DNA of 64,000 bases from the NCBI GenBank assembly GCA_964545065.1, contig CAZJEO010000001.1, positions 128,663 to 192,662 on the forward strand, in the 5' to 3' direction. Below, piece after piece: positions 1 to 64,000 of the stretch. How positions within the stretch are numbered: position 1 is the first letter of the stretch; every line of letters begins with the position of its first letter. This stretch comes from Candidatus Woesearchaeota archaeon (GTDB lineage: Archaea; Nanobdellota; Nanobdellia; Pacearchaeales; GW2011-AR1). Under the pieces are notes generated by a model that searched no databases, was not told the origin of the DNA, and was given only the letters and a program-made list of their open reading frames with translations. The position numbers and the translations under genes were made by a program.

Positions 1-1
1 T

Positions 2-328
2 AATTTAAATTCAAATAAGGGGACTGATAAAAGCGCAGATGTTTGGAATGGTGATGTTGTTGAAGTAGAAATTAAAGCTTCTAATTGGAAATTTGAACCA
101 GAATTAGTTGAAGTTAATTTTGGGGATAAGGTTGAATTACATTTGGAAAGTACTGAAGGGACACATGGGTTTGTTTTATCTCAATTTAAGGTTAGTGAAA
201 CCTTGATTCCTGGAAAAGATGTGCATTTTGAATTTATTGCAGATAAAAAAGGGACTTTTAGTTTTTATTGTAGTGTTCCTTGTGGAAGTGGACATTCAGG
301 AATGAATGGGATTTTTGTTGTTAAATAA
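2..328 (+). CDS. CuA-type cupredoxin domain protein (5' end truncated by the window edge)
   Basis: The frame is open from nt 2. C-terminal FYCSVPCGSGHSGM fits the CuA ligand spacing C-x3-C-x3-H-x2-M. An upstream HGF His and a beta-rich cupredoxin-like sequence are present. Confidence 0.6.
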   Translation, partial: NLNSNKGTDKSADVWNGDVVEVEIKASNWKFEPELVEVNFGDKVELHLESTEGTHGFVLSQFKVSETLIPGKDVHFEFIADKKGTFSFYCSVPCGSGHSGMNGIFVVK

Positions 329-357
329 GATAGTTGATCTTAAAAATAAATTAGAAA

Positions 358-678
358 ATGGTAAAGAAAGAATGTTGCGATATACTAGGAAATGAATTAA
401 ATCTAAATAAAAATTGGTTTAAATCTAAAAAAGCAAATGGCGATGAGTGGGTACCTGCTTTTGTTCAAAAAGTTGATGAGCAAAAATGTATTGGTTGCGG
501 TATGTGTGTTAAGATTTGTTTAGGGGATTGTTATCAATTGAAAAAAGTAAATAGAAAAGTAGTGAGTGTTGTTGTTAATCCTCAAAATTGTTATGGAGAT
601 TGTCATTGTCATAAAATATGTCCTGTAAAAGGTGGAGCAATGATTTGTAAACCAAAATCAATAGAAAAAATAAAATGA
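358..678 (+). CDS. 4Fe-4S ferredoxin-like protein
   Basis: CIGCGMCVKIC (CxxCxxCxxxC) plus a second cluster CYGDCHCHKICP. ATG start at 358. Confidence 0.55.
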   Translation: MVKKECCDILGNELNLNKNWFKSKKANGDEWVPAFVQKVDEQKCIGCGMCVKICLGDCYQLKKVNRKVVSVVVNPQNCYGDCHCHKICPVKGGAMICKPKSIEKIK

Positions 679-1652
679 GAAAATTATATTTACTTATTAT
701 AGCATTTATTCTAATCTTAGTTGCGCCGATGATTTTAGCTCATAGTGGCGAAGCTATAGATCCCAATTTGCCGGAAAATATTCAGAAATCAATAGAATAT
801 AAACATGAACAAGCTGATTTTTATCTTAGAAATTTATCTTTTATCATTGCTTTTTTAGCAGGAATTTTAGGTATTTTGACTCCTTGTAGTCTTGCAATAC
901 TTCCTGCTTTTTTTGCTTATAGTTTTGAAGGAAAGAAACAAATAACTAAAATGACTTCTATATTCTTTCTTGGATTTGCTCCTGTTTTTATTCTTTTTGG
1001 ATTATTGGCAACTCTTTTAGGAAAAACTTTAGCAATGTTTCAACAAGCTAATAAAACTCTTGTAATAGTTGCAGGAATCTTTCTAATAGTTTTCGGATTA
1101 ATGATTTTGTTTGGCAAAGGGTTTTCAGGAATTAAATTTAAGAGAAAAACAAAGAAAACACCTTTTGGAATCTTCTTATTTGGAATCTTTTTTGCAATTG
1201 GATTTACAGCTTGTATGGGACCTATTTTAGTTGGAATATTATTAATTGCAGGCACTTTACAAAATTATGTTTACGCAGGAATTTTAATGATTTTTTATTC
1301 TCTTGGATTATTTGTGCCTTTATTTTTAATTTCAATGACTTTTGATAAATTTAATTTTACGAAAAAAATTAATAATATGAATAAGAAAATAGGATTTCCT
1401 ATAAGTGAGTTAATTGCTGGAATATTGTTATTAGCTCTAGGAATTGCATTTATTGTATTTGGTGGGACTAATTTTTTCAATTTCCTTGGTTTTGGCAATG
1501 TAACTGTATTTATTTATTCTTTACAAGAAAAATTAATTGACCTAAAATTTATAAATTATCTTGGTTTTGTTATATTAGCTATATTTGGATTTTTATTATT
1601 TAAATTTTTGAGAAAAAAGAAAAATAAAGAGATTCAACAAGATGAAAAATAA
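675..1652 (+). CDS. CcdA/DsbD-family thiol-disulfide transporter (cytochrome c biogenesis-type membrane protein)
   Basis: Polytopic membrane protein with Cys in TM1 (LTPCSLAILP) and TM4 (TACMGPIL), typical of the CcdA/DsbD core. Confidence 0.6.
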   Translation: MRKLYLLIIAFILILVAPMILAHSGEAIDPNLPENIQKSIEYKHEQADFYLRNLSFIIAFLAGILGILTPCSLAILPAFFAYSFEGKKQITKMTSIFFLGFAPVFILFGLLATLLGKTLAMFQQANKTLVIVAGIFLIVFGLMILFGKGFSGIKFKRKTKKTPFGIFLFGIFFAIGFTACMGPILVGILLIAGTLQNYVYAGILMIFYSLGLFVPLFLISMTFDKFNFTKKINNMNKKIGFPISELIAGILLLALGIAFIVFGGTNFFNFLGFGNVTVFIYSLQEKLIDLKFINYLGFVILAIFGFLLFKFLRKKKNKEIQQDEK

Positions 1653-2133
1653 AAGTTTGATTATTTTGGGAATTGTCGTCGTTCTTGTGGTTTGGTTAGG
1701 ATATTCTGTACTTAATGATTCGAATATAGGTGCTGTTGGTTCTGATCATAGTCATGCTAATTTTATGGTTTTTATTAACGGGGAGCAAATAAATTTTGCT
1801 TTGCCACAATATATGGTTAAAGTTCAAGAGGTTCATATTGAAAATATGAATGGAGTTACAATACATAAACATGCAATAGGAGTTACTCTTGGATATTTCT
1901 TTAAAACATTGGGATTTAAATTTAATGAAGAATGTTTTGTTACAGATAAAAAAGAAAAGTTTTGTAGTGAAGGAGATAAAAAATTAAATTTTTATGTTAA
2001 TGGAAATAAGAACTTGGTATATGGAGATTATGAAATAGTAGATGGTGATAAATATTTAATTAGTTATGGTAGTTCAAATGAGAACATTCAAGAACAACTT
2101 GATGAATTGAATGAAATAGAAATTGAAGAATAA
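1642..2133 (+). CDS. N-terminally anchored exported hypothetical protein (His-containing)
   Basis: N-terminal TM helix. No recognisable family. Overlaps the upstream gene by 11 nt, so operon-like. Confidence 0.35.
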   Translation: MKNKSLIILGIVVVLVVWLGYSVLNDSNIGAVGSDHSHANFMVFINGEQINFALPQYMVKVQEVHIENMNGVTIHKHAIGVTLGYFFKTLGFKFNEECFVTDKKEKFCSEGDKKLNFYVNGNKNLVYGDYEIVDGDKYLISYGSSNENIQEQLDELNEIEIEE

Positions 2134-2314
2134 AATGTTAAAAGAGATATTATTTATGGATGGGCATGCTGTTACTCTGAACAATCCTGGTTGGGAAAGT
2201 GTTTCTGCAGGACTCGGTTCCATTGAACAATATAGCATAATCCTTATTGTTTTAATTATTATTGGAATTATTCTTTTAATAAAGTGGATGAAGGGTAGGC
2301 GGATTGTTAATTAG
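2123..2314 (+). CDS. small membrane protein
   Basis: 63 aa with one hydrophobic helix. Tightly packed in the operon. Confidence 0.2.
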   Translation: MKNKMLKEILFMDGHAVTLNNPGWESVSAGLGSIEQYSIILIVLIIIGIILLIKWMKGRRIVN

Positions 2315-2824
2315 ATGGAAATTAGAAAAGTATTTAGTATATTGAAAGAAATTTATAAGAATAAAAAATATTTTTACTTGACTTTTATTTCTGCTATTGT
2401 TTTATTTATTGTATTGTATAAATTAACTCTTGCGACAATTGCAGACAATAGTTTGAAGATTTTTATTATGATGTCTGGATATAATTATACTTATTTTACT
2501 TTGCTTAGTTTTGTTGTAATTTCTGTTTTATTTGGAATTTATTTGAGTGTTTTTATTTATCGGTTTAAATTGATTAAACTTATGCGAAAGAAGAAAGGAA
2601 CTTCTATTGGTTTTATTGGATATCTTGGTTTGATTGCAGGAGTTTTTGGTGCTGGGTGTCCAACATGTGGTTCTGTAATCTTTGCTCTTGTCGGAGCACC
2701 TTTGGCTTTGATGTATTTTCCATTTAGAGGATTGGAATTAAGATTGTTGTCAATAATTATTTTAGGGATTTCTATTTATATTTTAACTAGGAGTTTATAT
2801 AAGTGTGGAGCTTGCAAAAAATGA
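2315..2824 (+). CDS. membrane protein with CPTCG and C-terminal CGACKK cysteine motifs
   Basis: 4-5 predicted TM helices. CxxC motifs at a membrane boundary suggest thiol/metal handling. Confidence 0.35.
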   Translation: MEIRKVFSILKEIYKNKKYFYLTFISAIVLFIVLYKLTLATIADNSLKIFIMMSGYNYTYFTLLSFVVISVLFGIYLSVFIYRFKLIKLMRKKKGTSIGFIGYLGLIAGVFGAGCPTCGSVIFALVGAPLALMYFPFRGLELRLLSIIILGISIYILTRSLYKCGACKK

Positions 2825-2853
2825 AACACACCCACCAAATAGGTCTAAAAAAA

Positions 2854-2882
2854 GGGCGTACCCAAAGAGGGCACGAGAACCT
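2854..2882. repeat. 29-nt repeat GGGCGTACCCAAAGAGGGCACGAGAACCT (second copy at 33371-33399 inside nusA)
   Basis: 27/29 identity between the two copies. GC-rich in an AT-rich genome. Confidence 0.6.
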
Positions 2883-2965
2883 GCAAGCAGGTACCCCGAA
2901 AGATTTTGAAAAAAAATCTTTACAAGGGGCAACATTTAAATATCATATATGTATTCGATTATCAT
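2883..2965 (+). promoter_or_regulatory. arsR promoter region: A-rich inverted repeat, TTTAAATA box and palindromic CATATATG/ATCATAT elements
   Basis: AAAGATTTT-gaaaa-AAAATCTTT inverted repeat. TTTAAATA sits about 30 nt upstream of the ATG at 2966. ATCATAT direct repeats overlap the start. Confidence 0.35.
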
Positions 2966-3316
2966 ATGATTAATGAGTACATATCTGAAAAAGAATTGCA
3001 TAAAGCATACAAAATCTTTTTTGGAACCTTGGTTTCTGAATCTAGGTTAAAGATAATTAATTTGCTTAGAAAAGGAAAGAAAAATGTTTCTCAGATTATT
3101 AAAGAATTAAAGATGAATCAGAGTGCTGTTTCTCATGATTTAGCTAGGTTGAAAGATTGTGGATTTGTTTTAGTAGAAGCAAAGGGAAAATTTAGATATT
3201 ATAAATTAAATGAGAAAACAATTCAACCATTAATGGGAATTATTGATAAGCATATGAAGGGAAATTGTATTCATATTTTAAGAAAAGAAAAAGGGAGGGG
3301 TAAGGATGAAAATTAA
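2966..3316 (+). CDS. ArsR/SmtB-family metal-responsive transcriptional regulator
   Basis: Winged HTH LKIINLLRKGKKNVSQIIKELKMNQSAVSHDLARLKDCGFV. The ORF track starts at a TTG. The ATG at 2966 gives 116 aa. Confidence 0.7.
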   Translation: MINEYISEKELHKAYKIFFGTLVSESRLKIINLLRKGKKNVSQIIKELKMNQSAVSHDLARLKDCGFVLVEAKGKFRYYKLNEKTIQPLMGIIDKHMKGNCIHILRKEKGRGKDEN

Positions 3317-3755
3317 AACAAAAGCTTGGATGCGTGGAATATTAGCTATTTTAATTGTTGTTGCTATTAATTTAATTGTGTTAAGTTTATTGGATTTTCC
3401 ACTTATGGCTAGGGAGATAATTGGAAAATATTGGATATTAATTGTATTACTTATTGGGGGTTTTGGGCTTCAGATTGGATTGTTTACTTATTTTAAGGCT
3501 TTGAATGCTATAAGTTGCACAACCACTGTTGCTTCGGGAGGAATTTCTGCAATAAGTATGATATTATGTTGTAGTCATTATTTGTTGAACATATTGCCAT
3601 TCTTGGGAGCAGTCGTTGGAATCTCTGGATTAGCAGCGTTATCAAGATATACTGTTTATTTTTTGATGGGCGGAGTAATTTCAAATGTTATTGGAATTGG
3701 GATAATGTATTATCAAACTAAAAAATTTACTAAAAAGATAAAACATGGGACATAA
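3306..3755 (+). CDS. membrane protein (4 TM), hypothetical
   Basis: Hydrophobic throughout. Overlaps arsR by 11 nt. Confidence 0.4.
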   Translation: MKIKTKAWMRGILAILIVVAINLIVLSLLDFPLMAREIIGKYWILIVLLIGGFGLQIGLFTYFKALNAISCTTTVASGGISAISMILCCSHYLLNILPFLGAVVGISGLAALSRYTVYFLMGGVISNVIGIGIMYYQTKKFTKKIKHGT

Positions 3756-4101
3756 AGTTTTAGCGTATGTGGGGTTAGGAGTTGTACTATTATTCTTGAT
3801 TGGGACATTTGCAATGGGGGGTAGAGGTATGAGTGGAAAAAGTGTTAGTAACACGGATGATATGGCTGGACATCATGGTGGAGGACAAGTTGTTGGGAAT
3901 ATGGACGGCCATCATGGAGGCGGCGAACAATTTATCATAAGCAGTGAAGAGCTGGCTAAATACCGCTCTGAAGACATCCCAGCAGATTGCAGACTTCCAG
4001 ATTATGAAAATGATTTGGATTCTTGGAAAGAACATTTAGGTCATCATGAGAACACTTTATATTGTTTGGATTATTATGAACTAGAAGGGGGTGGGAAATG
4101 A
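3745..4101 (+). CDS. His-rich putative metal-binding protein
   Basis: N-terminal TM helix followed by HHGGGQ and HHGGGE repeats and acidic stretches. Confidence 0.5.
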   Translation: MGHKVLAYVGLGVVLLFLIGTFAMGGRGMSGKSVSNTDDMAGHHGGGQVVGNMDGHHGGGEQFIISSEELAKYRSEDIPADCRLPDYENDLDSWKEHLGHHENTLYCLDYYELEGGGK

Positions 4102-4316
4102 AAAAAGAAATTTTAATATCTTTGATGTTAATTGCCTTGCTTGGATTTGTCTCTGCACATACTGGAGAAGAATTAGGACATCATAGTATGATGGATGGGA
4201 TGATGGGAAGTTATGGAACTGGCTGGTGGATATTTGGTTGGTTGTTTATGGTAGCTGTTTTTGTTGCAATTATACTATTGATTGTTTGGTTAATTAAACA
4301 GATACAAAAGAAATGA
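4098..4316 (+). CDS. small Met/His-rich membrane protein (putative Cu-binding)
   Basis: HHSMMDGMMGSYG motif between a signal peptide and a C-terminal TM helix. Met-rich motifs are typical of Cu(I) binders. Confidence 0.45.
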   Translation: MKKEILISLMLIALLGFVSAHTGEELGHHSMMDGMMGSYGTGWWIFGWLFMVAVFVAIILLIVWLIKQIQKK

Positions 4317-4322
4317 AACAAA

Positions 4323-4514
4323 ATGAGTTTATTTAATAAGAAATGTGAATATTGTAAAAGAAAGATAGAAAAAGGAAAAGAGACTCTAAGGAATGTGAAA
4401 GACCCTGCATTTGTAGGAACAAAAGAAAAAGCCTTTTGTTGTTCAGAGCATGCGGATGATTATGAAAAAGAGGTACTTAATGCAAAGAAAAGTGGTGGAG
4501 GATGTTGTGGTTAG
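4323..4514 (+). CDS. TRASH/YHS-domain metal-binding protein
   Basis: CEYC...FCCSEHADDYEK matches the YHS/TRASH pattern. C-terminal GGGCCG. Confidence 0.5.
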   Translation: MSLFNKKCEYCKRKIEKGKETLRNVKDPAFVGTKEKAFCCSEHADDYEKEVLNAKKSGGGCCG

Positions 4515-4676
4515 ATGGTAAAAGAAATAGAAAAACACGGCGAGAAATTTTATCAGTGTGGAGAATGTAAATTTATTTACAAAGATAAAAGTTGGGCTGA
4601 AAAATGTGAAGAGTGGTGTAAAAAGACTAAGAGTTGTAATCTTGATATAACTAAACATGCTATAAATAAAAAATAG
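4515..4676 (+). CDS. small Cys-rich zinc-ribbon-like protein (53 aa, below the ORF-track cutoff)
   Basis: ATG at 4515 immediately after the upstream stop. CGEC...C..WC...C pattern. Confidence 0.35.
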   Translation: MVKEIEKHGEKFYQCGECKFIYKDKSWAEKCEEWCKKTKSCNLDITKHAINKK

Positions 4677-4686
4677 TAAAACTAAA

Positions 4687-5049
4687 ATGTTAGACATGAA
4701 ATTAAGAAAAAGGAAATTAAAAATTGAAGGTATGACCTGTTCTGGATGTGAACAAAAAATTGAAGAAGCATTGCAAGAATTAAAGGGGGTTAAAAGTGTA
4801 AATGCGAATCATGAAACAGGAAAACTTATTTTGGAGTACGACATTGTGGAAACTGCATTAAAAGAGATAGAACCTCACATTGAAGATTTAGGTTATCATT
4901 TTTCATCTGGATTTTTTGGTAAAATGAAACGAGCATCTATTTATGACGCAGATAAAACAGCAAGAGAAAATTATTCAGCGAACATGACTCAAGGTAGCAG
5001 ACTTAATTGCTGTGATTTAAATCAAGATAAAACTTTGAAAAGGAGGTGA
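4687..5049 (+). CDS. HMA-domain copper chaperone (CopZ-like with C-terminal extension)
   Basis: GMTCSGCEQKIEEAL heavy-metal-associated motif. Confidence 0.7.
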   Translation: MLDMKLRKRKLKIEGMTCSGCEQKIEEALQELKGVKSVNANHETGKLILEYDIVETALKEIEPHIEDLGYHFSSGFFGKMKRASIYDADKTARENYSANMTQGSRLNCCDLNQDKTLKRR

Positions 5050-5055
5050 AACTAA

Positions 5056-5250
5056 ATGAAAAAATTGTTTAAAGTTCTTGCATGGATTTCAATAGCTTGC
5101 GGATTACTTGCTTATTTAGTAGGTTGGATTGCTTTATTTACAAAATCGGTTTTTTGGGGAGTTCCAAACGAATTTTGGTTTTATGATGCAATTGCTACAG
5201 GAATGTTTGGTGTATTTTTCCTAATATATTCTGTGCATATGAAGAAATAA
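5056..5250 (+). CDS. small membrane protein
   Basis: Two hydrophobic helices. Within the operon. Confidence 0.3.
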   Translation: MKKLFKVLAWISIACGLLAYLVGWIALFTKSVFWGVPNEFWFYDAIATGMFGVFFLIYSVHMKK

Positions 5251-5253
5251 AAG

Positions 5254-7743
5254 ATGAAAAAAATATATAAAATAGAAGGAATTACTTGTGCTAGTTGTGC
5301 TGGGCATATAGAAAGGGCCGTGAAGAAAATTAAAGGTGTAACAAATGCAAGTGTGAATTTTGCTAACAAAAAAGCATATATTGAAGGAGATTTTAATGAT
5401 AATGAGATAAAAGAATCTGTTTCTAAAATTGGTAATTATAAAGCAATATCAGAAGATGAAAAAGATAGTGAGGTTAAAAAAGAAGGAAAAGATTCTGGAA
5501 AAGAACAAACAACGACTTTTACTGTTAAAGGTTTAGATAATCCTCATTGTAGTATGACTGTTGAAAAAGCTGTTAAAAAATTGAAAGGTATTGGTAAGGT
5601 TGATATTAATATTAATACTCACAAGGCTAAAATTACTCATTCAATTCCTAAAGAGGAAATAATCAAAGCAATAAATGATGCAGGTTATGAAGTTTTGAAA
5701 GAAAGTGAAGATGAAAAAGATTCGGAAATTAAAGAGATGAACAAGGCTAAAAAAAGAATGTGGTATGCTTGGATATTTGCTTTGCCTGTTGGTATATTAA
5801 TGATTTTGGAAATGTTCACTAAATTGGAAGTTCCTTATATTGATTATATTTTTGTTTTAGCTGCTATCCCTGTTTTGTTTATTTTTGGTTGGAAGACTTA
5901 TGTTTCTGGGTTGAAGTCTGCAAGGTATCTTGCATTTAATATGGACTTCTTAATTATGCTTGGAACATTTGCAGCATTTATTACTGGGATAATCGGGTTT
6001 TTTCTTCCTATAGAAAATTATGCTGCAATAGCCGCAATGATTATGGCTTTTCATTTGACAGGGAGATATGTTGAAGCTAAGGCAAGAGGGAAAGCATCTG
6101 AAGCTATAAAAAAATTACTTGAGTTGGGTGTAAAAACTGCGGTGGTTATTAGAAATAATTCCCCAAGGGATGACTCCTCAAAGGATGACTCTGGTGAGCC
6201 GTCTGGTGAGCCTAAGGAAATTGAAATTCCTATTTCTGAAGTTAAGATTGGAGATGTGATGATTGTTAAACCAGGAGAAAAGATTCCTACAGATGGTATT
6301 GTTATTAAGGGTGAATCTGCGGTTGATGAATCAATGGTGAGTGGAGAGAGTATGCCTGTTGAAAAAATGAAGAATTCAAAAGTTATTGGAGCTACAGTTA
6401 ATCAAGATGGTGTTTTATATGTTAAGGCGGAGAAGATTGGTAAGGATACTTTTTTGTCTCAGGTTGTTAAGTTAGTTGAAGAGGCTCAAGGAAGTAAGAT
6501 TCCAATACAGGAATTTGCAGATAAGATTACTCGGTACTTTGTTCCTGTTGTTATTGTGGTAGCTGTTTTAACGATTTTCATCTGGCTTGTTTTTCCAGAA
6601 GTAATGCAAAGTATAGCTGGTTTTTTTGACTTTCTCCCTTGGATTAATTTTAATGTTGGGCATGTTGCTCTTGCATTATTTGCTGCAATAGCTGTTTTAG
6701 TTATTGCTTGTCCTTGTGCCTTGGGTCTTGCTACACCAACTGCATTAATGGTTGGTTCTGGTTTAGGAGCTGGGAAAGGTATCTTCATTAGAAGGGGGGA
6801 AGCTATTCAAACAATGAAGGAAATTAAGACTATTATGTTTGATAAAACTGGAACAATAACGAAAGGGAAACCAGAAGTTACAGATATTATTGGAGATGAA
6901 AAGCAGATCTTAAAGATAGCAGGTTCTGTTGAGAGTGTTTCAGAGCACCCTCTTTCTAAGGCAATTGTAAAAAGAGCTAAGGAAAAGAGAATTAAATTGT
7001 TAGAAGTTAAGAACTTTAAAGCTAAGAGAGGTAGAGGAATTGAAGCTAGTTTAGGAAGAAATAAAATTCTTATTGGAAATAGAAAATTAATGACTGAGAA
7101 TAAAATTAGTTTTGAAGGTTATGAAGATAGAATTATAGAACTTGAAAATGATGGTAAGACTGTTATGATTTTATCTGATAATGGCAAAGTTTTAGGGCTC
7201 ATAGCTGTTGCAGATACTTTGAAACAAGATGCTAAAAAAACTATTTCTGAATTAAAAGAAATGGGTCTTAAGACTGTTATAATTACAGGAGATAATGAAA
7301 GAACTGCTAAGGCCATTGCAAAGCAAGTTGGTATTGATTCTGTTTTAGCAGATGTGTTACCTGATGAAAAAATGAAGAAAGTTATGGAGCTTCAGAAGAC
7401 AGGAATGGTGGCTTTTGTTGGCGATGGTATTAATGATGCTCCTGCTTTGAAGCAGGCAAATGTTGGAATTGCGATTGGAACTGGAACAGATATTGCAATT
7501 GAATCGGGAGATATAATTCTTGCTAAGGGTGATTTGCAGGGAGTTGTTTCTGCAATTAAGTTAAGCAAGGAAACATTCAAGAAAATAAAACAAAACTTGT
7601 TCTGGGCTTTTGGTTATAATATTGTAGCTATCCCTCTTGCGATAATTGGAGTTTTGCATCCTGTGATTGCTGAGATAGCAATGGCGACTTCTTCATTGAC
7701 TGTTGTGGGGAATGCTAATCTTTTGAGAAGGAAGAAGATTTAG
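5254..7743 (+). CDS. copA: copper-translocating P1B-type ATPase with two N-terminal HMA domains
   Basis: [13 protein letters not shown] motif, [19 protein letters not shown] and GDGINDAP motifs. 829 aa. Confidence 0.9.
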
Positions 7744-7923
7744 GAAGAGAAGGGAATTTTAATTTGTTGGGAAGGGAGAGGATATAGGAAGAGAGGGAGA
7801 GGGGAATTTATGGATACCAAAATCTTTAATAAATCCTTAAAATAGCAGTTTTAAATTGATTTTATGCGGTTTATCTACAAAAGATAACGATAAATTTATA
7901 AATGCCCTTATCATGAATAATTT

Positions 7924-9162
7924 ATGATAATTGAAACATCTGTGGAAAATTATTTATCGATTAAAGAAAAAGTTACACTTAGCCTTGACTCTGGTTCTAG
8001 CAAAAAACTTTCAAATAATTTAGTAGAAATGCCTAAAAACGAAAGATTGCTCAAGTCTGCAGTAATTTACGGAGCAAATGCATCAGGAAAATCTAACATA
8101 ATAAAATCGGTCTTTTTTATTTGGAACATGGTTAAAAACTCTCACTTATTTAATGTTGATGTAAAAATTCCCCGAGTTCCCTTTAAATTAGAAGAAAGCT
8201 ATCTAAAAAAACCAAGTAAATTTGAGATAATATTTATTCATAATAAAATAAAATACAAATATGGTTTTTCATGTGATAATGATAAATTCATTGAAGAATA
8301 TTTATATTACTGGCCTCAAGGAAGAGAGTCTAAAATTTTTAGTAGAAAAAACTCAAAAGAATTTGATTTCACAATTGATAGAAAACAACAACAATTAATT
8401 AAATCGCAAACAAATGAAAATGTGCTATATCTTTCGAGAGCAACTCAATTAGGATATCAAGGAACCAAAGAAGCTTATGATTTTATAATAAATAATCTTG
8501 TTATAAATTATAGTCCCATGTGGGAAGAGATTACAATTAAAAAAATATATGAAGATAATAAATTAAAAAATAAGATTATTGAAATACTTCAAAAAGCAGA
8601 TTTTGGTGGCATAACAGACATTAAAGTTATCAAAGATAAAAGAAAAGTTGGAGGAATTGAGTTTAAATTTGAAAAAGAAAAGATACTATCCAATCCATTA
8701 AAACCAGAAGAACAAGAATTCTATGATTTCAAATTTGTTCATAAGACTAAAAGTGGAAAATTAATTGATTTTGCATTCAATGAAGAATCTAATGGTACGA
8801 GAAGGACACTCTCCATGCTTGGGCCAATATTTGAAATATTAGAACTAGGAAAAGTCGCATTCATTGATGAATTTGAATTAAATTTGCATTCCAACATTAC
8901 AAAGTTTTTAATAAAACTTTTTAATAGTAAATTAAATAAAAAAAATGCTCAATTAATTTTTACAACTCACGACACAACTTTGTTAGATAATGAAATATTT
9001 AGAAGAGATCAAATATATATTTGTTCAAAAGATAAAAATAACTCAAGTAAATTAAATTCTTATATCGATTACAATCTTAGAGAAGATTCTGACTTTGAAA
9101 GAGCTTATTTAAATGGAAGAGTGGGAGGACTTCCTTTTATAGATGAAACTTTATTCAATTAA
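7924..9162 (+). CDS. AAA_21-type ATPase (AbiLi/RloA-like) of a two-gene module
   Basis: Walker A VIYGANASGKSNIIKS. ABC-like Walker B/D-loop LIFTTHDTTLLD. About 400 aa, the typical partner of RloB proteins. Confidence 0.7.
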   Translation: MIIETSVENYLSIKEKVTLSLDSGSSKKLSNNLVEMPKNERLLKSAVIYGANASGKSNIIKSVFFIWNMVKNSHLFNVDVKIPRVPFKLEESYLKKPSKFEIIFIHNKIKYKYGFSCDNDKFIEEYLYYWPQGRESKIFSRKNSKEFDFTIDRKQQQLIKSQTNENVLYLSRATQLGYQGTKEAYDFIINNLVINYSPMWEEITIKKIYEDNKLKNKIIEILQKADFGGITDIKVIKDKRKVGGIEFKFEKEKILSNPLKPEEQEFYDFKFVHKTKSGKLIDFAFNEESNGTRRTLSMLGPIFEILELGKVAFIDEFELNLHSNITKFLIKLFNSKLNKKNAQLIFTTHDTTLLDNEIFRRDQIYICSKDKNNSSKLNSYIDYNLREDSDFERAYLNGRVGGLPFIDETLFN

Positions 9163-9164
9163 AA

Positions 9165-9770
9165 ATGGTGAGGAAAAGAGGGAGAAAACCCACAAACAAT
9201 CTTTGGATATTTTGTGAAGGTGAAAAAACAGAAATTAATTATTTTAGTAAATTAAAAACGCATGAAAGAATTTCTAGAATTAATATAAAAGTCAAGAGTG
9301 CAGATAAAATTACTGATGCTATTGGAGTTGTAAAATATGCCATTAGTTTTCTTCAAAATAAAAAAAGAGATTTTGAACCTGGTGATTTGATCTATTGCGT
9401 GCTTGATAGAGATGCTAACACAAATCAACATCTAGAAAAGGCATTAAAATTAGCAAACGAGAATGGTATCCTAATTATATTTTCTAACCCTTGTTTTGAA
9501 TATTGGATTCTTTGCCATTTTGAATATTTCATCACAACCTGTAATCCAGATGATATGATTAGAAAATTAAAGAAAAATTTAGGAATATATAGAAAGAATG
9601 ATTCGGATATTTACAAAAAGACGCAAGATAAAATAGCAATTGCGATAAGTAATGCTAAAAAAATTAAAGATACTCATGAAAAAAATGGGATCAAATTAAT
9701 TAGCCGAGAAAGTAATCCTTCAACATATGTTTTTGAATTGATTGAAAAGATTGAAGAATTAAGAGATTAA
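9165..9770 (+). CDS. RloB-like (AbiLii-like, TOPRIM/OLD-related) protein
   Basis: N-terminus WIFCEGEKTEINYF matches the RloB signature (CEGEKTEPNYF). Begins 3 nt after the ATPase stop. Confidence 0.7.
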   Translation: MVRKRGRKPTNNLWIFCEGEKTEINYFSKLKTHERISRINIKVKSADKITDAIGVVKYAISFLQNKKRDFEPGDLIYCVLDRDANTNQHLEKALKLANENGILIIFSNPCFEYWILCHFEYFITTCNPDDMIRKLKKNLGIYRKNDSDIYKKTQDKIAIAISNAKKIKDTHEKNGIKLISRESNPSTYVFELIEKIEELRD

Positions 9771-9797
9771 ATCTCAACACATCTTTTGATCTGCCTT

Positions 9798-11525
9798 TTA
9801 TAAAAAATCTATAAACTTTTTCAATCTAGACCTAATCGCATTTGGTTGCCTCTTAAATATTCTTGCTAATGTTTGAATTGGAACGTTTTTAGAAAACAAT
9901 TTTTTCAATTTTTCATCTTCTTCTTCATTCCAAGGTTCGTAAGCATTTGGAAATTCTTCTTTAATTTGATTTAATCTTTTATGATAATCTGTTTTTATGT
10001 TAAATTTCTTATCCACTATTCTTTTCTTAGCAGGAGTTATTATAGAATCAAGATTATTCTCTTGTGCATGTTTTTTAATAACTTCTAAAAATAAATCTCC
10101 AAATTTTTCTAACTTCTCTTCTCCAACTCCCCAAATTTCTAATAAAGTATCTTTATTTTTTGGGAAACAAGATGCCATTTCTTGTAAAGACTTATTTTGA
10201 AATATTGTATAAACTGGATTTCCATTGGCAAGATCTTTTCTTAAATTGCTTAATTTATTAAATAAATTTTGATCATAATCCCAAGTCATGATCTTTTCTT
10301 TTTCTTTAGTTTTCAGAAAATTGTCTCTCTCTATTTCTGGGAGTTCTAAACAGATATCACAGCCTTCACAATTATTCTCTAAAAAGTTTTCACCAAAATA
10401 TTCTAAGATATACTTTCTTCTACAAAAATTATGTTCGCAATAATCCATCATTTTTCTCAATTGATCTCTGCTCTTCTTTTGAGCAAATTCATCCATGATT
10501 TGTTTAATGAAAAATTCATGTTTCCTTTTATCTCCCCTTGAATAGAATAAAACGCAATCACTTGTAAGACCATCACGCCCAGCCCTACCAATCTCTTGAT
10601 AATAACTTTCAAGTGTTCTTGAAAAAGTATGATGAATAATCAACCTAACATCTGGCTTATCAATTCCCATTCCAAATGCAATTGTAGCCACAATAATATT
10701 TACTTTATTTTTAATAAATGATTCTTGATTCTGTTTTCTTGTTTCATTATTAAGTCCTGCATGGTATGGAAGAGCATTAAATCCATGTTCATTTAACTTT
10801 TGGGCAATATTTTCAGAATCTTTACGAGAAAAACAATAAATAATTATTGATCCATCTTTTTGTTTATTAATTAAATTTAAAATTTTATAGAATGTATCCT
10901 TTTTCTCCGTGACAATTAAATTAAGATTTTTTCTGTTAAAACTTGAAACAAATATTGCTGGATTTTTTAGAGATAATTGTTTTAATATATCTTTTCTTAC
11001 TTTTTCTGTGGCTGTTGCAGTTAAAGCAATTATAGGAATTTTTGGAAAAATTATTTTCAGAAATTTTAAATTTCTATATTCTTGTCTAAAATCATGCCCC
11101 CATTCAGAAATACAATGAGCTTCATCAATAGCAATTAAATTTATTTCCAACCTTAATAAAAATAATTTGAATTCTTCTAAAGCTAATCTTTCAGGAGCAA
11201 TATAAAGAATCTTTGTTTCTTTCTTTTCTATTTTTTCTTGGATATTCTGCATTTCTTCAGGTGATAGTGAGGAGTTAATATATTCAGCATTAATTCCTTT
11301 TATCTTGAGAGCGTCTACTTGATCTTTCATAAGAGAAATAAGAGGAGATATAACAAGTGTAAGTCCTTCAAATTTTAATGCGGGAAGTTGATAACAAAGA
11401 GATTTTCCTCCCCCAGTTGACATAAGGACAAACGTATCTTTCTTTTTGAGAACATTTTTTATAATATCTTCTTGCATTGGTTTAAAGTCATCATGGCCAA
11501 AATATTTCTTTAGTAATGTCCTCAT
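9798..11525 (-). CDS. recQ: RecQ-family ATP-dependent DNA helicase
   Basis: Helicase motifs (GGGKS, DEAH as IAIDEAHCISEWGHDFR). Zn-binding and RQC region (CRRK...CDIC). C-terminal HRDC-like segment. Confidence 0.85.
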   Translation of the reverse strand: MRTLLKKYFGHDDFKPMQEDIIKNVLKKKDTFVLMSTGGGKSLCYQLPALKFEGLTLVISPLISLMKDQVDALKIKGINAEYINSSLSPEEMQNIQEKIEKKETKILYIAPERLALEEFKLFLLRLEINLIAIDEAHCISEWGHDFRQEYRNLKFLKIIFPKIPIIALTATATEKVRKDILKQLSLKNPAIFVSSFNRKNLNLIVTEKKDTFYKILNLINKQKDGSIIIYCFSRKDSENIAQKLNEHGFNALPYHAGLNNETRKQNQESFIKNKVNIIVATIAFGMGIDKPDVRLIIHHTFSRTLESYYQEIGRAGRDGLTSDCVLFYSRGDKRKHEFFIKQIMDEFAQKKSRDQLRKMMDYCEHNFCRRKYILEYFGENFLENNCEGCDICLELPEIERDNFLKTKEKEKIMTWDYDQNLFNKLSNLRKDLANGNPVYTIFQNKSLQEMASCFPKNKDTLLEIWGVGEEKLEKFGDLFLEVIKKHAQENNLDSIITPAKKRIVDKKFNIKTDYHKRLNQIKEEFPNAYEPWNEEEDEKLKKLFSKNVPIQTLARIFKRQPNAIRSRLKKFIDFL

Positions 11526-11547
11526 TAATTTCTAATAATCTCTTCCA

Positions 11548-11565
11548 TTTATACGCTTTTCGATT
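11548..11565. repeat. 18-nt direct repeat TTTATACGCTTTTCGATT (left copy) flanking the HU-like cassette
   Basis: Exact copy at 12625-12642. Confidence 0.6.
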
Positions 11566-11621
11566 CAACCAAAAGTTTTAAATAAGTGGAAGATAAATCT
11601 ATTATCTAGGAAGTATAAAAT

Positions 11622-12521
11622 ATGCTAAGAAAAATACTGCTAATGGGAATTATTGTGATATTTCTCATGTCAATAGTGCCAATAGTATCGGCAATGGAGC
11701 TTACAGGATATTGTGTTAAGTGTAAAGAAAAGACAGAAATGAACAAGGCAGAACTGGTTGAAGGCATAGCCTCGGATGCAGGGTTAACAAAAGCCGATGC
11801 AAGAAGATCCAAATATTCAAATATTGTACTTAAACGAGGCTCAGTTTTTTCTCCTGATAACGGGGAAGACATCCCACAAATGAACAAGGCAGAACTAATT
11901 GAAGCAATTGCTTCATCTGCGAATCTTCCAGAAGCTGATACCGAAAGAGCTTTAGACGCCTTTGTCGGCGCCACTACTAAATCGCTAAGGGGCGGTAATA
12001 GAGTAGCTTTAGTCGGATTCGGTTCTTTCTCAATTTCTAAGCGTAAAGCAAGGACCGGAAGAAATCCTCAAGCAGTTGTAAATGGAGCCGTTAACCCAGG
12101 AATAGAACTTGTAAGAGGAGTTGTAGAATTCAAAGCTGGCGACAGACCTTTTCTGCCTAATGTGGAATATACTACAACAGAAGATATTGCAACAGAAATG
12201 GTCAGTATGAGTCTTAGTGGAGATATCGGCGAACAACAAGGTCTCACCGAAGAACAAGCGAGGCAGTTCATGGACAGTTTCGTAAATGTGACCCTGAGCA
12301 CACTCCAAACAGGAATAGCAGTAAATGTGGGTGAGGATTTTGGAACATTTAGTGTTACATTGAGCAATGCTAAAATTCATGAAACAAAAAATGGAAAAAC
12401 AATTCGGACGCCACCAATAGGACATGTTGACCATGGGAAAGACATACCACTTATAGGTGATAAACTTCAAAAGGTGGTTAAATTCAAAGCTGGCGCAGAT
12501 CTTGCCAAGACGGTGGCTTAG
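11622..12521 (+). CDS. exported tandem HU/IHF-like (DNABII) DNA-binding protein with an N-terminal signal peptide
   Basis: Signal peptide [25 protein letters not shown] truncated HU N-segment ([12 protein letters not shown]) is followed by a full HU domain ([12 protein letters not shown]...LVGFGSF...RTGRNPQ) and a second HU-like domain ([13 protein letters not shown]...GEDFGTFSV...VKFKAGADL). Local GC is clearly higher than in neighbouring genes. Confidence 0.6.
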
Positions 12522-12624
12522 AAGATTTTACTTAAACTCTCACTCTTTCTCCAGTATCAATATCAATTGTATCATAATAAATGCCCAAATTCTTTTGTGC
12601 ATAAATTTCGTAAGCCCAAAAACC

Positions 12625-12642
12625 TTTATACGCTTTTCGATT
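12625..12642. repeat. 18-nt direct repeat (right copy) flanking the HU-like cassette
   Basis: Exact match to 11548-11565. Followed by TCCCCAAGGAATAG, which resembles the mini-element core. Confidence 0.6.
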
Positions 12643-12708
12643 TCAAAGAAAAATCCCCAAGGAATAGAAATAATTTTTTAACTCCCTACTATTTTAACGA
12701 AAGTCTAA

Positions 12709-13077
12709 TTAGTGCATGCTTACACTTACGTTTTTCATAAATCTCACTTGATCATTTTCAAGAATTTGATATTTCTTTTCCCAGCTTGGCCCTGATGTTT
12801 GTATGTATATTATTAATTCATCAGCAGTAAGAGGTATAATTTTATGATCAGAAGGTCCCAATTTATAATTACTAATCCTGGTTACATCTCCCTCTATTCT
12901 TACATATTTATCAAAAAGATCATCTATAGTAGCAACTCTAAGATAGGCTGATTCATCATCACTATCACTAATGCTAAGAAGGACATTTCTGAATACTGCT
13001 TCACGAAAAGTTGCATCTTTATGCATTCTTTGAATTTTATCCTCAGGCAATTTTCTTAAATATTCTGCCACTACCAT
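12709..13077 (-). CDS. hypothetical protein
   Basis: 122-aa ORF. No recognisable motifs. Confidence 0.4.
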   Translation of the reverse strand: MVVAEYLRKLPEDKIQRMHKDATFREAVFRNVLLSISDSDDESAYLRVATIDDLFDKYVRIEGDVTRISNYKLGPSDHKIIPLTADELIIYIQTSGPSWEKKYQILENDQVRFMKNVSVSMH

Positions 13078-13112
13078 AATTTCGGATTATCGTAGTAGAT
13101 TTATAAATCTTT

Positions 13113-13225
13113 TGAGGAAACCCTTCCCTTCCCAAAACCCTTAAATATCCCCTTCCCCTAAAACAATCATGGCAGAGGCGAAGCTCAATGCATTAAAACT
13201 TGGTTTAGCTGGAGGAATAGTTGGA
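13113..13225. repeat. ~110-nt direct repeat (left copy): CT-rich promoter-like tract plus the first ~19 codons of the 14023 gene
   Basis: About 85% identical to 13966-14082, including ATGGCAGAGGCGAAGCT...GGAATAGTTGGAG. Confidence 0.6.
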
Positions 13226-13309
13226 GTATTACTTCTTTCTACAAATAAACATCGCTCTTCTTTTTTTATCAAAAAAGACGGTTTCAAGAACCTTGAAATC
13301 CTTAGATAA
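13169..13309 (+). pseudogene. truncated duplicate (46 codons) of the small membrane-protein gene at 14023
   Basis: Encodes MAEAKLNALKLGLAGGIVG then diverges to a stop. Its 3' part overlaps the antisense methyltransferase gene. Confidence 0.45.
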
Positions 13310-13921
13310 ACTCTTTTTTATCTTTTCAACAGGATAAATGAACTCATCATATCTATCTTTTTCAATTTGATAAAGACCGCTTTTTACTTTCTTAAAATAT
13401 GTTGTATCCCATGTTAATTTATTTCCATTAACAATCATATTGTCATAAACATATCCTGTTGGAGTTTCTTCAAGTTTTACTGTCTGTTTTTTCATGTCTT
13501 CCAAATGCTTCTGGGTGCGCATATCAAAGATGAATAATCCATTATCGTTAAGATGGTCATAAGAATGTTTGAATGTTGACTCCCAATTTTTGAATGGTTT
13601 AACCTCATTAATACATTCGTGCACTGAAAAAATTACATCAAATTTCTCGTTGATTTTGAAACTATCCATGTTTTGAACAACAAGATTAGCATTAGGGGTT
13701 ATCTTTTTTGCAGTTTTAATGTATTCTTTGTTAAGATCTAATCCAACTTTCTTAAATTTTTTGAAATGAAAAAGTACAACACCTAATCCAACACCGAGCT
13801 CTAAAACTGTTTTGGATTTTGGATGATATTTCCTAATAGCGTTAAGAACTCTATCAGCTCTTACTTTAGCTGCTTTCTTGTCAATATTCTTCTCCCATAT
13901 TTTAGTCAAGTCAGATACCAT
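13229..13921 (-). CDS. class I SAM-dependent methyltransferase
   Basis: Motif I VLELGVGLGVV. About 230 aa with a Rossmann-fold MTase layout. Confidence 0.65.
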   Translation of the reverse strand: MVSDLTKIWEKNIDKKAAKVRADRVLNAIRKYHPKSKTVLELGVGLGVVLFHFKKFKKVGLDLNKEYIKTAKKITPNANLVVQNMDSFKINEKFDVIFSVHECINEVKPFKNWESTFKHSYDHLNDNGLFIFDMRTQKHLEDMKKQTVKLEETPTGYVYDNMIVNGNKLTWDTTYFKKVKSGLYQIEKDRYDEFIYPVEKIKKSLSKDFKVLETVFFDKKRRAMFICRKK

Positions 13922-13965
13922 ATTTTAATATTACTTCTAGATTAATTAAATCTTTCTCCTTAATC

Positions 13966-14082
13966 TTTCCTACCCTCTCCTCTCCCAAAACTCTTAAATA
14001 TCCCCTTCCCCATAACATAAACATGGCAGAGGCGAAGCTTAATGCATTAAAACTTGGTTTAGCTGGCGGGATAGTTGGAGCC
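13966..14082. repeat. ~110-nt direct repeat (right copy), the promoter and 5' end of the intact gene
   Basis: See the left copy. Confidence 0.6.
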
Positions 14083-14286
14083 ATCGTGGTCTTTTGTTCT
14101 ACTCTTTTGGGCGTCTATGGATTTTCTCAAGCGGCTGATTCTATGGCTAACACAATGTGGGCGAATTATGGCTATAGTGTAACATGGGGCGGTGCTTTTA
14201 TTGGATTAATAATTGGATTTGCATATGCTTTTGTTTTAGTATGGGTTGTTGCAATGATTTATAATCGGCTTTTGAAGAAGAAATAA
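14023..14286 (+). CDS. small two-TM membrane protein
   Basis: 87 aa. Gly-zipper-like hydrophobic segments. Confidence 0.5.
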   Translation: MAEAKLNALKLGLAGGIVGAIVVFCSTLLGVYGFSQAADSMANTMWANYGYSVTWGGAFIGLIIGFAYAFVLVWVVAMIYNRLLKKK

Positions 14287-14342
14287 TTATTGAGGCGGAA
14301 AAGAATATAAATTAATTTAAATTACATTTTTCTTTATTAGAT

Positions 14343-14984
14343 ATGAAACTAGAAAAAATTAATTCCAGACTAAAACAAAAAGATACATTGGATATTATAA
14401 AATGGTCTTATGATACATTTAAAGATTCGTTGATTATGACATCAAGTTTTGGGAAATACTCTGCTGTAATGTTGCACTTGGTTAAACAAATTGTTCCAGA
14501 CATTCCTGTTATTTTTATAGATACAGGATATTTAACTCAAGAGACTTATTTTTTTGCTGAAAAACTCAGGAAGGATATGGATTTGAATCTTTATGTTTAT
14601 AGCTCAAAGAGAACAACTGCTATGCAAGAGTGTGTTGAAGGGTTGCGGTGGAAGGATGAAAAAAGTAAAGAATTTATGGAATTCAAATATGAGGTAAAAG
14701 TTGAACCATTAGAGAGAGCATTAGTTGATTTAGATGTAAAAGCATGGCTGTCAGGAGTAAAAAAAGTTGATAGTGAATATAGAAATAATTTTAACATAGT
14801 TATGAAGGATAAAAGCTTGTATGAAATTCGCCCAATATTTTATTGGACTAAAGAAGAAGTAAAAAAATATGTGTCAAAAAATAATCTTGTGATTAATGAA
14901 AATTATTTTGATATTTGTAAGGGGAAAAAACAGGAAGAGGAATGTGGAATTCATTGTATGAGAGGTAATGGTGAAGGAATATGA
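14343..14984 (+). CDS. PAPS reductase-family (PP-loop superfamily) protein
   Basis: IFIDTGYLTQETYFF and the overall CysH-like layout. Confidence 0.55.
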   Translation: MKLEKINSRLKQKDTLDIIKWSYDTFKDSLIMTSSFGKYSAVMLHLVKQIVPDIPVIFIDTGYLTQETYFFAEKLRKDMDLNLYVYSSKRTTAMQECVEGLRWKDEKSKEFMEFKYEVKVEPLERALVDLDVKAWLSGVKKVDSEYRNNFNIVMKDKSLYEIRPIFYWTKEEVKKYVSKNNLVINENYFDICKGKKQEEECGIHCMRGNGEGI

Positions 14985-15024
14985 TTTGGATAACATTTAA
15001 TAATTAATTATTTCTTCTCTTTTC

Positions 15025-15837
15025 ATGCAAATAGAAAACAAAGTAACCCAAACCCTCTCTAAAATAAAATTGTCCAAAAAAGAAAAGATAGTTGTAGCTT
15101 TGTCTGGAGGAAAGGATTCTGCTGTGACTTGTTATGTTTTGAAGAAGGCTGGATATAATATTGAAGGATTTCATATTAATCTTAGTATGGGGGAGTATAG
15201 TGAGAAATGTTTGAAAGCTGTACAGGATTTGTGTAAGCAGTTGGGAATAAAACTTCATGTTTATGATATTAAAAAAGAGATGGGAAGTGGGATGTGTTAT
15301 CTTCGAAGTGCGATTCAATCCGGGCATGGGAAGGGGTTGAAGAATTGCGCGATTTGTGGTGTGATAAAAAAATGGATTATGAATCGGGAGGCGCGAAGAT
15401 TAAAAGCTAGTAAAATTGCTACAGGGCATAATCTTGATGATGAAGCGCAAACATTTTTGATTAATATTCTGAAAGGTTCTCCTGAATTGAGTTTAAATTC
15501 TGGAGCAATTAGTAAAAATAATGAAGACAAAAAGTTTATTCCAAGAATAAAACCTTTGTTTTATATTCCTGAAGAAGGAGTTCGAAAATATTCAAAAAAA
15601 GAAAAGTTACCTGTTGTTTATGATAAGTGTCCTTGTGCTTTAGATTCTTATAGGATACAAGTTAGGAAATTTATGAACACCATGCCAGACAAAGACAAGT
15701 TGAATATTTTGAAAAATGCTGAAAGAGTTTTGGGTAGAATAAAGAAAGAGGAAAAAGAGGTTAGTTATTGCAAGACTTGTGGAGAACCTGCTCGGAAAGA
15801 AATTTGTAAAATGTGTGAGTTGATGCAGTTGAAATAA
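15025..15837 (+). CDS. PP-loop ATPase of the TtcA/NcsA tRNA-thiolation family
   Basis: SGGKDS PP-loop. CAICG and C-terminal CKTCGEP...CKMCE zinc-finger pairs. Confidence 0.65.
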   Translation: MQIENKVTQTLSKIKLSKKEKIVVALSGGKDSAVTCYVLKKAGYNIEGFHINLSMGEYSEKCLKAVQDLCKQLGIKLHVYDIKKEMGSGMCYLRSAIQSGHGKGLKNCAICGVIKKWIMNREARRLKASKIATGHNLDDEAQTFLINILKGSPELSLNSGAISKNNEDKKFIPRIKPLFYIPEEGVRKYSKKEKLPVVYDKCPCALDSYRIQVRKFMNTMPDKDKLNILKNAERVLGRIKKEEKEVSYCKTCGEPARKEICKMCELMQLK

Positions 15838-16134
15838 TTATTTCTTACCATTAAGAGCCAATTTCCAAAGATTTTCAGCTCTAGTATTCCTAGATAATGT
15901 AATTGCATATCCAATTTCTTCAATTCGTTCATAACTGTATGCCTCTCTAATTCTGTCCCCAATTGAAAGACCATTACCAACTTCTGGATCAGAATTATTC
16001 ACTCGAGATATAACTGGGAGCATTATCCTTAACTCTTCATTTATCCTTACATTACGATCATTACTCTTTACGATATAAGAAACCTCATCAATACCTTGAA
16101 ATGTAACTACTTTTGTTTGAATTCCTTGACTCAT
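15838..16134 (-). CDS. hypothetical protein
   Basis: 98-aa ORF. Confidence 0.35.
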   Translation of the reverse strand: MSQGIQTKVVTFQGIDEVSYIVKSNDRNVRINEELRIMLPVISRVNNSDPEVGNGLSIGDRIREAYSYERIEEIGYAITLSRNTRAENLWKLALNGKK

Positions 16135-16187
16135 TTAATTAAAACATAAAACTCATATATAAACATTTTTGCTTTCTACCATCTATG

Positions 16188-16463
16188 TTATTTTTTCTTC
16201 TTAGATTTTTTCTTAGCTGGTTTGTTTTTGTTTTTCACAACTGGCGCAGGCTTCATGTGTGAGAACACAAAGATGTAAAGTATTGGAAGCACACCAACTG
16301 TGTTAAATAACGCTAAGATAATAAACCAAACTATGGAACCTTTTCTTGCTGATTTCCATAATGCGAGAAGTTTCCAAGTCAGAGTCCAAGCTAGGATTAC
16401 TACAAGCAACCAAATTGACATTCCAATTTCTTCTGCAATTAAGTTAAAATATTCTGATGCCAT
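16188..16463 (-). CDS. small membrane protein with Lys-rich C-terminal tail
   Basis: Two TM helices and KNKNKPAKKKSKKKK. Confidence 0.4.
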   Translation of the reverse strand: MASEYFNLIAEEIGMSIWLLVVILAWTLTWKLLALWKSARKGSIVWFIILALFNTVGVLPILYIFVFSHMKPAPVVKNKNKPAKKKSKKKK

Positions 16464-16577
16464 CTCTTTTAATAATTAAGAAAGGGAAAATGAGTTTAAA
16501 AAAGTTTTTATAAATATTTTAGATTGTCATCCTCATGAAGTAGAGATAAAAGTTTAAATAGTAGTTATTCTATATTT

Positions 16578-16624
16578 TTGTTACGATACAACTTATTGTA
16601 ACTAAATGTTACAGATATACAACA
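16578..16624 (+). promoter_or_regulatory. two NrdR-box-like repeats (TGTTACGATACAAC / TGTTACAGATATACAACA) upstream of nrdR
   Basis: Two related repeats with a partially palindromic GTTAC...ACAAC core, start-to-start spacing 29 nt, 30-75 nt upstream of nrdR. Confidence 0.35.
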
Positions 16625-16653
16625 TCTTGTATGTTTGATAGTATCTTAAAAAG

Positions 16654-17088
16654 ATGGATTGTCCATATTGTGAGGACAGCAAATCCAAAGTGACGAACAA
16701 ACGTAAGTCGCTCGATTCCATAAGACGAAGAAGAGAATGTCTAAAATGTGGAAAGAGATTCACGACTTATGAAACAATCGCCAGAGAAGATTTGTATGTT
16801 GTCAAAAAAGATAAGAGCAGAGAAAAGTTTAGTGTGGAAAAACTTGCTGCTGGAATAGAAAAGGCGTTTGAGAAACGTCCGGTTGCAAAAGAGGAAATTG
16901 ACAAAATGATACATGAGATTGAAGAACAATTGAGGAAAAAGGGGAAGGAAGTTAAGAGTTCTGTTATCGGAGAGTTGATTATGCGAAAGATTAAGAAGCT
17001 TGACAATGTTGCGTTCATTAGATTTGCTTCTGTTTATAGAGATTTTCAAGATGTTAAAGATTTTAGAAAGGAGTTGAAGGAGTTATAA
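16654..17088 (+). CDS. nrdR: transcriptional repressor NrdR (zinc ribbon + ATP-cone)
   Basis: MDCPYCEDSKSKVTNKR...RRRECLKCGKRFTTYE followed by an ATP-cone. Confidence 0.85.
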   Translation: MDCPYCEDSKSKVTNKRKSLDSIRRRRECLKCGKRFTTYETIAREDLYVVKKDKSREKFSVEKLAAGIEKAFEKRPVAKEEIDKMIHEIEEQLRKKGKEVKSSVIGELIMRKIKKLDNVAFIRFASVYRDFQDVKDFRKELKEL

Positions 17089-19124
17089 TGGTAGGAAAAG
17101 TGAGGAAGAGGGATGGGAGTGTTGTTCTTTTTCAGCATGAGAAAATTACAGAAGCGATCTGGAAAGCTGTAAAGGCTGTTGGGGGGCATGACAGAGAAAA
17201 GGCAGAATACTTGTCTAATTTAGTAACAAGTAATCTTGGAAAAAAGCATGGGGATTTAGAGATTCCTGAAGTAGAAGAAGTCCAGGATATGGTTGAAAAA
17301 ACTTTAATTGAAGAGGGGCATGCAAAGGTAGCTAAAGCGTATATTCTTTATCGTAAGAGTCATGAAGAACTCAGGCAGGTTAAAGGATTGTTTGATACAA
17401 TTGAAGCTGTTGACGATTATATAGGATTAAATGATTGGATGGTGAAAGAGAATTCAAACATGGCTTTTTCCTTGCAGGGTTTAAACAATTATGTTGCTAC
17501 TAAGATTATAAGTAATTACTGGATTAGAAGAATTTATCCGGAAGCCATAAGAGAGGCACATGAAAACACTGATTTTCATATACATGATTTAGGAACTCTC
17601 GGGGCTTATTGTGTTGGGTGGGACTTAAAAGATTTATTAATTACTGGGTTTAAGGGTGTGCCTGGAAAGCTAGCGTGCAAGCCTCCAAAACATTTCAGTG
17701 CTGCCTTGGGCCAAATCGTTAATTTCTTTTACACATTGCAAGGAGAAAGTGCAGGAGCCCAAGCATTTTCAAATTTTGATACTCTTTTAGCTCCTTTTGT
17801 AAGGTATGATAATTTAGATTATCAGCAAGTTAAAAAACTTATCAAATCTTTTTTATTTAATATGGCTGTTCCCACAAGGGTTGGATTCCAGACACCTTTT
17901 ACAAATCTTACAATGGATTTGAAAGTTCCAGGATACATGAAAGATGAACCAGTTATTGTTGATGGAAAAATCCAAAAAGAAACATACAAAGAATTTGAAA
18001 CAGAAATGGACATGATTAACAGAGGTTTTGCAGAAGCTATGTTGGAAGGAGATTCTGAGGGAAGGGTCTTTACTTTTCCTATTCCGACTTATAATATTAC
18101 AAAAGATTTTGACTGGGATAATCCAATTTATGAACCACTCTGGGAGATGACTGCAAAATATGGTATACCTTATTTTTCTAATTTTATTAATTCAGATATG
18201 AAACCAGAAGATGCGAGAAGTATGTGTTGTAGATTAAGAATCGACAATACTGAATTAAGAAAAAGGGGAGGGGGGCTTTTTGGAAGTAATCCTTTGACAG
18301 GTTCAATAGGAGTTGTTACAATAAATATGGCTAGAATAGGATTTACTTCCATAGATGAAAAGATTTTCTTAGAAAAACTTTCAAATTTAATGGAACTTGC
18401 GAAAGAAAGTTTAGAGATAAAGAGAAAAGCACTGGAAAAATTTACAGAGATTGGATTATATCCTTATTCTCAGTTTTATTTAAGGAATTTAAAAAAAGCA
18501 TTTGGAGAATATTGGAAAAATCATTTTTCTACAATTGGGTTATTAGGAATGAACGAGGCAATTGTTAATTTTATGCCTGGGGAAAATATAGCCACAGAAA
18601 AAGGAAAAGGGTTTACAATGAAAGTTCTGGAATTTATGAGAGAAAAATTAGAAGAATATCAGAAAGAGACAGGAAATATATATAATCTTGAAGCGACTCC
18701 TGGGGAAGGAACAGCGTATAGATTTGCGAGAAATGATAAAAAAAGATTTGGGAGAATTATTGTGGCTAATGAGAAAATGGTAAGGAGCAATGAAGCGAAA
18801 CCTTATTATACGAATTCGACGCAACTTCCTGTGAATTATACTGATGATTTATTTGAAGCATTAGAATTACAGGATGACTTGCAAACACAATATACCGGGG
18901 GAACAGTTCTTCATAGTTTTGTTGGTGAAAAACTAGATAAAGAAGGAGTAAAATTATTGATTAAAAAAATTGCAGAAAGTTTCAAACTTCCTTATTTTAC
19001 ACTAACTCCAACTTTTTCAATCTGTCCTAAACATGGCTATCTTCATGGGGAGCATGAATATTGTCCTAAGTGTGATCAAGAAAATGGATATGTTGAAAAA
19101 CAGATTGAAACTAAATTTAAATAG
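17088..19124 (+). CDS. nrdD: anaerobic (class III) ribonucleoside-triphosphate reductase large protein, lacking the glycyl-radical C-terminus
   Basis: N-terminal ATP-cone (VRKRDGSVVLFQHEKI). Class III core. C-terminal Cys/His zinc-binding segment CPKHG...CPKCD. The ORF ends just before the expected glycyl-radical motif. Confidence 0.85.
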   Translation: MVGKVRKRDGSVVLFQHEKITEAIWKAVKAVGGHDREKAEYLSNLVTSNLGKKHGDLEIPEVEEVQDMVEKTLIEEGHAKVAKAYILYRKSHEELRQVKGLFDTIEAVDDYIGLNDWMVKENSNMAFSLQGLNNYVATKIISNYWIRRIYPEAIREAHENTDFHIHDLGTLGAYCVGWDLKDLLITGFKGVPGKLACKPPKHFSAALGQIVNFFYTLQGESAGAQAFSNFDTLLAPFVRYDNLDYQQVKKLIKSFLFNMAVPTRVGFQTPFTNLTMDLKVPGYMKDEPVIVDGKIQKETYKEFETEMDMINRGFAEAMLEGDSEGRVFTFPIPTYNITKDFDWDNPIYEPLWEMTAKYGIPYFSNFINSDMKPEDARSMCCRLRIDNTELRKRGGGLFGSNPLTGSIGVVTINMARIGFTSIDEKIFLEKLSNLMELAKESLEIKRKALEKFTEIGLYPYSQFYLRNLKKAFGEYWKNHFSTIGLLGMNEAIVNFMPGENIATEKGKGFTMKVLEFMREKLEEYQKETGNIYNLEATPGEGTAYRFARNDKKRFGRIIVANEKMVRSNEAKPYYTNSTQLPVNYTDDLFEALELQDDLQTQYTGGTVLHSFVGEKLDKEGVKLLIKKIAESFKLPYFTLTPTFSICPKHGYLHGEHEYCPKCDQENGYVEKQIETKFK

Positions 19125-19132
19125 GAGGAAAA

Positions 19133-19261
19133 ATGGAAGAAAAAAAGAGACAAAAATGCGAAGTTTTTTCAAGAGTTGTGGGTTATTTAAGACCAATAGT
19201 GCAGTGGAATGAGGGGAAACAGGCAGAATGGAAAGATAGAAAAACCTTTATATTAAGATAA
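19133..19261 (+). CDS. stand-alone glycyl-radical peptide of class III RNR (42 aa), in a different frame from nrdD
   Basis: MEEKKRQKCEVFSRVVGYLRPIVQWNEGKQAEWKDRK matches the NrdD C-terminal glycyl-radical region (R-V-x-G-Y...GKQ.E). AGGAGG lies 5 nt upstream of the ATG. Confidence 0.5.
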   Translation: MEEKKRQKCEVFSRVVGYLRPIVQWNEGKQAEWKDRKTFILR

Positions 19262-19268
19262 CCTTGCT

Positions 19269-19967
19269 ATGAAAATCATAGGATTACAAAAACTAACTTT
19301 GATAGATTATCCTAACAAAATAGCATGCACCTTGTTTCTTCATGGCTGTAATTTTAGATGCGGGTTTTGCTATAATCCAGAACTTGTTTTAGAAAACAAC
19401 GAAGAAGGGTATTCTAAAGAAGGGGTATTAAACTTTTTGAAAGAAAGACAGGCTTACCTTGATGGCGTGTGTATTACAGGGGGGGAACCTTTATTGACCT
19501 TGGACTTAGAATTTTTAAGGCAGATAAAAGATTTGGGATATGATATTAAAATTGACACAAACGGGAGTTTTCCTGAAAAGTTAAAGGAGGTTATTGAAAG
19601 CGGGTTGGTGGATTATATTGCAATGGATATCAAATCCAGCAAGGAAAAATATAAGGAACTTGCAAATTCAGATGTTGATATGAATAAGATTGAAGAGAGC
19701 ATAAGATTGATTTCTAAGTTAGAGGACTATGAATTTCGGACAACTGTTGTCAAAAGATATCATGATGCTGAAAAAATTAAATCTATTGCAGAGTGGCTGA
19801 ATTCTTTAATAGGTAAACCAAAAAAGTTTTGCTTACAAGGTTTCAAGAATAACGAAAAGTTCATTGATGATTCATTCATGACAGAAAAAGATGTTGAAAA
19901 AGATTATTTGATTGAATTGAAAAAAATTGCTGAGCCTTATTTTGAAAATGTGGATGTTCGAGTGTAA
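19269..19967 (+). CDS. nrdG: anaerobic RNR activating radical-SAM protein
   Basis: CNFRCGFCYNP (CxxxCxxC radical SAM). Confidence 0.8.
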   Translation: MKIIGLQKLTLIDYPNKIACTLFLHGCNFRCGFCYNPELVLENNEEGYSKEGVLNFLKERQAYLDGVCITGGEPLLTLDLEFLRQIKDLGYDIKIDTNGSFPEKLKEVIESGLVDYIAMDIKSSKEKYKELANSDVDMNKIEESIRLISKLEDYEFRTTVVKRYHDAEKIKSIAEWLNSLIGKPKKFCLQGFKNNEKFIDDSFMTEKDVEKDYLIELKKIAEPYFENVDVRV

Positions 19968-20001
19968 TAAACAATATAAAAGCTAAAAAACTAGTCACAA
20001 A

Positions 20002-22209
20002 ATGATTCAAAAAAATGAGGGGATGATCTCATTGATAAAGGGACAGATTGGTTCTAATGGAAAAGGAGGTTGGCCTGTTGCTGTTAGAGATAGAATTGCT
20101 TTTCCTAAATCTACTGAATTAAAAGTGACAGATGCTAATGTTGCTGTAACTTTTTTATGGACAATGCGAGATGCAGTACTGCCAAATCTTGAAAAGGAAA
20201 ACTTGGCAATAGCTACTAATTTCTATACTCCGGCAGGATTGCAAGGAATGATAAGAAACATTTTGGGAAATCCATTCATTAGATATATTATAATGATGGG
20301 AGAAGAGTATTCCTCAAAAACTGAAGGAGATAAAATATCTGAGTTAACAAGTGGGAATGCTATACGGGCTTTTTTTGCAAAAGGCGTAAATGAGGATAGA
20401 AAAATAGAGGGTTTTGAAAGTGCTGTTTATTTTGATAAAAATATTCCTTTGGAACTTCTAAAGGAGATTAGAAAAAATGTGGAATTGATTGACTTAAATA
20501 AAACAATGCCTGGTGCTAACTTGGATGAAAAAATTCAAGAAGCTAATAGATTAATTAAAACATTAGAGAGAAAAGAACCTTTTTTAGAACAGCCATTGAT
20601 CTTTGATTATGAATCTGTAGAAGAATCTTTCCCTTATGAAGGGGGTCCGATAATTGTTCATGGCAGTAATATTCCTGATGCATGGATAAAAATGATATAC
20701 AACATAAATAGATATGGCAGGCAAAATTTAATGAATGCTAATACAGATAGGTGGGTTAAGGAAATTAATGACATGGTGGTTGTAATTCATAACCCTCAAG
20801 ATAGAGATCTTTCTGTTAATCCTTTTTTAGTGCCTTTAACAATAGGAAAAATTGAAGCATATGAAAAAGAGATTTTATCCCCTATATTGCCAGAAGGAAA
20901 AGCATACACTTATGGAAATGAACTTAGAGCATATCATTATCCTTCTGCAAAAGAAATTAAAGAATTAGTTAATTCACAGGATTATAAGGATTTTGAATTT
21001 GGTCAGGGAGATTGGTTAGATAAAAATGTTTCTTACAAAGAAGATTTTTGTGAAATTAATCAGATTGAAGATCTTATTGATGTATTAAAAAGAGACCCAT
21101 ATTCAAAAGCATGTGTTGCAATAACATGGCATTCTTCTAAAGAATTAATGAGAAAACACAAAAGCAGTCCATGTCTTGTTTTTTTGCAGGCGCTTATTCA
21201 AGATGAAAAATTAAATTTAACTGTTTTTTTTAGAAGCCATGATATGACTCAGGGATGGCCTGAAAATGCCTATGGTTGTGCAGCTATACAAGAAGAAATT
21301 GCAAAAGCAGTTGGAGTTGACTCTGGAATATTAACTATAATTTCTGGTAGTGCACAAATTTACAATAATTATTATCAGCAGGTTGAAGAAATGCTTAGCA
21401 AATATGATAATGTTTTAAATTGTAATGATTCACGAGGAAATTATCAAATCAAAATTCATGATGATGAAATTATCCTGACACTATTACATCCTGAGACAGG
21501 AAAAATATTAGAAGAAATTAAAGGGAAATCTGCGTATGAAATAAAAGATAAAATATCAATGCATGGTTTGGAGACAGGTCACGCAATTTATATTGGGACT
21601 GAACTTGCCATGGCAGAGGTGGCGATTAAGATGGGAACAGATTATGAACAAGATGAAACAATAGGAAAACCAAATGATACTTTGACACAAAATAAAATTC
21701 CTGAAGATAAATTAGGTGAGAGGCCCAATTGGGAGGAGTTTTTTATGGGCTCTGCACTTCTTGCTGCATCAAGGTCAAGTTGTAGGTATTTGCATACTGG
21801 TGCAGTAATTGTTAAAGATAAAAGAATTTTATCAACTGGTTATAATGGAGCTCCTCCAGGAATAACTAATTGTCTTGATAGGGGTTGTAGAAAAGAAAGA
21901 GAAGGTATTGGCTTTGATGAGAAAGGTAAAGCAGTTTGCAGGGGAATTCACGCAGAAATAAATGCCTTGAGTCAAATTGCACGCCAAGATCTTAAAGGAT
22001 CTCAAATGTATACTATTTATCTCCCTTGTTCTGCATGCGCCAAAGCTATTGCAGGTTCTGGAATTGATGAAGTAATATATCTTAAAATGTATAATGAACC
22101 TGATTCATTAACAAGAGAAATTTTTGCTGAATCTGGAATAAAGTTAAGAAAACTGGATATTAATTTTGATAAGATATTTAATAAAAAGATTATGTTCTAT
22201 GACAAATAA
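20002..22209 (+). CDS. multidomain protein: unknown N-terminal domain + thymidylate-synthase-like (ThyA fold) domain + dCMP/cytidine deaminase domain
   Basis: ThyA-like SPCLVFLQALIQDEKLNLTVFFRSHDMTQGWPENAYG (catalytic Cys plus RSxD). C-terminal HAEINAL...PCSACA zinc deaminase motifs. Confidence 0.6.
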   Translation: MIQKNEGMISLIKGQIGSNGKGGWPVAVRDRIAFPKSTELKVTDANVAVTFLWTMRDAVLPNLEKENLAIATNFYTPAGLQGMIRNILGNPFIRYIIMMGEEYSSKTEGDKISELTSGNAIRAFFAKGVNEDRKIEGFESAVYFDKNIPLELLKEIRKNVELIDLNKTMPGANLDEKIQEANRLIKTLERKEPFLEQPLIFDYESVEESFPYEGGPIIVHGSNIPDAWIKMIYNINRYGRQNLMNANTDRWVKEINDMVVVIHNPQDRDLSVNPFLVPLTIGKIEAYEKEILSPILPEGKAYTYGNELRAYHYPSAKEIKELVNSQDYKDFEFGQGDWLDKNVSYKEDFCEINQIEDLIDVLKRDPYSKACVAITWHSSKELMRKHKSSPCLVFLQALIQDEKLNLTVFFRSHDMTQGWPENAYGCAAIQEEIAKAVGVDSGILTIISGSAQIYNNYYQQVEEMLSKYDNVLNCNDSRGNYQIKIHDDEIILTLLHPETGKILEEIKGKSAYEIKDKISMHGLETGHAIYIGTELAMAEVAIKMGTDYEQDETIGKPNDTLTQNKIPEDKLGERPNWEEFFMGSALLAASRSSCRYLHTGAVIVKDKRILSTGYNGAPPGITNCLDRGCRKEREGIGFDEKGKAVCRGIHAEINALSQIARQDLKGSQMYTIYLPCSACAKAIAGSGIDEVIYLKMYNEPDSLTREIFAESGIKLRKLDINFDKIFNKKIMFYDK

Positions 22210-22221
22210 GAAAACTTTTAT

Positions 22222-22857
22222 ATGGAAATTCCTCAACACAATTATCGACTAAAATTTCAACAATCAGAAGAATTAATTAGAACATTTTCTAAAGAGGATA
22301 GAATAAAAAAATACTTAAAAGAATTACAAGGTCATAGTTCCCATACTCTTACACATAGTTTTCGAGTAGCACTATTATGTGTTGATCTTGGTTTGGAAAA
22401 TGAATTTGAAGAAAAAGAGATGCGGCTATTAGGATATTCTGGATTACTTCATGATATTGGAAAAGTTCAAATCCCATTAGGAGTATTAAACAAAGCTTCT
22501 ATTTTAACTTCTTTTGAAAGAGAACTAATAAATAATCATTCTCGGTTAGGATCACAAGATGTACATGGATTTGGAAATGACCTAAGAGAAATTATAATAG
22601 GACATCACGAATATCAAAGATGCTCATATCCACGAAAAGGGGAAAGAAGGCTTGTTGGAAGAGAAGAAAAAGATAGAAGGAAAAGAGACTCTTTAGTTGA
22701 AAGTCTGACTAAAATTTTAGCAGCATCAGATCCATATGATGCGTTGAGGAGCGAGAGAGTTTACAAATCTCCAAAAAGTAAAGCTGAGACAAGGAGAATC
22801 ATGCTAAATAAATATATTGGAGATTCCAAATATATAGAGCAATTACTTTCAAGATAG
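22222..22857 (+). CDS. HD-domain phosphohydrolase
   Basis: HSFRVALL...LLHDIGK metal-binding HD motifs. Confidence 0.6.
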   Translation: MEIPQHNYRLKFQQSEELIRTFSKEDRIKKYLKELQGHSSHTLTHSFRVALLCVDLGLENEFEEKEMRLLGYSGLLHDIGKVQIPLGVLNKASILTSFERELINNHSRLGSQDVHGFGNDLREIIIGHHEYQRCSYPRKGERRLVGREEKDRRKRDSLVESLTKILAASDPYDALRSERVYKSPKSKAETRRIMLNKYIGDSKYIEQLLSR

Positions 22858-22946
22858 AGTTGTCTAAAATCTATTATGATGCAAATATTAGAATTAATTT
22901 GAGGGAATAACCAAAATTTTATAAATCTCAGACATTCATTAAAATC

Positions 22947-23273
22947 ATGGCAGACAATGATAAAGTACCTGAATTGACAAATGGTGAGTTTGAGGATTTT
23001 GTGAAAGAGGGAACTGTTGTTGTTGATTTTTTTGCAGAGTGGTGTATGCCGTGTTTGATGATGGCACCTGTGATTGATGAACTTGCTGAAAAGTTTAAGG
23101 GAAAAATTAATTTTGGAAAAGTTAATGTTGAGGACAATCAAGAGATTGCGAAGAAGTTTGAAATTAGTTCTATTCCTCACCTGATTTTGTTCAAGGATGG
23201 AAAACCAACAGAACATTTTGTTGGTTCTGTGAGTTCTGAAGAATTGGAAGGGAAGTTGGGGAATTCTTTGTAA
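22947..23273 (+). CDS. trxA: thioredoxin (WCMPC active site)
   Basis: DFFAEWCMPCLMMAPV and thioredoxin-fold length (108 aa). Confidence 0.8.
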   Translation: MADNDKVPELTNGEFEDFVKEGTVVVDFFAEWCMPCLMMAPVIDELAEKFKGKINFGKVNVEDNQEIAKKFEISSIPHLILFKDGKPTEHFVGSVSSEELEGKLGNSL

Positions 23274-23311
23274 CAAAGCTTTTTTAAATCTAAATTTATT
23301 TAGTGAGCTAT

Positions 23312-23383
23312 GGCTCCATAGCTTCCCAAGGGATGACCTCTTCGAGGCCTCAGCCTTTTTCGGTTGCTTCGCAGTCACCATAC
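23312..23383 (+). mobile_element. mini-element copy A: a 12-nt duplicate of the tRNA-Lys 5' end plus a 60-nt GC-rich insert with the TCCCAAGGGATGACC core
   Basis: GGCTCCATAGCT at 23312-23323 repeats the start of the tRNA at 23384. Core at 23324-23338. Together with the preceding AGCTATGG the 5' duplicate forms an 8-bp perfect inverted repeat. Confidence 0.55.
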
Positions 23384-23457
23384 GGCTCCATAGCTCAGCC
23401 TGGCAGAGCACTGGACTTTTAATCCAGGTGTCGGGGGTTCAAATCCCTCTGGGGCCA
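23384..23457 (+). tRNA. tRNA-Lys (anticodon TTT)
   Basis: Cloverleaf: acceptor GGCTCCA/TGGGGCC, D-arm GCTCAGCCTGGCAGAGC, anticodon stem CTGGA/TCCAG with loop CTTTTAA, T-arm GGGGGTTCAAATCCCTC. Confidence 0.8.
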
Positions 23458-23583
23458 TCCAAATTTAATTTATGTATAATTAGAAAGAATCTTTCCCTTT
23501 TTTCTTTTTAAAAACAGAATGTGAAAAATTGGTAATGTGTTCGCTTTAGAAAGATTTAAAATTGGTTAAAACTCGCATATATT

Positions 23584-25848
23584 ATGGATATGAAAACACC
23601 AAACCAAAATAGCAAACATGTAAAATTGACTAATATGCTTAAGAAATTAAGAATAATTGGTAATTCAGAAACCTATGAAAATATGAAAGACCGTGTTTTT
23701 AGTATCGTTACTAGCGAAGAAATTAAGTACGGGTCTAGTAAACAACAAATACAAGAATACAAACAAAAAATGATGAATCGATTGGAAAGTCAAGAATTTG
23801 TGCCTAGTTCAATTATCCTTACTAATGCTGGAAGATACGAAGATAAACCTTTAGCAGCATGTTCTGTGCCTCCAATAAATTTAAAGGAGGATTATTCAAA
23901 AATAAAACAAATCGTTGACATTTATCATGAAAAGGGAATGGGAACTGGTTTTAACTTTGATGAAACAGAAGATCCTGTTGAAATGCTAGAATTTTTAAAC
24001 GATATCGCAATAGAAGGCCAAAACAATGGCTTGCAAGACAGACCTGTGGGAAATATGGGAATTATTTCTAGTGATCATCCCAAGATATATAACCTAATCA
24101 AATACAAGGATGGGAAGAATAAAAATCGGGAATGGATTTTTAATATTTCTGTTAACTTAAAAGAAGATTTTATGGCTGCATTGCAAAATGGAGAAGATTA
24201 TCGGCTTAAAGATGGTACGATAATAAATCCAAATGATTTGTTTAATGAAATTTCAAAATCTGCTTGTTCCTGTGGAGATCCTGGAATATTTTTCATGAAG
24301 AGATTTAATCAAGATAACCCTGCTCCAAAATTAGGGGAATATAAGTCACTTGCTCCGTGCGGAGAAGTTGCACTTGCTGAAGGTGAAACGTGTCAATTTT
24401 CTTATATTAATATATCCAAGTTTGTTAAAAATAAAAAAATAGATTACGACTCTCTAAAAGATGTAATCTATGATGGAGTAAGATTTTTAGATGATACCTT
24501 GGATATAAGTATTAGCAGATATGGTAATAGAAAAAGTGAAAATATAATGAACCAAAAAAGAAAAATTGGATTAGGTATTTGTGGTCTTGCTGATGTGTTT
24601 ATTAAATGCGGGATTCCTTATGATTCCGAAGAAGCCTTAGACCTAAGTGCTGATTTAATGAGTTTTATTACTTATAATTCAAAAAAAGCGTCTATTAAAC
24701 TAGGTAAAGAAAGAGGTATTGCGCCTGCTTTTGAAAAATCTAAATTAAAACAAGATTTTATTGAAAAAAAATATGGTAAATATGCAACAAATACTGTGGG
24801 TAAACAAGACTGGAAAAATTTAAGTGAGGAAATTAAAGCAAAAGGTATCAGAAATATGATTACTACTATTCTACCACCAACAGGAAGAAGCTCCATGATA
24901 ATTTATGCTTCTCCTGCGATTGAGCCAATCTTTTCTTTAGAATTAAATGATGAAATGCGAAGAGATTTGATGAATAAGTTAAAGAAAAGAGGGCTGCCTT
25001 TTGAAAATTTACCAACTACCATCAATAAAAAAGACCTCCCTTCTGATTTAAAGGAGATATATAAAACTTGTTTAGAAATTGACCCAATTTCTCAGATAAA
25101 AATATGCTCTGCTCTTCAGAAATTCACCGACGGAGCAATTTCTAAAACCATAAACATTAATTCTACGTCTACTCCTAATGACATAAGAAAGATTTATCTA
25201 CAAGCATATGAAATGGGATTAAAAGGCATTACTATTTATCGGGATGGCAGTAAAAATCTTCAACCAATGAAATTGCAAAAAGGAGGTAAAATGGAAATTG
25301 AATTAAGGGCTTTTGTTAAAGATTTTGATCCTGTTAAAAATTGTTTGAAAGAAATTGGTGCACATAAAACTGACGAAACAGAAATTGAAGATATTTGGAT
25401 TTGTGACAAAAATATAACAAATTATGAAGATGCAAAGATGAATAAGGTTGGTTCTTATGGTCTTAGATTTAGGATTCAAAAAGGTAGGGCAAATGAAATT
25501 TGTATTAAAACTATCATCAACGAAAAGGATCACCAGATTTTTAGCGAATATGAAACAAGTTTTGATGATCTTGAACAAATGAAAAATATATTTAAGATTC
25601 TTGGCTTTAAGATATTTTGTGTGTTAAAGAAAAAGCGAGAAACATATTCTTTTAAAAATATGAAAATTAACTTGGAAGATATTGAAGGATTTAAATCTTG
25701 TATTGAAATTGAAATCTTAGGAGAAGATAATTTTGAAGAAAAGAAGAAGAAACTACATGAGATAATGGATATTTTAAAAATAAATAAGGAAGACAGAATT
25801 AATACAAGTATTACATCCCTATTTATGGAAGAAAATTCTTTCAAATAA
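23584..25848 (+). CDS. nrdJ: class II (B12-dependent-type) ribonucleotide reductase fused to a C-terminal CYTH (CyaB-like triphosphate tunnel) domain
   Basis: RNR active-site region LAPCGEVAL and TTILPPTGRSS. C-terminal ~190 aa starting MEIELRAFVKDFD with EIEIL match the CYTH domain pattern. No nrdB nearby. Confidence 0.65.
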   Translation: MDMKTPNQNSKHVKLTNMLKKLRIIGNSETYENMKDRVFSIVTSEEIKYGSSKQQIQEYKQKMMNRLESQEFVPSSIILTNAGRYEDKPLAACSVPPINLKEDYSKIKQIVDIYHEKGMGTGFNFDETEDPVEMLEFLNDIAIEGQNNGLQDRPVGNMGIISSDHPKIYNLIKYKDGKNKNREWIFNISVNLKEDFMAALQNGEDYRLKDGTIINPNDLFNEISKSACSCGDPGIFFMKRFNQDNPAPKLGEYKSLAPCGEVALAEGETCQFSYINISKFVKNKKIDYDSLKDVIYDGVRFLDDTLDISISRYGNRKSENIMNQKRKIGLGICGLADVFIKCGIPYDSEEALDLSADLMSFITYNSKKASIKLGKERGIAPAFEKSKLKQDFIEKKYGKYATNTVGKQDWKNLSEEIKAKGIRNMITTILPPTGRSSMIIYASPAIEPIFSLELNDEMRRDLMNKLKKRGLPFENLPTTINKKDLPSDLKEIYKTCLEIDPISQIKICSALQKFTDGAISKTININSTSTPNDIRKIYLQAYEMGLKGITIYRDGSKNLQPMKLQKGGKMEIELRAFVKDFDPVKNCLKEIGAHKTDETEIEDIWICDKNITNYEDAKMNKVGSYGLRFRIQKGRANEICIKTIINEKDHQIFSEYETSFDDLEQMKNIFKILGFKIFCVLKKKRETYSFKNMKINLEDIEGFKSCIEIEILGEDNFEEKKKKLHEIMDILKINKEDRINTSITSLFMEENSFK

Positions 25849-26004
25849 AATGATTGTGGCGAAATATGCTTTTGAGCGAAGGACTTTGAAACAAATCCCA
25901 AAACCATAACATTTTTAAACCAAAAATCGTTATTTTTTATTATTGTTAAGTTGTTAAATTCCCTGGCAATTTTATCAAACAAAAATCCCAACAAACTCCC
26001 AAAA

Positions 26005-26199
26005 ATGCATATTCTACAACCAAAACACCTCAAGCTTAGTGACAAAGATACTGAAGAGCTCTTAAACAAATTGAATATTTCTAAATCACAAATACCAAAG
26101 ATTTTCTCTACTGATTCTGCGTTGCCAGAGGGTTGTGAAATTGGTGATATAATTAAAATTGAGAGGCGGGATGGAGAGTATTTCCGGGTTGTTGTATGA
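26005..26199 (+). CDS. rpoH: RNA polymerase subunit H (Rpb5-like)
   Basis: MHILQPKHLKLSDKDTEELL...GDIIKIERRDGEYFRVV matches the RpoH pattern. Likely start is the ATG at 26005 within the longer track ORF. Confidence 0.7.
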   Translation: MHILQPKHLKLSDKDTEELLNKLNISKSQIPKIFSTDSALPEGCEIGDIIKIERRDGEYFRVVV

Positions 26200-29100
26200 T
26201 GGCAAAGAATGATAACCATTTAGTTGTGAAAAAGTATCTTGATGAACACTCTTTAGTTGAATCAAATTTGATTTCTTTTGATGATTTTATTGAGAATCGG
26301 ATGCAAGAGATTGTTAGTGAGATTTCAGATGGTATTGAGAGTGATGATTTTGAGATAACGCTTGGGAAGATAAAGGTTGGGAAGCCAAAGATTATCGAGG
26401 CTGACGGGAGTTCTTCTCCTATTCTGCCTTATGATGCGAGGATTAGAAATCTTACTTATTCTGCTCCGATAACACTTGAAATAACTGTAAAAAAAGGAGA
26501 CCAGATTGATTCTGAGGTTGTTGAAATTGGAAAGATTCCAATTATGGTTAAAAGTAAAGCATGTAATACTCACGGTATGTCAAAGGAAGACCTTGTCAAA
26601 AATTATTCTGATCCCTTAGACCCTGGAGGATATTTTATTATTAACGGGAACGAGAGAGTTATGATTATGGCTGAAGACCTTTCTGAAAACCAGCCGTTTA
26701 TTGAAACAGATTCTAAAGGGAATTTAAATTTGCGGCTTTTTTCATTGAAAGGTACATACAGGATTCCTGTGACAGTTTCTGAAAATAAAGAAGGGTTATT
26801 GGATGTTTCTTTCAGTAGGTTCAGAGATTTGCCAGCGATTGTTATTCTGAAGGCTCTTGGTTTGACTAAAGAATCTGATATTGCGAAGTATATTGGTAAG
26901 GAGACAGACAGCGTGATTGTGAACTTATATGAATTTGCTAATCTGGCTACTAAAGAAGATGCGATGATGTATATTGCAGAGAAGACGAATTTGCAGGGAA
27001 CAAAAAAAGAAATTCTTGATAGAGTTAAACAGAGAATTGATTCATATCTTTTTCCCCACATTGGGCAGAATAAAGAGGACAGAATGAGGAAAGCAATTAC
27101 GCTTTGTAAACTAATAAAACAATTTTTGATTGTGAAAGAAAATCCAGATTTGCAAACAGATAAAGACCATTATGCTAACAAACGAGTAAGATTATCTGGA
27201 GATTTATTAGCAACCCTATTCAGAGTTAATCTTGGGATTCTTATTCGTGATATCCAATACTCACTTCAGAAATCTTCAAAGAGGAAGAAGTTTTTTTCTA
27301 TTCGAATAATTGCAAAGTCAACTTTTTTCTCGCACAGAGTTGAATCAGCAATTGCTACTGGTAGCTGGACAGGGGAGAGAAGCGGAATCACGCAGAATAT
27401 GGACAAGACAAACTATCTTGCTATAATGTCCCAGCTTCAGAGAGTTTCAAGTATGCTGCCAAGCGATCAAGAAAATTTCCTTGCTCGTGCATTACATCCA
27501 ACTAACTATGGAAGATTCTGTCCTATTGAAACTCCAGAAGGAACAGAGATTGGATTAAGAAAAAATCTTGCTATCTTAAGTAAAGTTTCTACAAGGGTTG
27601 AACTTGATGAAGAAACATTTCTCAAGGAACTAGAATCAATGGGATTGGACCGAGAAGGTGTTGGAGGAACTGATATTTTTTTCAATGGAATATTTATTGG
27701 GAATATGAAAAATCCAGAAGAATTTATAGTAAAAATAAGAGAGAAAAGAAGGGACGGCAAACTTCCAATTCAGTTGAATATCAGAGACAATCGCAATTTT
27801 GAAATTATTTCTATTTCAATAGAATCAGGAAGAGTTTTAAGACCTTTGATTATTGTTGAGCAGGGGACACCAAAACTAAAGAATGAGCATTTGATTCAAC
27901 TTGAGCAAGGGGAATTGAAATGGAATGACTTATTGAAACAGGGGATAATTGAATATCTCGATGCTGCAGAAGAAGAGAATGCGCTTGTTGCGCTTTACGA
28001 GGAAGAGTTGACTCCAGAACATACTCATCTAGAGATAGATAATATTGATTTATTTGGGGTTATAACAAGTTTGGTTCCTTATGGAAATCATGACCAGAGC
28101 TCAAGACTGAACAGGGGAAGTAAGACGCAAAAGCAGGCACTTGGTTTGTATGCTGCTAATTATCATTGTAGGCTGGACACAGATGTTTCAATTCTACAGT
28201 ACCCGCAGAAACCAATTGTTCAAAGTTTTGTTTATGATACTCTTGATATTTATCCTGCTGGGCAGAATCTTACAGTAGCTATTATGACTTATGAAGGGTA
28301 TAACATGGAAGACGCTTTAGTTTTTAACAAAGGTTCTTTGGATCGGGGTGTTGGAAGAAGTTTTTATTTTCGTCCTTATAGCGCAGTTGAAATGAATTAT
28401 GCTGGAGGATTGAAAGACGAGATAGCTATTCCAGAGAAAGATGCTTCTGGTTACAAGATGGAATCTAGTTATAGGCTTTTGGAAAATGATGGGATCATTT
28501 ATCCAGAGGCAAATATTGATGAGGGAGATGTGCTTATTGGAAAAATGTCGCCACCGAAGTTTCTTTCAGAAGTGAGGGAAATTTCTGTTAAGACAAAAAA
28601 GGAATCAAGCGTTACTATGAGACAAGAGGAAAAGGGAATTGTCGATGCTGTTTTTGTTACAGAAGATAGCGAGGGAAACAAAATTGTGCAGGTTAAAACG
28701 AGAGATTTAAGGATCCCTGAATTAGGAGATAAATTTGCTACTTCACACGGACAGAAGGGTGTTATTGGACTGATAGTTCCAGAGAGTGATGTTCCATTTA
28801 CCTCAAGAGGAGTCAAGCCAGATATTCTCTTTAATCCGCATGGACTTCCAAGCAGGATGACTGTGGGGTATTTGCTTGAGCTTTTAGCTGGGAAGGTTGG
28901 ATGTTTGAAAGGAGAAATAGTTGATGGAACTTCGTTTTCTGGGAAAGGAAAAAGAGAACTTGAAGACCAGCTTAAGCAACTTGGATTCAGTTATGATGGA
29001 AAGGAAACAATGTATAATGGGATTACTGGCAAAAGAATGCAAGCGAAAATATTTGTGGGAAATCTTTATTATCTGAAATTGAAGTATATGGTTGGAAACA

Positions 29101-29456
29101 AAATGCACGGAAGGGCATCTGGAAAGGTTGCGCTTTTGACAAGGCAGCCAATTGAAGGTCGATCAAGAGGTGGAGCATTGCGATTAGGAGAAATGGAACA
29201 GCAAGCATTAGTTGCCCACGGTGCTTCGTTGCTTTTGAAAGAAAGATATGATTCGGACAAGGTTGTTCTTCCGATTTGTACTGAATGTGGAAGCATTGGT
29301 ATTGACGATAATATTCGAGATAAAGTAATTTGTCCTGTCTGCAACAGCGAAGACATTGAACCAGTTGAAGTTTCATATGCTTTCAAGTTACTCTTAGAAG
29401 AATTGCAAGGATTGCATATTCATACTGATTTAAAATTGAAGAATAAATATGAATAA
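26196..29456 (+). CDS. rpoB: DNA-directed RNA polymerase subunit B (unsplit)
   Basis: 1086 aa with conserved Rpb2 motifs including a C-terminal zinc ribbon (CTECG...CPVC). Confidence 0.95.
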   Translation: MMAKNDNHLVVKKYLDEHSLVESNLISFDDFIENRMQEIVSEISDGIESDDFEITLGKIKVGKPKIIEADGSSSPILPYDARIRNLTYSAPITLEITVKKGDQIDSEVVEIGKIPIMVKSKACNTHGMSKEDLVKNYSDPLDPGGYFIINGNERVMIMAEDLSENQPFIETDSKGNLNLRLFSLKGTYRIPVTVSENKEGLLDVSFSRFRDLPAIVILKALGLTKESDIAKYIGKETDSVIVNLYEFANLATKEDAMMYIAEKTNLQGTKKEILDRVKQRIDSYLFPHIGQNKEDRMRKAITLCKLIKQFLIVKENPDLQTDKDHYANKRVRLSGDLLATLFRVNLGILIRDIQYSLQKSSKRKKFFSIRIIAKSTFFSHRVESAIATGSWTGERSGITQNMDKTNYLAIMSQLQRVSSMLPSDQENFLARALHPTNYGRFCPIETPEGTEIGLRKNLAILSKVSTRVELDEETFLKELESMGLDREGVGGTDIFFNGIFIGNMKNPEEFIVKIREKRRDGKLPIQLNIRDNRNFEIISISIESGRVLRPLIIVEQGTPKLKNEHLIQLEQGELKWNDLLKQGIIEYLDAAEEENALVALYEEELTPEHTHLEIDNIDLFGVITSLVPYGNHDQSSRLNRGSKTQKQALGLYAANYHCRLDTDVSILQYPQKPIVQSFVYDTLDIYPAGQNLTVAIMTYEGYNMEDALVFNKGSLDRGVGRSFYFRPYSAVEMNYAGGLKDEIAIPEKDASGYKMESSYRLLENDGIIYPEANIDEGDVLIGKMSPPKFLSEVREISVKTKKESSVTMRQEEKGIVDAVFVTEDSEGNKIVQVKTRDLRIPELGDKFATSHGQKGVIGLIVPESDVPFTSRGVKPDILFNPHGLPSRMTVGYLLELLAGKVGCLKGEIVDGTSFSGKGKRELEDQLKQLGFSYDGKETMYNGITGKRMQAKIFVGNLYYLKLKYMVGNKMHGRASGKVALLTRQPIEGRSRGGALRLGEMEQQALVAHGASLLLKERYDSDKVVLPICTECGSIGIDDNIRDKVICPVCNSEDIEPVEVSYAFKLLLEELQGLHIHTDLKLKNKYE

Positions 29457-29472
29457 CCAGAGGTCATAAATA

Positions 29473-32400
29473 ATGGAACATAAACCAATTAGAAAAAAAA
29501 TCGGGGAAATAGGATTTTCATTGCTTAGTCCGGAGATTGTTAAGAAAATTTCTGTTGCAAAGATTGTGACACCTGAGTTGTATAATATTGATGGCTACCC
29601 TGTTGATGGTGGATTGATGGATTTACGATTAGGTGCAATTGACCCAGGGGTTAGATGTAGGACTTGTGGTGGAAGACTGAAAGAGTGTTTGGGGCATCCT
29701 GGAAGCATTGACTTGGCTCGTTCAATAATCCATCTAAAATATGTTCCTCTTATTGAACTTGGGCTTAGGTGCTTCTGTAAAGAATGTGGAAAGCTTATGC
29801 TAACTGATAAATTTTTAGAAAAATATTTGCCTAGTGAAAGAGCAAAAAAAGCTAAGGATGCACGAAAATGTCCGCATTGTGGTATTGCTAATGAGAAAGT
29901 AAAATTAGACAAGCCGACAAGTTTTTTTGTTGGAAAGAAAAGGCTTTTTCCGACGGAAATTAGAGAAATTCTTGCAAAGATTCCTGATGAAGAATTTAAA
30001 AAAATCGGTGTTGATCCTCAGACATGCAGACCAGAATGGGCGATTCTTACTGTGCTTTTAGTTCCTCCTGTAACTGTCAGACCCAGTATTATCCTTGAAA
30101 CAGGGGAGAGGAGCGAGGATGACTTAACACATAAGCTTTCTGATATAATTAGAGCTAACCAGAGACTTTGGGAAAATTTAAATGCAGGTGCACCAGAAGT
30201 CATTATTGAAGACTTGTGGGATTTATTGCAATTTCACATTACAACTTTCTTTGATAACACTGTTACAAGAATTCCTCCAGCTAGGCATCGTTCAGGACAG
30301 CCGCTTAAAACAATTACAGAAAGAATTAAGGGTAAGGAAGGTAGGATTAGGAAGAACTTGGCAGGTAAAAGAGTTAATTATTCTGGTAGAACTGTTATTT
30401 CGCCTGACCCCTCAATACAACTTAATGAAGTTGGAATCCCGTATGAGATTGCGAAAGTTGTTACTGTCTCTGAAAGTGTTACTGATCTGAATCTTAAAAG
30501 ATTGAAGAAACTAGTTGAGAAAGGAGAAGAATATCCTGGTGCGAATTATATTATTCGGTCTGATGGGAAGAGAAAGAAAATTACTCCTGAACTTAAAGAA
30601 GAGATAATTAATGAACTTATTCCTGGTTATAAGATTGAACGACATTTGCAAGATGGGGACATTGTGCTTTTCAATCGGCATCCAAGTCTTCACAGGGGAA
30701 GTTTGATGGCGCACTTTGTTAGAGTTCTTCCTGGAAGGACTTTTAGATTACATCCTTCTGTTTGCATCCCCTATAATGCTGACTTTGACGGGGATGAGAT
30801 GAATATTCACTCTCCGCAGAATGAGGAAGCACGGGCAGAGGCGAAGATTCTTTTGGATGTGAAAGAAAATATTATTTCACCCAAGAATAATTCTAATCTT
30901 ATTGGATGTATTGCTGATGCAATTACTGGAAATTATCTTTTAGGAGAAGATGAAATTATTGGAGATTATGCGAATCAACTATTTTTCAAATCAGGAATAA
31001 AAGCGCACACTACAAAAAAGACAATTACTGGATTGGAAATTCTTTCAGAGATTTTGCCAAAGATTAATTTTTCAAATGGTTCTATTTCAATTAAAGATGG
31101 GAAAATTATTAAGGGTAAGGTTGATAAAAGTGTTTTTGCTGCTGAAGATGGTGAATTAATTAAGGAATTGGACAAGGTTGTTGGAAGGGATGAAACTTTT
31201 GATACAATAAAGAAGGCCTTTAATCTTGGAACTAACTATCTTTCTGATAGGGGTATTACAATTTCTCTTGAAGATTTGGATCTTGATCAGAGTGTTGTTG
31301 ACGAGGGATATGAGATTGTTAAAAAAGCCGAGAAGAAAACAGAAGAAATAATTGAATTATATGAGAAAGGGGAGCTTGAAAGGATTCCTGGAAAAAGTGA
31401 AGAAGAATCTCGGGAAATTGGAATTCTTCAGATTTTAAATGAAGTCAGGACAAAGATTGGGGAGATTGTTAAGGAGAAGTTCCCTAAAAATAATCCTGTA
31501 AGTTATATGATAAAATCTGGGGGTGGAGGAAATATTTTGAATATTACACAAATGGCTTGTTGTGTTGGACAGCAGGCGATGGGAGGTAAGAGAATTGAAA
31601 TTGGTTATAATGATAGAACTTTATCCTTCTTCAAGAAAAAAGATTTATCTCCAAAAGCAAGAGGATTTATTAAAAGTTCTTTTATCCGTGGCTTGAGACC
31701 TGATGAATTTTTCTTTGGTGCAATAACAGGAAGAGATAGTCTTATGGATACTGCGTTGAGAACTCCGAAGTCAGGATATTTGTATAGAAGACTTGCAAAT
31801 GCATTACAGGATTTGAGAGTTGAATATGATGGAACAATAAGAGATAGTAATAATAATATAATTCAGTTTATTTATGGGGACGACGGATTAGATGTTTCTA
31901 GGTTACATACTAAAAAGAAACTTGATGCAGGTGAATCTATTGGGATTATTACTGCGCAGTCTTTTGGTGAACCTTCAACACAGATGGCATTGAATGTTTT
32001 CCACTTTGCTGGTGTTCAAGAAATGCAGGTTACTATGGGTCTTCCGAGATTAATTGAGGTTTTTGATGCAAGGAAAAAGCCTTCTTCTCCGAAGATGGAA
32101 ATTTATTTGAATAAGAATTATGATAATGAAAAAGAAGCCAGGATTCTTGCTGAGAAAATTAAGGAAGTTACATTGAAGGAAATAGCGTCGGAGATTAACC
32201 TTGACTTTAGCAGCAAGTCAATTGAAATTAAGATTGACAAAAAAGGCCTTAAACAAACTCACACTTCAGTAAAGAAAGTTGTTGAAAGATTAAATGATCT
32301 TGGTTTTTCAGCTAAAGAAAAAGTAGATGCTATCACTTTGAATGCTGCTGAATTTAATTTTAAGGAGATTTATCAGCTTAAGGAAAAGTTGAAGAAAACA

Positions 32401-32964
32401 ATTATTTCGGGGGTTAAGGGTGTCCAACAAGTTTTGATTGTTAAGAGAGATAAGAATTTCGTGATTATTACTCTTGGTACAAATTTGAAAGAGCTTATTT
32501 TGTTTAAGGAAGTTGATCCAGACAAAACTATTTCAAATGACTTGTATGAAGTTGCGAAGGTTTTTGGAATTGAGGTTGCACGGCAGTTGATAATCGATGA
32601 GATTTATACTGTTATTAATACTCAAGGATTGGACATTGACATAAGGCACTTGAAGTTGGTTTCTGATGCCATGACTAACACGGGGGATATTAAGGGTGTG
32701 ACAAGGATGGGAATTATCTCTCAGAAGTCTTCGATTTTAGCCAGGGCGACTTTTGAAACTCCTGAAAAACAATTTGTTAATGCTACAATAAAAGGAAGCC
32801 GGGATAAATTGGCTAGTGTTATTGAAAATATAATTTTGAATCAACCTATACCTGTTGGAACTGGACTTCCTGGTTTGTTGGTTAAAGTTGTTGGTGATTT
32901 GACTAAGAAAGATTCTGAAAAGAAAACAGCTGAGAAGAAAGTTGTTGAGAAAGCTAATAAATAA
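29473..32964 (+). CDS. rpoA: DNA-directed RNA polymerase subunit A, apparently unsplit (A' and A'' regions in one ORF)
   Basis: N-terminal zinc ribbons, NADFDGDEMN catalytic loop, bridge helix (SGYLYRRLANALQDL) and trigger loop (GEPSTQMALNVFHFAG) are contiguous with no stop. Confidence 0.9.
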   Translation: MEHKPIRKKIGEIGFSLLSPEIVKKISVAKIVTPELYNIDGYPVDGGLMDLRLGAIDPGVRCRTCGGRLKECLGHPGSIDLARSIIHLKYVPLIELGLRCFCKECGKLMLTDKFLEKYLPSERAKKAKDARKCPHCGIANEKVKLDKPTSFFVGKKRLFPTEIREILAKIPDEEFKKIGVDPQTCRPEWAILTVLLVPPVTVRPSIILETGERSEDDLTHKLSDIIRANQRLWENLNAGAPEVIIEDLWDLLQFHITTFFDNTVTRIPPARHRSGQPLKTITERIKGKEGRIRKNLAGKRVNYSGRTVISPDPSIQLNEVGIPYEIAKVVTVSESVTDLNLKRLKKLVEKGEEYPGANYIIRSDGKRKKITPELKEEIINELIPGYKIERHLQDGDIVLFNRHPSLHRGSLMAHFVRVLPGRTFRLHPSVCIPYNADFDGDEMNIHSPQNEEARAEAKILLDVKENIISPKNNSNLIGCIADAITGNYLLGEDEIIGDYANQLFFKSGIKAHTTKKTITGLEILSEILPKINFSNGSISIKDGKIIKGKVDKSVFAAEDGELIKELDKVVGRDETFDTIKKAFNLGTNYLSDRGITISLEDLDLDQSVVDEGYEIVKKAEKKTEEIIELYEKGELERIPGKSEEESREIGILQILNEVRTKIGEIVKEKFPKNNPVSYMIKSGGGGNILNITQMACCVGQQAMGGKRIEIGYNDRTLSFFKKKDLSPKARGFIKSSFIRGLRPDEFFFGAITGRDSLMDTALRTPKSGYLYRRLANALQDLRVEYDGTIRDSNNNIIQFIYGDDGLDVSRLHTKKKLDAGESIGIITAQSFGEPSTQMALNVFHFAGVQEMQVTMGLPRLIEVFDARKKPSSPKMEIYLNKNYDNEKEARILAEKIKEVTLKEIASEINLDFSSKSIEIKIDKKGLKQTHTSVKKVVERLNDLGFSAKEKVDAITLNAAEFNFKEIYQLKEKLKKTIISGVKGVQQVLIVKRDKNFVIITLGTNLKELILFKEVDPDKTISNDLYEVAKVFGIEVARQLIIDEIYTVINTQGLDIDIRHLKLVSDAMTNTGDIKGVTRMGIISQKSSILARATFETPEKQFVNATIKGSRDKLASVIENIILNQPIPVGTGLPGLLVKVVGDLTKKDSEKKTAEKKVVEKANK

Positions 32965-33086
32965 ATCCCCAATAAGTTTATAAAATGATTAATTCTTCAA
33001 GAAATATAAAAGATGGAAATGAAAAATAGGAAATTTTGCATGGATACAAAATCAGGAGATTTTGCATAATGGTGAACACGATAAAC

Positions 33087-33536
33087 ATGCAGGACATGAG
33101 ATACCTTAATTTATTTGGTAGGGTTACTCAAGTTAATACGCGGTTTTGTTTTAAGTACAATGAGGGACTTGTTTTTTGTGTTCCAAAGCCAATGATTTTC
33201 AAAGCTGTTGGAAAAGGTGCAAGCAATATTAGAAAATTAAATGAAATTCTCGGAAAGAAAATAAAAATTATTGCAAGTCCGCGAGGAATTGAAGATGCTA
33301 AATCTTTTATTGAAAGTATTGTAAAACCAGTTACATTTAAGGGTTTGGAAGTTAAGGATAATACCCAAACGGGCATACCCAAGGAGGGCACGAGAACCTC
33401 TAACGAGGCAAGTGAAATTGTACTTACTGCAGGAATGCAGAGTAAGGCGGCTTTGATTGGCAGGAATAAGAGAAGGCTTTTAGAGATGCAAAAAATTGTT
33501 CATGATTTTTTTGGGAAAGAGTTTCGGATTATTTAG
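33087..33536 (+). CDS. nusA: archaeal NusA-like KH-domain transcription factor
   Basis: Two KH-type GxxG regions (AVGKGASNIRKL, ALIGRNKRRL) and the conserved position after rpoA. Exact start uncertain (candidate ATGs at 33069 and 33087). Confidence 0.6.
   Translation: MQDMRYLNLFGRVTQVNTRFCFKYNEGLVFCVPKPMIFKAVGKGASNIRKLNEILGKKIKIIASPRGIEDAKSFIESIVKPVTFKGLEVKDNTQTGIPKEGTRTSNEASEIVLTAGMQSKAALIGRNKRRLLEMQKIVHDFFGKEFRII
33371..33399. repeat. 29-nt repeat copy inside nusA (GGGCATACCCAAGGAGGGCACGAGAACCT)
   Basis: 27/29 match to 2854-2882. In-frame, encoding GIPKEGTRTS in the inter-KH region. Confidence 0.6.
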
Positions 33537-33585
33537 ATAGCAGGAAACATTTAAAAATCAATTTTTCAATTAGTTTATATCAAAC

Positions 33586-34008
33586 ATGGGATTAAAATCT
33601 GCTAAAAGTTTAGCGAACAAAAGGAAAAAGTTTAGATGGAAAAGTAAGAAGTATAAAGTGAGAGCTTTGGGTCTTTATGCTAAATCTGATCCGTTGGAAG
33701 GTGCTAATCAAGCGAAAGGAATTGTTTTACAAAAAGTTCAAAAAGAAGCAAAGCAGCCAAACTCTGCTATGAGAAAATGTTGCAGGGTTCAGTTGACAAA
33801 AAATGGGAAGCAGGTTACTGCGTTTATTCCTGGAAATCTTGCGCAGAAATTTATTGATGAGCACGATGAAGTCATGATTGAAAGAATTGGTGGTAAACAA
33901 GGAAAGAGTATGGGAGATATTCCTGGTGTGAGATTCAAAGTCCTTAAAGTAAATGATCAACCTTTAGCTAGACTTGTTAAAGGAAAGATTGAGAAGGGAA
34001 GAAGATAA
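33586..34008 (+). CDS. rps12: ribosomal protein uS12
   Basis: [18 protein letters not shown] motif. Confidence 0.9.
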
Positions 34009-34622
34009 TGGTAGAAGAAAATAAAATAAACAACTTCAAGATATTTGACTTGTATGATATTTCAGAGATTGTTGTGAAAGACCCTGCTTTGAAGACTATT
34101 ATAAATCTTCAGCCTAAATTGATTTTGAAAAGTCATGGACGATATGCTCAAAAGTTTGGTTCTGTGAAAGTTAATATTGTTGAGAGATTGATGAATAGGA
34201 TTGGAATTTCTGGGCATCGAGGAAAGAAACATAAGATTGCAAAAGGAAGAGCGACAGGAAAATATTCAAAGAACATGAAAATTGTTTTAGATGCATTTAA
34301 GATTATTGAAAAGAAAACAGAAAAGAATCCTGTTGAGGTTTTTGTTCAAGCAATTGAAAGTACTGCACCGAGAGATGAGATTACTGTTATTGAATATGGT
34401 GGAGCAAGATATCCTCAGGCTGTTGATGTATCCCCCTTGAGAAGGGTTAATTTGGCTTTGAGATGGATTACTCAAGGTGCATCTGATAAATCTTTTAATA
34501 AAAAGAAAAACATTGTTGAAGCACTTGCCGAGGAAATAATGTTGGCAGCAGAAAGCAATGGTGAAAGTTTTGCGTATAAGAAAAAGAACGAATCAGAGAA
34601 GCAGGCTGATAGTGCTCGATAG
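34008..34622 (+). CDS. rps7: ribosomal protein uS7
   Basis: Conserved S7 sequence and position after S12. Confidence 0.9.
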   Translation: MVEENKINNFKIFDLYDISEIVVKDPALKTIINLQPKLILKSHGRYAQKFGSVKVNIVERLMNRIGISGHRGKKHKIAKGRATGKYSKNMKIVLDAFKIIEKKTEKNPVEVFVQAIESTAPRDEITVIEYGGARYPQAVDVSPLRRVNLALRWITQGASDKSFNKKKNIVEALAEEIMLAAESNGESFAYKKKNESEKQADSAR

Positions 34623-34676
34623 TTCTATATATTAAATTGTAATTAAATTTAAATAAGGTTCTTAAGATAAAAACAT

Positions 34677-34895
34677 ATGTCAAAACTTCAGAAAAGGTTT
34701 GCAAGTGAACTTGCTAAAGAAAAATTAAGGCAAAGAATTGTTAATCAGGAGCAAAGATTTCATGATGCTATGTTTTTATATCCTGATGAAGAACTACAAG
34801 AACAAAGGAAGAGGGACCAAATAAAAAGAGAAAAAGAAAAGGGAAAATATGATATAAGAAATGGACCGCGCCAACCTTACCATTATTTGCATTAA
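34677..34895 (+). CDS. small basic hypothetical protein
   Basis: 72-aa ORF between S7 and EF-2. Confidence 0.3.
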   Translation: MSKLQKRFASELAKEKLRQRIVNQEQRFHDAMFLYPDEELQEQRKRDQIKREKEKGKYDIRNGPRQPYHYLH

Positions 34896-34955
34896 TTCTA
34901 AGATAATAGTCTCCAGAAGTTTTAAAAACTAATTTCATTATGATTAATTATTCTA

Positions 34956-37121
34956 TTGTTAAAGATGGCAGAAAAAGATATAGCTAAATTAATGAAACAG
35001 CAAGATCATATTAGAAATATAGCGATTGCTGCGCACATTGACCACGGTAAAACAACTTTCTCAGATAACTTGCTTGCTGGTGCTGGAATGCTTTCTGAAG
35101 AGATTGCAGGAAAACAAAGGGCTTTGGATTTTCACGAAGATGAAGCTACTCGAGGAATTACAATTGATTCTGCTTCTGTTTCAATGATTCACAATATTGG
35201 TGGAGAAGATTACTTGATTAATTTAATTGATACTCCTGGACACGTGGACTTTGGGGGAGACGTTACAAGGGCCATGAGGGCTGTTGATGGCTGTGTTATC
35301 TTGACTTGTGCTGTTGAAGGGGTTATGCCTCAAACAGAAACTGTTGTTAGACAAGCGTTGAAAGAATTAGTGAAGCCCGTTCTTTTCATAAACAAAGTTG
35401 ACAGATTGATTAAGGAAGTTAAGTTGACTCCAGAAGAAATGGAAAAGAAATTTGTGAAAATTATAAATCATGTTAATGAACTTATTGAGAACATTGCGCC
35501 AGAAGGTTACAAAGAAAAATGGAAGGTTGGTGTAGGCGAGGGGACAGTTGCATTTGGAAGTGCTTTTCATAATTGGGCTTTGAGTTTTCCTTGGATGAAG
35601 GAAAAAGGTTTGACTTTCAAAGATGTTATTGATGCTTATCAAAATGATACTTACAAAGAACTTGCAAAAAAAGCTCCATTGCACGAAGTTATTTTGGCTA
35701 TGAGTGTTGAACATCATCCGAATCCTGTTGATGCTCAGAAGTACAGGATTCCAAAAATCTGGCATGGAGAAATTGATTCTGAATTGGGAAAAGATTTGAC
35801 ATCTTGTAATCCAAAAGGACAACCTGCTTTTGTTCCGATTAAAATTGTCGTTGACAAACACGCTGGAGAAGTTGCGGGTGGAAGATTATTTTCTGGAACT
35901 TTGAAACAAGGCGATGAAGTTTATATGAATCTTTCAAAAAAGACTGTGAGAGTTCAGCAAGTTTCTGTTTACAAGGGTGCGCAGAGAGTAATTGTCGATG
36001 AGGTTTCTGCAGGAAATATTATTGGAGTTGTAGGTTTGAAAGATGTGTTCACAGGAGAAACTGTGAGTAGAACTCCAATAGAACCTTTTGAAGCAATCAA
36101 GCATCTTTTTGATCCTGTTGTTACAAAATCAATTGAGACTAAAAAAGCTGCAGACTTGCCAAAGCTTGTAGAAGTCCTGAAACAAATTGGTAAGGAAGAT
36201 CCTTCTATCAAAGTTGAAATTAATGAGCAGACAGGGGAGAGTTTGATTTCTGGAATGGGAGAGTTGCATTTAGAAATTATAGAAAATAGAATTAAGACCG
36301 AAAAGGAATTGGATGTTAATACTTCTGCTCCGATTATTGTTTATCGAGAAACTGTGAATAAAGAATCTGATGTTTTTGAAGGAAGAAGTCCAAATAAACA
36401 TAATAGTTTTTTCATTAGGGTTGAACCTTTGGAAGATGATGTTTACAATGCGATTAAAGAAGGTAACATACCTGAAATTAGAATTAAAAAGAAAAATGAA
36501 GAAGTTGCTAAGAGATTTGCTGAGTTAGGATGGAGTGGTGATGATATTAGAAATATTCGAGATATTTACCAGGGAAATGTTTTCATGGATGAGACTCGGG
36601 GGGAAGTTCATATGGTTGAAGTAATTGAAATGATATTGGATGCTTTTGAAATGGTGATGAAAGCAGGTCCTTTAGCTAGAGAACCGTGTACAAAAATGAA
36701 AATTTCGATAGAAGATATTAAACTTCACGAAGATGCGATTCATCGTGGTCCTGCTCAGGTTTATCCTGCTGTTAGAGAAGCGATTACAGGTGCTATGCAT
36801 AAAGCAAATGCTTCACTTTTAGAACCCTTGCAAATTCATGTTATTGAATCTCCTGAGAAGTTTATGAGTGCTGTTACAAAACTTGTTGGTGGAAAGCGAG
36901 GACAGTTACTTGAAGTTAAACAAGAATCTGGAAGTTCAGAAGTTAGGGCAAAGCTTCCTGTTGCAGAAATGATTGGATGGAGTAATGATTTGCGTTCAGC
37001 GACAGAAGGTCGAGGTGTAAGCTCATTAGCTGATCAGCTTTTTGAAAAAGTTCCTACAAGTTTACAAGAAGATATTATTAGGAAGATTAGAGAGAGGAAG
37101 GGTTTGGCGGAGAATCAGTAA
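34956..37121 (+). CDS. fusA: elongation factor 2 (aEF-2)
   Basis: AHIDHGKTT G-domain. Diphthamide-region His in AIHRGPAQ. Confidence 0.95.
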   Translation: MLKMAEKDIAKLMKQQDHIRNIAIAAHIDHGKTTFSDNLLAGAGMLSEEIAGKQRALDFHEDEATRGITIDSASVSMIHNIGGEDYLINLIDTPGHVDFGGDVTRAMRAVDGCVILTCAVEGVMPQTETVVRQALKELVKPVLFINKVDRLIKEVKLTPEEMEKKFVKIINHVNELIENIAPEGYKEKWKVGVGEGTVAFGSAFHNWALSFPWMKEKGLTFKDVIDAYQNDTYKELAKKAPLHEVILAMSVEHHPNPVDAQKYRIPKIWHGEIDSELGKDLTSCNPKGQPAFVPIKIVVDKHAGEVAGGRLFSGTLKQGDEVYMNLSKKTVRVQQVSVYKGAQRVIVDEVSAGNIIGVVGLKDVFTGETVSRTPIEPFEAIKHLFDPVVTKSIETKKAADLPKLVEVLKQIGKEDPSIKVEINEQTGESLISGMGELHLEIIENRIKTEKELDVNTSAPIIVYRETVNKESDVFEGRSPNKHNSFFIRVEPLEDDVYNAIKEGNIPEIRIKKKNEEVAKRFAELGWSGDDIRNIRDIYQGNVFMDETRGEVHMVEVIEMILDAFEMVMKAGPLAREPCTKMKISIEDIKLHEDAIHRGPAQVYPAVREAITGAMHKANASLLEPLQIHVIESPEKFMSAVTKLVGGKRGQLLEVKQESGSSEVRAKLPVAEMIGWSNDLRSATEGRGVSSLADQLFEKVPTSLQEDIIRKIRERKGLAENQ

Positions 37122-37130
37122 TTTTATCTG

Positions 37131-37556
37131 TCATTTCACAAAATCTCCCACAGAGTAACACAGTATATTATCCCAGGGAGGGAATTTCCTATATGATCTA
37201 AAAACAAAATAATCTATTCTTTTTTGATTTAGTTGAGTAAAAGCATTCTCAAGCTCTTTCCTATGCTTCTCAAAAAGCTCTCTTGTTCCTGCTGAAACAC
37301 CTCTCGCTTGAAAATAAGCTATCCCTCCATTACCTTTTACTATTTTTTGTCTTATTTGAATTAAATCAATCTCATATTCTTTTTTAAATCCTGCTTCTTC
37401 AAGGCGAAACCTAGGAGTCCAACCGTGAATTACTGGAAATGACTCATCAACAGAATGTTGTCCTAATTCAAATTCACAAAGGGGAGATTCTTTTAATTCA
37501 TCTTTCTCTGTATAAAAACTATATTTATTTTCTTCTTCAAACATATATATTTTCAT
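37131..37556 (-). CDS. hypothetical protein
   Basis: 141-aa ORF. No clear family. Confidence 0.4.
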   Translation of the reverse strand: MKIYMFEEENKYSFYTEKDELKESPLCEFELGQHSVDESFPVIHGWTPRFRLEEAGFKKEYEIDLIQIRQKIVKGNGGIAYFQARGVSAGTRELFEKHRKELENAFTQLNQKRIDYFVFRSYRKFPPWDNILCYSVGDFVK

Positions 37557-37627
37557 AAGAAATCTAATTTCTTTCTCTTTAAATAAAATTCTGATAATAA
37601 TATTCTTATAGGAATATTTATAAGGAG

Positions 37628-38188
37628 ATGATTATTCCATCTGTTATGGTCTTTGATATAAGTCAATTAAAAAATATTAGAAAACAATTAGGACTAACTC
37701 AGCATCAATTTGCTAGAGAAGCTGGAATCAGCCAAAGTATGCTTGCTAAAATAGAAGCTGGAAGACTTGATCCAACTTATTCTAAAGTCAAACAAATTGA
37801 AAAGGCATTAGAAAATTTAACAAAAGATTATGAGAAAAATGCTGAAGAGATTATGAATAAAAAGATTATCTCTGTTAGTCCAGATGAAAAAGTTTCGGGA
37901 ATAATAAAAATCATGAATAAAAAAGCGATCTCACAGATTCCAATTATAGATAAGTCAAAAGTAGTTGGAATGGTTTCTGAATCCACTATTTTATTAAAAG
38001 ATGTTAATGAATTAAACTCCTTAAATGCAGAAGAAGTCATGGATATTGCTCCACCAATAATTAATAAAAATGCAAAGATATTAGTAATCAAACAATTACT
38101 GAAATTTTACCCTCTTTTATTGATTGAGGAAAAAGGAAAATTAATTGGGTTAATCACTAAGGTTGATTTGATTAATAGTTTGATTTAA
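37628..38188 (+). CDS. XRE-family HTH regulator fused to tandem CBS domains
   Basis: LGLTQHQFAREAGISQSMLAKIE HTH followed by two CBS-like repeats. Confidence 0.6.
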   Translation: MIIPSVMVFDISQLKNIRKQLGLTQHQFAREAGISQSMLAKIEAGRLDPTYSKVKQIEKALENLTKDYEKNAEEIMNKKIISVSPDEKVSGIIKIMNKKAISQIPIIDKSKVVGMVSESTILLKDVNELNSLNAEEVMDIAPPIINKNAKILVIKQLLKFYPLLLIEEKGKLIGLITKVDLINSLI

Positions 38189-38202
38189 AGGAGAATCAGT
38201 AA

Positions 38203-38469
38203 TTATCCAAATATTTTTTCTATCTTATTATTTGCTGCTTGAGATTTAAGCATTTTATACAACGCCATTAAGTGAGTTTTAACACGTGTCTCATATTCTG
38301 GAGGATAAGATTTAGAACTTATTAGAATAGAATAAGCTACAAAACGATTTTCCTTTTCTATCTCATTATACCATTCATTAAGGTCGAGTTCTTTTAAATC
38401 TTGAATATATCCATTCAAGGTATTTTCATCAACAACAGGCAAACCTTCTCGGGTGGTTTTTTCTTTCAT
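38203..38469 (-). CDS. hypothetical protein
   Basis: 88-aa ORF. Confidence 0.3.
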   Translation of the reverse strand: MKEKTTREGLPVVDENTLNGYIQDLKELDLNEWYNEIEKENRFVAYSILISSKSYPPEYETRVKTHLMALYKMLKSQAANNKIEKIFG

Positions 38470-38524
38470 TAAAACAGAGAAGGTATTTTCTTTATAAATT
38501 TTATCTATTATGGGAGATTGGTAG

Positions 38525-38559
38525 AGTGCAATAATTCTTTTAAAGAATCTTTCTAATTA
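38525..38559 (+). promoter_or_regulatory. 35-nt promoter-like repeat AGTGCAATAATTCTTTTAAAGAATCTTTCTAATTA (copy 1)
   Basis: Exact second copy at 38962-38996, with a partial copy (TAGTGCAATAAT) at 39329-39340. Contains a palindromic TTCTTTTAAAGAA around a TATA-like centre, just upstream of the starts at 38565 and 39004. Confidence 0.5.
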
Positions 38560-38564
38560 TTTTT

Positions 38565-38963
38565 ATGGCGAAAAAAAGTTTTTCATTATCTAAAGACCAA
38601 GTTCCGCTAGGAGTAAAAGTTCATGTCCCTGGAAATTCAAGAGGGATTGTTAAGTTAATTAAAGATTATATTGAATTTGTTTCATTCTATTATGCAGACG
38701 ATGGAGAAAAATTTAATCCTCCAGAAAATGCTAGGTTCTTGCCAAGTGAACAAATTGATTTAGAAGATACTCGAGATAATACAACATATGTCTTGTTGAG
38801 AAGAGGCCTAAAACGAGTAATAAGTATGCATGGCAAATTGCTTGATGATGGTTCTAAATCAAAGAAATTTAGAGAACCAATTTACCCTCGGGGCAAAGTA
38901 AAACTTGCTCAAGTTGGTGGAACATTTTATAGTAGCTATGAATTTGGGCAACCAAAACATTAG
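38565..38963 (+). CDS. hypothetical protein
   Basis: 132-aa ORF preceded by the 35-nt repeat. Confidence 0.4.
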   Translation: MAKKSFSLSKDQVPLGVKVHVPGNSRGIVKLIKDYIEFVSFYYADDGEKFNPPENARFLPSEQIDLEDTRDNTTYVLLRRGLKRVISMHGKLLDDGSKSKKFREPIYPRGKVKLAQVGGTFYSSYEFGQPKH

Positions 38964-38996
38964 TGCAATAATTCTTTTAAAGAATCTTTCTAATTA
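38962..38996 (+). promoter_or_regulatory. 35-nt promoter-like repeat (copy 2)
   Basis: Exact duplicate of 38525-38559. Confidence 0.5.
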
Positions 38997-39003
38997 AATT
39001 AAT

Positions 39004-39309
39004 ATGATAAGCTGGGAAGGATATGCTTTAAGCCTCTGCGAATTTGAGGTTTTAGTAACAGATAAATCTCATAAAAGATATGGGCAGAGAGGAAGGATAA
39101 CAGCACACCATGGTTGTAGGGGAAAAGGAAGTTATGATATTAAATTTGTGGACGACGAGGGAATAGAAGTTGAAGAAGAATTTTCTGGGAAATATGGTGA
39201 TGATCCACAAGGTACAAAAATGTTTTATAGGTATGATAATGATTTGGGAGCGATTTTTGATAAAGAGGGTCGAGGACCAAATAGTTTGGCTAGAGAGCTG
39301 TTGAGGTAA
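39004..39309 (+). CDS. hypothetical protein
   Basis: 101-aa ORF preceded by the 35-nt repeat. Confidence 0.4.
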   Translation: MISWEGYALSLCEFEVLVTDKSHKRYGQRGRITAHHGCRGKGSYDIKFVDDEGIEVEEEFSGKYGDDPQGTKMFYRYDNDLGAIFDKEGRGPNSLARELLR

Positions 39310-39417
39310 TAGAAGAAAAAGAATTAGTATAGTGCAATAATCATAACCAAAACATTTTTAAATCTAAATTATCATTAAATTATATCAAATTTTCTGTTTG
39401 AAAATTTATATATTAAC

Positions 39418-40704
39418 ATGGCAAAAGAAAAACCAAACATGAACGTTGTGTTCGTAGGGCACGTTGACGCTGGAAAGTCAACTTGTGTAGGTAGACTTTT
39501 GTTCGATAGTGGTGCTGTTTCTGAACAGGAAATGAAAAAGTTAAAGGAAGAGGCTGAAAAGCATGGTAAAGTAGGTTTTGAATTCGCTTATGTTATGGAT
39601 AAAATTAAAGAAGAAAGAGAAAGAGGGGTTACAATTGACTTAGCTTATAGGAAGATTTTAACTGATAAATTCCAAATCACAATTATTGACGCTCCAGGTC
39701 ACAGAGACTTTGTTAAGAATATGATTACTGGTGCTTCACAAGCTGACGCTGCATTCTTAGTTATTGCTGCTAAATCTGGTGTTCAACCGCAAACAACAGA
39801 ACACTTATGGTTATTGAGAACAATGGGTGTTCAAAATGTTGTAGTTGCTATTAACAAAATGGATGAAGTTGAATATAAAGAAGAAACATTCAACAAAGTT
39901 AAAGAAGATGTTTCTAAATTATTGAATCAGGTTGGTATAAAATCTGAGAACACAGAGTTCTTAGCTGTTAGTGGTTTACAAGGAGATAATGTTGCTAAGA
40001 AATCAGACAAGATGGCTTGGTATAAAGGACCAACAATTCTTGAACAATTTGATAAATTTCCACGACCAGAATTACCTACTAACTTGTCAATGAGAATGCC
40101 TGTACAGGATGTTTATGAAATTACTGGTATTGGTACTGTTCCTGTCGGAAAAATTGAAACAGGTATTATGAAAGTTGGACAAAAAGTTAAAGTACTTCCT
40201 GGAAGAACTGGAAAAGGAATTGACGGTGAAGTTAAGACAATAGAAATGCACCATGAAACACTTTCACAAGCAGATGCAGGAGATAATGTTGGAATAAATG
40301 TTAGAGGGGTAGGAAAGAAAGACATAGCGAGAGGAGATGTTATCTGTGACGCTGCTCATCCGATTCCTGTTGTTGAAGAATTCATTGCTCAAATTGCAGT
40401 AATAAATCATCCAACTGTTTTAGCTAAAGGTTATACACCTGTATTTCATGTTCACACAGCTCAAGTTCCTTGTCAATTTGTTGAACTTATTTCTCAAATT
40501 GATCCAAAGACAGGAGAAGTTATAAAAGAAAATCCAGACTTTTTGAAGAATGGAGATGTTGCTAAGGTTAGACTTAAACCTGCAGGAAACTTATGCTTAG
40601 AAACACAAAAAGACAATCCATTTATGTCAAGATTCGCTATAAGAGACGCAGGTCAAACTGTGGCTGCTGGAATGTGTATGGAAATTGTTAAGACTAAGGA
40701 ATGA
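39418..40704 (+). CDS. tuf: elongation factor 1-alpha (aEF-1A)
   Basis: [17 protein letters not shown] and NKMD G-motifs. Confidence 0.95.
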
Positions 40705-40907
40705 TTCTTGGAGATAAAATGGAACAAATAAATTCAAACAATCAATTAGATACATATATGGGATTAGATAGTGGGAGATTAGAAGGACTTTCTGGAGAAG
40801 AGTTGGATGGAGTGGTTTTACAGACAGGTCATTTTGAATCGGTTTCAGAAAAAAGGTATGGTTTTTGGCAGTATGGTTCTTTTGAAGAATATCCAAAAAA
40901 AGGGTAA
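40701..40907 (+). CDS. hypothetical small protein (not S10)
   Basis: 68-aa ORF overlapping the tuf stop. Confidence 0.3.
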
Positions 40908-40976
40908 GACTGAGGAGTAAGTAAGTATATTTTTTACTGCAATTATATTTTTAAATAATTAATTTAGATTATTAAT

Positions 40977-41270
40977 ATGAGACAGATGAATCCTATTTTT
41001 ATACCAGAAAGTTATGAAAAAACTAACAATGGTGAGATGACATTCTATGGTCATCGATTGATACAAGGAAAAGATATTAGACTTATAGAGCATTTTGATG
41101 AAGAAGGGTTCATGCGGGCAGTTAATGTTTGGGGAATTTGTAGACCCTTAAAAAAATCTAATGGTGGTTTTGTTGCCTTGGACGAGAATATTGATATGGA
41201 AACTATGAGAGAATTAAGAGAACCTATTGAAGCCATGTATCCTAAACAAATTAATATAACCTTTTATTAA
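40977..41270 (+). CDS. hypothetical protein
   Basis: 97-aa ORF. Confidence 0.35.
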   Translation: MRQMNPIFIPESYEKTNNGEMTFYGHRLIQGKDIRLIEHFDEEGFMRAVNVWGICRPLKKSNGGFVALDENIDMETMRELREPIEAMYPKQINITFY

Positions 41271-41445
41271 TCAAAACTTTTAAAAACCAACTTCTACATT
41301 AAATTATACTAGGAAAGTATCACGTTGATATTATTATCACATTCACATTCAGTTTATTTTCATGAAGTAGTGAGAGAAAGAAGTATGAGATATTTTTCTA
41401 TATGAAATCATAAGATTTTGTAAAATTAAATACGGAGAAAAAAAC

Positions 41446-42573
41446 ATGGCAAAAATAAGTCCAGCATCGATCAAGTATATGATACATGCTCTTTTTATGG
41501 CTGAAGGTGCCTTAGAAAAACCTGACGTAATCGGAGCTCTATTCGGGCAAACAGAAGGTTTGTTAGGTTCTGACCTTGAAATGCGAGATTTGCAGAAAGA
41601 AGGAAAGATTGGAAGAATCGAAGTTGATTTGCAAAGAGAAGGTAAGAGAACAACTGGCGTTATCAAGATTCCTACTGCATTGGATCAATCAGAAACAACT
41701 CTAATTGGCGCGGCTATAGAAACTATTGAAAGAATAGGTCCTTGCGATTCTCAAATCGAAGTTGAAAGAATTGAAGATGTTAGAGGAAGCAAGAGAGATT
41801 ATATCCTTGAAAGAGCTAAAAAATTGATGCAAGAAATTTCAGGTTCTACAAATTCAAGAGAGATTTCTGAAGAGATTAAAGGTTCTTCAAGAATGAACGA
41901 TTTAACAGAGTATGGAAAGTCAAAACTTCCTTGTGGAGATTTATATGGAAACGAAGTTATAGTTGTTGAAGGAAGAGCAGATGTCTTGAATTTAATCAGA
42001 AATGGCGTTAAGAATGTAATTGCAATGAACGGGACAAAACTTCCTGATGAAATCAGAGAACTTGGTGAGAAGAAAGAACTCACTTTATTTGTTGATGGAG
42101 ATAGGGGAGGAAAGTTGATTACTCAAAATGTCCTTGACAATACGCGAGTTGCTTATATTGCAACAGCTCCTGATGGAAAAGAAGTTGAAGAGCTTACTGG
42201 AAAGGAAATTTTAATGGCTTTGAGAAAGAAAACTCTTGTTAAAGGATTTTCAAAAAGCGAAGCTAAAGTTGAATCTTCTGAAAGTTTTGAATTAAGTGAA
42301 GAAGATAAAGCTAAGCTTAAAGAAATCTCAGAGGCAAACGAAGGAACTGAAAAAGCAATTCTTTTGGATGGATCTTTAAACGAGATTAAGAAAGTTTCTG
42401 TGAAGAGTTTGAATGGCACTTTGAGAAGAACAAAAGAAGATGCTTTGATTCTTGTGATTGATGGAACTGTTACTAGTTCAACAATTAGTGCAGCTGAAGA
42501 AGCTAAGTGTAAAGTTATTGCGGCTAAAAACTTCGCGACAACTGATACAAATATTCAATTATTAAGTTTTTAA
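41446..42573 (+). CDS. dnaG: archaeal DnaG-type primase (TOPRIM)
   Basis: N-terminus ALFMAEGALEKPDVIGALFGQTEGLLGSDLEMRDLQKEGKIGRIEV matches archaeal DnaG. TOPRIM segment VIVVEGRADVLNL...FVDGDRGG. Confidence 0.75.
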   Translation: MAKISPASIKYMIHALFMAEGALEKPDVIGALFGQTEGLLGSDLEMRDLQKEGKIGRIEVDLQREGKRTTGVIKIPTALDQSETTLIGAAIETIERIGPCDSQIEVERIEDVRGSKRDYILERAKKLMQEISGSTNSREISEEIKGSSRMNDLTEYGKSKLPCGDLYGNEVIVVEGRADVLNLIRNGVKNVIAMNGTKLPDEIRELGEKKELTLFVDGDRGGKLITQNVLDNTRVAYIATAPDGKEVEELTGKEILMALRKKTLVKGFSKSEAKVESSESFELSEEDKAKLKEISEANEGTEKAILLDGSLNEIKKVSVKSLNGTLRRTKEDALILVIDGTVTSSTISAAEEAKCKVIAAKNFATTDTNIQLLSF

Positions 42574-42582
42574 TTTTCTAAT

Positions 42583-42616
42583 AGCCCCTTCGGGGGCTTT
42601 TTTTATTTTTTTATTT
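42583..42616 (+). terminator. GC hairpin AGCCCC-TTCG-GGGGCT followed by a T-run
   Basis: Perfect 6-bp stem with a tetraloop, followed by TTTTTTTATTTTTTTATTTT, 10 nt after the dnaG stop. Confidence 0.5.
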
Positions 42617-42841
42617 TAGCTGCTCGCCGAAGGCTTCGCAGATATGGAGGAAGAGATAATGTGGAAACGCTGGGTTAACTATTGAATGCGGATTTAGATT
42701 ATCAGTTTTATTTCAAGCGAGTTTATGAGCGAGCAAACATCCAAGTGAACATCCCGAAATAAATTCACTCCATGTTCCTCACATTTAGTACTATAGAATA
42801 ACCATATTTTGTTGTCACCATAAAGTTTATAAAACAATTTT

Positions 42842-44029
42842 ATGTATGCAGATTACAGAAAACTAAGCTTTTCTGCAATTAAATACAAAATGAGAAAAAA
42901 AATGCAAACTAAAAAAGTTTTAATTTCTTTTTTAGCAATCGCAACTCTTTTATTCGCAGTAGCTATGGTTAGTGCTGCAGAAATAACTACAAACGCAGCT
43001 GTTGAAATCAATGGTGTTGATGTTGCAACTCATAACCTCAGTGTTATTGCTGGGGAAACAATTTCTGTGAAAGTTTCTTTTACATCTGATGTGGATGCAT
43101 CTAATGTAAGAATTGAAGCAGATCTTGAAGCTGACAAGGAAAGTGTTGATGCTGTAACTACTTCTTTTGATGTTAAAGTCGGAAAAAGATATGTTAAAAC
43201 ATTGACTCTTGTTGTTCCTTATGAGCTTAATGATGAAGTTAGTGATGATGTAACTCTTGACCTTAAGATTTTGAATGGAGATGACGAAACTGATTTAGCA
43301 GATATTGTTTTAACAACTCAAAGACCTTCATACAATACAGATATTGAAATACTTGCAGGCAACACACTTGAAGCTGGAAGAATTTCACCAATAGGTATTG
43401 TTTTGAAAAATGTTGGTTATAATGACTTAGAAGGCCTTAAGGTTACTGTTAGAATTTCTGAATTAGATGATATTTCTAACACAGTTTACTTTGGAGACTT
43501 AGTAGCAATTGGAGATGAAGATTATGAGGATACTATAAGTGACACAATTTACTTAACAATTCCTTATGATGTTACAGCTGGAGTTTACACTCTTGAAGTA
43601 GAAGTTGAAAACGACGATGGTTTACTCGGAACTGACGAAAGATCAGTTGCTGTGCAAAACGGTTTTCCTGAAGTTGGTATAAAATCTGGAGATAATTTAT
43701 TGGTTCTGAACCCTAGTAACCAATTGAGATATTACAGAGTAGTTTATCCGGCAGAAGAAGTAATCGTTGTTGTTCAACCACAATCAAGCAAGATAGTTCC
43801 AATAGAAACTCAAAGCGGAGAATACAATTTCGATGTTTTGATCTTTTCTGGAGATAAACTTGTCGGAACAGTTAATTTCAGTGGAGTTGAAGATGCAGAA
43901 TTAGCAAGCCCAATTGTCTTATTGACAGTTATCTTAGGAATAATCTTCCTAGTATTGTTAGTTGTGTTGATTGTTTTAATAACAAAGAAACCCCAAAAAA
44001 CTGAAGAGTTCGGCGAAAGCTACTACTAA
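42842..44029 (+). CDS. secreted surface protein with C-terminal TM anchor
   Basis: N-terminal signal/TM region, Thr/Val/Asp-rich beta-type repeats, C-terminal hydrophobic anchor followed by KKPQK. Confidence 0.5.
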   Translation: MYADYRKLSFSAIKYKMRKKMQTKKVLISFLAIATLLFAVAMVSAAEITTNAAVEINGVDVATHNLSVIAGETISVKVSFTSDVDASNVRIEADLEADKESVDAVTTSFDVKVGKRYVKTLTLVVPYELNDEVSDDVTLDLKILNGDDETDLADIVLTTQRPSYNTDIEILAGNTLEAGRISPIGIVLKNVGYNDLEGLKVTVRISELDDISNTVYFGDLVAIGDEDYEDTISDTIYLTIPYDVTAGVYTLEVEVENDDGLLGTDERSVAVQNGFPEVGIKSGDNLLVLNPSNQLRYYRVVYPAEEVIVVVQPQSSKIVPIETQSGEYNFDVLIFSGDKLVGTVNFSGVEDAELASPIVLLTVILGIIFLVLLVVLIVLITKKPQKTEEFGESYY

Positions 44030-44142
44030 ATAAATTTTTATTTTTTTTATTTTTTTATTATATTAATAAAAAAGAGAGGTGATTTTTTTTATTATACTCT
44101 AGTTGGTACTGTGTTTAAATATGAAAAGATTGGGATAGAAAT

Positions 44143-44586
44143 ATGAAAGACTTGGTTAAGAAAGTTTTGAATGGGGGGAAGAAATCTGTGAAGGAAAGAT
44201 TTAATTATCAAAATCTAAAAGAAACCTTGGTTAATGTTGGCCTTGTGTGGTCTGGGTTTAAGGTTTCTAGTGTTACTTGTGCTTTTTTTGGGGGAGAATT
44301 AAACAGGTATAATACTGATGAACATCTTATGGCAGGAGCGGGAATTGGAACATTATTTGGGGGAGGAGTATATGGATTTCTTGTGAGCACAGCAGGTAAT
44401 ATTCTTTGGGAAGTTCTTGAAAACAAGCGAGATTTATATGGGGCTAAAGATTCACCAGTTAATTTGATTACAGATGTTATGGCGATTTATGTTGGTACCA
44501 TGATTCTTGCTCCTTTGATTGAGAAGGGTAAGGAAGCTATCGAATATAGAATGGAAAGAGGAAAAGAGGGGTTACTTAGGAAATAA
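44143..44586 (+). CDS. Gly-rich membrane protein, hypothetical
   Basis: 147-aa ORF with glycine-zipper-like segments. Confidence 0.4.
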   Translation: MKDLVKKVLNGGKKSVKERFNYQNLKETLVNVGLVWSGFKVSSVTCAFFGGELNRYNTDEHLMAGAGIGTLFGGGVYGFLVSTAGNILWEVLENKRDLYGAKDSPVNLITDVMAIYVGTMILAPLIEKGKEAIEYRMERGKEGLLRK

Positions 44587-44745
44587 TTACTGCTTCGCAA
44601 ATTATCTGGCTCACAATTAACTCTATCTAATCGTTCGCTAAAAAAATTCTATTAATCCAATATCAGAATTATTATGAAGAACCTTGATGAAGTCTGGTTC
44701 TGAATTTTATCAATAAGCCGAGCGACTTTGGAGCGAAGCGAATTC

Positions 44746-45360
44746 TCAATCATCCAAAAGAGGCACAAATACAAAACCAGGAAATTCTTTTTTTAAGGTT
44801 AACTTGTTGTTTATTTTCTTGAATGATGTTAATGATTTATCTTGGCCAATCCCCAAGGGTGCGACAATGATTCCATTGTTTTTTAGCTGTGAAATAAGTT
44901 TGGGAGGAATTTCTTGATATCCTGCACTAATAATTATTCTATCAAAAGGGGCTTGCTCTGGTAAACCTTGCATTCCATTTTTATTGTAAACTTTGACATT
45001 GTTGTAGTTGGCTAAGGACTTTCTTGAGTGCTCTGCCAGTTGTTTTATTCTTTCAATTCCATAAACTTTTCCCTTATTTCCTATTATTTCTGAAATTAGG
45101 GCTAAAACATAACCGCTTCCAGAACCTATCTCTAAAACTTTCTGTCCTTTTTTTAAATCAAGGAGCGAGAGCATCATTGCGATTGTGTATGGTTGAGAAA
45201 TTGTTTGAGTTTGTGCTATTGGTAATGCAATATCTTCATAAGCATGTTTTTTTAATTCATTAGGTAAAAAATCTTCTCTTTTAACTTTTTCAAAAGCTGC
45301 CAGGATTTGGGCTGAAAAACCCCTTTGTTTTAGGGATTGGATGAGTTGGGTTTTGTTCAT
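44746..45360 (-). CDS. pcm: protein-L-isoaspartate O-methyltransferase
   Basis: VLEIGSGSGYVLALISE motif I and PIMT family length. Confidence 0.85.
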   Translation of the reverse strand: MNKTQLIQSLKQRGFSAQILAAFEKVKREDFLPNELKKHAYEDIALPIAQTQTISQPYTIAMMLSLLDLKKGQKVLEIGSGSGYVLALISEIIGNKGKVYGIERIKQLAEHSRKSLANYNNVKVYNKNGMQGLPEQAPFDRIIISAGYQEIPPKLISQLKNNGIIVAPLGIGQDKSLTSFKKINNKLTLKKEFPGFVFVPLLDD

Positions 45361-45556
45361 GTAATTGATAGGAAAAGGAGATAGATAAATTTATTGGATA
45401 TTAGCTGCTTCTAAGATTAATGGCTCAACATCGGCTTTCAGACACGATGTTTCGCTAAGAATATAATTAATGTGAAAGAAATTTATTACGCTGATTATTA
45501 GATTATCAGTTTATTAATTTGCGAATGTTAATGAGCAAGAATTTTTTATTATCAAA

Positions 45557-45804
45557 CCTTCAAACTAACTATCTTACTAATTCCATCATGCATTTGCAGA
45601 CAACCCGCTGGTTTTCTTTACTCAAGCCCACACTCGTTTCTGTGGATTAGACTCGTGTAAACTCTCGGACTTTCCTCCCCCCAAGGGATGATTCTGGTGA
45701 ACCTCAAAGCATTGAACCCGATTTCTAATGCAATCCGGTGAAATCGCGAGCATGATGGGAATTTATACCTTTAAACTAACTATTTTTGAGATGCCATCAT
45801 GCAT
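45557..45804. mobile_element. mini-element copy B at the smc 3' end: a 37-nt direct duplication encoding the smc C-terminus, flanking a ~174-nt insert with the CCCCAAGGGATGA core
   Basis: DR1 45557-45593 and DR2 45768-45804 (28/37 nt identical). Both translate on the minus strand to MHDGISKIVSLKV-stop. The insert shares GCCCACACTC, CGTGTAAACTCT and the core with copy C. Confidence 0.65.
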
Positions 45805-48618
45805 GCTAACACCATAAAGATTTGTAGCGTTTGAGATAATTTGGTCGTTGTGAGATATTATGATATATTGTCCTTTTTGCATGTATTTATTTAGGAGATT
45901 TGCAAGGCGTTCTGAGTTTCGCTTGTCCAGAGCTGCGTCAATTTCATCAAGTACATAAAAATAATATGGATTTAATTCTTGTATTGCAAAAATAAGTGAT
46001 AAAGCGACAAGGGTTTGTTCTCCTCCTGAAAGTGATTTGACATCAAAGTATTTTCCGTGTCCTGTTTTGACTGTTATGTTGATTCCTGCGACAAAAGGAT
46101 CTTTTCTATCTTCTATTTCAAGATATACTTGTCCTTTTTCACTTAATTGAGAAAAGATGCGAGAGAAGTTTTCATTGAGTGCTGTTAGTGTTTTGACAAA
46201 TGTCTTTTTCTTTTTTATATCAATTTCATGAATTATTTTCAAGATGCTCTCTTTTTCTTTTGCTATGATTTCTGTTTTCTCTTTTATTAAATCATATTCT
46301 TTTTTTACATGGTCATAAACCTCCAGAGAACGCATATTTACAGAACCGATTCGCGACATTATTTCTTGAGCTTTAGTTAGTTTTATTAAAAGTGCATCTT
46401 TTCCTGCTTTTATTATTTCAATGTTCGGGAAGCCGAGCATTTCTGTTTCAAGATTTTCCACTTCTGCATTAACTCTTGCTCTATCTATCTTTAAATTGTT
46501 CATTTGTTGTTCAATATTATAAATTGAATTTTTATTTGTAGAAAGAGTTGATTCACTTTCACGGATGTTTTTTTGTAGGGCGTCTCTTTCTGAAATTAAT
46601 TTCTGGAACTTCTTAATAAGCTCTTGCTCTTGTGCTTTCTTTTTTTCAAGTGATTCTTCTTTTTCGTTCATTTCGCTATTTAGCGCTTTAAGTTCTTGAA
46701 TTAAATCTTCTTCTTCTCTATTTAATTGCTTCAAGGAAATCTTTGAACGGTCAAATTCTCTTTGCTTAAATGAAATTTCTGAATTAATGTTTTCTTTTGT
46801 TCTCAAGGAAATCTCTTGAATCTCTATACGCGCTGTTTCATATTTCTGTTCTATGTTTGAAGTCTCATCAAAGTTTATCTCAAGGTTCTTTTTTCTTTTT
46901 GATAATTCTGTAAGTTCTCCTTTCAATATATCTATTTTTTCCTGAAGAGCTTTAATCTGATTTTTCTTTTCGTCTATGTTTAAAAGATTGATCAAATCTA
47001 ACTCTCTTTTTGAAACTTCTGAAGTGATTTGTTCTACTTGTTCTTTTATGATATCTCTTTGAGAATACAACTCGCTCAATTTTTTATCTGAATCCTCTAT
47101 CTCTTGTTTTAGATTTTCAATTTTTGGCAGTGTTTCTTTATGGATTGATTCAATATGTCCAGAAGTTATTTTACTTTTACAAATAGGGCAAACATCCATC
47201 TTAGCTATTTTTTCAATTAATTTGTTTTGTTTGTCGATTTCATATTCGTTTGCCGCAGAAATTTTTTCCATCTGAATTTCTTTTTTAGCCAGTGAATCCA
47301 AAAGGTCTTTTCTTTCTGCCAGCGAAACCTTTAGAGAGTGGAGTTTTTCTTCATTAGTGTTTCTATCAAATAAATCTTTTGAAAAAGACCTTATTTGCTT
47401 TAGAAGAAATTCTGATTCATTTGTATAATTTTGTAAGAGAATAGTTTTGTCGCTGATTCGTTCTTTGATTGATTTGAATTCTGATTTTATTGTATAGAAC
47501 TTTTTTCTTTGATCTTCTAATTCCTCTAGCTGTTTTTTCTTGTCTTCGATTTGCTTCTGGGTTTTTGAAGTGCTGGGGGAACTATTTAATTCTTTTATTG
47601 CTAATTCATTCTCATTTAAGGTTTGTGAGAACTCTTGTTTTTGCCTAGAGATTTCTGTAAGTTTTGATTCATAATTTTCAATTCTTACATTTATTCCTGC
47701 GAGTTCTGCTCTTATGTTTGCTATTTCCTGGTTGAGTTTTTCTTGTTCTAAGCCAGTTGATTTTTGGATTGTAGAATTTATTGAATTTATTTTTGATTCT
47801 GTTGTATCAATGGTAGTTTGTATTCCAAGATTTGTTTTTTTTATTTTTTCTATATTCTTGTTCTTTTTTGCTATTTCTTCTTCTATGGAAAGCGACTCTT
47901 TTTTCTTTTTGACTAAATCGTGGTAGATTATGCTTGCCTTATATCTCTTGATATCTTTTTCAAGTTTTTTGAATCTCAAGGCTTGCTGTCGTTCTTTTTC
48001 TAAATTATTCAAATAGCTTGTCCGTTCTCGTAAAATCGCAAGGGCTTCTTTTATTTTTTCTTCTGTTTTATCTAGTTCTTTTAGTGATCTTGTTTTACGG
48101 GTTTCATAGATTGCAATTCCTGAAACTTCTTCGATTATTTTTCTTCGTTCTTCTGACTGCATTCTTACTAAATTTTGGATTTCTCCCTGAAGGATTATGT
48201 TAAACCCATTAGGGTCTATACCTGCTTGAGCTAATAATGCCAAAACTTCTTGCCGTGTTTTTGTTTCTCCATTGATCTTGTAAATGCTCTGGCCATTTCT
48301 TCTTACGATTCTTTTTATTGAGATTTCGTTTTGGTCTATTGAAAAGGTTTTATCAGAATTGTCAAATGTCATTTCAACTGCTGCTTCTTTTGCTGGAGAG
48401 GCGGCTTTTGTTCCTAGGAAGATTAGGTTTTTTGCTTTGGCTGCCCGCATTGACTTTATGCTCAGTCTCCCCAACACAAAACACAGGGCATCTGAGATAT
48501 TGCTTTTTCCGTTTCCGTTTGGACCGAGGATGACATTTATTCCTGGTGTGAAAGGCACTTCTGTTTTTTTTACAAAGCTCTTGAATCCGTGCATCACTAA
48601 TCTTTTTATGTGGGTCAT
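45763..48618 (-). CDS. smc: SMC-family chromosome segregation ATPase
   Basis: N-terminal Walker A GPNGNGKSNISDAL. Long coiled coils. C-terminal LSGGEQTLVALSLIFAIQ...VLDEIDAALD. Confidence 0.85.
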   Translation of the reverse strand: MTHIKRLVMHGFKSFVKKTEVPFTPGINVILGPNGNGKSNISDALCFVLGRLSIKSMRAAKAKNLIFLGTKAASPAKEAAVEMTFDNSDKTFSIDQNEISIKRIVRRNGQSIYKINGETKTRQEVLALLAQAGIDPNGFNIILQGEIQNLVRMQSEERRKIIEEVSGIAIYETRKTRSLKELDKTEEKIKEALAILRERTSYLNNLEKERQQALRFKKLEKDIKRYKASIIYHDLVKKKKESLSIEEEIAKKNKNIEKIKKTNLGIQTTIDTTESKINSINSTIQKSTGLEQEKLNQEIANIRAELAGINVRIENYESKLTEISRQKQEFSQTLNENELAIKELNSSPSTSKTQKQIEDKKKQLEELEDQRKKFYTIKSEFKSIKERISDKTILLQNYTNESEFLLKQIRSFSKDLFDRNTNEEKLHSLKVSLAERKDLLDSLAKKEIQMEKISAANEYEIDKQNKLIEKIAKMDVCPICKSKITSGHIESIHKETLPKIENLKQEIEDSDKKLSELYSQRDIIKEQVEQITSEVSKRELDLINLLNIDEKKNQIKALQEKIDILKGELTELSKRKKNLEINFDETSNIEQKYETARIEIQEISLRTKENINSEISFKQREFDRSKISLKQLNREEEDLIQELKALNSEMNEKEESLEKKKAQEQELIKKFQKLISERDALQKNIRESESTLSTNKNSIYNIEQQMNNLKIDRARVNAEVENLETEMLGFPNIEIIKAGKDALLIKLTKAQEIMSRIGSVNMRSLEVYDHVKKEYDLIKEKTEIIAKEKESILKIIHEIDIKKKKTFVKTLTALNENFSRIFSQLSEKGQVYLEIEDRKDPFVAGINITVKTGHGKYFDVKSLSGGEQTLVALSLIFAIQELNPYYFYVLDEIDAALDKRNSERLANLLNKYMQKGQYIIISHNDQIISNATNLYGVSMHDGISKIVSLKV

Positions 48619-48663
48619 TAGTAAAAGAAAGAAAGGAGATTTTTAAAGTTTTATCGGATTTGA

Positions 48664-49332
48664 TTAAGAAAATAATTTTCTCTGCTTGTTTGCTGAAATT
48701 GCTCGTTTCCATGTTGACCATGTTTTTCTGAATATGCCTTTGTCTTCATATTTATGGGCGTGTTTTTCAAGAAATTTACAAGTTAAGGGGTCAGAGCAAT
48801 AACCAGAGCCAATGCTTTCGCCGTAAACTTTTTTTAATTTTGTCATTTCTTTTTCTCTTAAACACTTTGCTAAGATTGACGCAGCTGAAACAACTACATG
48901 ATTTTTATCTGCTTTGTGTTCGCAGGAAATTTCTAAATTAGATAGATTTTTTATTTTGGTTTTTAATAAGTCTTGCCATTTTTCTATACTGACTGAAGGA
49001 CAATCGATGACTACTTTTATTTTTTTAAAACCGCGGTTTATTTTGTTGATTATTTCTGCAGTTTTTATTGCCTCTAACTCATTTAGATTAATTCCATCAT
49101 GATTTGTTTGGTCGATTTCTTTTGGAAATGCCAAGGCCACTTCGAAAGTTTCTGCCTTTTCTTTTATTTTTTCAGAAAGAAATTCTCGTCTTTTTTGAGT
49201 TAATTGCTTGCTGTCTTTAATTCCTAATTTTTTGAATTCTTTTTCTGTTTTTTCATCTATTAAACAACCTGCGAGAATCATTGGTCCAATAACTGGACCG
49301 CGTCCTGCATCATCAATTCCTAGTGTTAACAT
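48664..49332 (-). CDS. rnhB: ribonuclease HII
   Basis: LGIDDAGRGPVIGPM catalytic motif. Likely start is the ATG at 49332 within the longer track ORF. Confidence 0.85.
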   Translation of the reverse strand: MLTLGIDDAGRGPVIGPMILAGCLIDEKTEKEFKKLGIKDSKQLTQKRREFLSEKIKEKAETFEVALAFPKEIDQTNHDGINLNELEAIKTAEIINKINRGFKKIKVVIDCPSVSIEKWQDLLKTKIKNLSNLEISCEHKADKNHVVVSAASILAKCLREKEMTKLKKVYGESIGSGYCSDPLTCKFLEKHAHKYEDKGIFRKTWSTWKRAISANKQRKLFS

Positions 49333-49437
49333 CGGGAACCTCCAGCGGGTTCTTCGCAACTCCAGCTACCCAGCAGGAAGCTGACGAATTTAATTTCAAA
49401 CATTAAGATAAAAAATCAGAGAGGTTTTTAAGGTTTG

Positions 49438-49743
49438 CTAGAATTTGTACAAATATTTTTTCACATTTTGAACTTTTCCGAATTTTATAGGAATTCCTTC
49501 TTTTTTTAAGAACGCTATTTTATTTTTTGTTCCAGAAGCAAAACCTCCGACTTCTCCATTTGAATTTATGACCCTATGACATGGCACTTGTGGGGCGTAG
49601 GGGTTTTTGTTCATTGCTGTTCCTACGGCTTGATATGCTTTTGTGTTTAGTGCTTGAGCAAGAGCTTTGTAGGTTGTGATTTTTCCTTTTGGAACTTGCC
49701 TTAACAAGGCGTAACATTTTTCTGAGAATGATTTTTGTGGCAT
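49438..49743 (-). CDS. ogt: methylated-DNA-protein-cysteine methyltransferase-like protein (C-terminal domain only)
   Basis: PCHRVINSNG active-site motif. ATG at 49743-49741 gives 101 aa (the track's longer ORF uses a GTG start). Confidence 0.7.
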   Translation of the reverse strand: MPQKSFSEKCYALLRQVPKGKITTYKALAQALNTKAYQAVGTAMNKNPYAPQVPCHRVINSNGEVGGFASGTKNKIAFLKKEGIPIKFGKVQNVKKYLYKF

Positions 49744-49895
49744 TTTGAAAATAGCGGGGGCTGCTCGAGCCCACACTCAGAGTTATTAATTGTAATTTTC
49801 TCTCTTCGTGTAAACTCTTCCCAAGGGATGACCCAAGAAGGGCCTCGGAATTTGAGTTCAAATCCCTTATTGATTTCATTTTAAAAATAGCGGGG
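49741..49895. mobile_element. mini-element copy C between tRNA-iMet and ogt: a 21-nt direct duplication (tRNA 3' end plus ogt start) flanking a 113-nt insert with the TCCCAAGGGATGACC core
   Basis: CATTTTGAAAATAGCGGGGGC at 49741-49761 and CATTTTAAAAATAGCGGGGGC at 49875-49895. Core at 49819-49833. Also contains GCCCACACTC, CGTGTAAACTCT and a T-loop-like GTTCAAATCCC. Confidence 0.65.
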
Positions 49896-49963
49896 GCGGG
49901 ATTTGAACCACGCGACCTCCGGGTTATGGGCCCGACGAGCACTCCAGACTGCTCCACCCCGCT
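49889..49963 (-). tRNA. tRNA-Met (CAT), initiator-like (A1:U72, AGCGGGG start)
   Basis: Reverse complement reads AGCGGGGTGGAGC...TCGGGCCCATAACCCGG...TTCAAATCCCGCCCCCGCT. Anticodon loop CCCATAA. Confidence 0.75.
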
Positions 49964-50047
49964 AATAATTGGTGTGTCAGATGACTTTTAAAGTTTTCTT
50001 AATCAAATAATAAAGCTTATAAGTTTAAGATTATATTCTAAAAGTAT

Positions 50048-50129
50048 GCCCAGATGGCGGAGTGGTTAACGCACTAGATTGCTAATCTAGACCCTTCGGG
50101 GTGCGTAGGTTCGAATCCTGCTCTGGGCG
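50048..50129 (+). tRNA. tRNA-Ser (anticodon GCT), type II with long variable arm
   Basis: Acceptor GCCCAGA/TCTGGGC. Anticodon stem-loop CTAGA-TTGCTAA-TCTAG. Variable arm CCCTTCGGGGTGC. T-arm GTAGGTTCGAATCCTGC. Confidence 0.8.
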
Positions 50130-50138
50130 TATATTAAA

Positions 50139-50705
50139 ATGAAATTCATTATTATTCACGGATGTCCTTCAAATGCAGAGAAAGCTATGAGCCCTGAAAC
50201 AAGGACTTATGATAAACATTGGATTCCTTGGACTAAAAGAGAATTGTCTTCAAAAGGAATTGAAGTAGAAACACCCCTTATGCCTGAACCTTGGAAACCA
50301 GATTATAATAAATTTAAAGAGGAATTTGAAAAATATAGTGTTGGAGAAGATAGTGTATTAATTGGTCATAGTTGTGGATGTTCTTTTTTAGTTAGATGGC
50401 TTGGAGAAACAAAACAAAAAATAAATAAATTGATTCTTGTGGCACCGTGGAAAATTGAAGAAGGGGCTAGTGAATCTAAAAAAGCATTTTATGAATTCTC
50501 GATTGATACAACTATCAAAGATAGAGTTAAAGAAATCACAATGTTTACTGCTAATGATGAAGATGAAGATGGGAAGAAAGGTTTGAAAATGTTTCACGAA
50601 GCTTTTGGAGGGAAAATTATTGAACTTCAAGGAAGAGGACATTACACACTGGGGGACATGGGAACAGAAGAGTTTCCCGAATTAATCAAAGAAGCAACCC
50701 AATAA
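50139..50705 (+). CDS. small alpha/beta serine hydrolase (RBBP9/YdeN-like)
   Basis: IIIHGCPS near the N-terminus and LIGHSCGCSF (GxSxG nucleophile elbow). 188 aa. Confidence 0.6.
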   Translation: MKFIIIHGCPSNAEKAMSPETRTYDKHWIPWTKRELSSKGIEVETPLMPEPWKPDYNKFKEEFEKYSVGEDSVLIGHSCGCSFLVRWLGETKQKINKLILVAPWKIEEGASESKKAFYEFSIDTTIKDRVKEITMFTANDEDEDGKKGLKMFHEAFGGKIIELQGRGHYTLGDMGTEEFPELIKEATQ

Positions 50706-50735
50706 ATCAAACTTTAATATAAAATTATATATAAT

Positions 50736-50822
50736 ATTGCTAATCTAGACCCTTCGGGGTGCCCACGGTTTCCCAAGGAGGGATGACCTCGCTTTGCTCA
50801 GCCTCGAATCCTGCTCTGGACG
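50736..50822 (+). pseudogene. partial tRNA-Ser copy (anticodon loop to 3' end) with mini-element copy D (41 nt, core TCCCAAGGAGGGATGACC) replacing the 5' T-stem
   Basis: ATTGCTAATCTAGACCCTTCGGGGTGC and TCGAATCCTGCTCTGGACG match the tRNA-Ser at 50048 (1 mismatch). The insert at 50763-50803 replaces GTAGGT. Confidence 0.65.
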
Positions 50823-50910
50823 TTTTTTTAATAATTCTCATTTAATTAAATTTATAAATAATAATTACTTATCATATTATATAAAAAAGAGTTGAAAGGG
50901 GGGTGATGAA

Positions 50911-51291
50911 ATGAAATTACAAGAGTTTGGGAAGTGGGCTTTTTTAGTTGGAATCGTTCTTTCCATAGCTTCAGCATTTACTGCTAATCAAATAGCACCT
51001 GCCACAATGACCTTATTCCTTTTCATAGTGGGTATGTTGGTAGGAATATTAAACGTAACTAAGAAAAATTCTATGACTTTCTTGATGGGAGTTTTAGTAT
51101 TGTTGATATTAGGTGTTGGAGGAATTAGTGCTCTAGCGAATATTTCCTGGTTAGGAATTTACACTCGTTTAGCATCTATGTTTGGTAGTTTCCTAACATT
51201 TGTTGGTGCTGCTGCATTGGTTATTGCTATAAGAGCTATAATTGATACTACTGAAAGTCCGAGAATAATTAGGAGGAAAAAGAAACGATAA
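50911..51291 (+). CDS. membrane protein, hypothetical
   Basis: 126 aa, about 4 TM helices. Confidence 0.4.
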   Translation: MKLQEFGKWAFLVGIVLSIASAFTANQIAPATMTLFLFIVGMLVGILNVTKKNSMTFLMGVLVLLILGVGGISALANISWLGIYTRLASMFGSFLTFVGAAALVIAIRAIIDTTESPRIIRRKKKR

Positions 51292-51311
51292 TTTTTTATT
51301 TTTATTTTTTA

Positions 51312-52145
51312 TTATTTTTCAATCTCAGTTGTTCTCTTATACCTAATATAATTTTTATCTAAAATTTCTAATAACGGTTTTCTTTGCTCTTCGTTGCCGA
51401 TTCCTTTCCAATCTAGAACTACGAAATCAACTTCTTCTTCTGTTTTGTTTATGGCTTCTTGAATCATTTCTTCTTTAAATGGTAAAACATATTTTGGAAT
51501 GATGTGAGAAAAAGCTATGTTTGAGTTTAGCTGGAGTTTGTTGAAGTTGGGGCAGTAGTGTGGGCCACCTATTCCTACGGCAACTTCATTGTAAGGGTTT
51601 TCCTTGAATTCTGTTATTGTATCTGAAATTGTTTTTGCAATTACAAATCCTGCTCGTCTGTCTTGCCATTCTGTTTCTGTTGAACCTATTTCTATGAATA
51701 CGCAAGGTTTGTTTATGAGCGGACCGTGATGGGTTGCTTCTAAAGTTATTTTGTAATCTTGCAACTCGTATTTTTCTGTATTTTCATTTAGTTTTTCAAA
51801 CATTTGTTTTTGGAATAAAGCAGAAGTCTTACAAGCTTTTTCGGGTTTTCCTCCCATCTCTGGTTTTGTTGATAACCAATTTCCAGGAGCATGGATTGAA
51901 AGTGATTTTTCTTTTTTTTCTGATTGGTGTTTTGAAGCAAAGATGATAAAATCATATTGATTTATTTTTTCTTGGTCGATTCCTTTGTCATCTATAATTT
52001 CTGTATCAATTAAGTAAAAATCAAATGAGGGAGAATCTTTCATTGCAGATATGACTGGGTTTTGTTGGAATTGTGAAAGCTGTGTTGTAATATTTGTTCC
52101 TGCCAAATCTTTTTTACTGGCTACTATGAGATATTTTTTATACAT
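51312..52145 (-). CDS. dtdA: archaeal-type D-aminoacyl-tRNA deacylase (DTD2 family)
   Basis: N-terminus LIVASKKDLAGTNI. EATHHGP and GGPHY motifs. About 275 aa. Confidence 0.6.
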   Translation of the reverse strand: MYKKYLIVASKKDLAGTNITTQLSQFQQNPVISAMKDSPSFDFYLIDTEIIDDKGIDQEKINQYDFIIFASKHQSEKKEKSLSIHAPGNWLSTKPEMGGKPEKACKTSALFQKQMFEKLNENTEKYELQDYKITLEATHHGPLINKPCVFIEIGSTETEWQDRRAGFVIAKTISDTITEFKENPYNEVAVGIGGPHYCPNFNKLQLNSNIAFSHIIPKYVLPFKEEMIQEAINKTEEEVDFVVLDWKGIGNEEQRKPLLEILDKNYIRYKRTTEIEK

Positions 52146-52203
52146 AATTAAAGAATAAATATGGGGAATTTAAAGTTTTGGGAAGGAAAGATAAACTTTA
52201 TAA

Positions 52204-52854
52204 ATGGCTTATTTTTGCAAGAGTATGCTAAAAGAATGTTATGAAAGAACAATACCCGGAAAGCTATTTAAACAGTTGAGACTCTCTGAAAAACTTAGAG
52301 ATATATTAATATTTGGTTGTGGATATGATCCCTTACCTAGATTTTTAGCAGCTTATACTAGAGATTTTCATATTGATTCAAGTATTCTTGGTTATGATAA
52401 GGATAGAGTTAAAATTGGGCAACATCTTGATTATGAAAGAAATGAATTTCCTAATTTAAGCTTTAGTTTTGAAATTCCTAAACGACAGTTTGAAACTGTG
52501 CTTGCAATAAATGTATTACACGAAAATCCAGAGAGATTATGTGAAGAGGTTAAAGATTTTACTCTGCCTGGAGGATTCATTGGAGTTTTGGATTATGATA
52601 TGAAAGAATATTCTAAATCTAGGGTAGATTTTTTTCAGAGATGGGGAAGACAGATTGATGAAAAAACAGAAAGAGAAAAAATAGGAAATGATGAAGCTTT
52701 TGCGATGCACACAAAATTTGGTCTAGAAGATTGCATAAAAATCTTTAATTCTCTCGGAACTGAAAAGGTAGCTTCAGAAGGCAAGATTAAAAGAACAGTT
52801 CGAGGAGATGTACTTCCCACTGAGCATTTTATATATGTTGGTAGAAAAGATTAA
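52204..52854 (+). CDS. putative SAM-dependent methyltransferase-like protein
   Basis: ILIFGCGYD (motif I-like) and VLAINVLHE (motif II-like). Confidence 0.4.
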   Translation: MAYFCKSMLKECYERTIPGKLFKQLRLSEKLRDILIFGCGYDPLPRFLAAYTRDFHIDSSILGYDKDRVKIGQHLDYERNEFPNLSFSFEIPKRQFETVLAINVLHENPERLCEEVKDFTLPGGFIGVLDYDMKEYSKSRVDFFQRWGRQIDEKTEREKIGNDEAFAMHTKFGLEDCIKIFNSLGTEKVASEGKIKRTVRGDVLPTEHFIYVGRKD

Positions 52855-52865
52855 TTACGAAATTC

Positions 52866-53378
52866 TTATCTCTTTATTTCTTTACCATCTTTTATTAATG
52901 TTGACGGTTTCCCATTTAGTTCTCCTCTATCTATGATGATATCTGCTTTCTCTAAAATTTGCTTTGGAATTTCTTTTATAGTTGTTGCAAAAGCCTCTCC
53001 TGCAAGATTAACAGAAGTTGTTATAAACGGAACTCCAGATTGTTCTACTTGTTTTGAAAAATCGCAATCAGGAATTCTTATTCCGATGAATTCTGTGGGA
53101 GAAATATGATTGAGAAAATTTGGATTTTTCTTTTTGAGAATTAAAGTGTATGGTCCTGGAAGATATTTATCTAATTCTACATCAACCATACAATTCTTTT
53201 TTATCCATTCTTTGCTTGGAGCAATTATTGAAAGAGGTTTGTCTCTATCTCTTGCTTTTATTTGTTTTATTTTCTCAACTGCTTGTTTATCTTCTGCATT
53301 ACATCCTATGCCATAAAGAGTATCTGTTGGGTAGATGAATATTTTTCCTGTAAGGATGGATTTGGTGTGGTTTTCCAT
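52866..53378 (-). CDS. tsaC: L-threonylcarbamoyladenylate synthase (YrdC/Sua5 domain)
   Basis: IFIYPTDTLYGIGCNA...DKPLSII YrdC signature. Confidence 0.75.
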   Translation of the reverse strand: MENHTKSILTGKIFIYPTDTLYGIGCNAEDKQAVEKIKQIKARDRDKPLSIIAPSKEWIKKNCMVDVELDKYLPGPYTLILKKKNPNFLNHISPTEFIGIRIPDCDFSKQVEQSGVPFITTSVNLAGEAFATTIKEIPKQILEKADIIIDRGELNGKPSTLIKDGKEIKR

Positions 53379-53452
53379 ATTAGAGTGAAGAAAAGAGGAG
53401 TTAAAAAAATTTGTGTTGAAAAGATTACCATAAGGTTTATTAAGGAGTTTGA

Positions 53453-53692
53453 GTGATTTGGTTCATGGCAGAGATAGAAAATATTTTATCTGACGCTGGA
53501 ATTCGTGCTGGAATTTTGGCAGGAATTACATTTGTTGTAGCAGGTTGTGATATTACATCAAAAGCCAAAGAAGAGTATCTAACACTAAGAAAGAAATATT
53601 TTAGTGGGAGAAGACCCCAAGAACCTTGTTTTTGGAATATTTTAGTGGATAGATTATGTCCTCGAGATAGATATAAAAAGTATGTGTTATAA
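53453..53692 (+). CDS. small hypothetical protein
   Basis: 79-aa ORF. Confidence 0.25.
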   Translation: MIWFMAEIENILSDAGIRAGILAGITFVVAGCDITSKAKEEYLTLRKKYFSGRRPQEPCFWNILVDRLCPRDRYKKYVL

Positions 53693-53700
53693 TTCAGGTT

Positions 53701-53940
53701 ATGCAAGAGGCGATAAAAATAGTTATTGGTGTTGTTCTTGTAATTCTTGGATTTCCAATAGGTAATTTGCTTGCTCGAATGACTAAAGAAGAGTTGAAAT
53801 CTGGGCAAAAATGGTTTAAGATTCTAATAATATTTAGTTTACTTGGAGGAATTGTGAGTTTGATTCTTGGGAAGGATGTTTTGCTCTTTAGTTTTTTATT
53901 TATAGCGATTGTTACTAGTAGAAGCTTGAAACATAGATGA
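53701..53940 (+). CDS. small membrane protein
   Basis: 79 aa, two TM helices. Confidence 0.3.
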   Translation: MQEAIKIVIGVVLVILGFPIGNLLARMTKEELKSGQKWFKILIIFSLLGGIVSLILGKDVLLFSFLFIAIVTSRSLKHR

Positions 53941-53974
53941 AAAGTCTTATAAAAGAGAAAATATCGTTAATAAT

Positions 53975-54646
53975 ATGGTAAATGTGGAACAAGCAGAAAG
54001 AAAAAGAATTTTGAATTTTGTGAGGGGTAGCTCTGTTTATCCTTTAGGTTATACAACAGAAGGAAATTTAGCGTTGAGGGAACAAACAAGTGGGGAGGAA
54101 TTATACACTAGTGATGTTAATTTTGCATTAGGAAACCCAGAAAAAGCATTTTTGGAAGCAGAAGAAGAACTTTATCCTGATAAATCATTAGTTCGGAAGA
54201 TTGTTGGAAGATGGCTAGAAAGACCGATGTACAATCAGGAGAGGAGAATTTTATCTTGGCAAGCAATAAGAAAATTTGCACAACCAAAATATCTTGAAGA
54301 TGGGAGAGTGAATGAGAATTACATTAATCTCGAGGAAGATAATGACACGACAAAAAGAATTCTAAACTCATGTGGAGCAAGAACATTAGAAATGTTCAAA
54401 AATGTTCAAAAATATATTCAGATAAGAGGAAATAAAAAAGGAGATTTGGTTTCTGAAATTGGGAAAAAGTATTTCAAAGAACTTCAAAAGGAATTGGCGC
54501 CTTATATTGACTCTATAAGGGTTTTGCAGGAACTTGAAAATCTAAGATTGATGGGGAGAAGAAGGATTCTATTAGAGGCTGTTAAAAAAATGGAAAATTC
54601 TAAATTAGTTAAAGAAGCAGAGGAAGCAGAATATTCTGGGTACTAA
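53975..54646 (+). CDS. hypothetical protein
   Basis: 223-aa ORF with no recognisable motif. Confidence 0.4.
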   Translation: MVNVEQAERKRILNFVRGSSVYPLGYTTEGNLALREQTSGEELYTSDVNFALGNPEKAFLEAEEELYPDKSLVRKIVGRWLERPMYNQERRILSWQAIRKFAQPKYLEDGRVNENYINLEEDNDTTKRILNSCGARTLEMFKNVQKYIQIRGNKKGDLVSEIGKKYFKELQKELAPYIDSIRVLQELENLRLMGRRRILLEAVKKMENSKLVKEAEEAEYSGY

Positions 54647-54652
54647 AATAAA

Positions 54653-55363
54653 ATGTTATACATAATTGGCTTAGGATTAAATCTTGGTGGAATTTCGCAG
54701 TTTGGACTTTCTGTTGTGAAGAAGTGTAAGAAAGTTTATCTCGAAAATTATACTGTTGAATTTAATTATTCAAAAGGTCAGTTGGAAGAAGCACTTGATA
54801 AAAAAATAATTGAAGCTGATAGGGAATTTGTTGAAGGTTTGGAAATTGTGGATGAGGCGAAAAAAATGGATGTTGCTTTACTTGTTTATGGTTCTCCGCT
54901 TACTGCTACGACTCATATTTCTTTAATTCAAGAAGCAAAAAGATTAGGAATTAAATACCAAGTGATTCATAATGCTTCTATCTTGGATGCGGTTGCTGAA
55001 ACTGGTTTACAACTTTACAAGTTTGGGAAAATTGCAAGTATGCCGGATTTTGAAGCAGACAGTTTTATGGATATTGTGAAAGAAAACCAATCTATTGGAG
55101 CGCATAGTTTAATTTTAATTGACATTGGATTGGAATTTAAAAAAGCAATTGAAAGATTGGAGAAAGTTGCTAATGAAAAAAATATTGAGATAGATAAATT
55201 AGTTGTTTGTTCAAAACTTGGAGCAAATGGAAAAAGAATACTTTATAATAAAATCAAAGATTTGCAGGATGAAGAAATTAGAGCTCCATTTTGTTTTGTG
55301 ATTCCTGGTAAATTGCATTTTGTTGAGAAAGAAGTTTTGGAAGGTTTTAATTCACAATTCTAA
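54653..55363 (+). CDS. dph5: diphthine synthase
   Basis: MLYIIGLGL N-terminus and tetrapyrrole-methylase-like layout typical of Dph5. Confidence 0.8.
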   Translation: MLYIIGLGLNLGGISQFGLSVVKKCKKVYLENYTVEFNYSKGQLEEALDKKIIEADREFVEGLEIVDEAKKMDVALLVYGSPLTATTHISLIQEAKRLGIKYQVIHNASILDAVAETGLQLYKFGKIASMPDFEADSFMDIVKENQSIGAHSLILIDIGLEFKKAIERLEKVANEKNIEIDKLVVCSKLGANGKRILYNKIKDLQDEEIRAPFCFVIPGKLHFVEKEVLEGFNSQF

Positions 55364-55865
55364 TAGGAAAATTCTTCTGCAGAAAAGGTCTAATTTCATC
55401 TGTATATTCACAAGATTCCATAATTTTAAAATCCAAGATTCTTCCTTTAGGGTCATTGTTTCCAAGAAAAGATAATGGATATTGTTTACAAACCTGAGGT
55501 CTTCTTGGATCTTCATGTATTTCACAACCTTTATTCTGTTCATAAAAAGGACAACTATCAGCACACAAATACATTCCTTGCTGAAACAATTTTAGCTGAA
55601 CAAGAGAGGGTTTTTGGACCTCAGAGCCATTTTTTAAAAGTAATTTAGGACTAGTTCTTTTTTTATAATCCCTTAAAGACGATTTATCTAATTGTTTTCT
55701 TTTAATAATAGGACTTCCTTTTTTCTGAAAAAGACTTAAAGAATTTTCATCTATCAAAATTTTGTATCTTTGAGTATCACAACAAGTTCCTGAGCATTCA
55801 CTACAAAATTTATCTGAAATAGATTTTGACATCCTTGCATGTATTTTTTCATCTAAGTAACCCAT
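55347..55865 (-). CDS. YkgJ/UPF0153-like Cys-cluster protein
   Basis: CSECSGTCC (CxxCxxCC) motif. Confidence 0.45.
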   Translation of the reverse strand: MGYLDEKIHARMSKSISDKFCSECSGTCCDTQRYKILIDENSLSLFQKKGSPIIKRKQLDKSSLRDYKKRTSPKLLLKNGSEVQKPSLVQLKLFQQGMYLCADSCPFYEQNKGCEIHEDPRRPQVCKQYPLSFLGNNDPKGRILDFKIMESCEYTDEIRPFLQKNFPIRIVN

Positions 55866-56038
55866 ATTTTCTAGGATGTCATAAGATTTAAAAAGTTATT
55901 GTTTTTATATAAAACATGGCTATGAAATCAATAAGTGATATTGAAATTTCTATCATAGCTAGCATTATAATTAAATAAGCAAACTGGCTTTTGGTTTGCA
56001 TCAATCATTTTAAAAATATTAAATACCATATAATAATT

Positions 56039-58861
56039 ATGTCTACAATTGATGAACAAGAATTGGAAATTTTAGAATTTTGGAAAAAAAATAAGACTTT
56101 TGAGAAATCGCTCAAGAAAACTAAGAGTAAAAAGCCGTATGTTTTTTATGATGGTCCTCCTTTTGCTACTGGGCTTCCGCATTATGGCCATATTCTTGCT
56201 TCTGTTTTAAAAGACGCAATTCCCAGATTTTGGACAATGAATGGAAGATATGTAAAAAGGATTTGGGGATGGGACTGTCATGGATTGCCTATTGAAAATA
56301 TTGCTGAAGCTGAATTAGGAATTGTTTCAAAAGATGAAATTGAAAAAATGGGTGTTAAAAAATTCAATGATTTTTGTAGGAGCAAGGTTTTGACTTATGC
56401 TTCTGAATGGAAAAAAACAGTGGAAAGAATTGCGAGATGGACTGAATTTGATAATTCTTATAAAACAATGGATAACGATTATATTGAAAGCGTGTGGTGG
56501 GCATTTAAACAATTATATGATAAAGACTTGGTCTATGAAGGTGAAAAAATATTAATGTACTGTCCAAGATGTGAAACGCCGCTTTCTAAATCAGAAATTG
56601 CCATGGATAATTCATATAAAAATGTGAAAGATAATTCAATTACAGTTAAATTTAAACTAGTTGGAGAAGAAGTATATGCTTTGGCATGGACTACGACTCC
56701 GTGGACACTTCCAAGTAATTTGGCTTTGACTGTTAATCCCAAATTAAAATATCAATATGTGAAAGATAAATCTGATGGAACAATTTATATTCTTGCCAAG
56801 GATTTAGTTGGAAAATATTTCAAGGAAAAGAGCGAATATACTCTTGTAAAAGAAGTTTCTGGCAAAGACTTAGTTGGGAAAAAATATGAACCATTGTTTC
56901 CTTATTTTGAAGATATTAAAACCGCGTTTAAAATTGTTCCTGGAGATTTTGTGACGGCTGAAGATGGAACTGGAATAGTTCATACTGCTCCTGCTTTTGG
57001 GGAAGAAGATTATAATATTTCTAAAGAGCATGGAATTGGTTTGGTTCAACCGGTTGATGATCAGGGAAAATTTACAGAAGATATCGTTGATTTTGCTGGA
57101 GATTATGTTTTTGATGTAAATAATAAAATAATAGATTTTCTTAAAAAAGATGGGAAAATTGTCAAAGTAGAAAGTACTGAACATGAATATCCTTTTTGCT
57201 ATAGATGTGAAACGCCTTTAATGTATCGGGCTATTCCTTCTTTATTTGTAAATATTCAAAAAGTAAAATCTTTGCTTTTGAAATTAAATAAAAATATTAA
57301 TTGGTATCCTGAATTTTTAAAAGAAGGGCGGGTAAAGCATAATCTTGAATCTGCTCCTGATTGGAATATTTCTAGGAACAGGTATTGGGCTAGTGCTATT
57401 CCTATGTGGAAATGTGAATGTGGAGAAATCAAAGTTATTGGGAGTATTAAAGATTTAAAAAAAGCCTCTGTTAAATCTCTTAAGGGAAAAATTGATTTGC
57501 ATAAAGATTACTTGGATAATGTTCAACTGAAATGTAAGTGTGGTAAAAAAATGAATCGTGTTTCAGAAGTAATGGATTGCTGGTTTGAATCTGGTTCTAT
57601 GCCTTTTGCTCAGTATCATTATCCTTTTGAGAACAAGAAAGAATTCGAAAGAAATTTCCCTTCGCAATTTGTTGCCGAATATATTGGACAAACTCGTGCT
57701 TGGTTTTATTACATGAATGTCATGTCTGCAATTTTATTTGAGAAAATTCCTTTTGAAAATGTTCTAACTACTGGAACTATTCTTACAGAAAACGGGATGA
57801 AAATGTCAAAAAGTAAAAAGAATTTCCCAGATCCTTGGTTAATTTTTGAAAAATACGGTGTTGATGCATTGAGATTTTACTTATTGGCTTCTCCAGTAAT
57901 GAATGCTGATAATCTTAATTTTTTAGAAAAAGGTGTTGAAGAAATTTACAAAAAAGTTATTCTTCTTTTGAATAATGTTAATAATTTTTATTTGATATAC
58001 AAATCTAATGTTGCTGCTAGTGCTAATTCAAAAAATATTTTAGATAAATGGATTATTTCAAGATTAAATCATACAATTGAAGAAGTTACTCAAAATATGA
58101 GGAATTATAATACTGTAAAAACTTGTTCAGAGATAAGAAGTTTTATTGAAGATTTATCTACTTGGTATTTACGAAGGAGCAGAAATAGATTTAATGGGGG
58201 AAAAGATGCAGAAAAAACTTTGAAGTTTGTTTTGAATGAATTTTCTAAAATTATTGCTCCAATACTTCCATTTATTTCTGAAAAAATTTATCTGGCAATA
58301 AATTCAAAAGAATCTGTTCATTTACAAAATTGGCCAAAAGAAAATAAAAAAAGAATAAATAAAAAATTAGAAAAAGATATGGCTTTGACTAGGGAAATTG
58401 TATCTCTTGCATTAAAGGAAAGAGAAATTTCTAAAATCTCGTTAAAGCAACCCCTTGCAGAATTAAAAATTTCTGGGGCAGATTTATCCAAAGAGTATTT
58501 AGAATTAATTAAGGAAGAAGTTAATATTAAAAATGTTAAAATAAAAAAAGGAAAAGAAATTTCTGTTGAGCTCGACACAGCAATGACACCCGAACTTGAG
58601 GCTGAAGGTTATGCTCGAGAGTTGTCGAGGCAGATTCAGTCGTTTAGAAAAAATCTTGGTTTGCAAAAAAAAGATAGAGTTGAAACTTTTGTAATTGTCG
58701 ACGACGAATTCAAAAATATTCTTGAAAAGCAAAAAAAGTTTATTAAAGAAAGAACTAATTCTAAAAAACTTGGATTTGTTACAACTGGCAAGGAAAGATT
58801 TAAAAACAAAACCGACTTTAGAATTAAAGAGAAGAAAGGTTGTATAGCTATTGTAAAATAA
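56039..58861 (+). CDS. ileS: isoleucyl-tRNA synthetase
   Basis: Class I HYGH (PPFATGLPHYGH), WNISRNRYWASAIP, KMSKS (GMKMSKSKKN). ATG at 56039. Confidence 0.85.
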   Translation: MSTIDEQELEILEFWKKNKTFEKSLKKTKSKKPYVFYDGPPFATGLPHYGHILASVLKDAIPRFWTMNGRYVKRIWGWDCHGLPIENIAEAELGIVSKDEIEKMGVKKFNDFCRSKVLTYASEWKKTVERIARWTEFDNSYKTMDNDYIESVWWAFKQLYDKDLVYEGEKILMYCPRCETPLSKSEIAMDNSYKNVKDNSITVKFKLVGEEVYALAWTTTPWTLPSNLALTVNPKLKYQYVKDKSDGTIYILAKDLVGKYFKEKSEYTLVKEVSGKDLVGKKYEPLFPYFEDIKTAFKIVPGDFVTAEDGTGIVHTAPAFGEEDYNISKEHGIGLVQPVDDQGKFTEDIVDFAGDYVFDVNNKIIDFLKKDGKIVKVESTEHEYPFCYRCETPLMYRAIPSLFVNIQKVKSLLLKLNKNINWYPEFLKEGRVKHNLESAPDWNISRNRYWASAIPMWKCECGEIKVIGSIKDLKKASVKSLKGKIDLHKDYLDNVQLKCKCGKKMNRVSEVMDCWFESGSMPFAQYHYPFENKKEFERNFPSQFVAEYIGQTRAWFYYMNVMSAILFEKIPFENVLTTGTILTENGMKMSKSKKNFPDPWLIFEKYGVDALRFYLLASPVMNADNLNFLEKGVEEIYKKVILLLNNVNNFYLIYKSNVAASANSKNILDKWIISRLNHTIEEVTQNMRNYNTVKTCSEIRSFIEDLSTWYLRRSRNRFNGGKDAEKTLKFVLNEFSKIIAPILPFISEKIYLAINSKESVHLQNWPKENKKRINKKLEKDMALTREIVSLALKEREISKISLKQPLAELKISGADLSKEYLELIKEEVNIKNVKIKKGKEISVELDTAMTPELEAEGYARELSRQIQSFRKNLGLQKKDRVETFVIVDDEFKNILEKQKKFIKERTNSKKLGFVTTGKERFKNKTDFRIKEKKGCIAIVK

Positions 58862-58980
58862 TCACTGGTGGGTGATTCAGAAGCCTTATGTTTTGTAAGA
58901 ACTTTTGAATTATAACAATCTTTAAAAAGAAAAAGGGGCAATAAGAAATAACATGATAAAATATTTCGGGGGGTTGATTA

Positions 58981-59787
58981 ATGATAGTCAAAGATGAATT
59001 TTTGAGTCGGTTGAGAAAGATTTTTGATTTGAATCTATATGAAGTGAAAGTTTGGGCTGCGTTGCTTTCTCGAGGGACTTCGACTGCAGGAGAGTTAAGT
59101 AATATTTCTGATGTTCCTAGAAGTCGAACTTATGATATTTTAGAAAGTTTAGAAAAGAAAGGATTTATTATTATGAAACTTGGTAAGCCAATAAAATTTG
59201 TTGCTCTGAAACCTGGAGAAGTTGTTGAGAGGGTTAAGAAAAATTTGGTAAGGTATGCGAATGAGAAAGTTGATAGGCTTGAGAAATTGAAGGATGATGA
59301 GGTGCTTGAAGAATTGAATAGTTTGTTTACAAAAGGTATTAAATTTGTGGAGCCGTCTGATTTATCTGGAAGTTTGAAAGGAAGACAGAATTTGTATAAT
59401 CATTTGGATATGATGGTTAGGGATGCAGAGAAAACAATTACGATTGTTACAACAAATGAGGGGCTTAATAGGAAGTTGGAAGCGTTGATGCCGAGTTTGG
59501 AAAAGTGCAAGAAGCGAGGAATAAAGGTGAGAATTGCTGCTCCGATTGATTCGAACAATATAAAAGTTGCTCGGGAATTGAAGAAAGTTGCAGAAGTAAA
59601 GAAACTAGAAAATATGAAAGCAAGGTTTATTATTATTGATTCTAACCAGGTTATGTTTATGCTTCTTGATGATGAGAAGTTTCATCCTAATTATGATATT
59701 GGTGTTTGGGTTAATACAGAATTCTTTGCTCAAGCATTAGAGCAGATGTTTGAACTTGTATGGAAAGACATGAAAGCTGTTAAATAA
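58981..59787 (+). CDS. TrmB-family transcriptional regulator
   Basis: N-terminal wHTH VWAALLSRGTSTAGELSNISDVPRSRTYDILESLEKKGF. Confidence 0.65.
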   Translation: MIVKDEFLSRLRKIFDLNLYEVKVWAALLSRGTSTAGELSNISDVPRSRTYDILESLEKKGFIIMKLGKPIKFVALKPGEVVERVKKNLVRYANEKVDRLEKLKDDEVLEELNSLFTKGIKFVEPSDLSGSLKGRQNLYNHLDMMVRDAEKTITIVTTNEGLNRKLEALMPSLEKCKKRGIKVRIAAPIDSNNIKVARELKKVAEVKKLENMKARFIIIDSNQVMFMLLDDEKFHPNYDIGVWVNTEFFAQALEQMFELVWKDMKAVK

Positions 59788-60081
59788 AAGAGTATAGATG
59801 GTAATAAAAAAAGTTAAAAAAAGGAGCCAAATTATATTTTATGGTATATAATCTCATTAGCAGTTACTTTATTATTTCATTATCTTGTTCTCTCTAGATT
59901 AGAATTGTATTCAACACTCCATGTGTTTTTCTCTTCCCTCTTTTTCACTGTTTTTAATGGGGGTTCTTATGAGCTTCGTTGATAAAGACAGTAAATAAAA
60001 GGGAATTTATTTGCAATTATACCTGTTAAGAATTTATTGAGAAAATAATTCTAAAATATAAAATAAAAAAATTAAGCAAAT

Positions 60082-60288
60082 TTATTGCTTAAGAATTGCC
60101 AAAACTGCGCTTAGTGCTGTTGTTACTACAACTATCCAACCAGCAATCTTTGCAACTATGTCACCACCAAGCCAAATAGGTAATGTTAATGTTCCTCCAA
60201 TCATAGCAAAACCTACTGCTAATGCTACGATAACTCCTGTTAACCAAGCAACAAAGTTCAGTACACCTTTTACGTTTTTTCCTACCAT
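60082..60288 (-). CDS. small two-TM membrane protein
   Basis: 68 aa, hydrophobic. Confidence 0.3.
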   Translation of the reverse strand: MVGKNVKGVLNFVAWLTGVIVALAVGFAMIGGTLTLPIWLGGDIVAKIAGWIVVVTTALSAVLAILKQ

Positions 60289-60364
60289 TTCTACCTCCTT
60301 TTTATTTAATTATCATTATACTAAATAAAAATAGTTTATAAGTTTTATTAAAAATAAAAAATAA

Positions 60365-60814
60365 TTATTTTTTCTTCTTAGTTGATTTCTTTGATGTAGG
60401 TTTTTTCCTTACAACTTTCTTTTTTACAGCAGGTTTTTTCTTTGCAACAGGTTTCCTCTTCACTGATTTTTTCTTGTTTCCAGGACCTGTTATTCCGGAA
60501 AGGGTTGCTCTAAAACCAATTGGTGCTTGTGCTGATGTAAGTCTTGCTGCTTTCTCTGCTAATACTCTTGCCCGTGCAATATTCCTTCTTATCTCTGTAT
60601 CTAATCTGTGAAGTTCGGCATTAGCTTTTCTCGTAGAGGACATTAAAGCTCTCTCTGAAATCTTACCAAAGAAAAATCTTTTACATTCACCAGTAAAATC
60701 ATCTAGAAGCCCTTGCTTTTCATCTTGTCGTGCTCGAATTGTTTCTCCTGCAACATTAAAATCTTTTAAAAGTTGTGCGAAAAAAGATTCATTCATCTTT
60801 TTTGATTGAGCCAT
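60365..60814 (-). CDS. protein with Lys/Pro/Ala-rich histone-H1-like C-terminal tail
   Basis: C-terminal KKKSVKRKPVAKKKPAVKKKVVRKKPTSKKSTKKKK. Confidence 0.4.
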   Translation of the reverse strand: MAQSKKMNESFFAQLLKDFNVAGETIRARQDEKQGLLDDFTGECKRFFFGKISERALMSSTRKANAELHRLDTEIRRNIARARVLAEKAARLTSAQAPIGFRATLSGITGPGNKKKSVKRKPVAKKKPAVKKKVVRKKPTSKKSTKKKK

Positions 60815-60874
60815 TTAAATTTCTTTTTAACCTCCTTTTAATTTGAAAGAAAAAAGGGTTTAAATAAATTTTGA

Positions 60875-62575
60875 TTACATCTTTTCGATTGCATCAATAC
60901 CAAGAAGTTGCAGAGAGTTTTTCAAGATCTGCCTGAATGCTTGAACCAATGCTAATCTGAATGCTTCTTGTTTTGAACCGATTACAGGACAAGCGTGATA
61001 GAATTCATTGAATATCTGAGCTAGTTGGTAAGAATAATTTGCAAGAACAGATGGAGCTAAATTTTTGTAAGAATTCATAACAATGTCGGGGAACTCTGCA
61101 AGTTTTTTTACTAATTCTAATTCTTTTGGTTCTAAATTATAGACTTTGAATTTGTCTTGGTTTTTTGTTTTTTTGAGAATGGAACTTGCTCTTGCATAAC
61201 TGTATTGGATGTATGGTCCGGTGTCTCCTTCGAAATTGATTGATTCTTTTGGATTAAAGACCATGTCTTTTTTTACATCTATTTTAAGAAGCATGTATTT
61301 TATAGCCGCTAATGCTATTTTCAAACTTCTTTTTTCTAACTCTGTTTTGGGCAATTTACTTCTTGAGTTTAATTCTTTTTTTACTAACTCTTGAGTCTCT
61401 TCAATAATATCATCTGCGTCAACGACATTCCCCTCACGTGATTTCATTTTTCCTTCAGGAAGATTTACCATCCCGTGAGAAAGATGTATGAGTTTATCTT
61501 TGGAGTGGCCTAACTTTTCTAAAATTGAAAATAATATTCTGAAATAATATTCTTGTTCATTTCCTACGACATAGATTGATTTATCTAGCCTGTAATTTTT
61601 AAATTTTAATTCTGCGAGTGCTATGTCTTGAGTTACATAAACAGAAGTTCCATCATTTCTCAACAGAACTTTTTCTCCTAATCCTTCGTCCTCTAAATTA
61701 ATAATTACTTTTCCTTCTTTTGTCTTTTGGAAGATCCCTTCTTTCACAGCATTTAAGATTGTTTTCTTTCCTCTTTTGTAAATTTTACTTTCATAATATT
61801 CTATATCAAATTTTATTCCTAATTTTTTGTAAGTTTCTTTAAAACCATTCAATGCCCAATTATTCATTAATCTCCATAACAAAAGAGTGTTTTGGTCTTT
61901 ATCTTCCCACTTCTTTAATAATTCCTGTGCTTCTTTTTCTAATTTTTTAGTTTTCTTTTTATTGAACATTGTGTAGAATTCTCCGACAAAATGATCTGAT
62001 TTGATTTTTTTATCTGTCGGTGTTTTTTCTCTTCCCCATTTTTGATATGCGAGCATTGATTTGCAAATATGGATGCCCCGATCATTATTTATATTTGCTC
62101 TGACAATTTTTTCCCCGTTAAATTCAGAGATTCTTGAAACTGATTCTCCAATTGAAATATTTCTCAAGTGTCCTAAGTGGAGGGGCTTATTTGTATTTGG
62201 TTGTGCAAACTCAACCATTGTGTGTTTTTTTGCACCCTCTTTACTCTTTCCGTATTTTTCCTTCTGCGTCAAAATTTCCCAGACTGTTTTTCTTGCAAGG
62301 TTTTTTCTGTTTAAGAAAAAATTAACATAGGGTCCAGAAGTTTGGATGTCGTTAAAATCCATTATAGGATGATTCCCGATATGAGATCTTATTTGTAAAG
62401 CGATTTGGTTTGGTGTTTGTTTGAGTTTATCTGCCAGGAAAAAACAAGGAAAAGCATAATCTCCCATTTCTTGGTTTGGCGGGACTTCTAATAGGTTGTT
62501 AATTTCTTCATCTTTTAATTCAATTTTCTCTTTTTTTAATGCTTTTTTGAGAACTTTTATGACTAGCTCTTTCAT
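60875..62575 (-). CDS. argS: arginyl-tRNA synthetase
   Basis: PNTNKPLHLGHLRN (class I HIGH variant typical of ArgRS). 566 aa. Confidence 0.85.
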   Translation of the reverse strand: MKELVIKVLKKALKKEKIELKDEEINNLLEVPPNQEMGDYAFPCFFLADKLKQTPNQIALQIRSHIGNHPIMDFNDIQTSGPYVNFFLNRKNLARKTVWEILTQKEKYGKSKEGAKKHTMVEFAQPNTNKPLHLGHLRNISIGESVSRISEFNGEKIVRANINNDRGIHICKSMLAYQKWGREKTPTDKKIKSDHFVGEFYTMFNKKKTKKLEKEAQELLKKWEDKDQNTLLLWRLMNNWALNGFKETYKKLGIKFDIEYYESKIYKRGKKTILNAVKEGIFQKTKEGKVIINLEDEGLGEKVLLRNDGTSVYVTQDIALAELKFKNYRLDKSIYVVGNEQEYYFRILFSILEKLGHSKDKLIHLSHGMVNLPEGKMKSREGNVVDADDIIEETQELVKKELNSRSKLPKTELEKRSLKIALAAIKYMLLKIDVKKDMVFNPKESINFEGDTGPYIQYSYARASSILKKTKNQDKFKVYNLEPKELELVKKLAEFPDIVMNSYKNLAPSVLANYSYQLAQIFNEFYHACPVIGSKQEAFRLALVQAFRQILKNSLQLLGIDAIEKM

Positions 62576-62678
62576 AAAACCTATAGTTCATCTTCATTTT
62601 TATATGTTATGTAATTCGTAGCAAATAACACAAAAAATAGGACATAAAATTTATATAACCGATTTATCTAAGTACATC

Positions 62679-63575
62679 ATGAAATATGATGTTGTTATTA
62701 TTGGAGCAGGTCCGGCGGGATTGACTGCAGGACTTTATGCTGTAAGGAGTGGTTTGAAAACATGTGTTGTGTCAAAAGATATTGGAGGGACTGCGAATTC
62801 TATCTTGATGCTGGATAATTGGCCTGGTTTTAGTGGCAAGGGTGTAGATCTGATGAAACAGTTTTATGAACAGTTGAAAAAATATGATGTTGATTTTATT
62901 ATGGGGGATGTCAATAAAATTGAAAAAAAGGGTGAAGAATTTTCTGTGAATGTTGGAAAGCAAGAAATAGAAAGTAAGGTTATGATTTTAGCAACAGGAA
63001 CAGAAAGAAGAAAATTGAAAATTCCGGGCGAGGAGAAGTTTAAAGGAAAGGGTGTGAGTTATTGCGTGACGTGTGATGCTTTCTTTTTTAAGGATAAAAT
63101 AGTCGCGGTTATTGGGGGGAGTGACTGTGCTGCGACATCTGCTTTAGCTCTGACAGACTTGGCTAAAAAAGTGTATGTTATTTACAGAGGGGAAAAACTG
63201 CGATGTGAAGATATTAATTCAAAAAGATTAGAAAAGAAAAAAAATGTGGAAATAATTTATAACTCAATCCCACGAGAAATTAAAGGTGGCACAAAAGTTG
63301 AGAGTTTTATTTTAGAAGATGGGAAGGAAATCTCAGTTGATGGGATATTTATTGAGATAGGTTCTGTGGCGTTAACAAAAATTTTCAATAATTTGGGTTT
63401 AAAACTTGACAAAGAAAAATATATTGTTGTCGACGAGAAAATGGCAACATCTGTTGAAGGAATTTTTGCAGCAGGAGATGTGACAAATTTCAAACTAAAC
63501 CAAATTGTTGTTGCTGCAAGCCAGGGTGCGATTGCTGCGAAGAGTGCTTATGAACAGATTAAGGAGAGAAAATAA
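62679..63575 (+). CDS. trxB: thioredoxin reductase
   Basis: GAGPAG FAD motif and CVTCD redox-active disulfide. Confidence 0.85.
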   Translation: MKYDVVIIGAGPAGLTAGLYAVRSGLKTCVVSKDIGGTANSILMLDNWPGFSGKGVDLMKQFYEQLKKYDVDFIMGDVNKIEKKGEEFSVNVGKQEIESKVMILATGTERRKLKIPGEEKFKGKGVSYCVTCDAFFFKDKIVAVIGGSDCAATSALALTDLAKKVYVIYRGEKLRCEDINSKRLEKKKNVEIIYNSIPREIKGGTKVESFILEDGKEISVDGIFIEIGSVALTKIFNNLGLKLDKEKYIVVDEKMATSVEGIFAAGDVTNFKLNQIVVAASQGAIAAKSAYEQIKERK

Positions 63576-64000
63576 ATGTCTGTATTTGATAATATTGAAA
63601 AAAATTTAAAAAAAGTACCAAATCTGACAGATGCAGAAAAAAAAATATTATTAAATTATAAAGCTATTAACAAAGCAGAACTAAGTGTTAATGGAAAAGC
63701 ATATGAAGCATTTAGAATTATTCATAATAATTCTCTCGGGCCAGGAAAAGGAGGCATAAGATTTCATCCTGATGTTTCAGAAGATGAAGTTAAATCATTG
63801 GCTTTTTGGATGAGTTTAAAAAATTCTTTGGTGGATTTGCCTTTTGGCGGTGCTAAGGGGGGTGTGAAAATCAATCCAAAAGAATTAGGCAACCAAGATA
63901 TTGAAAAAGTGAGCAGAGCTTACATACAAGCTTTCCATGAATGGCTTGGGGAGAACAAAGATATTCCTGCTCCAGATGTTTATACCAATGCACAAGTGAT
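63576..64000 (+). CDS. gdhA: glutamate dehydrogenase (3' end truncated by the window edge)
   Basis: GGIRFHPDV and GGAKGG motifs. Confidence 0.85.
   Translation, partial: MSVFDNIEKNLKKVPNLTDAEKKILLNYKAINKAELSVNGKAYEAFRIIHNNSLGPGKGGIRFHPDVSEDEVKSLAFWMSLKNSLVDLPFGGAKGGVKINPKELGNQDIEKVSRAYIQAFHEWLGENKDIPAPDVYTNAQV

Follow-up and report, generated by a model that had tools for sequence, protein, structure and literature searches.

REP/BIME repeats, which are mobilized by RAYT (TnpA-Y1) transposases, and IS200/IS605-type hairpin-end elements are small imperfect palindromes arranged in mosaics, with neither terminal inverted repeats nor target-site duplications, that are recognized in a structure- and strand-dependent manner and are oriented uniformly along the replichore. 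REPs are extragenic by definition, and most known examples of repeats that occupy essential genes in-frame come from Rickettsia and mitochondria. The Rickettsia palindromic elements (RPEs) constitute a multi-copy non-coding repeat that lies in-frame in many unrelated, often essential genes, in a preferred frame that yields a conserved peptide at fold-compatible positions, and that also occupies non-coding and RNA-gene sites (PMC10969869). Yeast mitochondrial GC clusters, together with DHE, RHE and byps, are short GC-rich units that form hairpins and lie dispersed through a very AT-rich genome, with conserved stems and variable loops, and their units merge and shuffle into composites with no known mobilizing enzyme (PMC4478555, PMC2800124).

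Here we analyse a 64,000-nt stretch of archaeal DNA (hereafter, the window), the copA gene of which carries an in-frame insert that is likely to be a copy of a small, non-coding mobile repeat, resident in the gene and translated with it, from a mosaic DPANN family. The family, composed of GC-rich mini-hairpins, is widespread in Pacearchaeota/Woesearchaeota-like DPANN archaea and has apparently not been described before. As with RPEs, the repeat lies in-frame in unrelated genes, with a preferred orientation and frame and a conserved peptide; however, RPEs are single palindromic units of around 100–150 bp in an alphaproteobacterial genus, whereas the archaeal repeat forms arrays of 33–90 nt built of 12–23-nt modules, uses two reading frames and has tRNA-side copies with long target duplications. 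With mitochondrial GC clusters it shares GC-rich hairpin units in an AT-rich genome, a mosaic make-up and presence or absence between relatives, but GC clusters are mostly intergenic with 2–3-nt direct repeats (AG/ACT), whereas the DPANN copies are often intragenic and in-frame, show no consistent short target-site duplication at the two sites with defined ends and reside in a cellular archaeon. The short imperfect palindromes in mosaic clusters recall REP/BIME, from which the family differs in its intragenic copies (at least 34), in the lack of RAYT, TnpA and TnpB in the scanned window open reading frames (ORFs) and in that no conserved cleavage tetranucleotide was identified in it. As in attL/attR integration, some copies lie between duplicates of a target end (the smc terminus, or the 3′ part of a tRNA starting at the T-loop), and the incoming duplicate is in use; unlike integrase elements, the DPANN elements span only 50–170 nt, contain no genes and sit beside many tRNAs, and they are also present inside genes with no duplication at all.

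A sequence-only reading of the window had placed an in-frame insertion at 6151–6228 of copA. The insertion is real, but its span is narrower, 6160–6213, and consists of exactly 54 nt without a stop codon; in the protein, the junctions read NN, then the 18 inserted residues, then KEIEIP (Table 1). An acidic stretch between the VIR and EIEIP segments had been called unusual for CopA, with orthologue alignment and a check of close relatives proposed. The 18 residues are missing in all 119 other CopA homologues aligned, including P0002 at 82% identity, so that none of the relatives shares the stretch of about 20 residues, and the DNA of two relatives (L002 and L003) contains a clean empty site. 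Comparison of the filled and empty sites reveals no target duplication of more than 1–2 nt. Judged by these alignments, the array is a lineage-specific, recent insertion that keeps the reading frame, and the kept frame suggests that it is translated. Aligned to the solved CopA structure 3J09, the insert corresponds to a gap between AVVIRD and GKEIAVP. In an AF2 model of CopA, strands 295–300 and 321–326 flank a coil (301–320) with pLDDT below 50, which places the insert, as a predicted disordered loop, at the tip of the first β-hairpin of the A-domain, in the turn between strands 1 and 2. The modelling, which had been proposed as a check, agrees with a surface loop in the A-domain, and in CopA, the sole host modelled, the surface position is compatible with the fold. 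The proposal that the element family can reside in-frame within copA is borne out by the lineage-specific insert, its family core and its A-domain position.

Table 1. Features of the window, numbered from its first nucleotide.
Feature	Position	Strand	Description
Host gene copA	5254–7743	+	P1B-type Cu+ ATPase, 829 aa; Pfam HMA (×2), E1-E2_ATPase, Hydrolase; identified from homologues and solved structures
copA insert	6160–6213	+	54 nt, in-frame, four-module array, 18 residues encoded
copA insert, module S1a	6160–6174	+	TCCCCAAGGGATGAC, 15 nt
copA insert, module S1b	6175–6189	+	TCCTCAAAGGATGAC, 15 nt
copA insert, module S4, first	6190–6201	+	TCTGGTGAGCCG, 12 nt
copA insert, module S4, second	6202–6213	+	TCTGGTGAGCCT, 12 nt
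Intergenic member	2852–2900	+	conserved 23-mer (TACCCAAAGAGGGCACGAGAACC) and hairpin TGCAAGCAGG; repeat D12
Copy A	23321–23383	+	directly 5′ of tRNA-Lys (23384–23457); begins TTCCCAAGGGATGAC, plus hairpin CTCTTCGAGGCC
Member in NusA-like ORF (33036–33536)	33362–33412	+	alternative frame, …TGIPKEGTRTSNEAS…
Copy B	45594–45762	+	169 nt, at 3′ end of smc (ORF 45763–48618, minus strand); contains CCCCCAAGGGATGAT/TCTGGTGAACC
Copy D	49762–49876	+	115 nt, 3′ of tRNA-iMet (49887–49964, minus strand)
Modules in partial tRNA-Ser copy (50738–50822)	50763–50803	+	…TCCCAAGGAGGGATGAC/CTCGCTTTGCTCAGCC in place of the 5′ strand of the T-stem; repeat D19

Further members of the family lie elsewhere in the window. 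With up to two mismatches, the core TCCCCAAGGGATGAC recurs at 6175, 23323, 45678 and 49818, giving five matches against 0.03 expected, a count reached in 0 of 100 shuffles; the shared motif TCTGGTGARCC, also noted at the outset, occurs three times against 0.01 expected. The core does recur in copA and in the tRNA and smc copies, whose neighbours (tRNA-Lys, the smc 3′ end and tRNA-iMet) are as first described, but this 13–15-nt sequence is a single module of a larger mosaic family. Copies A–D and the copA copy had been grouped as one element family; they belong to the same family, but A–D are bracketed by duplications of target ends and the copA copy is not.

These duplications differ from site to site. 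Copy A is bracketed by 12 nt of the tRNA-Lys 5′ end (GGCTCCATAGCT, at 23309–23320 and 23384–23395) and copy D by a 21-nt duplication (CATTTTRAAAATAGCGGGGGC, at 49741–49761 and 49877–49897) that includes the tRNA 3′ end; copy D is missing after an identical tRNA-iMet in the nearest relative, L027. On either side of copy B stand the final 13 codons and the stop of smc, in use at 45763–45804 and displaced at 45552–45593. The displaced terminus is nearer than the in-use one to the uninterrupted terminus of L027, from which copy B is absent. The partial tRNA-Ser copy lies around 600 nt downstream of the intact tRNA-Ser (50047–50130), the intervening ORF (50139–50705) encoding a serine hydrolase. 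The member in the NusA-like ORF falls in a gap region relative to A. pernix NusA 2CXC, a placement that is only probable because identity is low. All seven members have the same orientation, and their modules are at least 60% GC in a window of 32.6% GC. GC skew is positive over the whole window and tracks gene strand, so replication-linked and transcription-linked orientation are not separable by it.

Two other identities were considered for the smc locus. Copy B has some features of a miniature RNase P RNA, namely a CR-I-like 12-mer (GAGGAAAGUCCG, minus strand), a ACAGAAAC motif and a 9-bp terminal helix; this reading was rejected because there is no RNase P covariance match even at E ≤ 10, the fold reaches only z = −2, the duplicated smc terminus forms part of the terminal helix and the copy is missing from L027. 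A diversity-generating retroelement at the smc repeat was rejected because, on inspection, the differences between the copies are not adenine-specific.

Beyond the window, the same 54-nt array (52 of 54 nt, with an identical 18-residue peptide) lies inside Kae1/TsaD on another contig (L038, 3582–3635), within unrelated flanks. The boundaries of the unit (TCCCC…GAGCCT) are sharp and identical in copA and Kae1, and the Kae1 copy has no clear target-site duplication. Exact sub-matches to the copA insert extend to 28 nt (L072) and 27 nt (L063 and L071). Tandem Repeats Finder reports two 15-nt and two 12-nt repeats in the copA insert; the tandem micro-duplications described earlier are therefore present, but they did not originate in copA, as the module pairs are already joined in other genomes (S1a with S1b in L063 and L071, S1b with S4 in L072, and S4 with S4 in L081). 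In L002, a PP-loop ATPase contains an in-frame insert of 18 residues (SPRD…DSGEP) that is missing in orthologues and has no target duplication, so that insert length is 54 nt in both cases compared with orthologues.

Longer arrays share a conserved 23-mer, which was found on 78 metagenomic stretches in 73 distinct contexts in a census by exact match, such that conservation of this stretch is partly by construction. In this census, 34 host ORFs continue across the element without a stop. Within genes, 33 copies are sense and at most 6 are weak antisense cases, the reading frames are used 24, 8 and 1 times, and the encoded peptides (…DTQGGHENLQAG…, SPRD… and …DSGEP) recur across hosts. These hosts represent at least 20 unrelated Pfam families, mostly essential genes, including PolD DP2 (at two sites), LeuRS, TyrRS/TrpRS, GyrA, Kae1, Cbf5, GatB/E, L22, NifU and POR. 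Arrays at orthologous sites can differ, as in Kae1 of L038, L081 and L088 and in an rRNA methyltransferase of L063 and L067. Arrays of a similar kind lie beside six or more tRNA species, with target duplications at tRNA and smc sites that vary from 12 to 42 nt and, on the tRNA side, mostly begin in the T-loop; members also occur at tRNA loop positions, for example 37/38 in a partial tRNA-Ala copy.

The modules show signs of conserved pairing. The two differences between the copA 15-mers form a compensatory stem change (CCC/GGG to CCU/AGG). Across the family, one stem pair is represented by CG 12 times, GC 7, UG 3 and UA 2, with 92% of cells paired, and the covariation score was reached in 0 of 500 shuffles. 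Stems of at least 5 bp are enriched in the flanking zones (62% and 39%, compared with 22% and 11%, respectively, in shuffles). About 50 stems have G·T on the antisense strand and 8 have A·C, a test partly confounded by base composition. The stems of the copA insert are only 3–5 bp, and on its own the insert shows no greater folding stability than shuffled controls (z = −0.8 as RNA; −0.5 and +0.4 as DNA).

Searches for a carrier or mobilizing enzyme gave little. A Pfam scan of 20 window ORFs returned housekeeping genes, with no transposase, integrase, RAYT, TnpA or TnpB; the family had no match in viral contigs, phages or plasmids; and Rfam, at gathering and permissive thresholds, identified only tRNAs and rRNAs. 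A protein-database search with a 49-residue element-encoded peptide produced one candidate only, and an exact look-up of the window SMC and RpoA proteins found no record. Terminal inverted repeats were looked for at the ends of the copA insert (TCCCCAAGGGA… and …TCTGGTGAGCCT) and not found, and no 2–3-nt repeat consistently flanks the copies in copA and Kae1, the two sites for which boundaries are known. Because these two copies show neither inverted termini nor a clear duplication of the target, no known transposition chemistry is implicated; the family also differs from MITEs in that duplications of fixed short length are lacking at copA and Kae1 and measure 12–42 nt at tRNA and smc sites, and no parent insertion sequence was found among the 20 scanned ORFs.

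We propose that the family behaves as selfish DNA. Insertions would survive only if they leave the frame uninterrupted and add to the protein surface a hydrophilic, disordered loop rich in Ser, Pro, Asp and Gly, a selection that would account for the orientation and frame bias. There may be a constraint on the modules to fold into short hairpins, with a preference for the antisense strand of the host gene. This would suggest that copying or insertion includes a step that depends on structure and probably involves single-stranded DNA, carried out by an enzyme presumably encoded elsewhere. Arrays would afterwards gain, lose and duplicate modules without leaving the site and, at tRNA genes and gene termini, insertion would be accompanied by a 12–42-nt target duplication that leaves the gene intact. 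More tentatively, these steps could amount to a hitherto undescribed DPANN structure-targeted insertion system, in which mini-hairpin arrays are copied as single strands into hairpin loops and A-rich sites. Where a gene terminus or tRNA T-loop is hit, this would give the 12–42-nt duplications, and in essential proteins it would seed disordered loops, with a chemistry unlike that of IS/MITE transposition and classical integrases; we regard this specific version as possible but doubtful.

Spread could instead be passive, without a dedicated enzyme, if a break in copA had been mended by copying another array through template switching or gene conversion at microhomology. Such templated patch repair, which we consider unlikely, would suit the lack of a transposase in the scanned ORFs, of terminal inverted repeats and of a fixed target-site duplication, the mosaic and tandemly duplicated modules that turn over in place at orthologous sites, the varying length (12–42 nt) of the target duplications at tRNA and smc sites, and the 3′ terminus of copA, which at 7708–7798 is duplicated in degenerate form without an insert. 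However, the 54-nt unit has identical, sharp boundaries in two unrelated genes, orientation is strongly uniform (7 of 7 window copies; 33:6 or more within genes) and the 23-mer is strongly conserved among divergent hosts in the exact-match census; a defined mobile unit fits this combination better than random capture of filler.

Expression could also bypass the insert, either through excision as a bulge–helix–bulge intron cut by the tRNA splicing endonuclease or through byp-like translational skipping, leaving CopA without the 18 residues; this seems very improbable. GC-rich mini-hairpin inserts in the AT-rich genomes of Magnusiomyces mitochondria are bypassed, a precedent for such skipping, and the tRNA loop positions of some members, including 37/38 in the partial tRNA-Ala copy, would suit an intron. 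Yet the predicted fold of 6135–6240 lacks two 3-nt bulges spaced by a 4-bp helix, so no such motif is predicted at the copA junctions, and the frame is kept, on which grounds the intron was rejected. Moreover, 34 of 34 intragenic copies leave the frame open with a strong frame and orientation preference, and the copA insert measures exactly 54 nt without a stop; such constraints are needless for a sequence that is removed and count against both routes.

The T-loop is a classic integrase sublocation, and most tRNA duplications begin there. Duplicated ends of the target gene enclose copies A, B and D as well as the one in tRNA-Ser, and the in-use smc terminus is the more divergent of the two, as expected if an attP-borne end had replaced the native one. 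These features would accord with scars of site-specific integration, either att remnants or cis-mobilizable mini-elements of an integrase-driven plasmid or virus, but no duplicated target accompanies the copies in copA, Kae1 and the ATPase, the 20 scanned ORFs include no integrase, there is no viral, phage or plasmid match, and a single site-specific integrase would not target arrays at six or more tRNA species, making this origin a remote prospect. Local origin by replication slippage, with coincidental likeness to the other copies, would explain the two tandem repeat pairs but is effectively refuted by the same 54 nt in Kae1 on another contig, the exact 27–28-nt sub-matches and the five core matches against 0.03 expected.

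If the copA array is a resident copy of a mobile repeat, this modular and widespread archaeal counterpart would show that the in-frame lifestyle evolved independently in a third lineage with reduced, AT-rich genomes. The family accounts for unexpected low-complexity inserts in DPANN PolD, aminoacyl-tRNA synthetases, Kae1, Cbf5, L22 and CopA, with consequences for alignments, phylogenetic trees and predicted structures. Its insertions also serve as a natural experiment in where a protein surface can accommodate about 10–30 added residues, and provide a tractable way into a mobilization mechanism in organisms so far uncultured. Duplicated tRNA ends that can mislead the annotation of tRNAs and integration sites are likewise accounted for by the family. 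The tRNA introns of L051 and L086 are rich in mini-hairpins too, built of different modules.

The copper-transporter gene copA carries a 54-nt in-frame insert that represents one instance of a widespread family of archaeal hairpin repeats, modular in build, predicted to be translated within essential genes and apparently not described before. The finding is real, and the sequence-only reading, which had quoted the segment (present in the window as given) and described it as an in-frame element copy within a transporter gene, is supported with refinements. By its CopA homologues, the source falls within the DPANN archaea, of Pacearchaeota/Woesearchaeota/Nanoarchaeota type. The orthologue alignment proposed as a check delimits the insert: across 120 proteins, the 18 residues occur in the window protein only, and all 119 others, including a homologue at 82% identity, pass directly from …VIRxx to KEIEIP, bearing out the earlier view that the stretch is abnormal here. 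The empty site is clean in the DNA of two relatives and the inserted length is exactly 54 nt; the insertion is recent and lineage-limited. Against the solved A. fulgidus CopA (3J09), it falls in a gap between AVVIRD and GKEIAVP, and an AlphaFold2 model (mean pLDDT 74) gives a coil at residues 301–320 (pLDDT <50) between strands 295–300 and 321–326. The insert thus protrudes at the turn of the A-domain's first β-hairpin, in a surface loop, the question that the sequence-only reading had put to modelling.

Coordinates of the features discussed (in the window unless a compared stretch, L, is named)
Feature	Position	Strand	Details
copA, P1B-type copper ATPase, 829 aa	5254-7743	+	two HMA domains, E1-E2_ATPase, HAD hydrolase
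copA insert	6160-6213		S1a+S1b+S4+S4, 18 residues
copA 3′-terminus duplication	7708-7798		degenerate, tandem, across stop codon; 44-nt period, 81% identity
ATPase/RloB-like pair	7924-9770		AAA_21/SMC_N-like (412 aa), RloB-like (201 aa); directly 3′ of copA
Matches to middle section of L002 insert	2852-2900; 33362-33412
Copy A	23321-23383		adjoins tRNA-Lys; bracketed by 12-nt duplication of its 5′ end
Copy B	45594-45762		3′ end of smc, between two copies of its last 13 codons plus stop
CR-I-like piece of copy B	45668-45679	−	GAGGAAAGUCCG
Putative Ogt/MGMT-like small ORF	49438-49776	−	between tRNA-iMet and RNase HII
Copy D	49762-49876		adjoins tRNA-iMet; bracketed by 21-nt duplication including its 3′ end
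tRNA-Ser region	50047-50822		intact tRNA-Ser, ORF, partial copy
Serine-hydrolase ORF	50139-50705		PF06821
Seventh member, in partial tRNA-Ser copy	50738-50822		replaces part of T-arm
L038 array	3582-3635		inside Kae1/TsaD
L027 tRNA-iMet to RNase HII	8845-8905		~60 nt
L070 tRNA-Gln 3′ ends	about 1090-1300	−	three ends, two inserts
L051 tRNA-Lys	3861-3982		49-nt intron
L086 tRNA-Leu	419-551		52-nt intron

The insert comprises the modules S1a (TCCCCAAGGGATGAC), S1b (TCCTCAAAGGATGAC) and two S4 units (TCTGGTGAGCCG and TCTGGTGAGCCT). The core TCCCCAAGGGATGAC has five matches in the window with up to two mismatches, compared with 0.03 expected, recurring at 6175, 23323, 45678 and 49818; as had been claimed, it is common to copies beside tRNA-Lys, tRNA-iMet and the smc 3′ end. 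The second motif reported as shared with copy B also stands, TCTGGTGARCC occurring three times in the window (0.01 expected). The supposed tandem micro-duplications are present as 15-nt and 12-nt doublets (Tandem Repeats Finder) but were not made in copA, because their junctions pre-exist in other genomes: S1a+S1b in L063/L071 (27/27 nt), S1b+S4 in L072 (28/28 nt, adjoining a tRNA-Lys identical to that of the window) and S1a+S4+S4 in L081. In L038 the whole array recurs inside Kae1/TsaD with 52/54 nt matching; it codes for the same 18 residues and has unrelated flanks. The array is thus a discrete unit found in unrelated genes of different genomes.

Similar inserts reach many other genes. The PP-loop ATPase of the relative L002 has an in-frame 18-aa insert, SPRDTQGGHKNLRAGDSGEP, that is absent from its orthologues and ends as the copA insert does, with an added middle section (TACCCAAGGAGGGCACAAGAACC|TGCGAGCAGG) that also occurs twice in the window. 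A 23-mer conserved in longer arrays, GGTTCTYGTGCCCTCYTTGGGTA (antisense orientation), lies on 78 metagenomic stretches and had no match in viral contigs; in its aligned contexts short units form mosaics whose order and unit number vary, with units duplicated in tandem. Sense copies deep inside long ORFs make up 33 of the 73 distinct contexts (frames 24/8/1); antisense cases number six at most, all weak, and for several of them a sense ORF is the better explanation. In every intragenic case the host frame stays open through the element, and the peptides read in the sense frames are hydrophilic and rich in Ser/Pro/Asp/Gly/Gln. By inspection of the aligned contexts, a typical array has a stop codon in only one of its six frames, so the orientation bias needs more than stop codons to account for it. 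The host ORFs scanned, 30 in all, fall into at least 20 families unrelated to one another: DNA polymerase D large subunit (two different sites), LeuRS, another class I synthetase, TyrRS/TrpRS, gyrase A C-terminal domain, Kae1/TsaD, Cbf5/TruB, GatB/E, ribosomal protein L22, NifU, pyruvate:ferredoxin oxidoreductase, M16 peptidase, rRNA methyltransferase, PLP decarboxylase, SNase and others. Different arrays occupy orthologous sites in Kae1 (L038/L081/L088) and rRNA methyltransferase (L063/L067), which demonstrates turnover in place.

The units are mini-hairpins whose stems vary yet remain complementary: GGCUC-ACCA-GAGUC, GGCAC-AGCA-GUGUC and GGCUCAAC-GAA-GUUGAGUC; CCUG-CUUG-CAGG and CCUC-GUAA-GAGG; CCC-UUG-GGG, CCU-UUG-AGG and CACC-UGU-GGUG. 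S1a and S1b differ at two positions, which compensate for each other within a 3-bp stem (CCC.CAA.GGG to CCU.CAA.AGG). In the stem adjoining the 23-mer, 92% of cells pair, with one pair appearing as CG 12, GC 7, UG 3 and UA 2 times, and none of 500 shuffles reached its covariation score. Stems of at least 5 bp are enriched in the two flanking zones (62% versus 22% and 39% versus 11%, observed versus shuffled). The stems are under structural constraint; the copA insert alone is thermodynamically unremarkable (z between −0.8 and +0.4). Outside the fixed 23-mer, most wobble pairs are found on the antisense strand of the host genes (~50 G.T versus 8 A.C), an asymmetry to which base composition contributes.

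Nine of the 73 copies are no more than 150 nt from a tRNA, a range that covers an estimated ~2% of the searched sequence (57 tRNAs in 1.07 Mb), and eight of the nine are on the 3′ side, co-oriented with the tRNA. An intact tRNA is followed by a short spacer, modules and a second copy of its own stretch from the T-loop to the 3′ end, a layout seen at Ser, Glu, Gln, Lys, Leu and Phe tRNAs; in L043, within an rRNA spacer, a partial tRNA-Ala copy holds the element at position 37/38. Copy D is absent after the identical tRNA in L027, the closest relative. The duplicated smc ends around copy B both encode MHDGISKIVSLKV*, with different codons, and the displaced terminus is closer to the uninterrupted L027 terminus. 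All seven window members share one orientation, including B and D, which lie beside genes of the opposite strand.

This shared direction among non-translated copies, together with the strand bias of the wobbles, suggests that copying or insertion would include a single-strand, structure-dependent step. We propose that the family would be selfish DNA filtered by selection for translatability. No mobilising enzyme was found among the window ORFs scanned, no terminal inverted repeats or fixed target duplication at the copA insert, and no viral, phage or plasmid carrier in searches for one; templated repair in place of mobile insertion and integrase scars remain as rivals, and so does removal of the insert at the RNA or translation level, which is disfavoured, as the copA insert shows no bulge-helix-bulge motif and inserts are constrained in frame.

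In behaviour, the family resembles Rickettsia palindromic elements, which are in-frame, encode a conserved peptide and are compatible with the protein fold (PMC10969869). In physical nature, it is like mitochondrial GC clusters and the hairpin elements related to them, which are GC-rich hairpins of AT-rich genomes with conserved stems, merging and shuffling, and an unknown mobiliser (PMC4478555, PMC2800124). It belongs to neither: its unit size, modularity and host domain differ, and it lacks short flanking repeats. Nor does it fit the definitions of MITE and REP. Full-text searches, covering part of the journals, returned no account of a comparable DPANN repeat family.

The CR-I-like piece of copy B, followed by ACAGAAAC…GGGCUUGA, reproduces the universal CR-I motif of RNase P RNA exactly; copy B has no match among the Rfam RNase P models, the homologous copy D lacks the 13-nt piece, and it is probably one more mini-hairpin module. 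The tRNA-Ser region, in which the partial copy spans the anticodon loop to the 3′ end, has the layout of a small integrated island. The putative Ogt/MGMT-like ORF, so read from its translation, is missing from L027; the duplication around copy D reaches its ATG. In L070, two different 53–54-nt inserts separate the three tRNA-Gln ends, and this alternation of repeat and spacer suggests successive insertions at one site. The canonical anticodon-loop introns of L051 and L086 are built of mini-hairpins (for example, GACCTTTGGTC), with modules that differ from those of the 3′-flank arrays.

Six other DPANN lineages (L008, L009, L010, L012, L017 and L029) also duplicate the smc 3′ terminus, in each locus immediately past the point where the smc match ends: the final ~13 codons with the stop, the same peptide twice, often in different codons, always starting at the palindrome ATGCAT, around a GC-rich spacer of ~30 nt (CATGACTYCG…CGTCGT) unrelated to copy B. 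The second copy of the duplicated copA terminus reads GNFNLLGRERI*, with no insert between copies, and may be a mark left by the process behind the other gene-end duplications. The ATPase/RloB-like pair, typical of OLD/abortive-infection-type defence modules, is replaced by different genes in the relatives L002 and L003.

Follow-up and report, generated by a model that had tools for sequence, protein, structure and literature searches.

Elements that integrate into archaeal tRNA genes leave fragments of those genes behind (Sugahara et al. 2012, PMC3293823; van der Gulik et al. 2023, PMC9897764), and mobile-element integration has been linked to intron gain (Sugahara et al., PMC3293823). The inserts described here lie in a 64,000-nucleotide stretch of DNA (the window) from a tiny-celled archaeon of the Pacearchaeota (DPANN). 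They resemble elements with SSV- or pNOB8-type tyrosine integrases in their flanking tRNA direct repeats with an intact gene at one border, in repeat boundaries that fall in the anticodon or T-loop, in the presence of both 5' and 3' types, and in tandem arrays at a single tRNA. However, these inserts are 35–200 nt long or hold one ORF, and they carry no integrase. A protein gene, smc, has the same architecture at its last 13 codons and stop, and the cargo is a conserved hairpin with an inverted copy of the breakpoint.

CIMEs, described in Streptococcus, are att-flanked elements without recombination genes that span kilobases and can be traced to recognisable integrative conjugative elements. 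The inserts in this archaeon are likewise non-autonomous, have att-like repeat borders and presumably rely on functions in trans. However, we know of no autonomous partner for them. Integron attC sites and the attP(+) hairpin of CTX phage are folded single-strand attachment sites, and our inserts share with them an inverted target copy of 9–11 nt beside the cassette, a strand-specific structure and a content of one ORF or none. Because the inverted copy of the target block adjoins the cassette, a duplex imitating the chromosomal target can form by folding of one strand. In contrast to both systems, there is no linked recombinase of the IntI or Xer type, the target blocks vary by locus, and the inverted arm often accompanies hairpin cargo without being universal.

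A mini-element of about 30 nt recalls REP/RAYT and IS200/IS605-type elements in its 5' motif followed by a hairpin, its precise insertion and its strict strand bias. It differs in its intragenic copies, its variable hairpin sequence, its archaeal host and the lack of any Y1 transposase found. Rickettsia palindromic elements, which are bacterial and 100–150 bp long, are also short structured repeats that sit in frame in unrelated protein genes, as tolerated surface peptides, and in RNA genes; those described here are mutually nested GC-rich islands of 18–54 nt in an archaeal genome of 32% GC. Archaeal non-canonical tRNA introns and split tRNAs share positions in the D-, anticodon and T-loops, GC-rich helices, and the intron modules of one relative (L139). 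However, we could draw no bulge-helix-bulge here, the host gene is intact and uninterrupted, and the elements lie in displaced fragments. No description of these elements was found in the literature searched, and the original prediction that they fit no known element class is upheld.

We give a probability of roughly 0.5 to the reading that two layers of small, apparently selfish DNA are superimposed: cassettes that restore the gene end (layer 1), and a nested, strand-specific hairpin mini-element (layer 2).

Core motif and affected loci

The pattern CCCAAGG-N0-3-GATGA has five exact matches in the window (6162, 23325, 45680, 49820 and 50772), all on the plus strand; this confirms the five loci with a common core that had been proposed. 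Shuffled sequences give 0.01 by chance, and none of 100 shuffles reached five. The variants CCCAAGG(AGG)GATGA and CCCAAGGAGGGCACGAGAA form the conserved 5' half of a two-hairpin mini-element of 25–33 nt. Beyond the exact pattern there are two related copies, at 2861 and 33378 (CCCAARGAGGGCACGAGAACC plus hairpin), without gene-end duplication. The features are:

2859–2893, plus strand: family-2 mini-element TA-CCCAAAGAGGGCACGAGAACCTGCAAGCAGG-TA, intergenic, no gene-end duplication
6160–6213, plus strand: locus A, compound mini-insert in copA, 54 nt, in frame (18 codons)
23305–23323, plus strand: locus B, layer 1, displaced tRNA-Lys 5' fragment GGCTCCATAGCT, resuming at 23351–23355 as CAGCC
23324–23350, plus strand: locus B, layer 2, mini-element of 25 nt TCCCAAGGGATGACCTCTTCGAGGC plus a repeated CT
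23384–23457, plus strand: intact tRNA-Lys(UUU)
33363–33413, plus strand: in-frame insert in a NusA-like gene, an 18-nt micro-insert (ACCCAAACGGGCA..CAAGT) plus a nested 33-nt family-2 mini-element (33376–33408)
45556–45593, minus strand: displaced (distal) copy of the last 13 smc codons (MHDGISKIVSLKV) and stop
45594–45762, minus strand: locus D insert, with inverted arm, long-form hairpins and nested core insert (smc-sense strand)
45763–48618, minus strand: smc gene
49741–49761, minus strand: locus C, repeated tRNA-iMet 3' end, distal copy; 10 nt belong to the gene end and 11 nt to the flank, and the copy adjoins the MGMT start codon
49762–49876, minus strand: locus C insert, long-form trailer on the iMet-sense strand, hairpin arms 49808–49817 and 49767–49776
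49817–49845, plus strand: locus C, layer 2, 25-nt TCCCAAGGGATGACCCAAGAAGGGC (49819–49843) between two CT dinucleotides
49887–49964, minus strand: intact initiator tRNA-Met, A1:U72, archaeal type
50047–50130, plus strand: intact tRNA-Ser(GCU)
50139–50705, plus strand: single-ORF cargo of the Ser_hydrolase family, lying after tRNA-Ser and before its displaced 3' half
50736–50822, plus strand: locus E, 3' half of tRNA-Ser in displaced form, starting at position 32 of the anticodon loop

Where it overlaps the window, a second, independently assembled version of this genome (L207/L208) has the identical sequence, so the core inserts are not an assembly artefact. About 11 of 11 mini-element copies lie on the plus strand, two of them in minus-strand gene contexts; this count covers the window and L207, about 74 kb in a single region. 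The extra motifs GCCCACACTC and CGTGTAAACTCT, originally placed in the copy at 23325, are carried by the copies at 45680 and 49820. A T-loop-like tail had been assigned to two copies, and is clear at 49856–66 and not clear elsewhere.

Duplicated gene ends and the long-form hairpin

The duplications beside the core copies measure 12 nt exact, or 15 nt with one mismatch, at the tRNA-Lys 5' end (23309–23323 and 23381–23395); 21 nt (95%) at the tRNA-iMet 3' end and flank (49741–61 and 49877–97); 27 nt exact (50736–62) plus 34 nt at 79% (50795–828) at tRNA-Ser; and 38 nt (82%) at the smc end (45556–93 and 45767–804). The claim that every intergenic core copy is accompanied by a duplication thus holds at these sites (12, 21, 27+ and 38 nt) and fails for the related intergenic copy at 2861. 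The tRNA-Lys 5' fragment is preceded by its inverted copy, giving the palindrome AGCTATGG-CT-CCATAGCT. At locus C a T-loop palindrome, GGAATTTGA-GT-TCAAATCCC (49847–49866), lies next to the duplicated flank. The entire locus C insert is missing in the relative L001, which supports the proposal that these are genuine insertions.

At smc both end copies encode an identical peptide. The present last 13 codons (45767–45804) are a synonymously recoded copy (Ser TCA vs AGT, among others), and the codon usage of the displaced copy agrees with orthologues. The insert contains an inverted arm (45750–45758) complementary to the start of both smc copies, a long-form helix (arms 45655–45664 and 45624–45633) and a nested compound core insert of 41 nt on the plus strand (45670–45710). 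Duplications of the smc end recur in L141, L167 and L202 with the same ATGCATGAYGG breakpoint. The Ser codon switch between AGY and TCN is seen in the window and L202, and the inverted arm is missing at smc in L141 and in L167. A diversity-generating retroelement was considered here and rejected: the copies differ at C/A, C/T, TCA/AGT and G/A rather than in the adenine-specific way of such elements, the peptide is the same, and the window ORFs include no reverse transcriptase.

Of 94 tRNA genes in about 800 kb of relatives, 24 are accompanied, 35–192 nt away, by an exact repeat of 11 nt or more from their own end. The tRNA fragments begin in D-, anticodon or T-loops, and the duplicated termini run from the T-loop to the 3' end, from the D-arm to the 5' end, from the anticodon loop to the 3' end, or comprise the last codons of smc. 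The intact tRNA-Lys, iMet, Ser and Leu genes that adjoin the displaced fragments are intron-free and score as normal tRNAs. The arrangement shows the hallmark of integrase-type insertion, a tRNA-segment direct repeat at both borders with the intact gene at one. Two earlier suggestions are borne out: the gene end is regenerated, and the duplications are of the att-like kind, not the target-site duplications of a transposase.

The usual layer 1 cargo is an irregular hairpin of 50–130 nt that folds only in the gene-sense strand, and sometimes a single ORF. Arrays of single-ORF cassettes come after tRNA-Ser; in L001 the place of the tRNA-Ser cargo is taken by GNAT, then a tRNA 3'-half copy, then APH. 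The long-form helix has 10 bp with a GA/GA cap at both ends. Among 16 copies 91.9% of cells are paired and 8 of 10 pairs show compensatory changes; the observed pairing was reached in 0 of 500 shuffles, and slid controls gave 30–47%. Two conserved U.G columns would be C.A if read from the opposite strand.

This strong covariation, together with a constant orientation relative to the host gene, is what would be expected if the inserts were cis-acting RNA modules of benefit to the host (acting in 3'-end processing, termination or stability, or as a co-transcribed small RNA), with the repeats selected as part of the fold. Further points in that direction are an oligo-T after the distal copy, covariation, in L002, L132 and L143, between the distal acceptor copy and the acceptor stem of the tRNA itself, and a minimum-free-energy fold in which the distal copy is paired to the 5' acceptor strand. 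However, layer 1 is patchy among related Pacearchaeota. Trailers occur on about 14 of 40 tRNA-Ser(GCU) genes and about 8 of 42 iMet genes, the others being empty; about two thirds of these orthologous genes, close relatives included, are without the module. The same module also occurs at unrelated targets, no Rfam family matches, and the nested insertions and the internal tandem duplications (L178) look like neutral decay. We therefore consider such a selected role unlikely.

Partial tRNA gene copies from integrating elements are well documented in archaea (PMC9897764, PMC3293823), and the anticodon-loop-type repeats with ORF cargo behind tRNA-Ser would suit ordinary scars of full-size, integrase-encoding viruses or plasmids that had entered tRNA genes and then lost almost their whole length under strong deletion pressure. 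Against this, the small inserts are uniform and always retain the complete conserved hairpin, rather than showing random deletion end points. One cargo family occurs at different targets, smc included, and no integrase-bearing insert is present among about 95 tRNA genes in the annotated loci and families listed. Erosion of conventional elements is thus an improbable explanation in our view.

The nested mini-element

The core is a separate mini-insert of 25–33 nt, secondarily nested in layer 1 scars, and the loci provide snapshots of tRNA gene disruption. At locus B it splits the tRNA-Lys 5' fragment between positions 12 and 13, and the relative L213 has a homologous degenerate fragment upstream of tRNA-Lys with CAA in place of the mini-element. 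In L128 the locus C trailer and iMet duplication are present and the 27 nt that include the mini-element are missing; a further empty site is found in L211. At locus E the T-loop is broken after GGTT by a 33-nt mini-element (50771–50803). L001 has an orthologous tRNA-Ser fragment with a different mini-element copy, and in L207 the matching T-loop position of a tRNA-Leu fragment is occupied by an insert.

Insertion is precise, with no duplication or one of 2 nt only (CT or TA), and the T-loop copies have no flanking 2-nt repeat. The hairpin is 98.5% paired, with compensatory changes in three of four pairs. The hairpin stems vary among the copies of a single genome, which does not resemble a recent transposable-element burst. 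The motif and hairpin, the strand bias and the lack of target duplication are traits of REP/RAYT- or IS200/IS605-like elements. A MITE was rejected: the aligned copies have no terminal inverted repeats and no fixed target-site duplication, the 2-nt CT or TA occurring at some copies only.

The core-bearing copy in copA, predicted to lie in frame, is an exact 18-codon insertion relative to A. fulgidus CopA, whose solved structures (3j08, 7r0g) lack exactly those 18 residues; the Pfam E1-E2_ATPase match begins directly after it. It starts with the core, behind which come internal tandem repeats (GGATGACTC.. and CTGGTGAGCC). In-frame copies also occur in the NusA-like gene and a nuclease gene, and no duplications accompany any of the three. 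Across relatives the NusA-like gene forms a series from an empty site to the 18-mer to the 18-mer with the nested 33-mer. The micro-insert is translated, since its peptide TLKGTS is kept in lineages only 63% identical.

The original prediction treated the CCCAAGGGATGA core as defining one family of miniature integrative elements whose own insertion duplicates and regenerates the gene end. Every exact-core copy except that in copA does adjoin a gene-end duplication. However, the majority of layer 1 examples have no core: scars without it are found in L128 and L213, and core-less duplications or trailers at tRNA genes in L178, L184, L141 and L163 and at smc in L141, L167 and L202. Conversely, no duplication accompanies the core in copA, the NusA-like gene, the nuclease gene or at 2861, which refutes the link between core and duplication, though not the reality of either. 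With the core unit a 25-nt nested piece at loci B and C, and with the empty sites contradicting a single family, we regard that interpretation as very unlikely.

The inserts occupy D-, anticodon and T-loops, which are also the sites of non-canonical archaeal introns, and this raises the question of whether these are RNA-level elements, either bulge-helix-bulge introns or pieces of split or permuted tRNAs whose fragments serve as functional exons through the tRNA splicing endonuclease. The long-form helix forms on one strand only and includes G.U pairs, as an RNA would, the canonical tRNA-Ser intron in L139 consists of three modules resembling the mini-element, and intron gain has been tied to mobile-element integration (PMC3293823). 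However, each affected tRNA has an intact, intron-free copy, and no complementary leader and trailer pairs were found. A manual test revealed no consistent 3-nt bulge, 4-bp helix and 3-nt bulge across copies, either at the foot of the long form or flanking the mini-elements, the NusA micro-insert is translated, and the architecture is identical at smc. An RNA-level origin thus appears quite unlikely. As specific candidates, an archaeal bulge-helix-bulge intron was rejected on a 4-bp central helix in only 2 of 8 long-form copies (manual inspection, which also took in loci B, C and L128), and a split or permuted gene on the adjacent intact tRNA-Lys, iMet, Ser and Leu genes.

Enzyme searches and a possible mechanism

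A recombinase search along the suggested lines was negative over the sequence covered: no integrase, transposase, reverse transcriptase or Y1/HUH enzyme is encoded by the window ORFs or appears in the existing annotation of eight loci. No recombinase occurs among 25 listed of 70 families (46 ORFs near tRNAs), and about 84 kb of this genome contain no Y1 (HUH) transposase. The inserts are non-coding or contain a hydrolase, GNAT or APH. The proposed covariance-model check assigned no Rfam family to them: only three tRNAs match at gathering score, and E<=10 gave nothing relevant in 45300–51000. Viral contigs gave no hit to the pattern of the family-2 core.

Under the two-layer reading, small cassettes would recombine into short, highly conserved gene-end blocks (in tRNA genes the T-loop, D-arm and anticodon loop, in smc the MHDG codons). 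The cassette would supply its own gene-end copy and displace the old end as a direct repeat, in a Campbell-type, att-like manner; the gene would stay intact because the cassette carries that copy. Recombination may be carried out by host homologous recombination or by a trans-acting recombinase. The mini-element would land in tolerant places, namely the D- and T-loops of displaced tRNA fragments, trailers and in-frame protein surface loops, and may spread by a single-strand, hairpin-dependent mode.

There is an outside chance that these are an undescribed DPANN class of miniature, structure-defined integrative cassettes with a folded single-strand target mimic, the hairpin element being a proto-intron in tRNA loops. 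If so, the cassettes attach through the inverted arm and target copy, restoring the gene end (cf. attC and CTX-phage attP), and, together with the hairpin element, provide a living example of the proposed origin of non-canonical tRNA introns and split tRNA genes.

Against the cassette reading stand the lack of a nearby enzyme, of a circular or free form of any cassette among those observed, and of a universal inverted arm; inserts of 35–200 nt are also below the size possible for double-stranded circles. A tandem duplication without cargo at the end of copA also fits a duplication-first origin. At locus C the proximal flank resembles an ancestral MGMT start, so a local duplication is equally possible there, with no need for a foreign donor.

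The core motif and the mini-element

The core motif CCCAAGG-N0-3-GATGA occurs five times in the window (6162, 23325, 45680, 49820 and 50772), always on the + strand and against an expectation of 0.01, in agreement with the five loci of the original prediction (copA, tRNA-Lys, tRNA-iMet, smc and tRNA-Ser; loci A to E). The copies at 45680 and 49820 have GCCCACACTC and CGTGTAAACTCT in common. A repeat search of the window identified a sister family (family 2) at 2861 and 33378, consisting of CCCAARGAGGGCACGAGAACC followed by a hairpin. A second, independent assembly of this genome (L207/L208) is identical to the window wherever they overlap and adds 10 kb on each side. Since two independent assemblies agree, the inserts and duplications described here are not assembly artefacts.

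Orthologous loci were fetched via homologues of RNase HII, and 80 more loci were added. In these relatives we found empty sites, confirming that the sequences are real insertions. In L001, whose RNase HII is 91% identical, the MGMT start codon directly follows tRNA-iMet and the 136-nt addition of locus C is absent. The related locus L128 retains the trailer after iMet together with the duplicated tRNA end and has 27 nt fewer, exactly TCCCAAGGGATGACCCAAGAAGGGC plus the repeated CT. In L213 a degenerate displaced 5' fragment of tRNA-Lys lies ~140 nt upstream of its gene, with CAA in place of the 25-nt TCCC...GGC unit of the window's fragment. A NusA-like gene provides a graded series. The site is empty in most relatives (138 aa). 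Several lineages, of which some have no more than 63% identity, carry a micro-insert of 18 nt, ACCC-loop-GGGCACAAGT, which is read as the peptide TLKGTS. The same 18-mer holds a nested 33-nt family-2 element in the window and a different nested piece of 36 nt in L210. From the empty sites and this series we infer that the core belongs to a 25–33-nt unit, the mini-element, which inserts on its own.

The mini-element begins with a conserved (T)CCCAAGG(AGG)G segment that can fold into a small CCC/GGG hairpin, followed by a linker (AUGA or CACGAGAA) and a second hairpin whose stem varies by copy through compensatory changes (CCTC/GAGG, CCTGC/GCAGG, CCTGT/ACAGG, CCC/GGG, CTCAAC/GTTGAG). Across the family-2 copies aligned to the model, pairing extends to 98.5% of cells and the second stem has two-sided changes at three of its four pairs, a score reached by 0 of 500 shuffles. 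Insertion is precise. The flanking CT is repeated at loci B and C, as is TA at 2861 and L133; T-loop copies have no repeated dinucleotide at their flanks. Compared with solved CopA structures, the core copy in copA adds exactly 18 codons as a clean insertion.

Four further copies lie within 10 kb to the right of the window in the same genome. Two sit within the trailer and the displaced 3' fragment that accompany tRNA-Leu, and one of these two follows the GGTT of the T-loop exactly as at locus E. The other two form a tandem pair, in frame, in a staphylococcal-nuclease-like gene; such nesting of the element in its own kind is also seen in NusA and in the copA compound. All ~11 copies are on the + strand, though loci C and D stand among minus-strand genes. 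Checked by eye, the reverse strand too can be read without stops in at least one frame, thus coding constraint is no obvious cause of the bias. A family-2 covariance model matched only tRNA-Ser-linked, already known copies in 800 kb of relatives, which indicates that the mini-element expanded in this genome. One copy in a relative (L133, 9110–9200, minus strand) is a 33-nt family-2 mini-element in the D-loop (GCA-TA-[...]-TA-ATGG) of a displaced tRNA-Ser 5' half (positions 1–38), 970 nt upstream of the intact gene.

Several known signals were considered and rejected on reading the sequences. GGGAUGA is one mismatch from a C box, yet its strand carries no D box. The hammerhead core CUGAUGA...GAAA and the non-bulged strand of a canonical K-turn are absent, and no consistent bulge-helix-bulge intron motif can be drawn. 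Differences between the repeats are not adenine-specific, as diversity-generating retroelement repeats would require. A Shine-Dalgarno sequence with start codon (AAGGAGGGATG) would have too short a spacing, and copies lie inside genes; the core frame differs among copA, NusA and the nuclease, excluding a conserved peptide; and no hairpin derived from the flanking target was seen. The original prediction had proposed a structured-RNA search, and Rfam 15 returned no family other than tRNAs, both at gathering score and at E<=10. A scan of a 596-Gb contig database with the 14-base core pattern, which is too short for such a search, gave only chance matches in unrelated bacteria (L007–L086, left out of the analysis), and the family-2 core had no match in viral contigs.

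Duplicated gene ends and their cargo

The duplicated gene ends are present as originally described:

Locus B: tRNA-Lys 5' end, 12 nt (15 with one mismatch)
Locus C: tRNA-iMet 3' end and flank, 21 nt
Locus D: smc end, 38 nt at 82%
Locus E: tRNA-Ser, 27 nt and a second piece

They form a layer separate from the core. Using ARAGORN and exact matching over the window and 86 loci, we found 24 of 94 tRNA genes with their own 5' or 3' end copied (at least 11 nt) 35–192 nt away. These are Ser-GCU, Ser-GGA/CGA, iMet and Lys genes, mostly without any core. The original prediction had held that one core-defined family causes the duplications. Empty sites contradict this, as does the lack of a core at most duplications, and we regard a single family of that kind as highly improbable.

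In a wider search, fragments start in the D-loop (5' type, 12–14 nt), in the T-loop (3' type, 16–22 nt) or in the anticodon loop (position 32 to the 3' end, ~50 nt), the last type having ORF cargo. A trailer with a distal copy follows ~14 of 40 tRNA-Ser(GCU) genes and ~8 of 42 iMet genes; the rest are empty. In L001 (2420–4290, minus strand) tRNA-Ser(GCU) is followed by an array of a GNAT acetyltransferase, an exact 3'-half tRNA copy, an APH-type kinase and a tRNA fragment with a mini-element, and the orthologous place in the window holds tRNA-Ser, one hydrolase ORF and a 3' half. Arrays bearing ORFs would be explained if the duplications were scars of large elements, a reading that we consider unlikely as it leaves the uniform small hairpin cargo unexplained. 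Long-form trailers in another relative (L178, 3735–3865 and 6585–6876) are tandemly duplicated inside, at tRNA-Ser, or repeated twice after tRNA-iMet, whose 3' end occurs three times within 1.8 kb.

The last 14 codons of smc are also present twice in L141, L167 and L202, beginning at an identical ATGCATGAYGG. The peptide encoded is the same for both copies. In the window and L202 they differ in serine codon family (AGT vs TCA), a difference that drift of a dead copy cannot produce and that argues for an origin of the two smc ends in different lineages. Of the two copies in the window, the displaced one resembles orthologues. The proximal flank at locus C resembles an ancestral MGMT start (ATGAAA..ATC, shared by L001, L127 and L128), so local duplication is sufficient there. 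The copA end (7708–7795) is a gene-end duplication without an insert: the last 11 codons, together with 8 nt of flanking sequence, occur twice in tandem (44 nt, 80% identity), each copy closes with TAG, and no cargo lies between. A 5'-type duplication with one-ORF cargo was also observed, in which a 104-nt direct repeat (80%; 13123–13226 and 13977–14080) spanning the promoter region of a small membrane-protein gene and its first ~22 codons lies on either side of one methyltransferase ORF on the minus strand (13229–13921).

Most trailers contain a long irregular hairpin. For its 10-bp basal helix we took both arms of 16 copies, located at tRNA-Ser, tRNA-iMet, smc and elsewhere; GAAA was substituted for the apical part, which is AU-rich and variable. 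In this alignment 91.9% of cells pair, with compensatory double changes at eight of ten pairs (27 cells). The covariation score (0.648 vs 0.297 shuffled) was reached by 0 of 500 shuffles, and sliding the partner 1–3 columns lowered pairing to 30–47%. Two columns are U.G in 11–12 of the 16 copies and would be C.A mismatches on the opposite strand, thus the fold belongs to the host-gene-sense strand, as RNA or as that DNA strand. GA dinucleotides bracket both ends of the helix (xGA-helix-GAR ... xGA-helix-GAG) in the long-form copies inspected. A structural scan for helix plus GA was noisy (199 matches vs 90 in shuffled sequence) and served only to choose extra long-form copies by eye. An RNA module beneficial to the host would account for the covariation and for distal acceptor copies that co-vary; however, it would leave the patchy distribution unexplained and is unlikely.

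Many inserts, though not all, hold a 9–11-nt inverted repeat of the sequence block at which the duplicated segment begins. Against the distal copy this arm forms a tight palindrome: GGAATTTGA-GT-TCAAATCCC at locus C, AGCTATGG-CT-CCATAGCT at locus B and GAATCGAAC-TT-GTTCGAT in L002. At locus D the arm is at the other end of the cargo (GCATGATGG, 45750–58), complementary to the start of both smc copies.

Insert positions in tRNA loops could also point to introns or split tRNA pieces acting at the RNA level. A relative (L139, 6422–6654, minus strand) has a tRNA-Ser(GCU) with a 150-nt intron at the canonical position, made of three tandem TTCCCTTCGGGTTGAGAA plus hairpin modules that are similar to the mini-element, and several other Pacearchaeota tRNA-Ser genes have canonical introns of 26–91 nt. 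Against this, a bulge-helix-bulge cannot be drawn consistently, intact genes are present in every case and the NusA insert is kept as peptide, which makes such an origin very unlikely.

Possible routes of insertion

The duplications would be accounted for if small cassettes carrying a gene-end copy integrate by recombination within a conserved block. Consistent with this are the end-restoring direct repeats with breakpoints in short, highly conserved blocks, the foreign gene-proximal copy at smc, the patchy presence, the recurrence of one cargo family at different targets and the one-ORF cassettes in tandem. The logic is that of tRNA-targeting integrative elements (Sugahara et al. 2012, PMC3293823; van der Gulik et al. 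2023, PMC9897764), but the cassettes are too small for an integrase. No integrase, transposase, reverse transcriptase or HUH enzyme was identified in the window, in the annotated loci of relatives or among the top families listed for 46 ORFs near tRNAs, which would leave host homologous recombination on short conserved blocks, or catalysis in trans. With the inverted arm, a single strand could fold back into a duplex that copies the target, by analogy with integron attC sites and the CTX-phage attP.

For the mini-element, precise insertion, strict strand orientation, a conserved motif beside a hairpin that keeps its structure while its sequence varies, and self-nesting suggest single-strand, hairpin-dependent spread, resembling the mode of REP and IS200/IS605-type elements, although their enzyme was not found here. 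We rate the system as att-type integration scars together with short hairpin repeats, both of known kinds, in a new variant; the chance that a distinct mechanism underlies it is about one in six.

It has long been asked how archaeal tRNA genes gained non-canonical introns, fragments and split halves. Mobile-element integration at tRNA genes is the leading idea and has so far rested on few snapshots, for example Caldiarchaeum. Here one lineage gives many independent and polymorphic events resolved to the nucleotide, with gene ends duplicated around structured cargo and tiny hairpin inserts exactly in D- and T-loops; the same modules recur within a canonical intron in a relative. End-restoring insertion of the kind seen at tRNA genes can also target a protein gene (smc), and GC-rich elements of 18–54 nt have repeatedly been absorbed in frame by essential proteins of a minimal genome. 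A dedicated mechanism, if there is one, would define a new kind of very small mobile element; otherwise the system clearly illustrates how recombination drives micro-insertion in DPANN genomes. In either case annotation of tRNAs and genes in these lineages calls for caution. Full-text literature searches found only general work on tRNA fragments, introns and split tRNAs, and a term search of a 208-genome Nanobdellota preprint found no mention of integrases, insertion sequences, mobile elements or tRNA fragments.

The host region

The window (GC ~32%) contains an archaeal initiator tRNA with an A1:U72 pair, a housekeeping cluster (RNA polymerase, NusA, S12, S7, EF-2, EF-1a) and other core genes including smc, RNase HII, ribonucleotide reductases and copA. 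By homologues of its RNase HII, thioredoxin and NusA, the window belongs among Pacearchaeota / Nanoarchaeota (DPANN) metagenome-assembled genomes; its source contig measures 207,866 nt. Three ORFs are unusual:

20002–22209: 735-aa ORF fusing MtrA-like, thymidylate synthase, pterin-binding and dCMP deaminase parts
23584–25848: ribonucleotide reductase with a fused CYTH domain
11622–12521: 299-aa protein with two bacterial HU-type DNA-binding domains

A 42-nt repeat (93%; 38525–38566 and 38962–39003) directly precedes two adjacent small ORFs of unassigned family (38565–38963 and 39004–39309) and may be a duplicated promoter or 5' region of paralogues. The motif AAACATTTAAAAATC..TTATATCAAA upstream of the genes for S12, EF-1alpha and a Toprim protein (33545, 39350 and 41274) is probably a strong promoter or leader signal of the lineage. 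Finally, a 69-nt GC-rich island lies within the anaerobic ribonucleotide reductase gene (17644–17712), and its minus strand has CCCAAGGCAGCAC, which bears a weak likeness to the core.

Follow-up and report, generated by a model that had tools for sequence, protein, structure and literature searches.

The window, i.e. the whole stretch of 64,000 nucleotides of DNA that was analysed, contains two genes, abiLi and abiLii (rloB), that reside on the same strand between a gene for a copper-type ATPase (copA) and recQ. The TAA stop codon of abiLi (9160-9162) is followed by two bases and then by the ATG start codon of abiLii at 9165, a spacing that suggests translational coupling of abiLii. Both open reading frames and their coordinates had been given in a preliminary description of this DNA and were confirmed, as was their position between copA and recQ, on the basis of the Pfam domains found in the flanking genes. 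Together with its upstream region, the gene pair forms a cassette, and the following features can be distinguished at the locus:

5254-7743, forward strand: copA, copper-type P1B ATPase with E1-E2_ATPase, HMA and Hydrolase domains; upstream flank.
7708-7809, forward strand: 44-nt tandem repeat derived from the copA 3' end, in the copA flank and outside of the cassette (repeat search, TRF).
7818-7923, forward strand: 5' non-coding region of the cassette, with homology beginning at 7818 (locus L007) or 7830 (loci L004 and L005) (blastn, junction alignment).
7865-7879, forward strand: decayed operator-like TGCA-N7-TGCA element TGCGGTTTATCTACA with two core mismatches (alignment, motif statistics).
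7888-7902, forward strand: putative archaeal core promoter CGATAAATTTATAAA, consisting of a BRE-like element and a TATA box (invariant columns 189-203 of the junction alignment).
7924-9162, forward strand: abiLi, encoding an AAA_21/AAA_15-type ABC ATPase, 412 amino acids (Pfam, PADLOC, motifs, AF2, Foldseek).
9165-9770, forward strand: abiLii/rloB, encoding a predicted TOPRIM-like nuclease of the RloB family, 201 amino acids (Pfam, PADLOC, AF2).
9771-9775, forward strand: right edge of the cassette; homology stops at most 5 nt from the rloB stop codon; recQ, on the opposite strand, has its stop codon at 9798.
9798-11525, reverse strand: recQ, with DEAD, Helicase_C, RecQ_Zn_bind and HRDC domains; downstream flank, convergent with the gene pair.

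AbiLi matches Pfam AAA_21 at 6.5e-37, and the best of its 35 PADLOC matches is PDLC02335 AbiLi (3.7e-87), while the PADLOC AriA model also matches (9.7e-36). The protein features Walker A (G50-S57), a signature-like S289-x-G291-T292, Walker B (D315-E316) and an H-loop (H349); Q156 is a candidate for the Q-loop residue. Two stretches highlighted in the preliminary description, GANASGKSN (residues 50-58) and LIFTTHDTTL (with H349), are both present. Among 40 homologues, no substitution is seen at G50, N52, G55, K56, Q156, S289, G291, D315, E316 or H349. A PDB sequence search yielded no solved structure matching AbiLi. When the AF2 model (pLDDT 88.3) was compared with the PDB by Foldseek, 117 matches were obtained at E<=0.001, the top ones with TM scores of 0.4-0.5. 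These are Rad50/SMC heads, PtuA from Septu and retron systems, and OLD (E 1e-8 to 6e-11), such that model and structural matches point at a Rad50/SMC-like head fold. Rad50 and SMC proteins carry a coiled coil at a position that is taken by a predicted long beta-hairpin (residues 230-274) in AbiLi.

The second protein matches Pfam PF13707 (RloB) at 1.4e-42 over profile positions 3-195 of 195 and PADLOC PDLC02337 (AbiLii) at 4.4e-28, strong support for the family membership that had been claimed. It contains the motifs C17-E18-G19-x2-T22-E23, D81-R-D83 and S107-N-P-x-F-E112-x-W114, in which E18, G19, T22, E23, D81, S107, E112 and W114 are conserved among 42 RloB homologues. The RloB motif that had been described as the N-terminus of the protein is present, but starts at residue 14; the protein reads MVRKRGRKPTNNLWIFCEGEKTEINYF. 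The AF2 model (pLDDT 84.5) has a four-strand beta-alpha core of topology b1-a-b2-a-b3-a-b4, with E18 predicted to follow b1 and the DxD motif predicted to follow b3. In BFVD the model finds a phage RloB-like protein at TM 0.78, with matches to primase and Toprim structures being non-significant. Foldseek retrieved nothing from the PDB at E<=0.001, sequence and profile searches of the PDB were empty, and comparisons by hhalign with a DnaG-like Toprim protein encoded in the window and with the OLD-like protein of locus L015 were negative, as was hmmsearch against single TOPRIM proteins. Among the 42 RloB homologues, weak matches to families of the Pfam clan are seen for DUF4276 (5 of 42, best 3e-5) and OLD-like_TOPRIM (3 of 42). 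Pfam and PADLOC gave no DUF4435 or AriB match for AbiLii. The relationship of RloB to TOPRIM proteins is more distant than HMMER or Foldseek could detect here.

The pair combines all elements by which PADLOC defines AbiL, namely an AbiLi match, an AbiLii/RloB match and adjacent, co-directional genes with the ATPase gene first. Judged by profiles and gene order, the locus is an AbiL/RloAB-type two-gene module and as such a further case of a known system, not a new one; a standard defence-finder would already label it AbiL. AbiL from Lactococcus lactis consists of AbiLi and AbiLii encoded on plasmid pND861 (Deng et al., 1999, as cited in PMC13064643). It shares with the window the operon of an AAA_21/AAA_15 ABC ATPase gene followed by one for an RloB-family protein, whereas the window pair differs by its archaeal host, its placement in an archaeal clade and its BRE/TATA-type promoter. 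RloA/RloB from Campylobacter jejuni likewise pair a PF13707 protein in second position with the same ATPase partner, and the hsdS-...-hsdR embedding is shared by the archaeal-clade locus L015; the window pair, in contrast, is solitary between copA and recQ.

AbiL has been placed among the systems that combine an ABC ATPase with a TOPRIM protein (PMC11464382, PMC13064643), and the kinship with OLD- and PARIS-type systems proposed in the preliminary description agrees with these two sources, with PMC10440598 and with the AriA match. OLD nucleases (P2 Old in class 1, Gabija GajA in class 2) operate by the same ABC ATPase plus TOPRIM logic and the AbiLi model matches the OLD structure 6p74 (E 1e-8), but ATPase and TOPRIM are fused in both classes and reside in two separate open reading frames in the window, which places the locus outside of classes 1 and 2. 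By analogy, it may work like a split OLD. Septu/retron PtuA structures (8eea, 9nnb, 9kjx) are among the best structural matches of AbiLi (E ~1e-9), the partner of PtuA being the HNH nuclease PtuB instead of RloB. PARIS is similar in that a split ABC ATPase (AriA) is combined with a small TOPRIM-type effector (AriB) and in that the AriA profile recognizes AbiLi; it differs in that the effector in the window is RloB and not DUF4435/AriB, and AriA is found outside the top 50 structural matches of AbiLi. According to PMC13064643, AbiLii has no reported sequence similarity to AriB, and the predicted structures of the two fit poorly onto each other.

The host had been taken for a small-genome archaeon, which is borne out by the names of the best matches: Nanoarchaeota, Pacearchaeota or Woesearchaeota, i.e. 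DPANN. The ten closest genomic members of the clade to which the pair belongs are all archaeal and share 45-56% RloB identity with the window protein, as compared to <=38% in bacteria. The order ATPase-then-RloB is kept in 79 of 80 genomic loci and in all 30 evaluable viral loci and is essentially obligate across archaea, bacteria and viral contigs, 32 of the latter carrying the pair. Apart from some Abi and single-gene systems, few recognised defences have been reported for DPANN (PMC12988326, PMC12259885). AbiL is not mentioned in the text of the archaeal defence census PMC12988326, nor is it discussed in the passages of the aquifer defensome study PMC12259885 that concern AbiL or DPANN. The statement that such modules are rarely noted in small-genome archaea is thus correct for the census and for these passages, but not for the sequence databases, where dozens of close homologues carry DPANN names.

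As to the neighbourhood, copA and recQ are non-defence genes and the window locus lies outside any defence island. Most archaeal-clade pairs are flanked by housekeeping genes. L015, belonging to the archaeal clade, features the pair between hsdS and hsdR with OLD-like and Abi_C genes adjoining, while T4SS-like genes neighbour the pair in L007 and a ParE toxin gene in L008. The module could be linked to restriction in the RloAB sense, i.e. watch a restriction-modification (R-M) system as a guard and fire upon its inhibition by a virus, as PARIS fires on the anti-restriction protein Ocr. The position of the pair in L015 would fit a guard, and so would the naming of RloA and RloB for their location inside Campylobacter type I R-M loci (PMC10440598, PMC13064643) and the frequent association of AbiL with R-M (Makarova et al., 2013, PMC3632139). 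However, none of the genes neighbouring the window pair is an R-M gene, R-M was detected beside only 2 of 80 loci (by a single HsdM query of limited sensitivity), and the flanks in the archaeal clade are mostly housekeeping genes. We consider a guard function improbable.

The cassette spans 1.95 kb and shows blastn homology of 82-85% to three unrelated contexts, which extends only from 7818/7830 to 9760/9775. Relatives of the pair with 89%, 86% and 70% identity each reside in a different genomic context. The three closest relatives of RecQ (metagenomic) lack the pair next to recQ, and recQ adjoins the pair in none of its close homologues that were examined. No close RecQ relatives were found in a scan of species-representative genomes, and there is no strictly syntenic empty copA-recQ site, synteny being lost in relatives as divergent as those available (RecQ identity <=81%). 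In agreement with the preliminary description, the pair does not form part of a conserved core, given the differing contexts in relatives and its absence beside the three closest RecQs. With its unrelated contexts, its sharp edges and this absence, the unit has the properties of a mobile cassette, and the alignments indicate that it was gained horizontally by a DPANN archaeon and inserted between copA and recQ. We are highly confident of the identity of the pair as an AbiL-type mobile module. Repeat searches and junction alignments revealed no convincing flanking repeats or terminal inverted repeats at the cassette. A 9-mer, ATCTTTTGA, is common to both cassette sides, which may be chance. Base composition was dismissed as an island marker: the module has a GC content of 0.26-0.28, which is lower than the mean of 0.326 across the window but the same as in recQ (0.275).

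The immediate vicinity of recQ could also be read differently, with the pair as a RecF/RecR-like recombination mediator that acts with RecQ in DNA repair. RecR is a TOPRIM protein, and AbiLi gives a weak match to NCBIfam RecF (E 0.0056) that covers the Walker A region only. Yet the RecF score is 15.9 compared to a cutoff of 172, there is no RecR family match in Pfam, the pair is convergent with recQ, and neither the three closest relatives of RecQ nor any of the pair's close homologues show this adjacency. Genomic context and profile scores effectively refute such a repair role, which is extremely improbable.

The purine-rich tract that had been noted upstream of the module is real (7744-7810, 79% purine versus 54% window-wide), but it is not an independent signal, as it represents the duplicated end of copA. 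Copy 1 of the repeat (7708-7751) comprises the last 11 copA codons plus the stop codon and 8 nt; copy 2 (7752-7795) encodes GNFNLLGRERI followed by TAG in the same frame, and a partial third copy comes after it. Copies 1 and 2 are 80-81% identical, TRF reports a period of 44 with 2.1-2.3 copies and 77-81% matches, and the repeat is unique in the window (0 expected).

The putative core promoter CGATAAATTTATAAA is invariant in all four contexts, including that of the 70%-identical relative, and other loci of the archaeal clade have equally spaced TATA-like boxes. Its TATA centre is located ~25 nt upstream of the abiLi ATG, pointing at an mRNA with no leader or almost none. The promoter, archaeal in its BRE/TATA features, moves together with the cassette. 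A scan for bacterial promoters and terminators detected no intrinsic terminators, and sigma-70-like sites were less frequent than after shuffling of the sequence, as expected for archaeal DNA. The site aligned with the decayed operator-like element is an exact TGCA-N7-TGCA in the 89%-identical relative L004 (TGCAGTTTCTATGCA). L017, an archaeal-clade locus of Methanosarcina sp. Mfa9, likewise has an exact site. Exact elements occur in 23 of 108 AbiLi upstream regions, compared to 0.41% of 969 upstream regions of other genes and 0.09% in random sequence, and they are found upstream of AbiLi genes in bacteria and archaea alike. Its family-wide occurrence next to the core promoter suggests that a protein encoded by the cassette autoregulates transcription. 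It is conceivable that the 15-bp palindrome-like TGCA-N7-TGCA is a cis-regulatory operator belonging to the AbiL/RloAB cassettes themselves, and that it was kept through crossings between bacteria and archaea and through a swap of the core promoter, which is an extended -10-like TGCAATAAT in bacteria but of the BRE/TATA type in archaea; we put this forward tentatively and hold it to be somewhat doubtful.

Decay of the operator-like element in the window copy could mean that the module is no more than an inactive remnant on its way to being lost. DPANN genomes are streamlined, which would favour such a fate. Both open reading frames are, however, full length with all conserved motifs intact, the core promoter is invariant, and dN/dS amounts to 0.07-0.08 for abiLi and 0.13 for abiLii (at dS of 0.76-1.05). 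Values of 0.07-0.13 indicate that both genes are under strong purifying selection, and a remnant is very improbable.

An operator-like palindrome near the promoter also resembles the autoregulation of toxin-antitoxin (TA) modules, and the unit could be a selfish addiction cassette whose loss kills the cell and which has no real antiviral role in the window host. It is small, mobile and sometimes found on MGE-like DNA (the T4SS-like genes of L007, ParE of L008), the window locus is not within a defence island, and TA behaviour is described in PMC10440598 for three pairs that contain an AAA ATPase, the toxin being TOPRIM_OLD in at least two of these. On the other hand, the founding AbiL protects Lactococcus against phages (Deng et al., 1999, as cited in PMC13064643), the pair is part of a type I R-M/OLD/Abi_C island in L015, and, like many defence systems, it is present on viral contigs (32). 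TA behaviour and defence can, moreover, coexist, and pure addiction appears distinctly unlikely.

We consider it likely that the locus is an AbiL-type abortive-infection or TA-like module in which a sensor ATPase holds back a TOPRIM-like nuclease; with regard to the sensor-ATPase/nuclease-effector logic itself, we lean towards it with more reserve. The transcript would probably be leaderless and abiLii would be translated by coupling. As an ABC ATPase akin to Rad50, SMC, OLD and PtuA, AbiLi would oligomerise, bind AbiLii and hold it inactive, until a viral cue alters the state of the ATPase and AbiLii is freed or activated. AbiLii is predicted to be a metal-dependent TOPRIM-like nuclease that employs E18, D81/D83 and E112, and its action would halt the infected cell, leading to abortive infection or growth arrest. 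Neutralisation of TOPRIM_OLD toxins by AAA ATPases has been described (PMC10440598), and PARIS is the likely model both for the sequester-and-release logic and for the target (PMC11464382, PMC12409363). The likeliest substrate of AbiLii would be RNA, specifically tRNA. It is proposed by analogy with PARIS AriB and P2 OLD, the two ATPase+TOPRIM systems with a determined in-vivo target, both of which cleave tRNA (PMC12409363; bioRxiv 10.64898/2026.07.10.737580); for AbiLii we see the case for tRNA as almost evenly balanced.

The same module might use other chemistry, with active AbiLii nicking or degrading viral or host DNA instead of tRNA. Gabija GajA, another relative, is generally described as DNA-acting. 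The TOPRIM fold, known from topoisomerases, primases and RecR, acts ancestrally on DNA (Aravind, 1998, as cited in PMC12409363), P2 OLD displayed DNA exonuclease activity in biochemical work (PMC12409363) and the AbiLi model resembles the DNA-binding heads of Rad50/SMC. In vivo, however, PARIS AriB and P2 OLD hit tRNA while DNA stayed intact, and a table in PMC13064643 places the action of lactococcal AbiL after transcription. In the relevant passage of PMC10440598, NetFlax labelling that points at translation as the target is given for a toxin described just before the AAA/TOPRIM_OLD pairs, the system not being assignable. A DNA target is rather unlikely.

As an AbiL-type module that is maintained by selection and equipped with an archaeal promoter, the cassette constitutes a compact, portable candidate for archaeal antiviral immunity, and the sharply bounded 1.95-kb unit and the conserved operator-like element provide easy experimental handles. 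If the operator reading is true, AbiLi, AbiLii or their complex would bind DNA and autoregulate the operon. In that case AbiL would be an immune module of TA-like character that crosses domains and is self-contained in its transcription, with a distinct archaeal lineage common to DPANN and Methanosarcinales.

The AbiL/RloAB-like gene pair and its place between copA and recQ, as proposed in the preliminary description, hold up upon closer analysis. The region is organized as follows:

5254-7743, forward strand, copA, encoding a copper-type P1B ATPase (upstream neighbour)
7924-9162, forward strand, abiLi, encoding the 412-aa ATPase
9165-9770, forward strand, abiLii/rloB, encoding the 201-aa RloB protein
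9798-11525, reverse strand, recQ (convergent downstream neighbour)

Two bases separate the TAA of abiLi from the ATG of abiLii. Both motifs originally highlighted, GANASGKSN (residues 50-58) and LIFTTHDTTL (including H349), are present in the ATPase, while the RloB protein starts with MVRKRGRKPTNNLWIFCEGEKTEINYF. The 412-aa protein matches AAA_21 in Pfam (6.5e-37 across the full profile; AAA_15 and SMC_N are weaker) and AbiLi in PADLOC (3.7e-87), followed there by an AriA-type profile (9.7e-36). For the 201-aa protein, RloB was found in Pfam (1.4e-42, profile positions 3-195 of 195) and AbiLii as the sole PADLOC match (4.4e-28), and a standard defence annotator would therefore label the locus AbiL. 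NCBIfam yielded nothing beyond a sub-threshold RecF match at Walker A. The suspected kinship with OLD/PARIS-type systems agrees with the AriA-type match and with the literature, which places AbiL alongside PARIS, OLD, Gabija and MADS in the ABC ATPase plus TOPRIM systems (PMC11464382; PMC12409363; bioRxiv 10.64898/2026.07.10.737580). The locus is a correctly identified AbiL-type pair and as such a known kind of system, the presence of which in a DPANN genome is no surprise to the specialist.

The small-genome archaeal host is borne out by genes for Rpb2- and Rpb1-type RNA polymerase subunits, aEF-2 and aEF-1alpha in the window and by the closest named homologues of ATPase, RloB and RecQ, which stem from Woesearchaeota, Nanoarchaeota, Pacearchaeota and Aenigmarchaeota. 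Identical proteins are encoded on metagenomic scaffold ZHAO22-1 SAMN11268109 scaffold_81 (106.5 kb) and on a 207.9-kb NCBI contig. The window features further unusual genes. A 299-aa protein (11622-12521, forward strand) combines an N-terminal hydrophobic signal-like segment with two HU-type DNA-binding domains (Bac_DNA_binding 1.7e-31 in two stretches, HU-HIG 3.6e-15) and its gene has a GC content of 0.41, well above its neighbours; this tandem HU is possibly exported, which would be unusual for a DPANN archaeon. One protein (23584-25848, forward strand) joins a ribonucleotide reductase large-subunit barrel domain (Ribonuc_red_lgC 6.1e-85) to a CYTH (triphosphate tunnel) domain at its C-terminus (CYTH 3.3e-12). 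A gene for an NrdR-like regulator (Zn_ribbon_NrdR plus ATP-cone), a typically bacterial protein found here in an archaeal genome, is located directly upstream of that for the anaerobic reductase NrdD (about 16654-19124; 18731-21201 in locus L001).

ABC ATPase and RloB protein are both intact. Invariant in 40 ATPase homologues (48-89% identity) are Walker A (G50, N52, G55, K56), the candidate Q-loop Q156, signature-like residues E288, S289, G291 and T292, Walker B (D315-E316) and the H-loop H349. Structures matched by the AlphaFold2 model (pLDDT 88.3) at E 1e-8 to 6e-11 include Rad50/SMC heads, PtuA of Septu and retrons, and the OLD nuclease of Thermus. A long beta-hairpin (230-274) with a low-confidence tip takes the place of the coiled coil of Rad50/SMC. 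In 42 RloB homologues, G19, T22, E23, Y26, D81, S107, E112, W114 and A160 are invariant; near-invariant residues include C17, E18, D74, N108, P109 and H118. Set against the relatives of 89% and 86% identity, abiLi has a dN/dS of 0.07-0.08 and abiLii one of 0.13 (dS 0.76-1.05). Strong purifying selection acts on both, and with intact genes and dN/dS values of 0.07-0.13 a dead remnant was rejected.

The RloB model (pLDDT 84.5) consists of a b1(13-17)-a-b2-a-b3(75-81)-a-b4(103-107) core and a helical C-terminal half, with E18 after b1 and D81-R-D83 closing b3 in the TOPRIM-defining arrangement. Foldseek retrieved no match for it from the PDB at E<=0.001 and one significant match from BFVD, a phage "RloB-like protein" (TM 0.78), next to non-significant primase and Toprim matches. 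Searching the PDB by sequence and by profile retrieved nothing for either ATPase or RloB, such that neither family has a sequence-detectable solved structure. Comparisons of RloB by hhalign and hmmsearch with the DnaG-like Toprim protein of the window and with an OLD-like protein from an Aenigmatarchaeota locus (L015) were also negative. Clan signals from a permissive Pfam scan of the 42 homologues were weak, if coherent: DUF4276 in 5/42 (best 3.2e-5), OLD-like_TOPRIM in 3/42, and Toprim_2, Toprim_3 and Toprim weakly in 1-2/42.

A degenerate-pattern scan with one genome per species uncovered at least 558 RloB-family loci. Among the matches listed, archaea (Methanosarcina, Methanococcoides, Aenigmatarchaeota, Woesearchaeota, Nanoarchaeia) supply all of the ten closest (45-56% identity), and bacterial loci do not exceed 38% identity. 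Bacterial-type RloB occurs in a small number of archaea (Methanoperedens, Methanomethylophilaceae, one Woesearchaeota) and the archaeal-type group includes a few "Firmicutes" MAG proteins, so transfer has taken place in both directions. The AbiLi-RloB pairing is essentially obligate: 79 of 80 loci have a co-directional AbiLi-type ATPase gene as their immediate upstream neighbour (the remaining one is on a 1-kb contig that breaks off there), as do all 30 evaluable loci on 32 IMG/VR viral contigs, which are of the bacterial type throughout. Twelve archaeal-clade loci are flanked mainly by housekeeping and by some defence genes, and the module occasionally resides in defence islands and on viral contigs. 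In the Aenigmatarchaeota MAG (JAGLVB010000006.1, L015 2-9711), an archaeal-type pair is part of a defence island in the order OLD-like AAA_21+TOPRIM fusion, hsdS, Abi_C/DUF7014 protein, abiLi, abiLii, hsdR. This layout corresponds to the classical restriction-linked (Rlo) arrangement from which RloA and RloB take their names.

An island character of the pair is corroborated by its differing contexts. In close homologues the RloB gene always follows that for the ATPase and the surroundings differ. The 89% identical pair (P0002, L004/L005) is found past two small ORFs downstream of rpS6e/eIF2-gamma, with LysE and UvrD/PDDEXK downstream; the 86% identical pair (P0003, L007) adjoins T4SS-like TrbC/TrbL/TraC genes, a histone and a TrmB regulator; the 70% identical pair (P0008, L008) follows a ParE toxin gene near LysRS. 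Nucleotide identity between the window and L004/L005/L006 (84.6-84.9%) is limited to 7830/7869-9775, that with L007 (82.4%) to 7818-9760, and the flanking DNA is unrelated. The mobile unit thus spans about 1.95 kb, comprising roughly 100 bp of upstream DNA and the two genes, with its right end no more than 5 nt away from the rloB stop. It contains no recombinase gene. In L007 (1309-5891) the cassette lies about 4 kb from genes for TrbC/T4SS pilin, TrbL and a TraC/VirB4-like ATPase on a contig that also encodes a histone, which hints at a conjugative-type element as carrier.

Beside the three closest RecQ relatives the AbiL pair is absent, its position being taken by a type I R-M system and small ORFs (L009, RecQ 81% identical), a Bro-N protein (L011/L012, 78%) or a T2SSE ATPase (L013, 71%). 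A RecF/RecR-like repair pair was rejected on this ground and because the RecF match is sub-threshold. As gene order is not conserved at the available divergence, the data examined contain no strictly syntenic empty copA-recQ site. The GC content of the module (0.26-0.28; window mean 0.326) is not diagnostic of an island since that of recQ is equally low. RecQ surroundings in L009 are variable and of defence type (MazE-like and SLFN/AlbA_2-HATPase_c_4 protein, Fic, RadC, type I R-M with HsdM/HsdS, UvrD/PDDEXK); the vicinity of RecQ may act as a repeatedly used landing zone in this lineage.

The purine-rich tract noted earlier turned out to consist of the copA 3' end, duplicated in tandem as a 44-nt unit (7708-7809):

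7708-7751, copy 1: last 11 copA codons, TAG stop and 8 nt
7752-7795, copy 2: 80-81% identical, frame and TAG kept (GNFNLLGRERI*)
to about 7809, copy 3, partial

The array stops 10-20 nt short of the left cassette edge and may represent an insertion scar or simple slippage. One 9-mer, ATCTTTTGA, is shared by copy 1 (7717-7725) and the DNA 5 nt past the right edge (9780-9788), which could be chance.

The window, L004, L007 and even the 70% identical L008 share the 15-mer CGATAAATTTATAAA (7888-7902) without any change. Its TATA centre lies about 25 nt 5' of the ATG, and TATA-like boxes occur at the same distance in other archaeal-clade loci. We infer a putative BRE/TATA promoter, the mRNA from which would be leaderless or nearly so, with coupled translation of rloB. 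A sigma-70 and terminator scan was, as expected, uninformative. In many archaeal-clade loci the TATA region is closely preceded by the element TGCA-N7-TGCA, e.g. TGCAAAATTTTTGCA in Methanosarcina and TGCAGTTTCTATGCA in L004 (about 8738-8752). The element adjoins the core promoter of AbiLi genes in archaea, bacteria and viral contigs alike; further loci with it upstream of the ATPase gene are L017 (Methanosarcina sp. Mfa9), L022, L023, L025-L031, L062, L063, L076, L084, L113, L116, L122 and L125.

TGCA-N7-TGCA within -90 to -16 of the ATPase start (exact; at most one mismatch). Counts overstate independent events because many carriers are interrelated.
Archaeal-clade loci: 6/14; 9/14
Bacterial loci: 13/65; 20/65
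Viral loci: 4/29; 6/29
All AbiLi upstream regions: 23/108; 35/108
Control, 75-nt pieces drawn at random from these loci: 0.09%; 2.5%
Control, 969 further ORFs of these loci, upstream regions: 0.41%; 2.6%

Carriers belong to clearly separate lineages (DPANN, Methanosarcinales, Desulfobacterota, Nitrosomonas, Coxiellaceae, Phycisphaerae, Nitrospira, phage contigs). The element is positioned at -58 to -61 in archaea (once at -69), at about -46 to -53 in bacterial genomes and, for the four exact viral-contig sites, at -44 to -77. Its second half-site merges into ATAAT in bacteria (TGCAATAAT, extended -10-like) and lies about 8 nt upstream of BRE/TATA in archaea. As the cassette lacks a regulator gene and its hosts belong to two domains, the simplest reading is a putative operator bound by a cassette-encoded protein. 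No description of the element was found in the AbiL/defence literature cited here. The homologous site of the window, TGCGGTTTATCTACA (7865-7879), is decayed with two core mismatches.

In PARIS, AriB is sequestered by AriA and freed upon sensing of Ocr, whereupon it cleaves tRNA (PMC11464382, PMC12409363); an abortive tRNase role has been reported for P2 OLD (bioRxiv 10.64898/2026.07.10.737580), and a further source describes neutralization of TOPRIM_OLD toxins by AAA ATPases (PMC10440598). Whether AbiL and RloAB function in this manner too is explicitly stated to be open (PMC13064643). In the explanation that we favor, AbiLi would be a sensor ATPase controlling the predicted TOPRIM-like nuclease AbiLii, the action of which would cause growth arrest. 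RNA or tRNA is tentatively favored as the AbiLii target and is more likely than DNA, which we consider a rather doubtful candidate. Rival readings of the sensor-nuclease pair are a pure addiction module, or a guard of restriction-modification systems.

With its decayed operator-like site, the window copy does not make the AbiL mechanism markedly more testable. What goes beyond routine annotation is the sharply bounded cassette with its own putative archaeal promoter, the operator-like element that crosses domains, and a distinct archaeal AbiL lineage that, judging from sequence relatedness, is shared by DPANN and Methanosarcinales.
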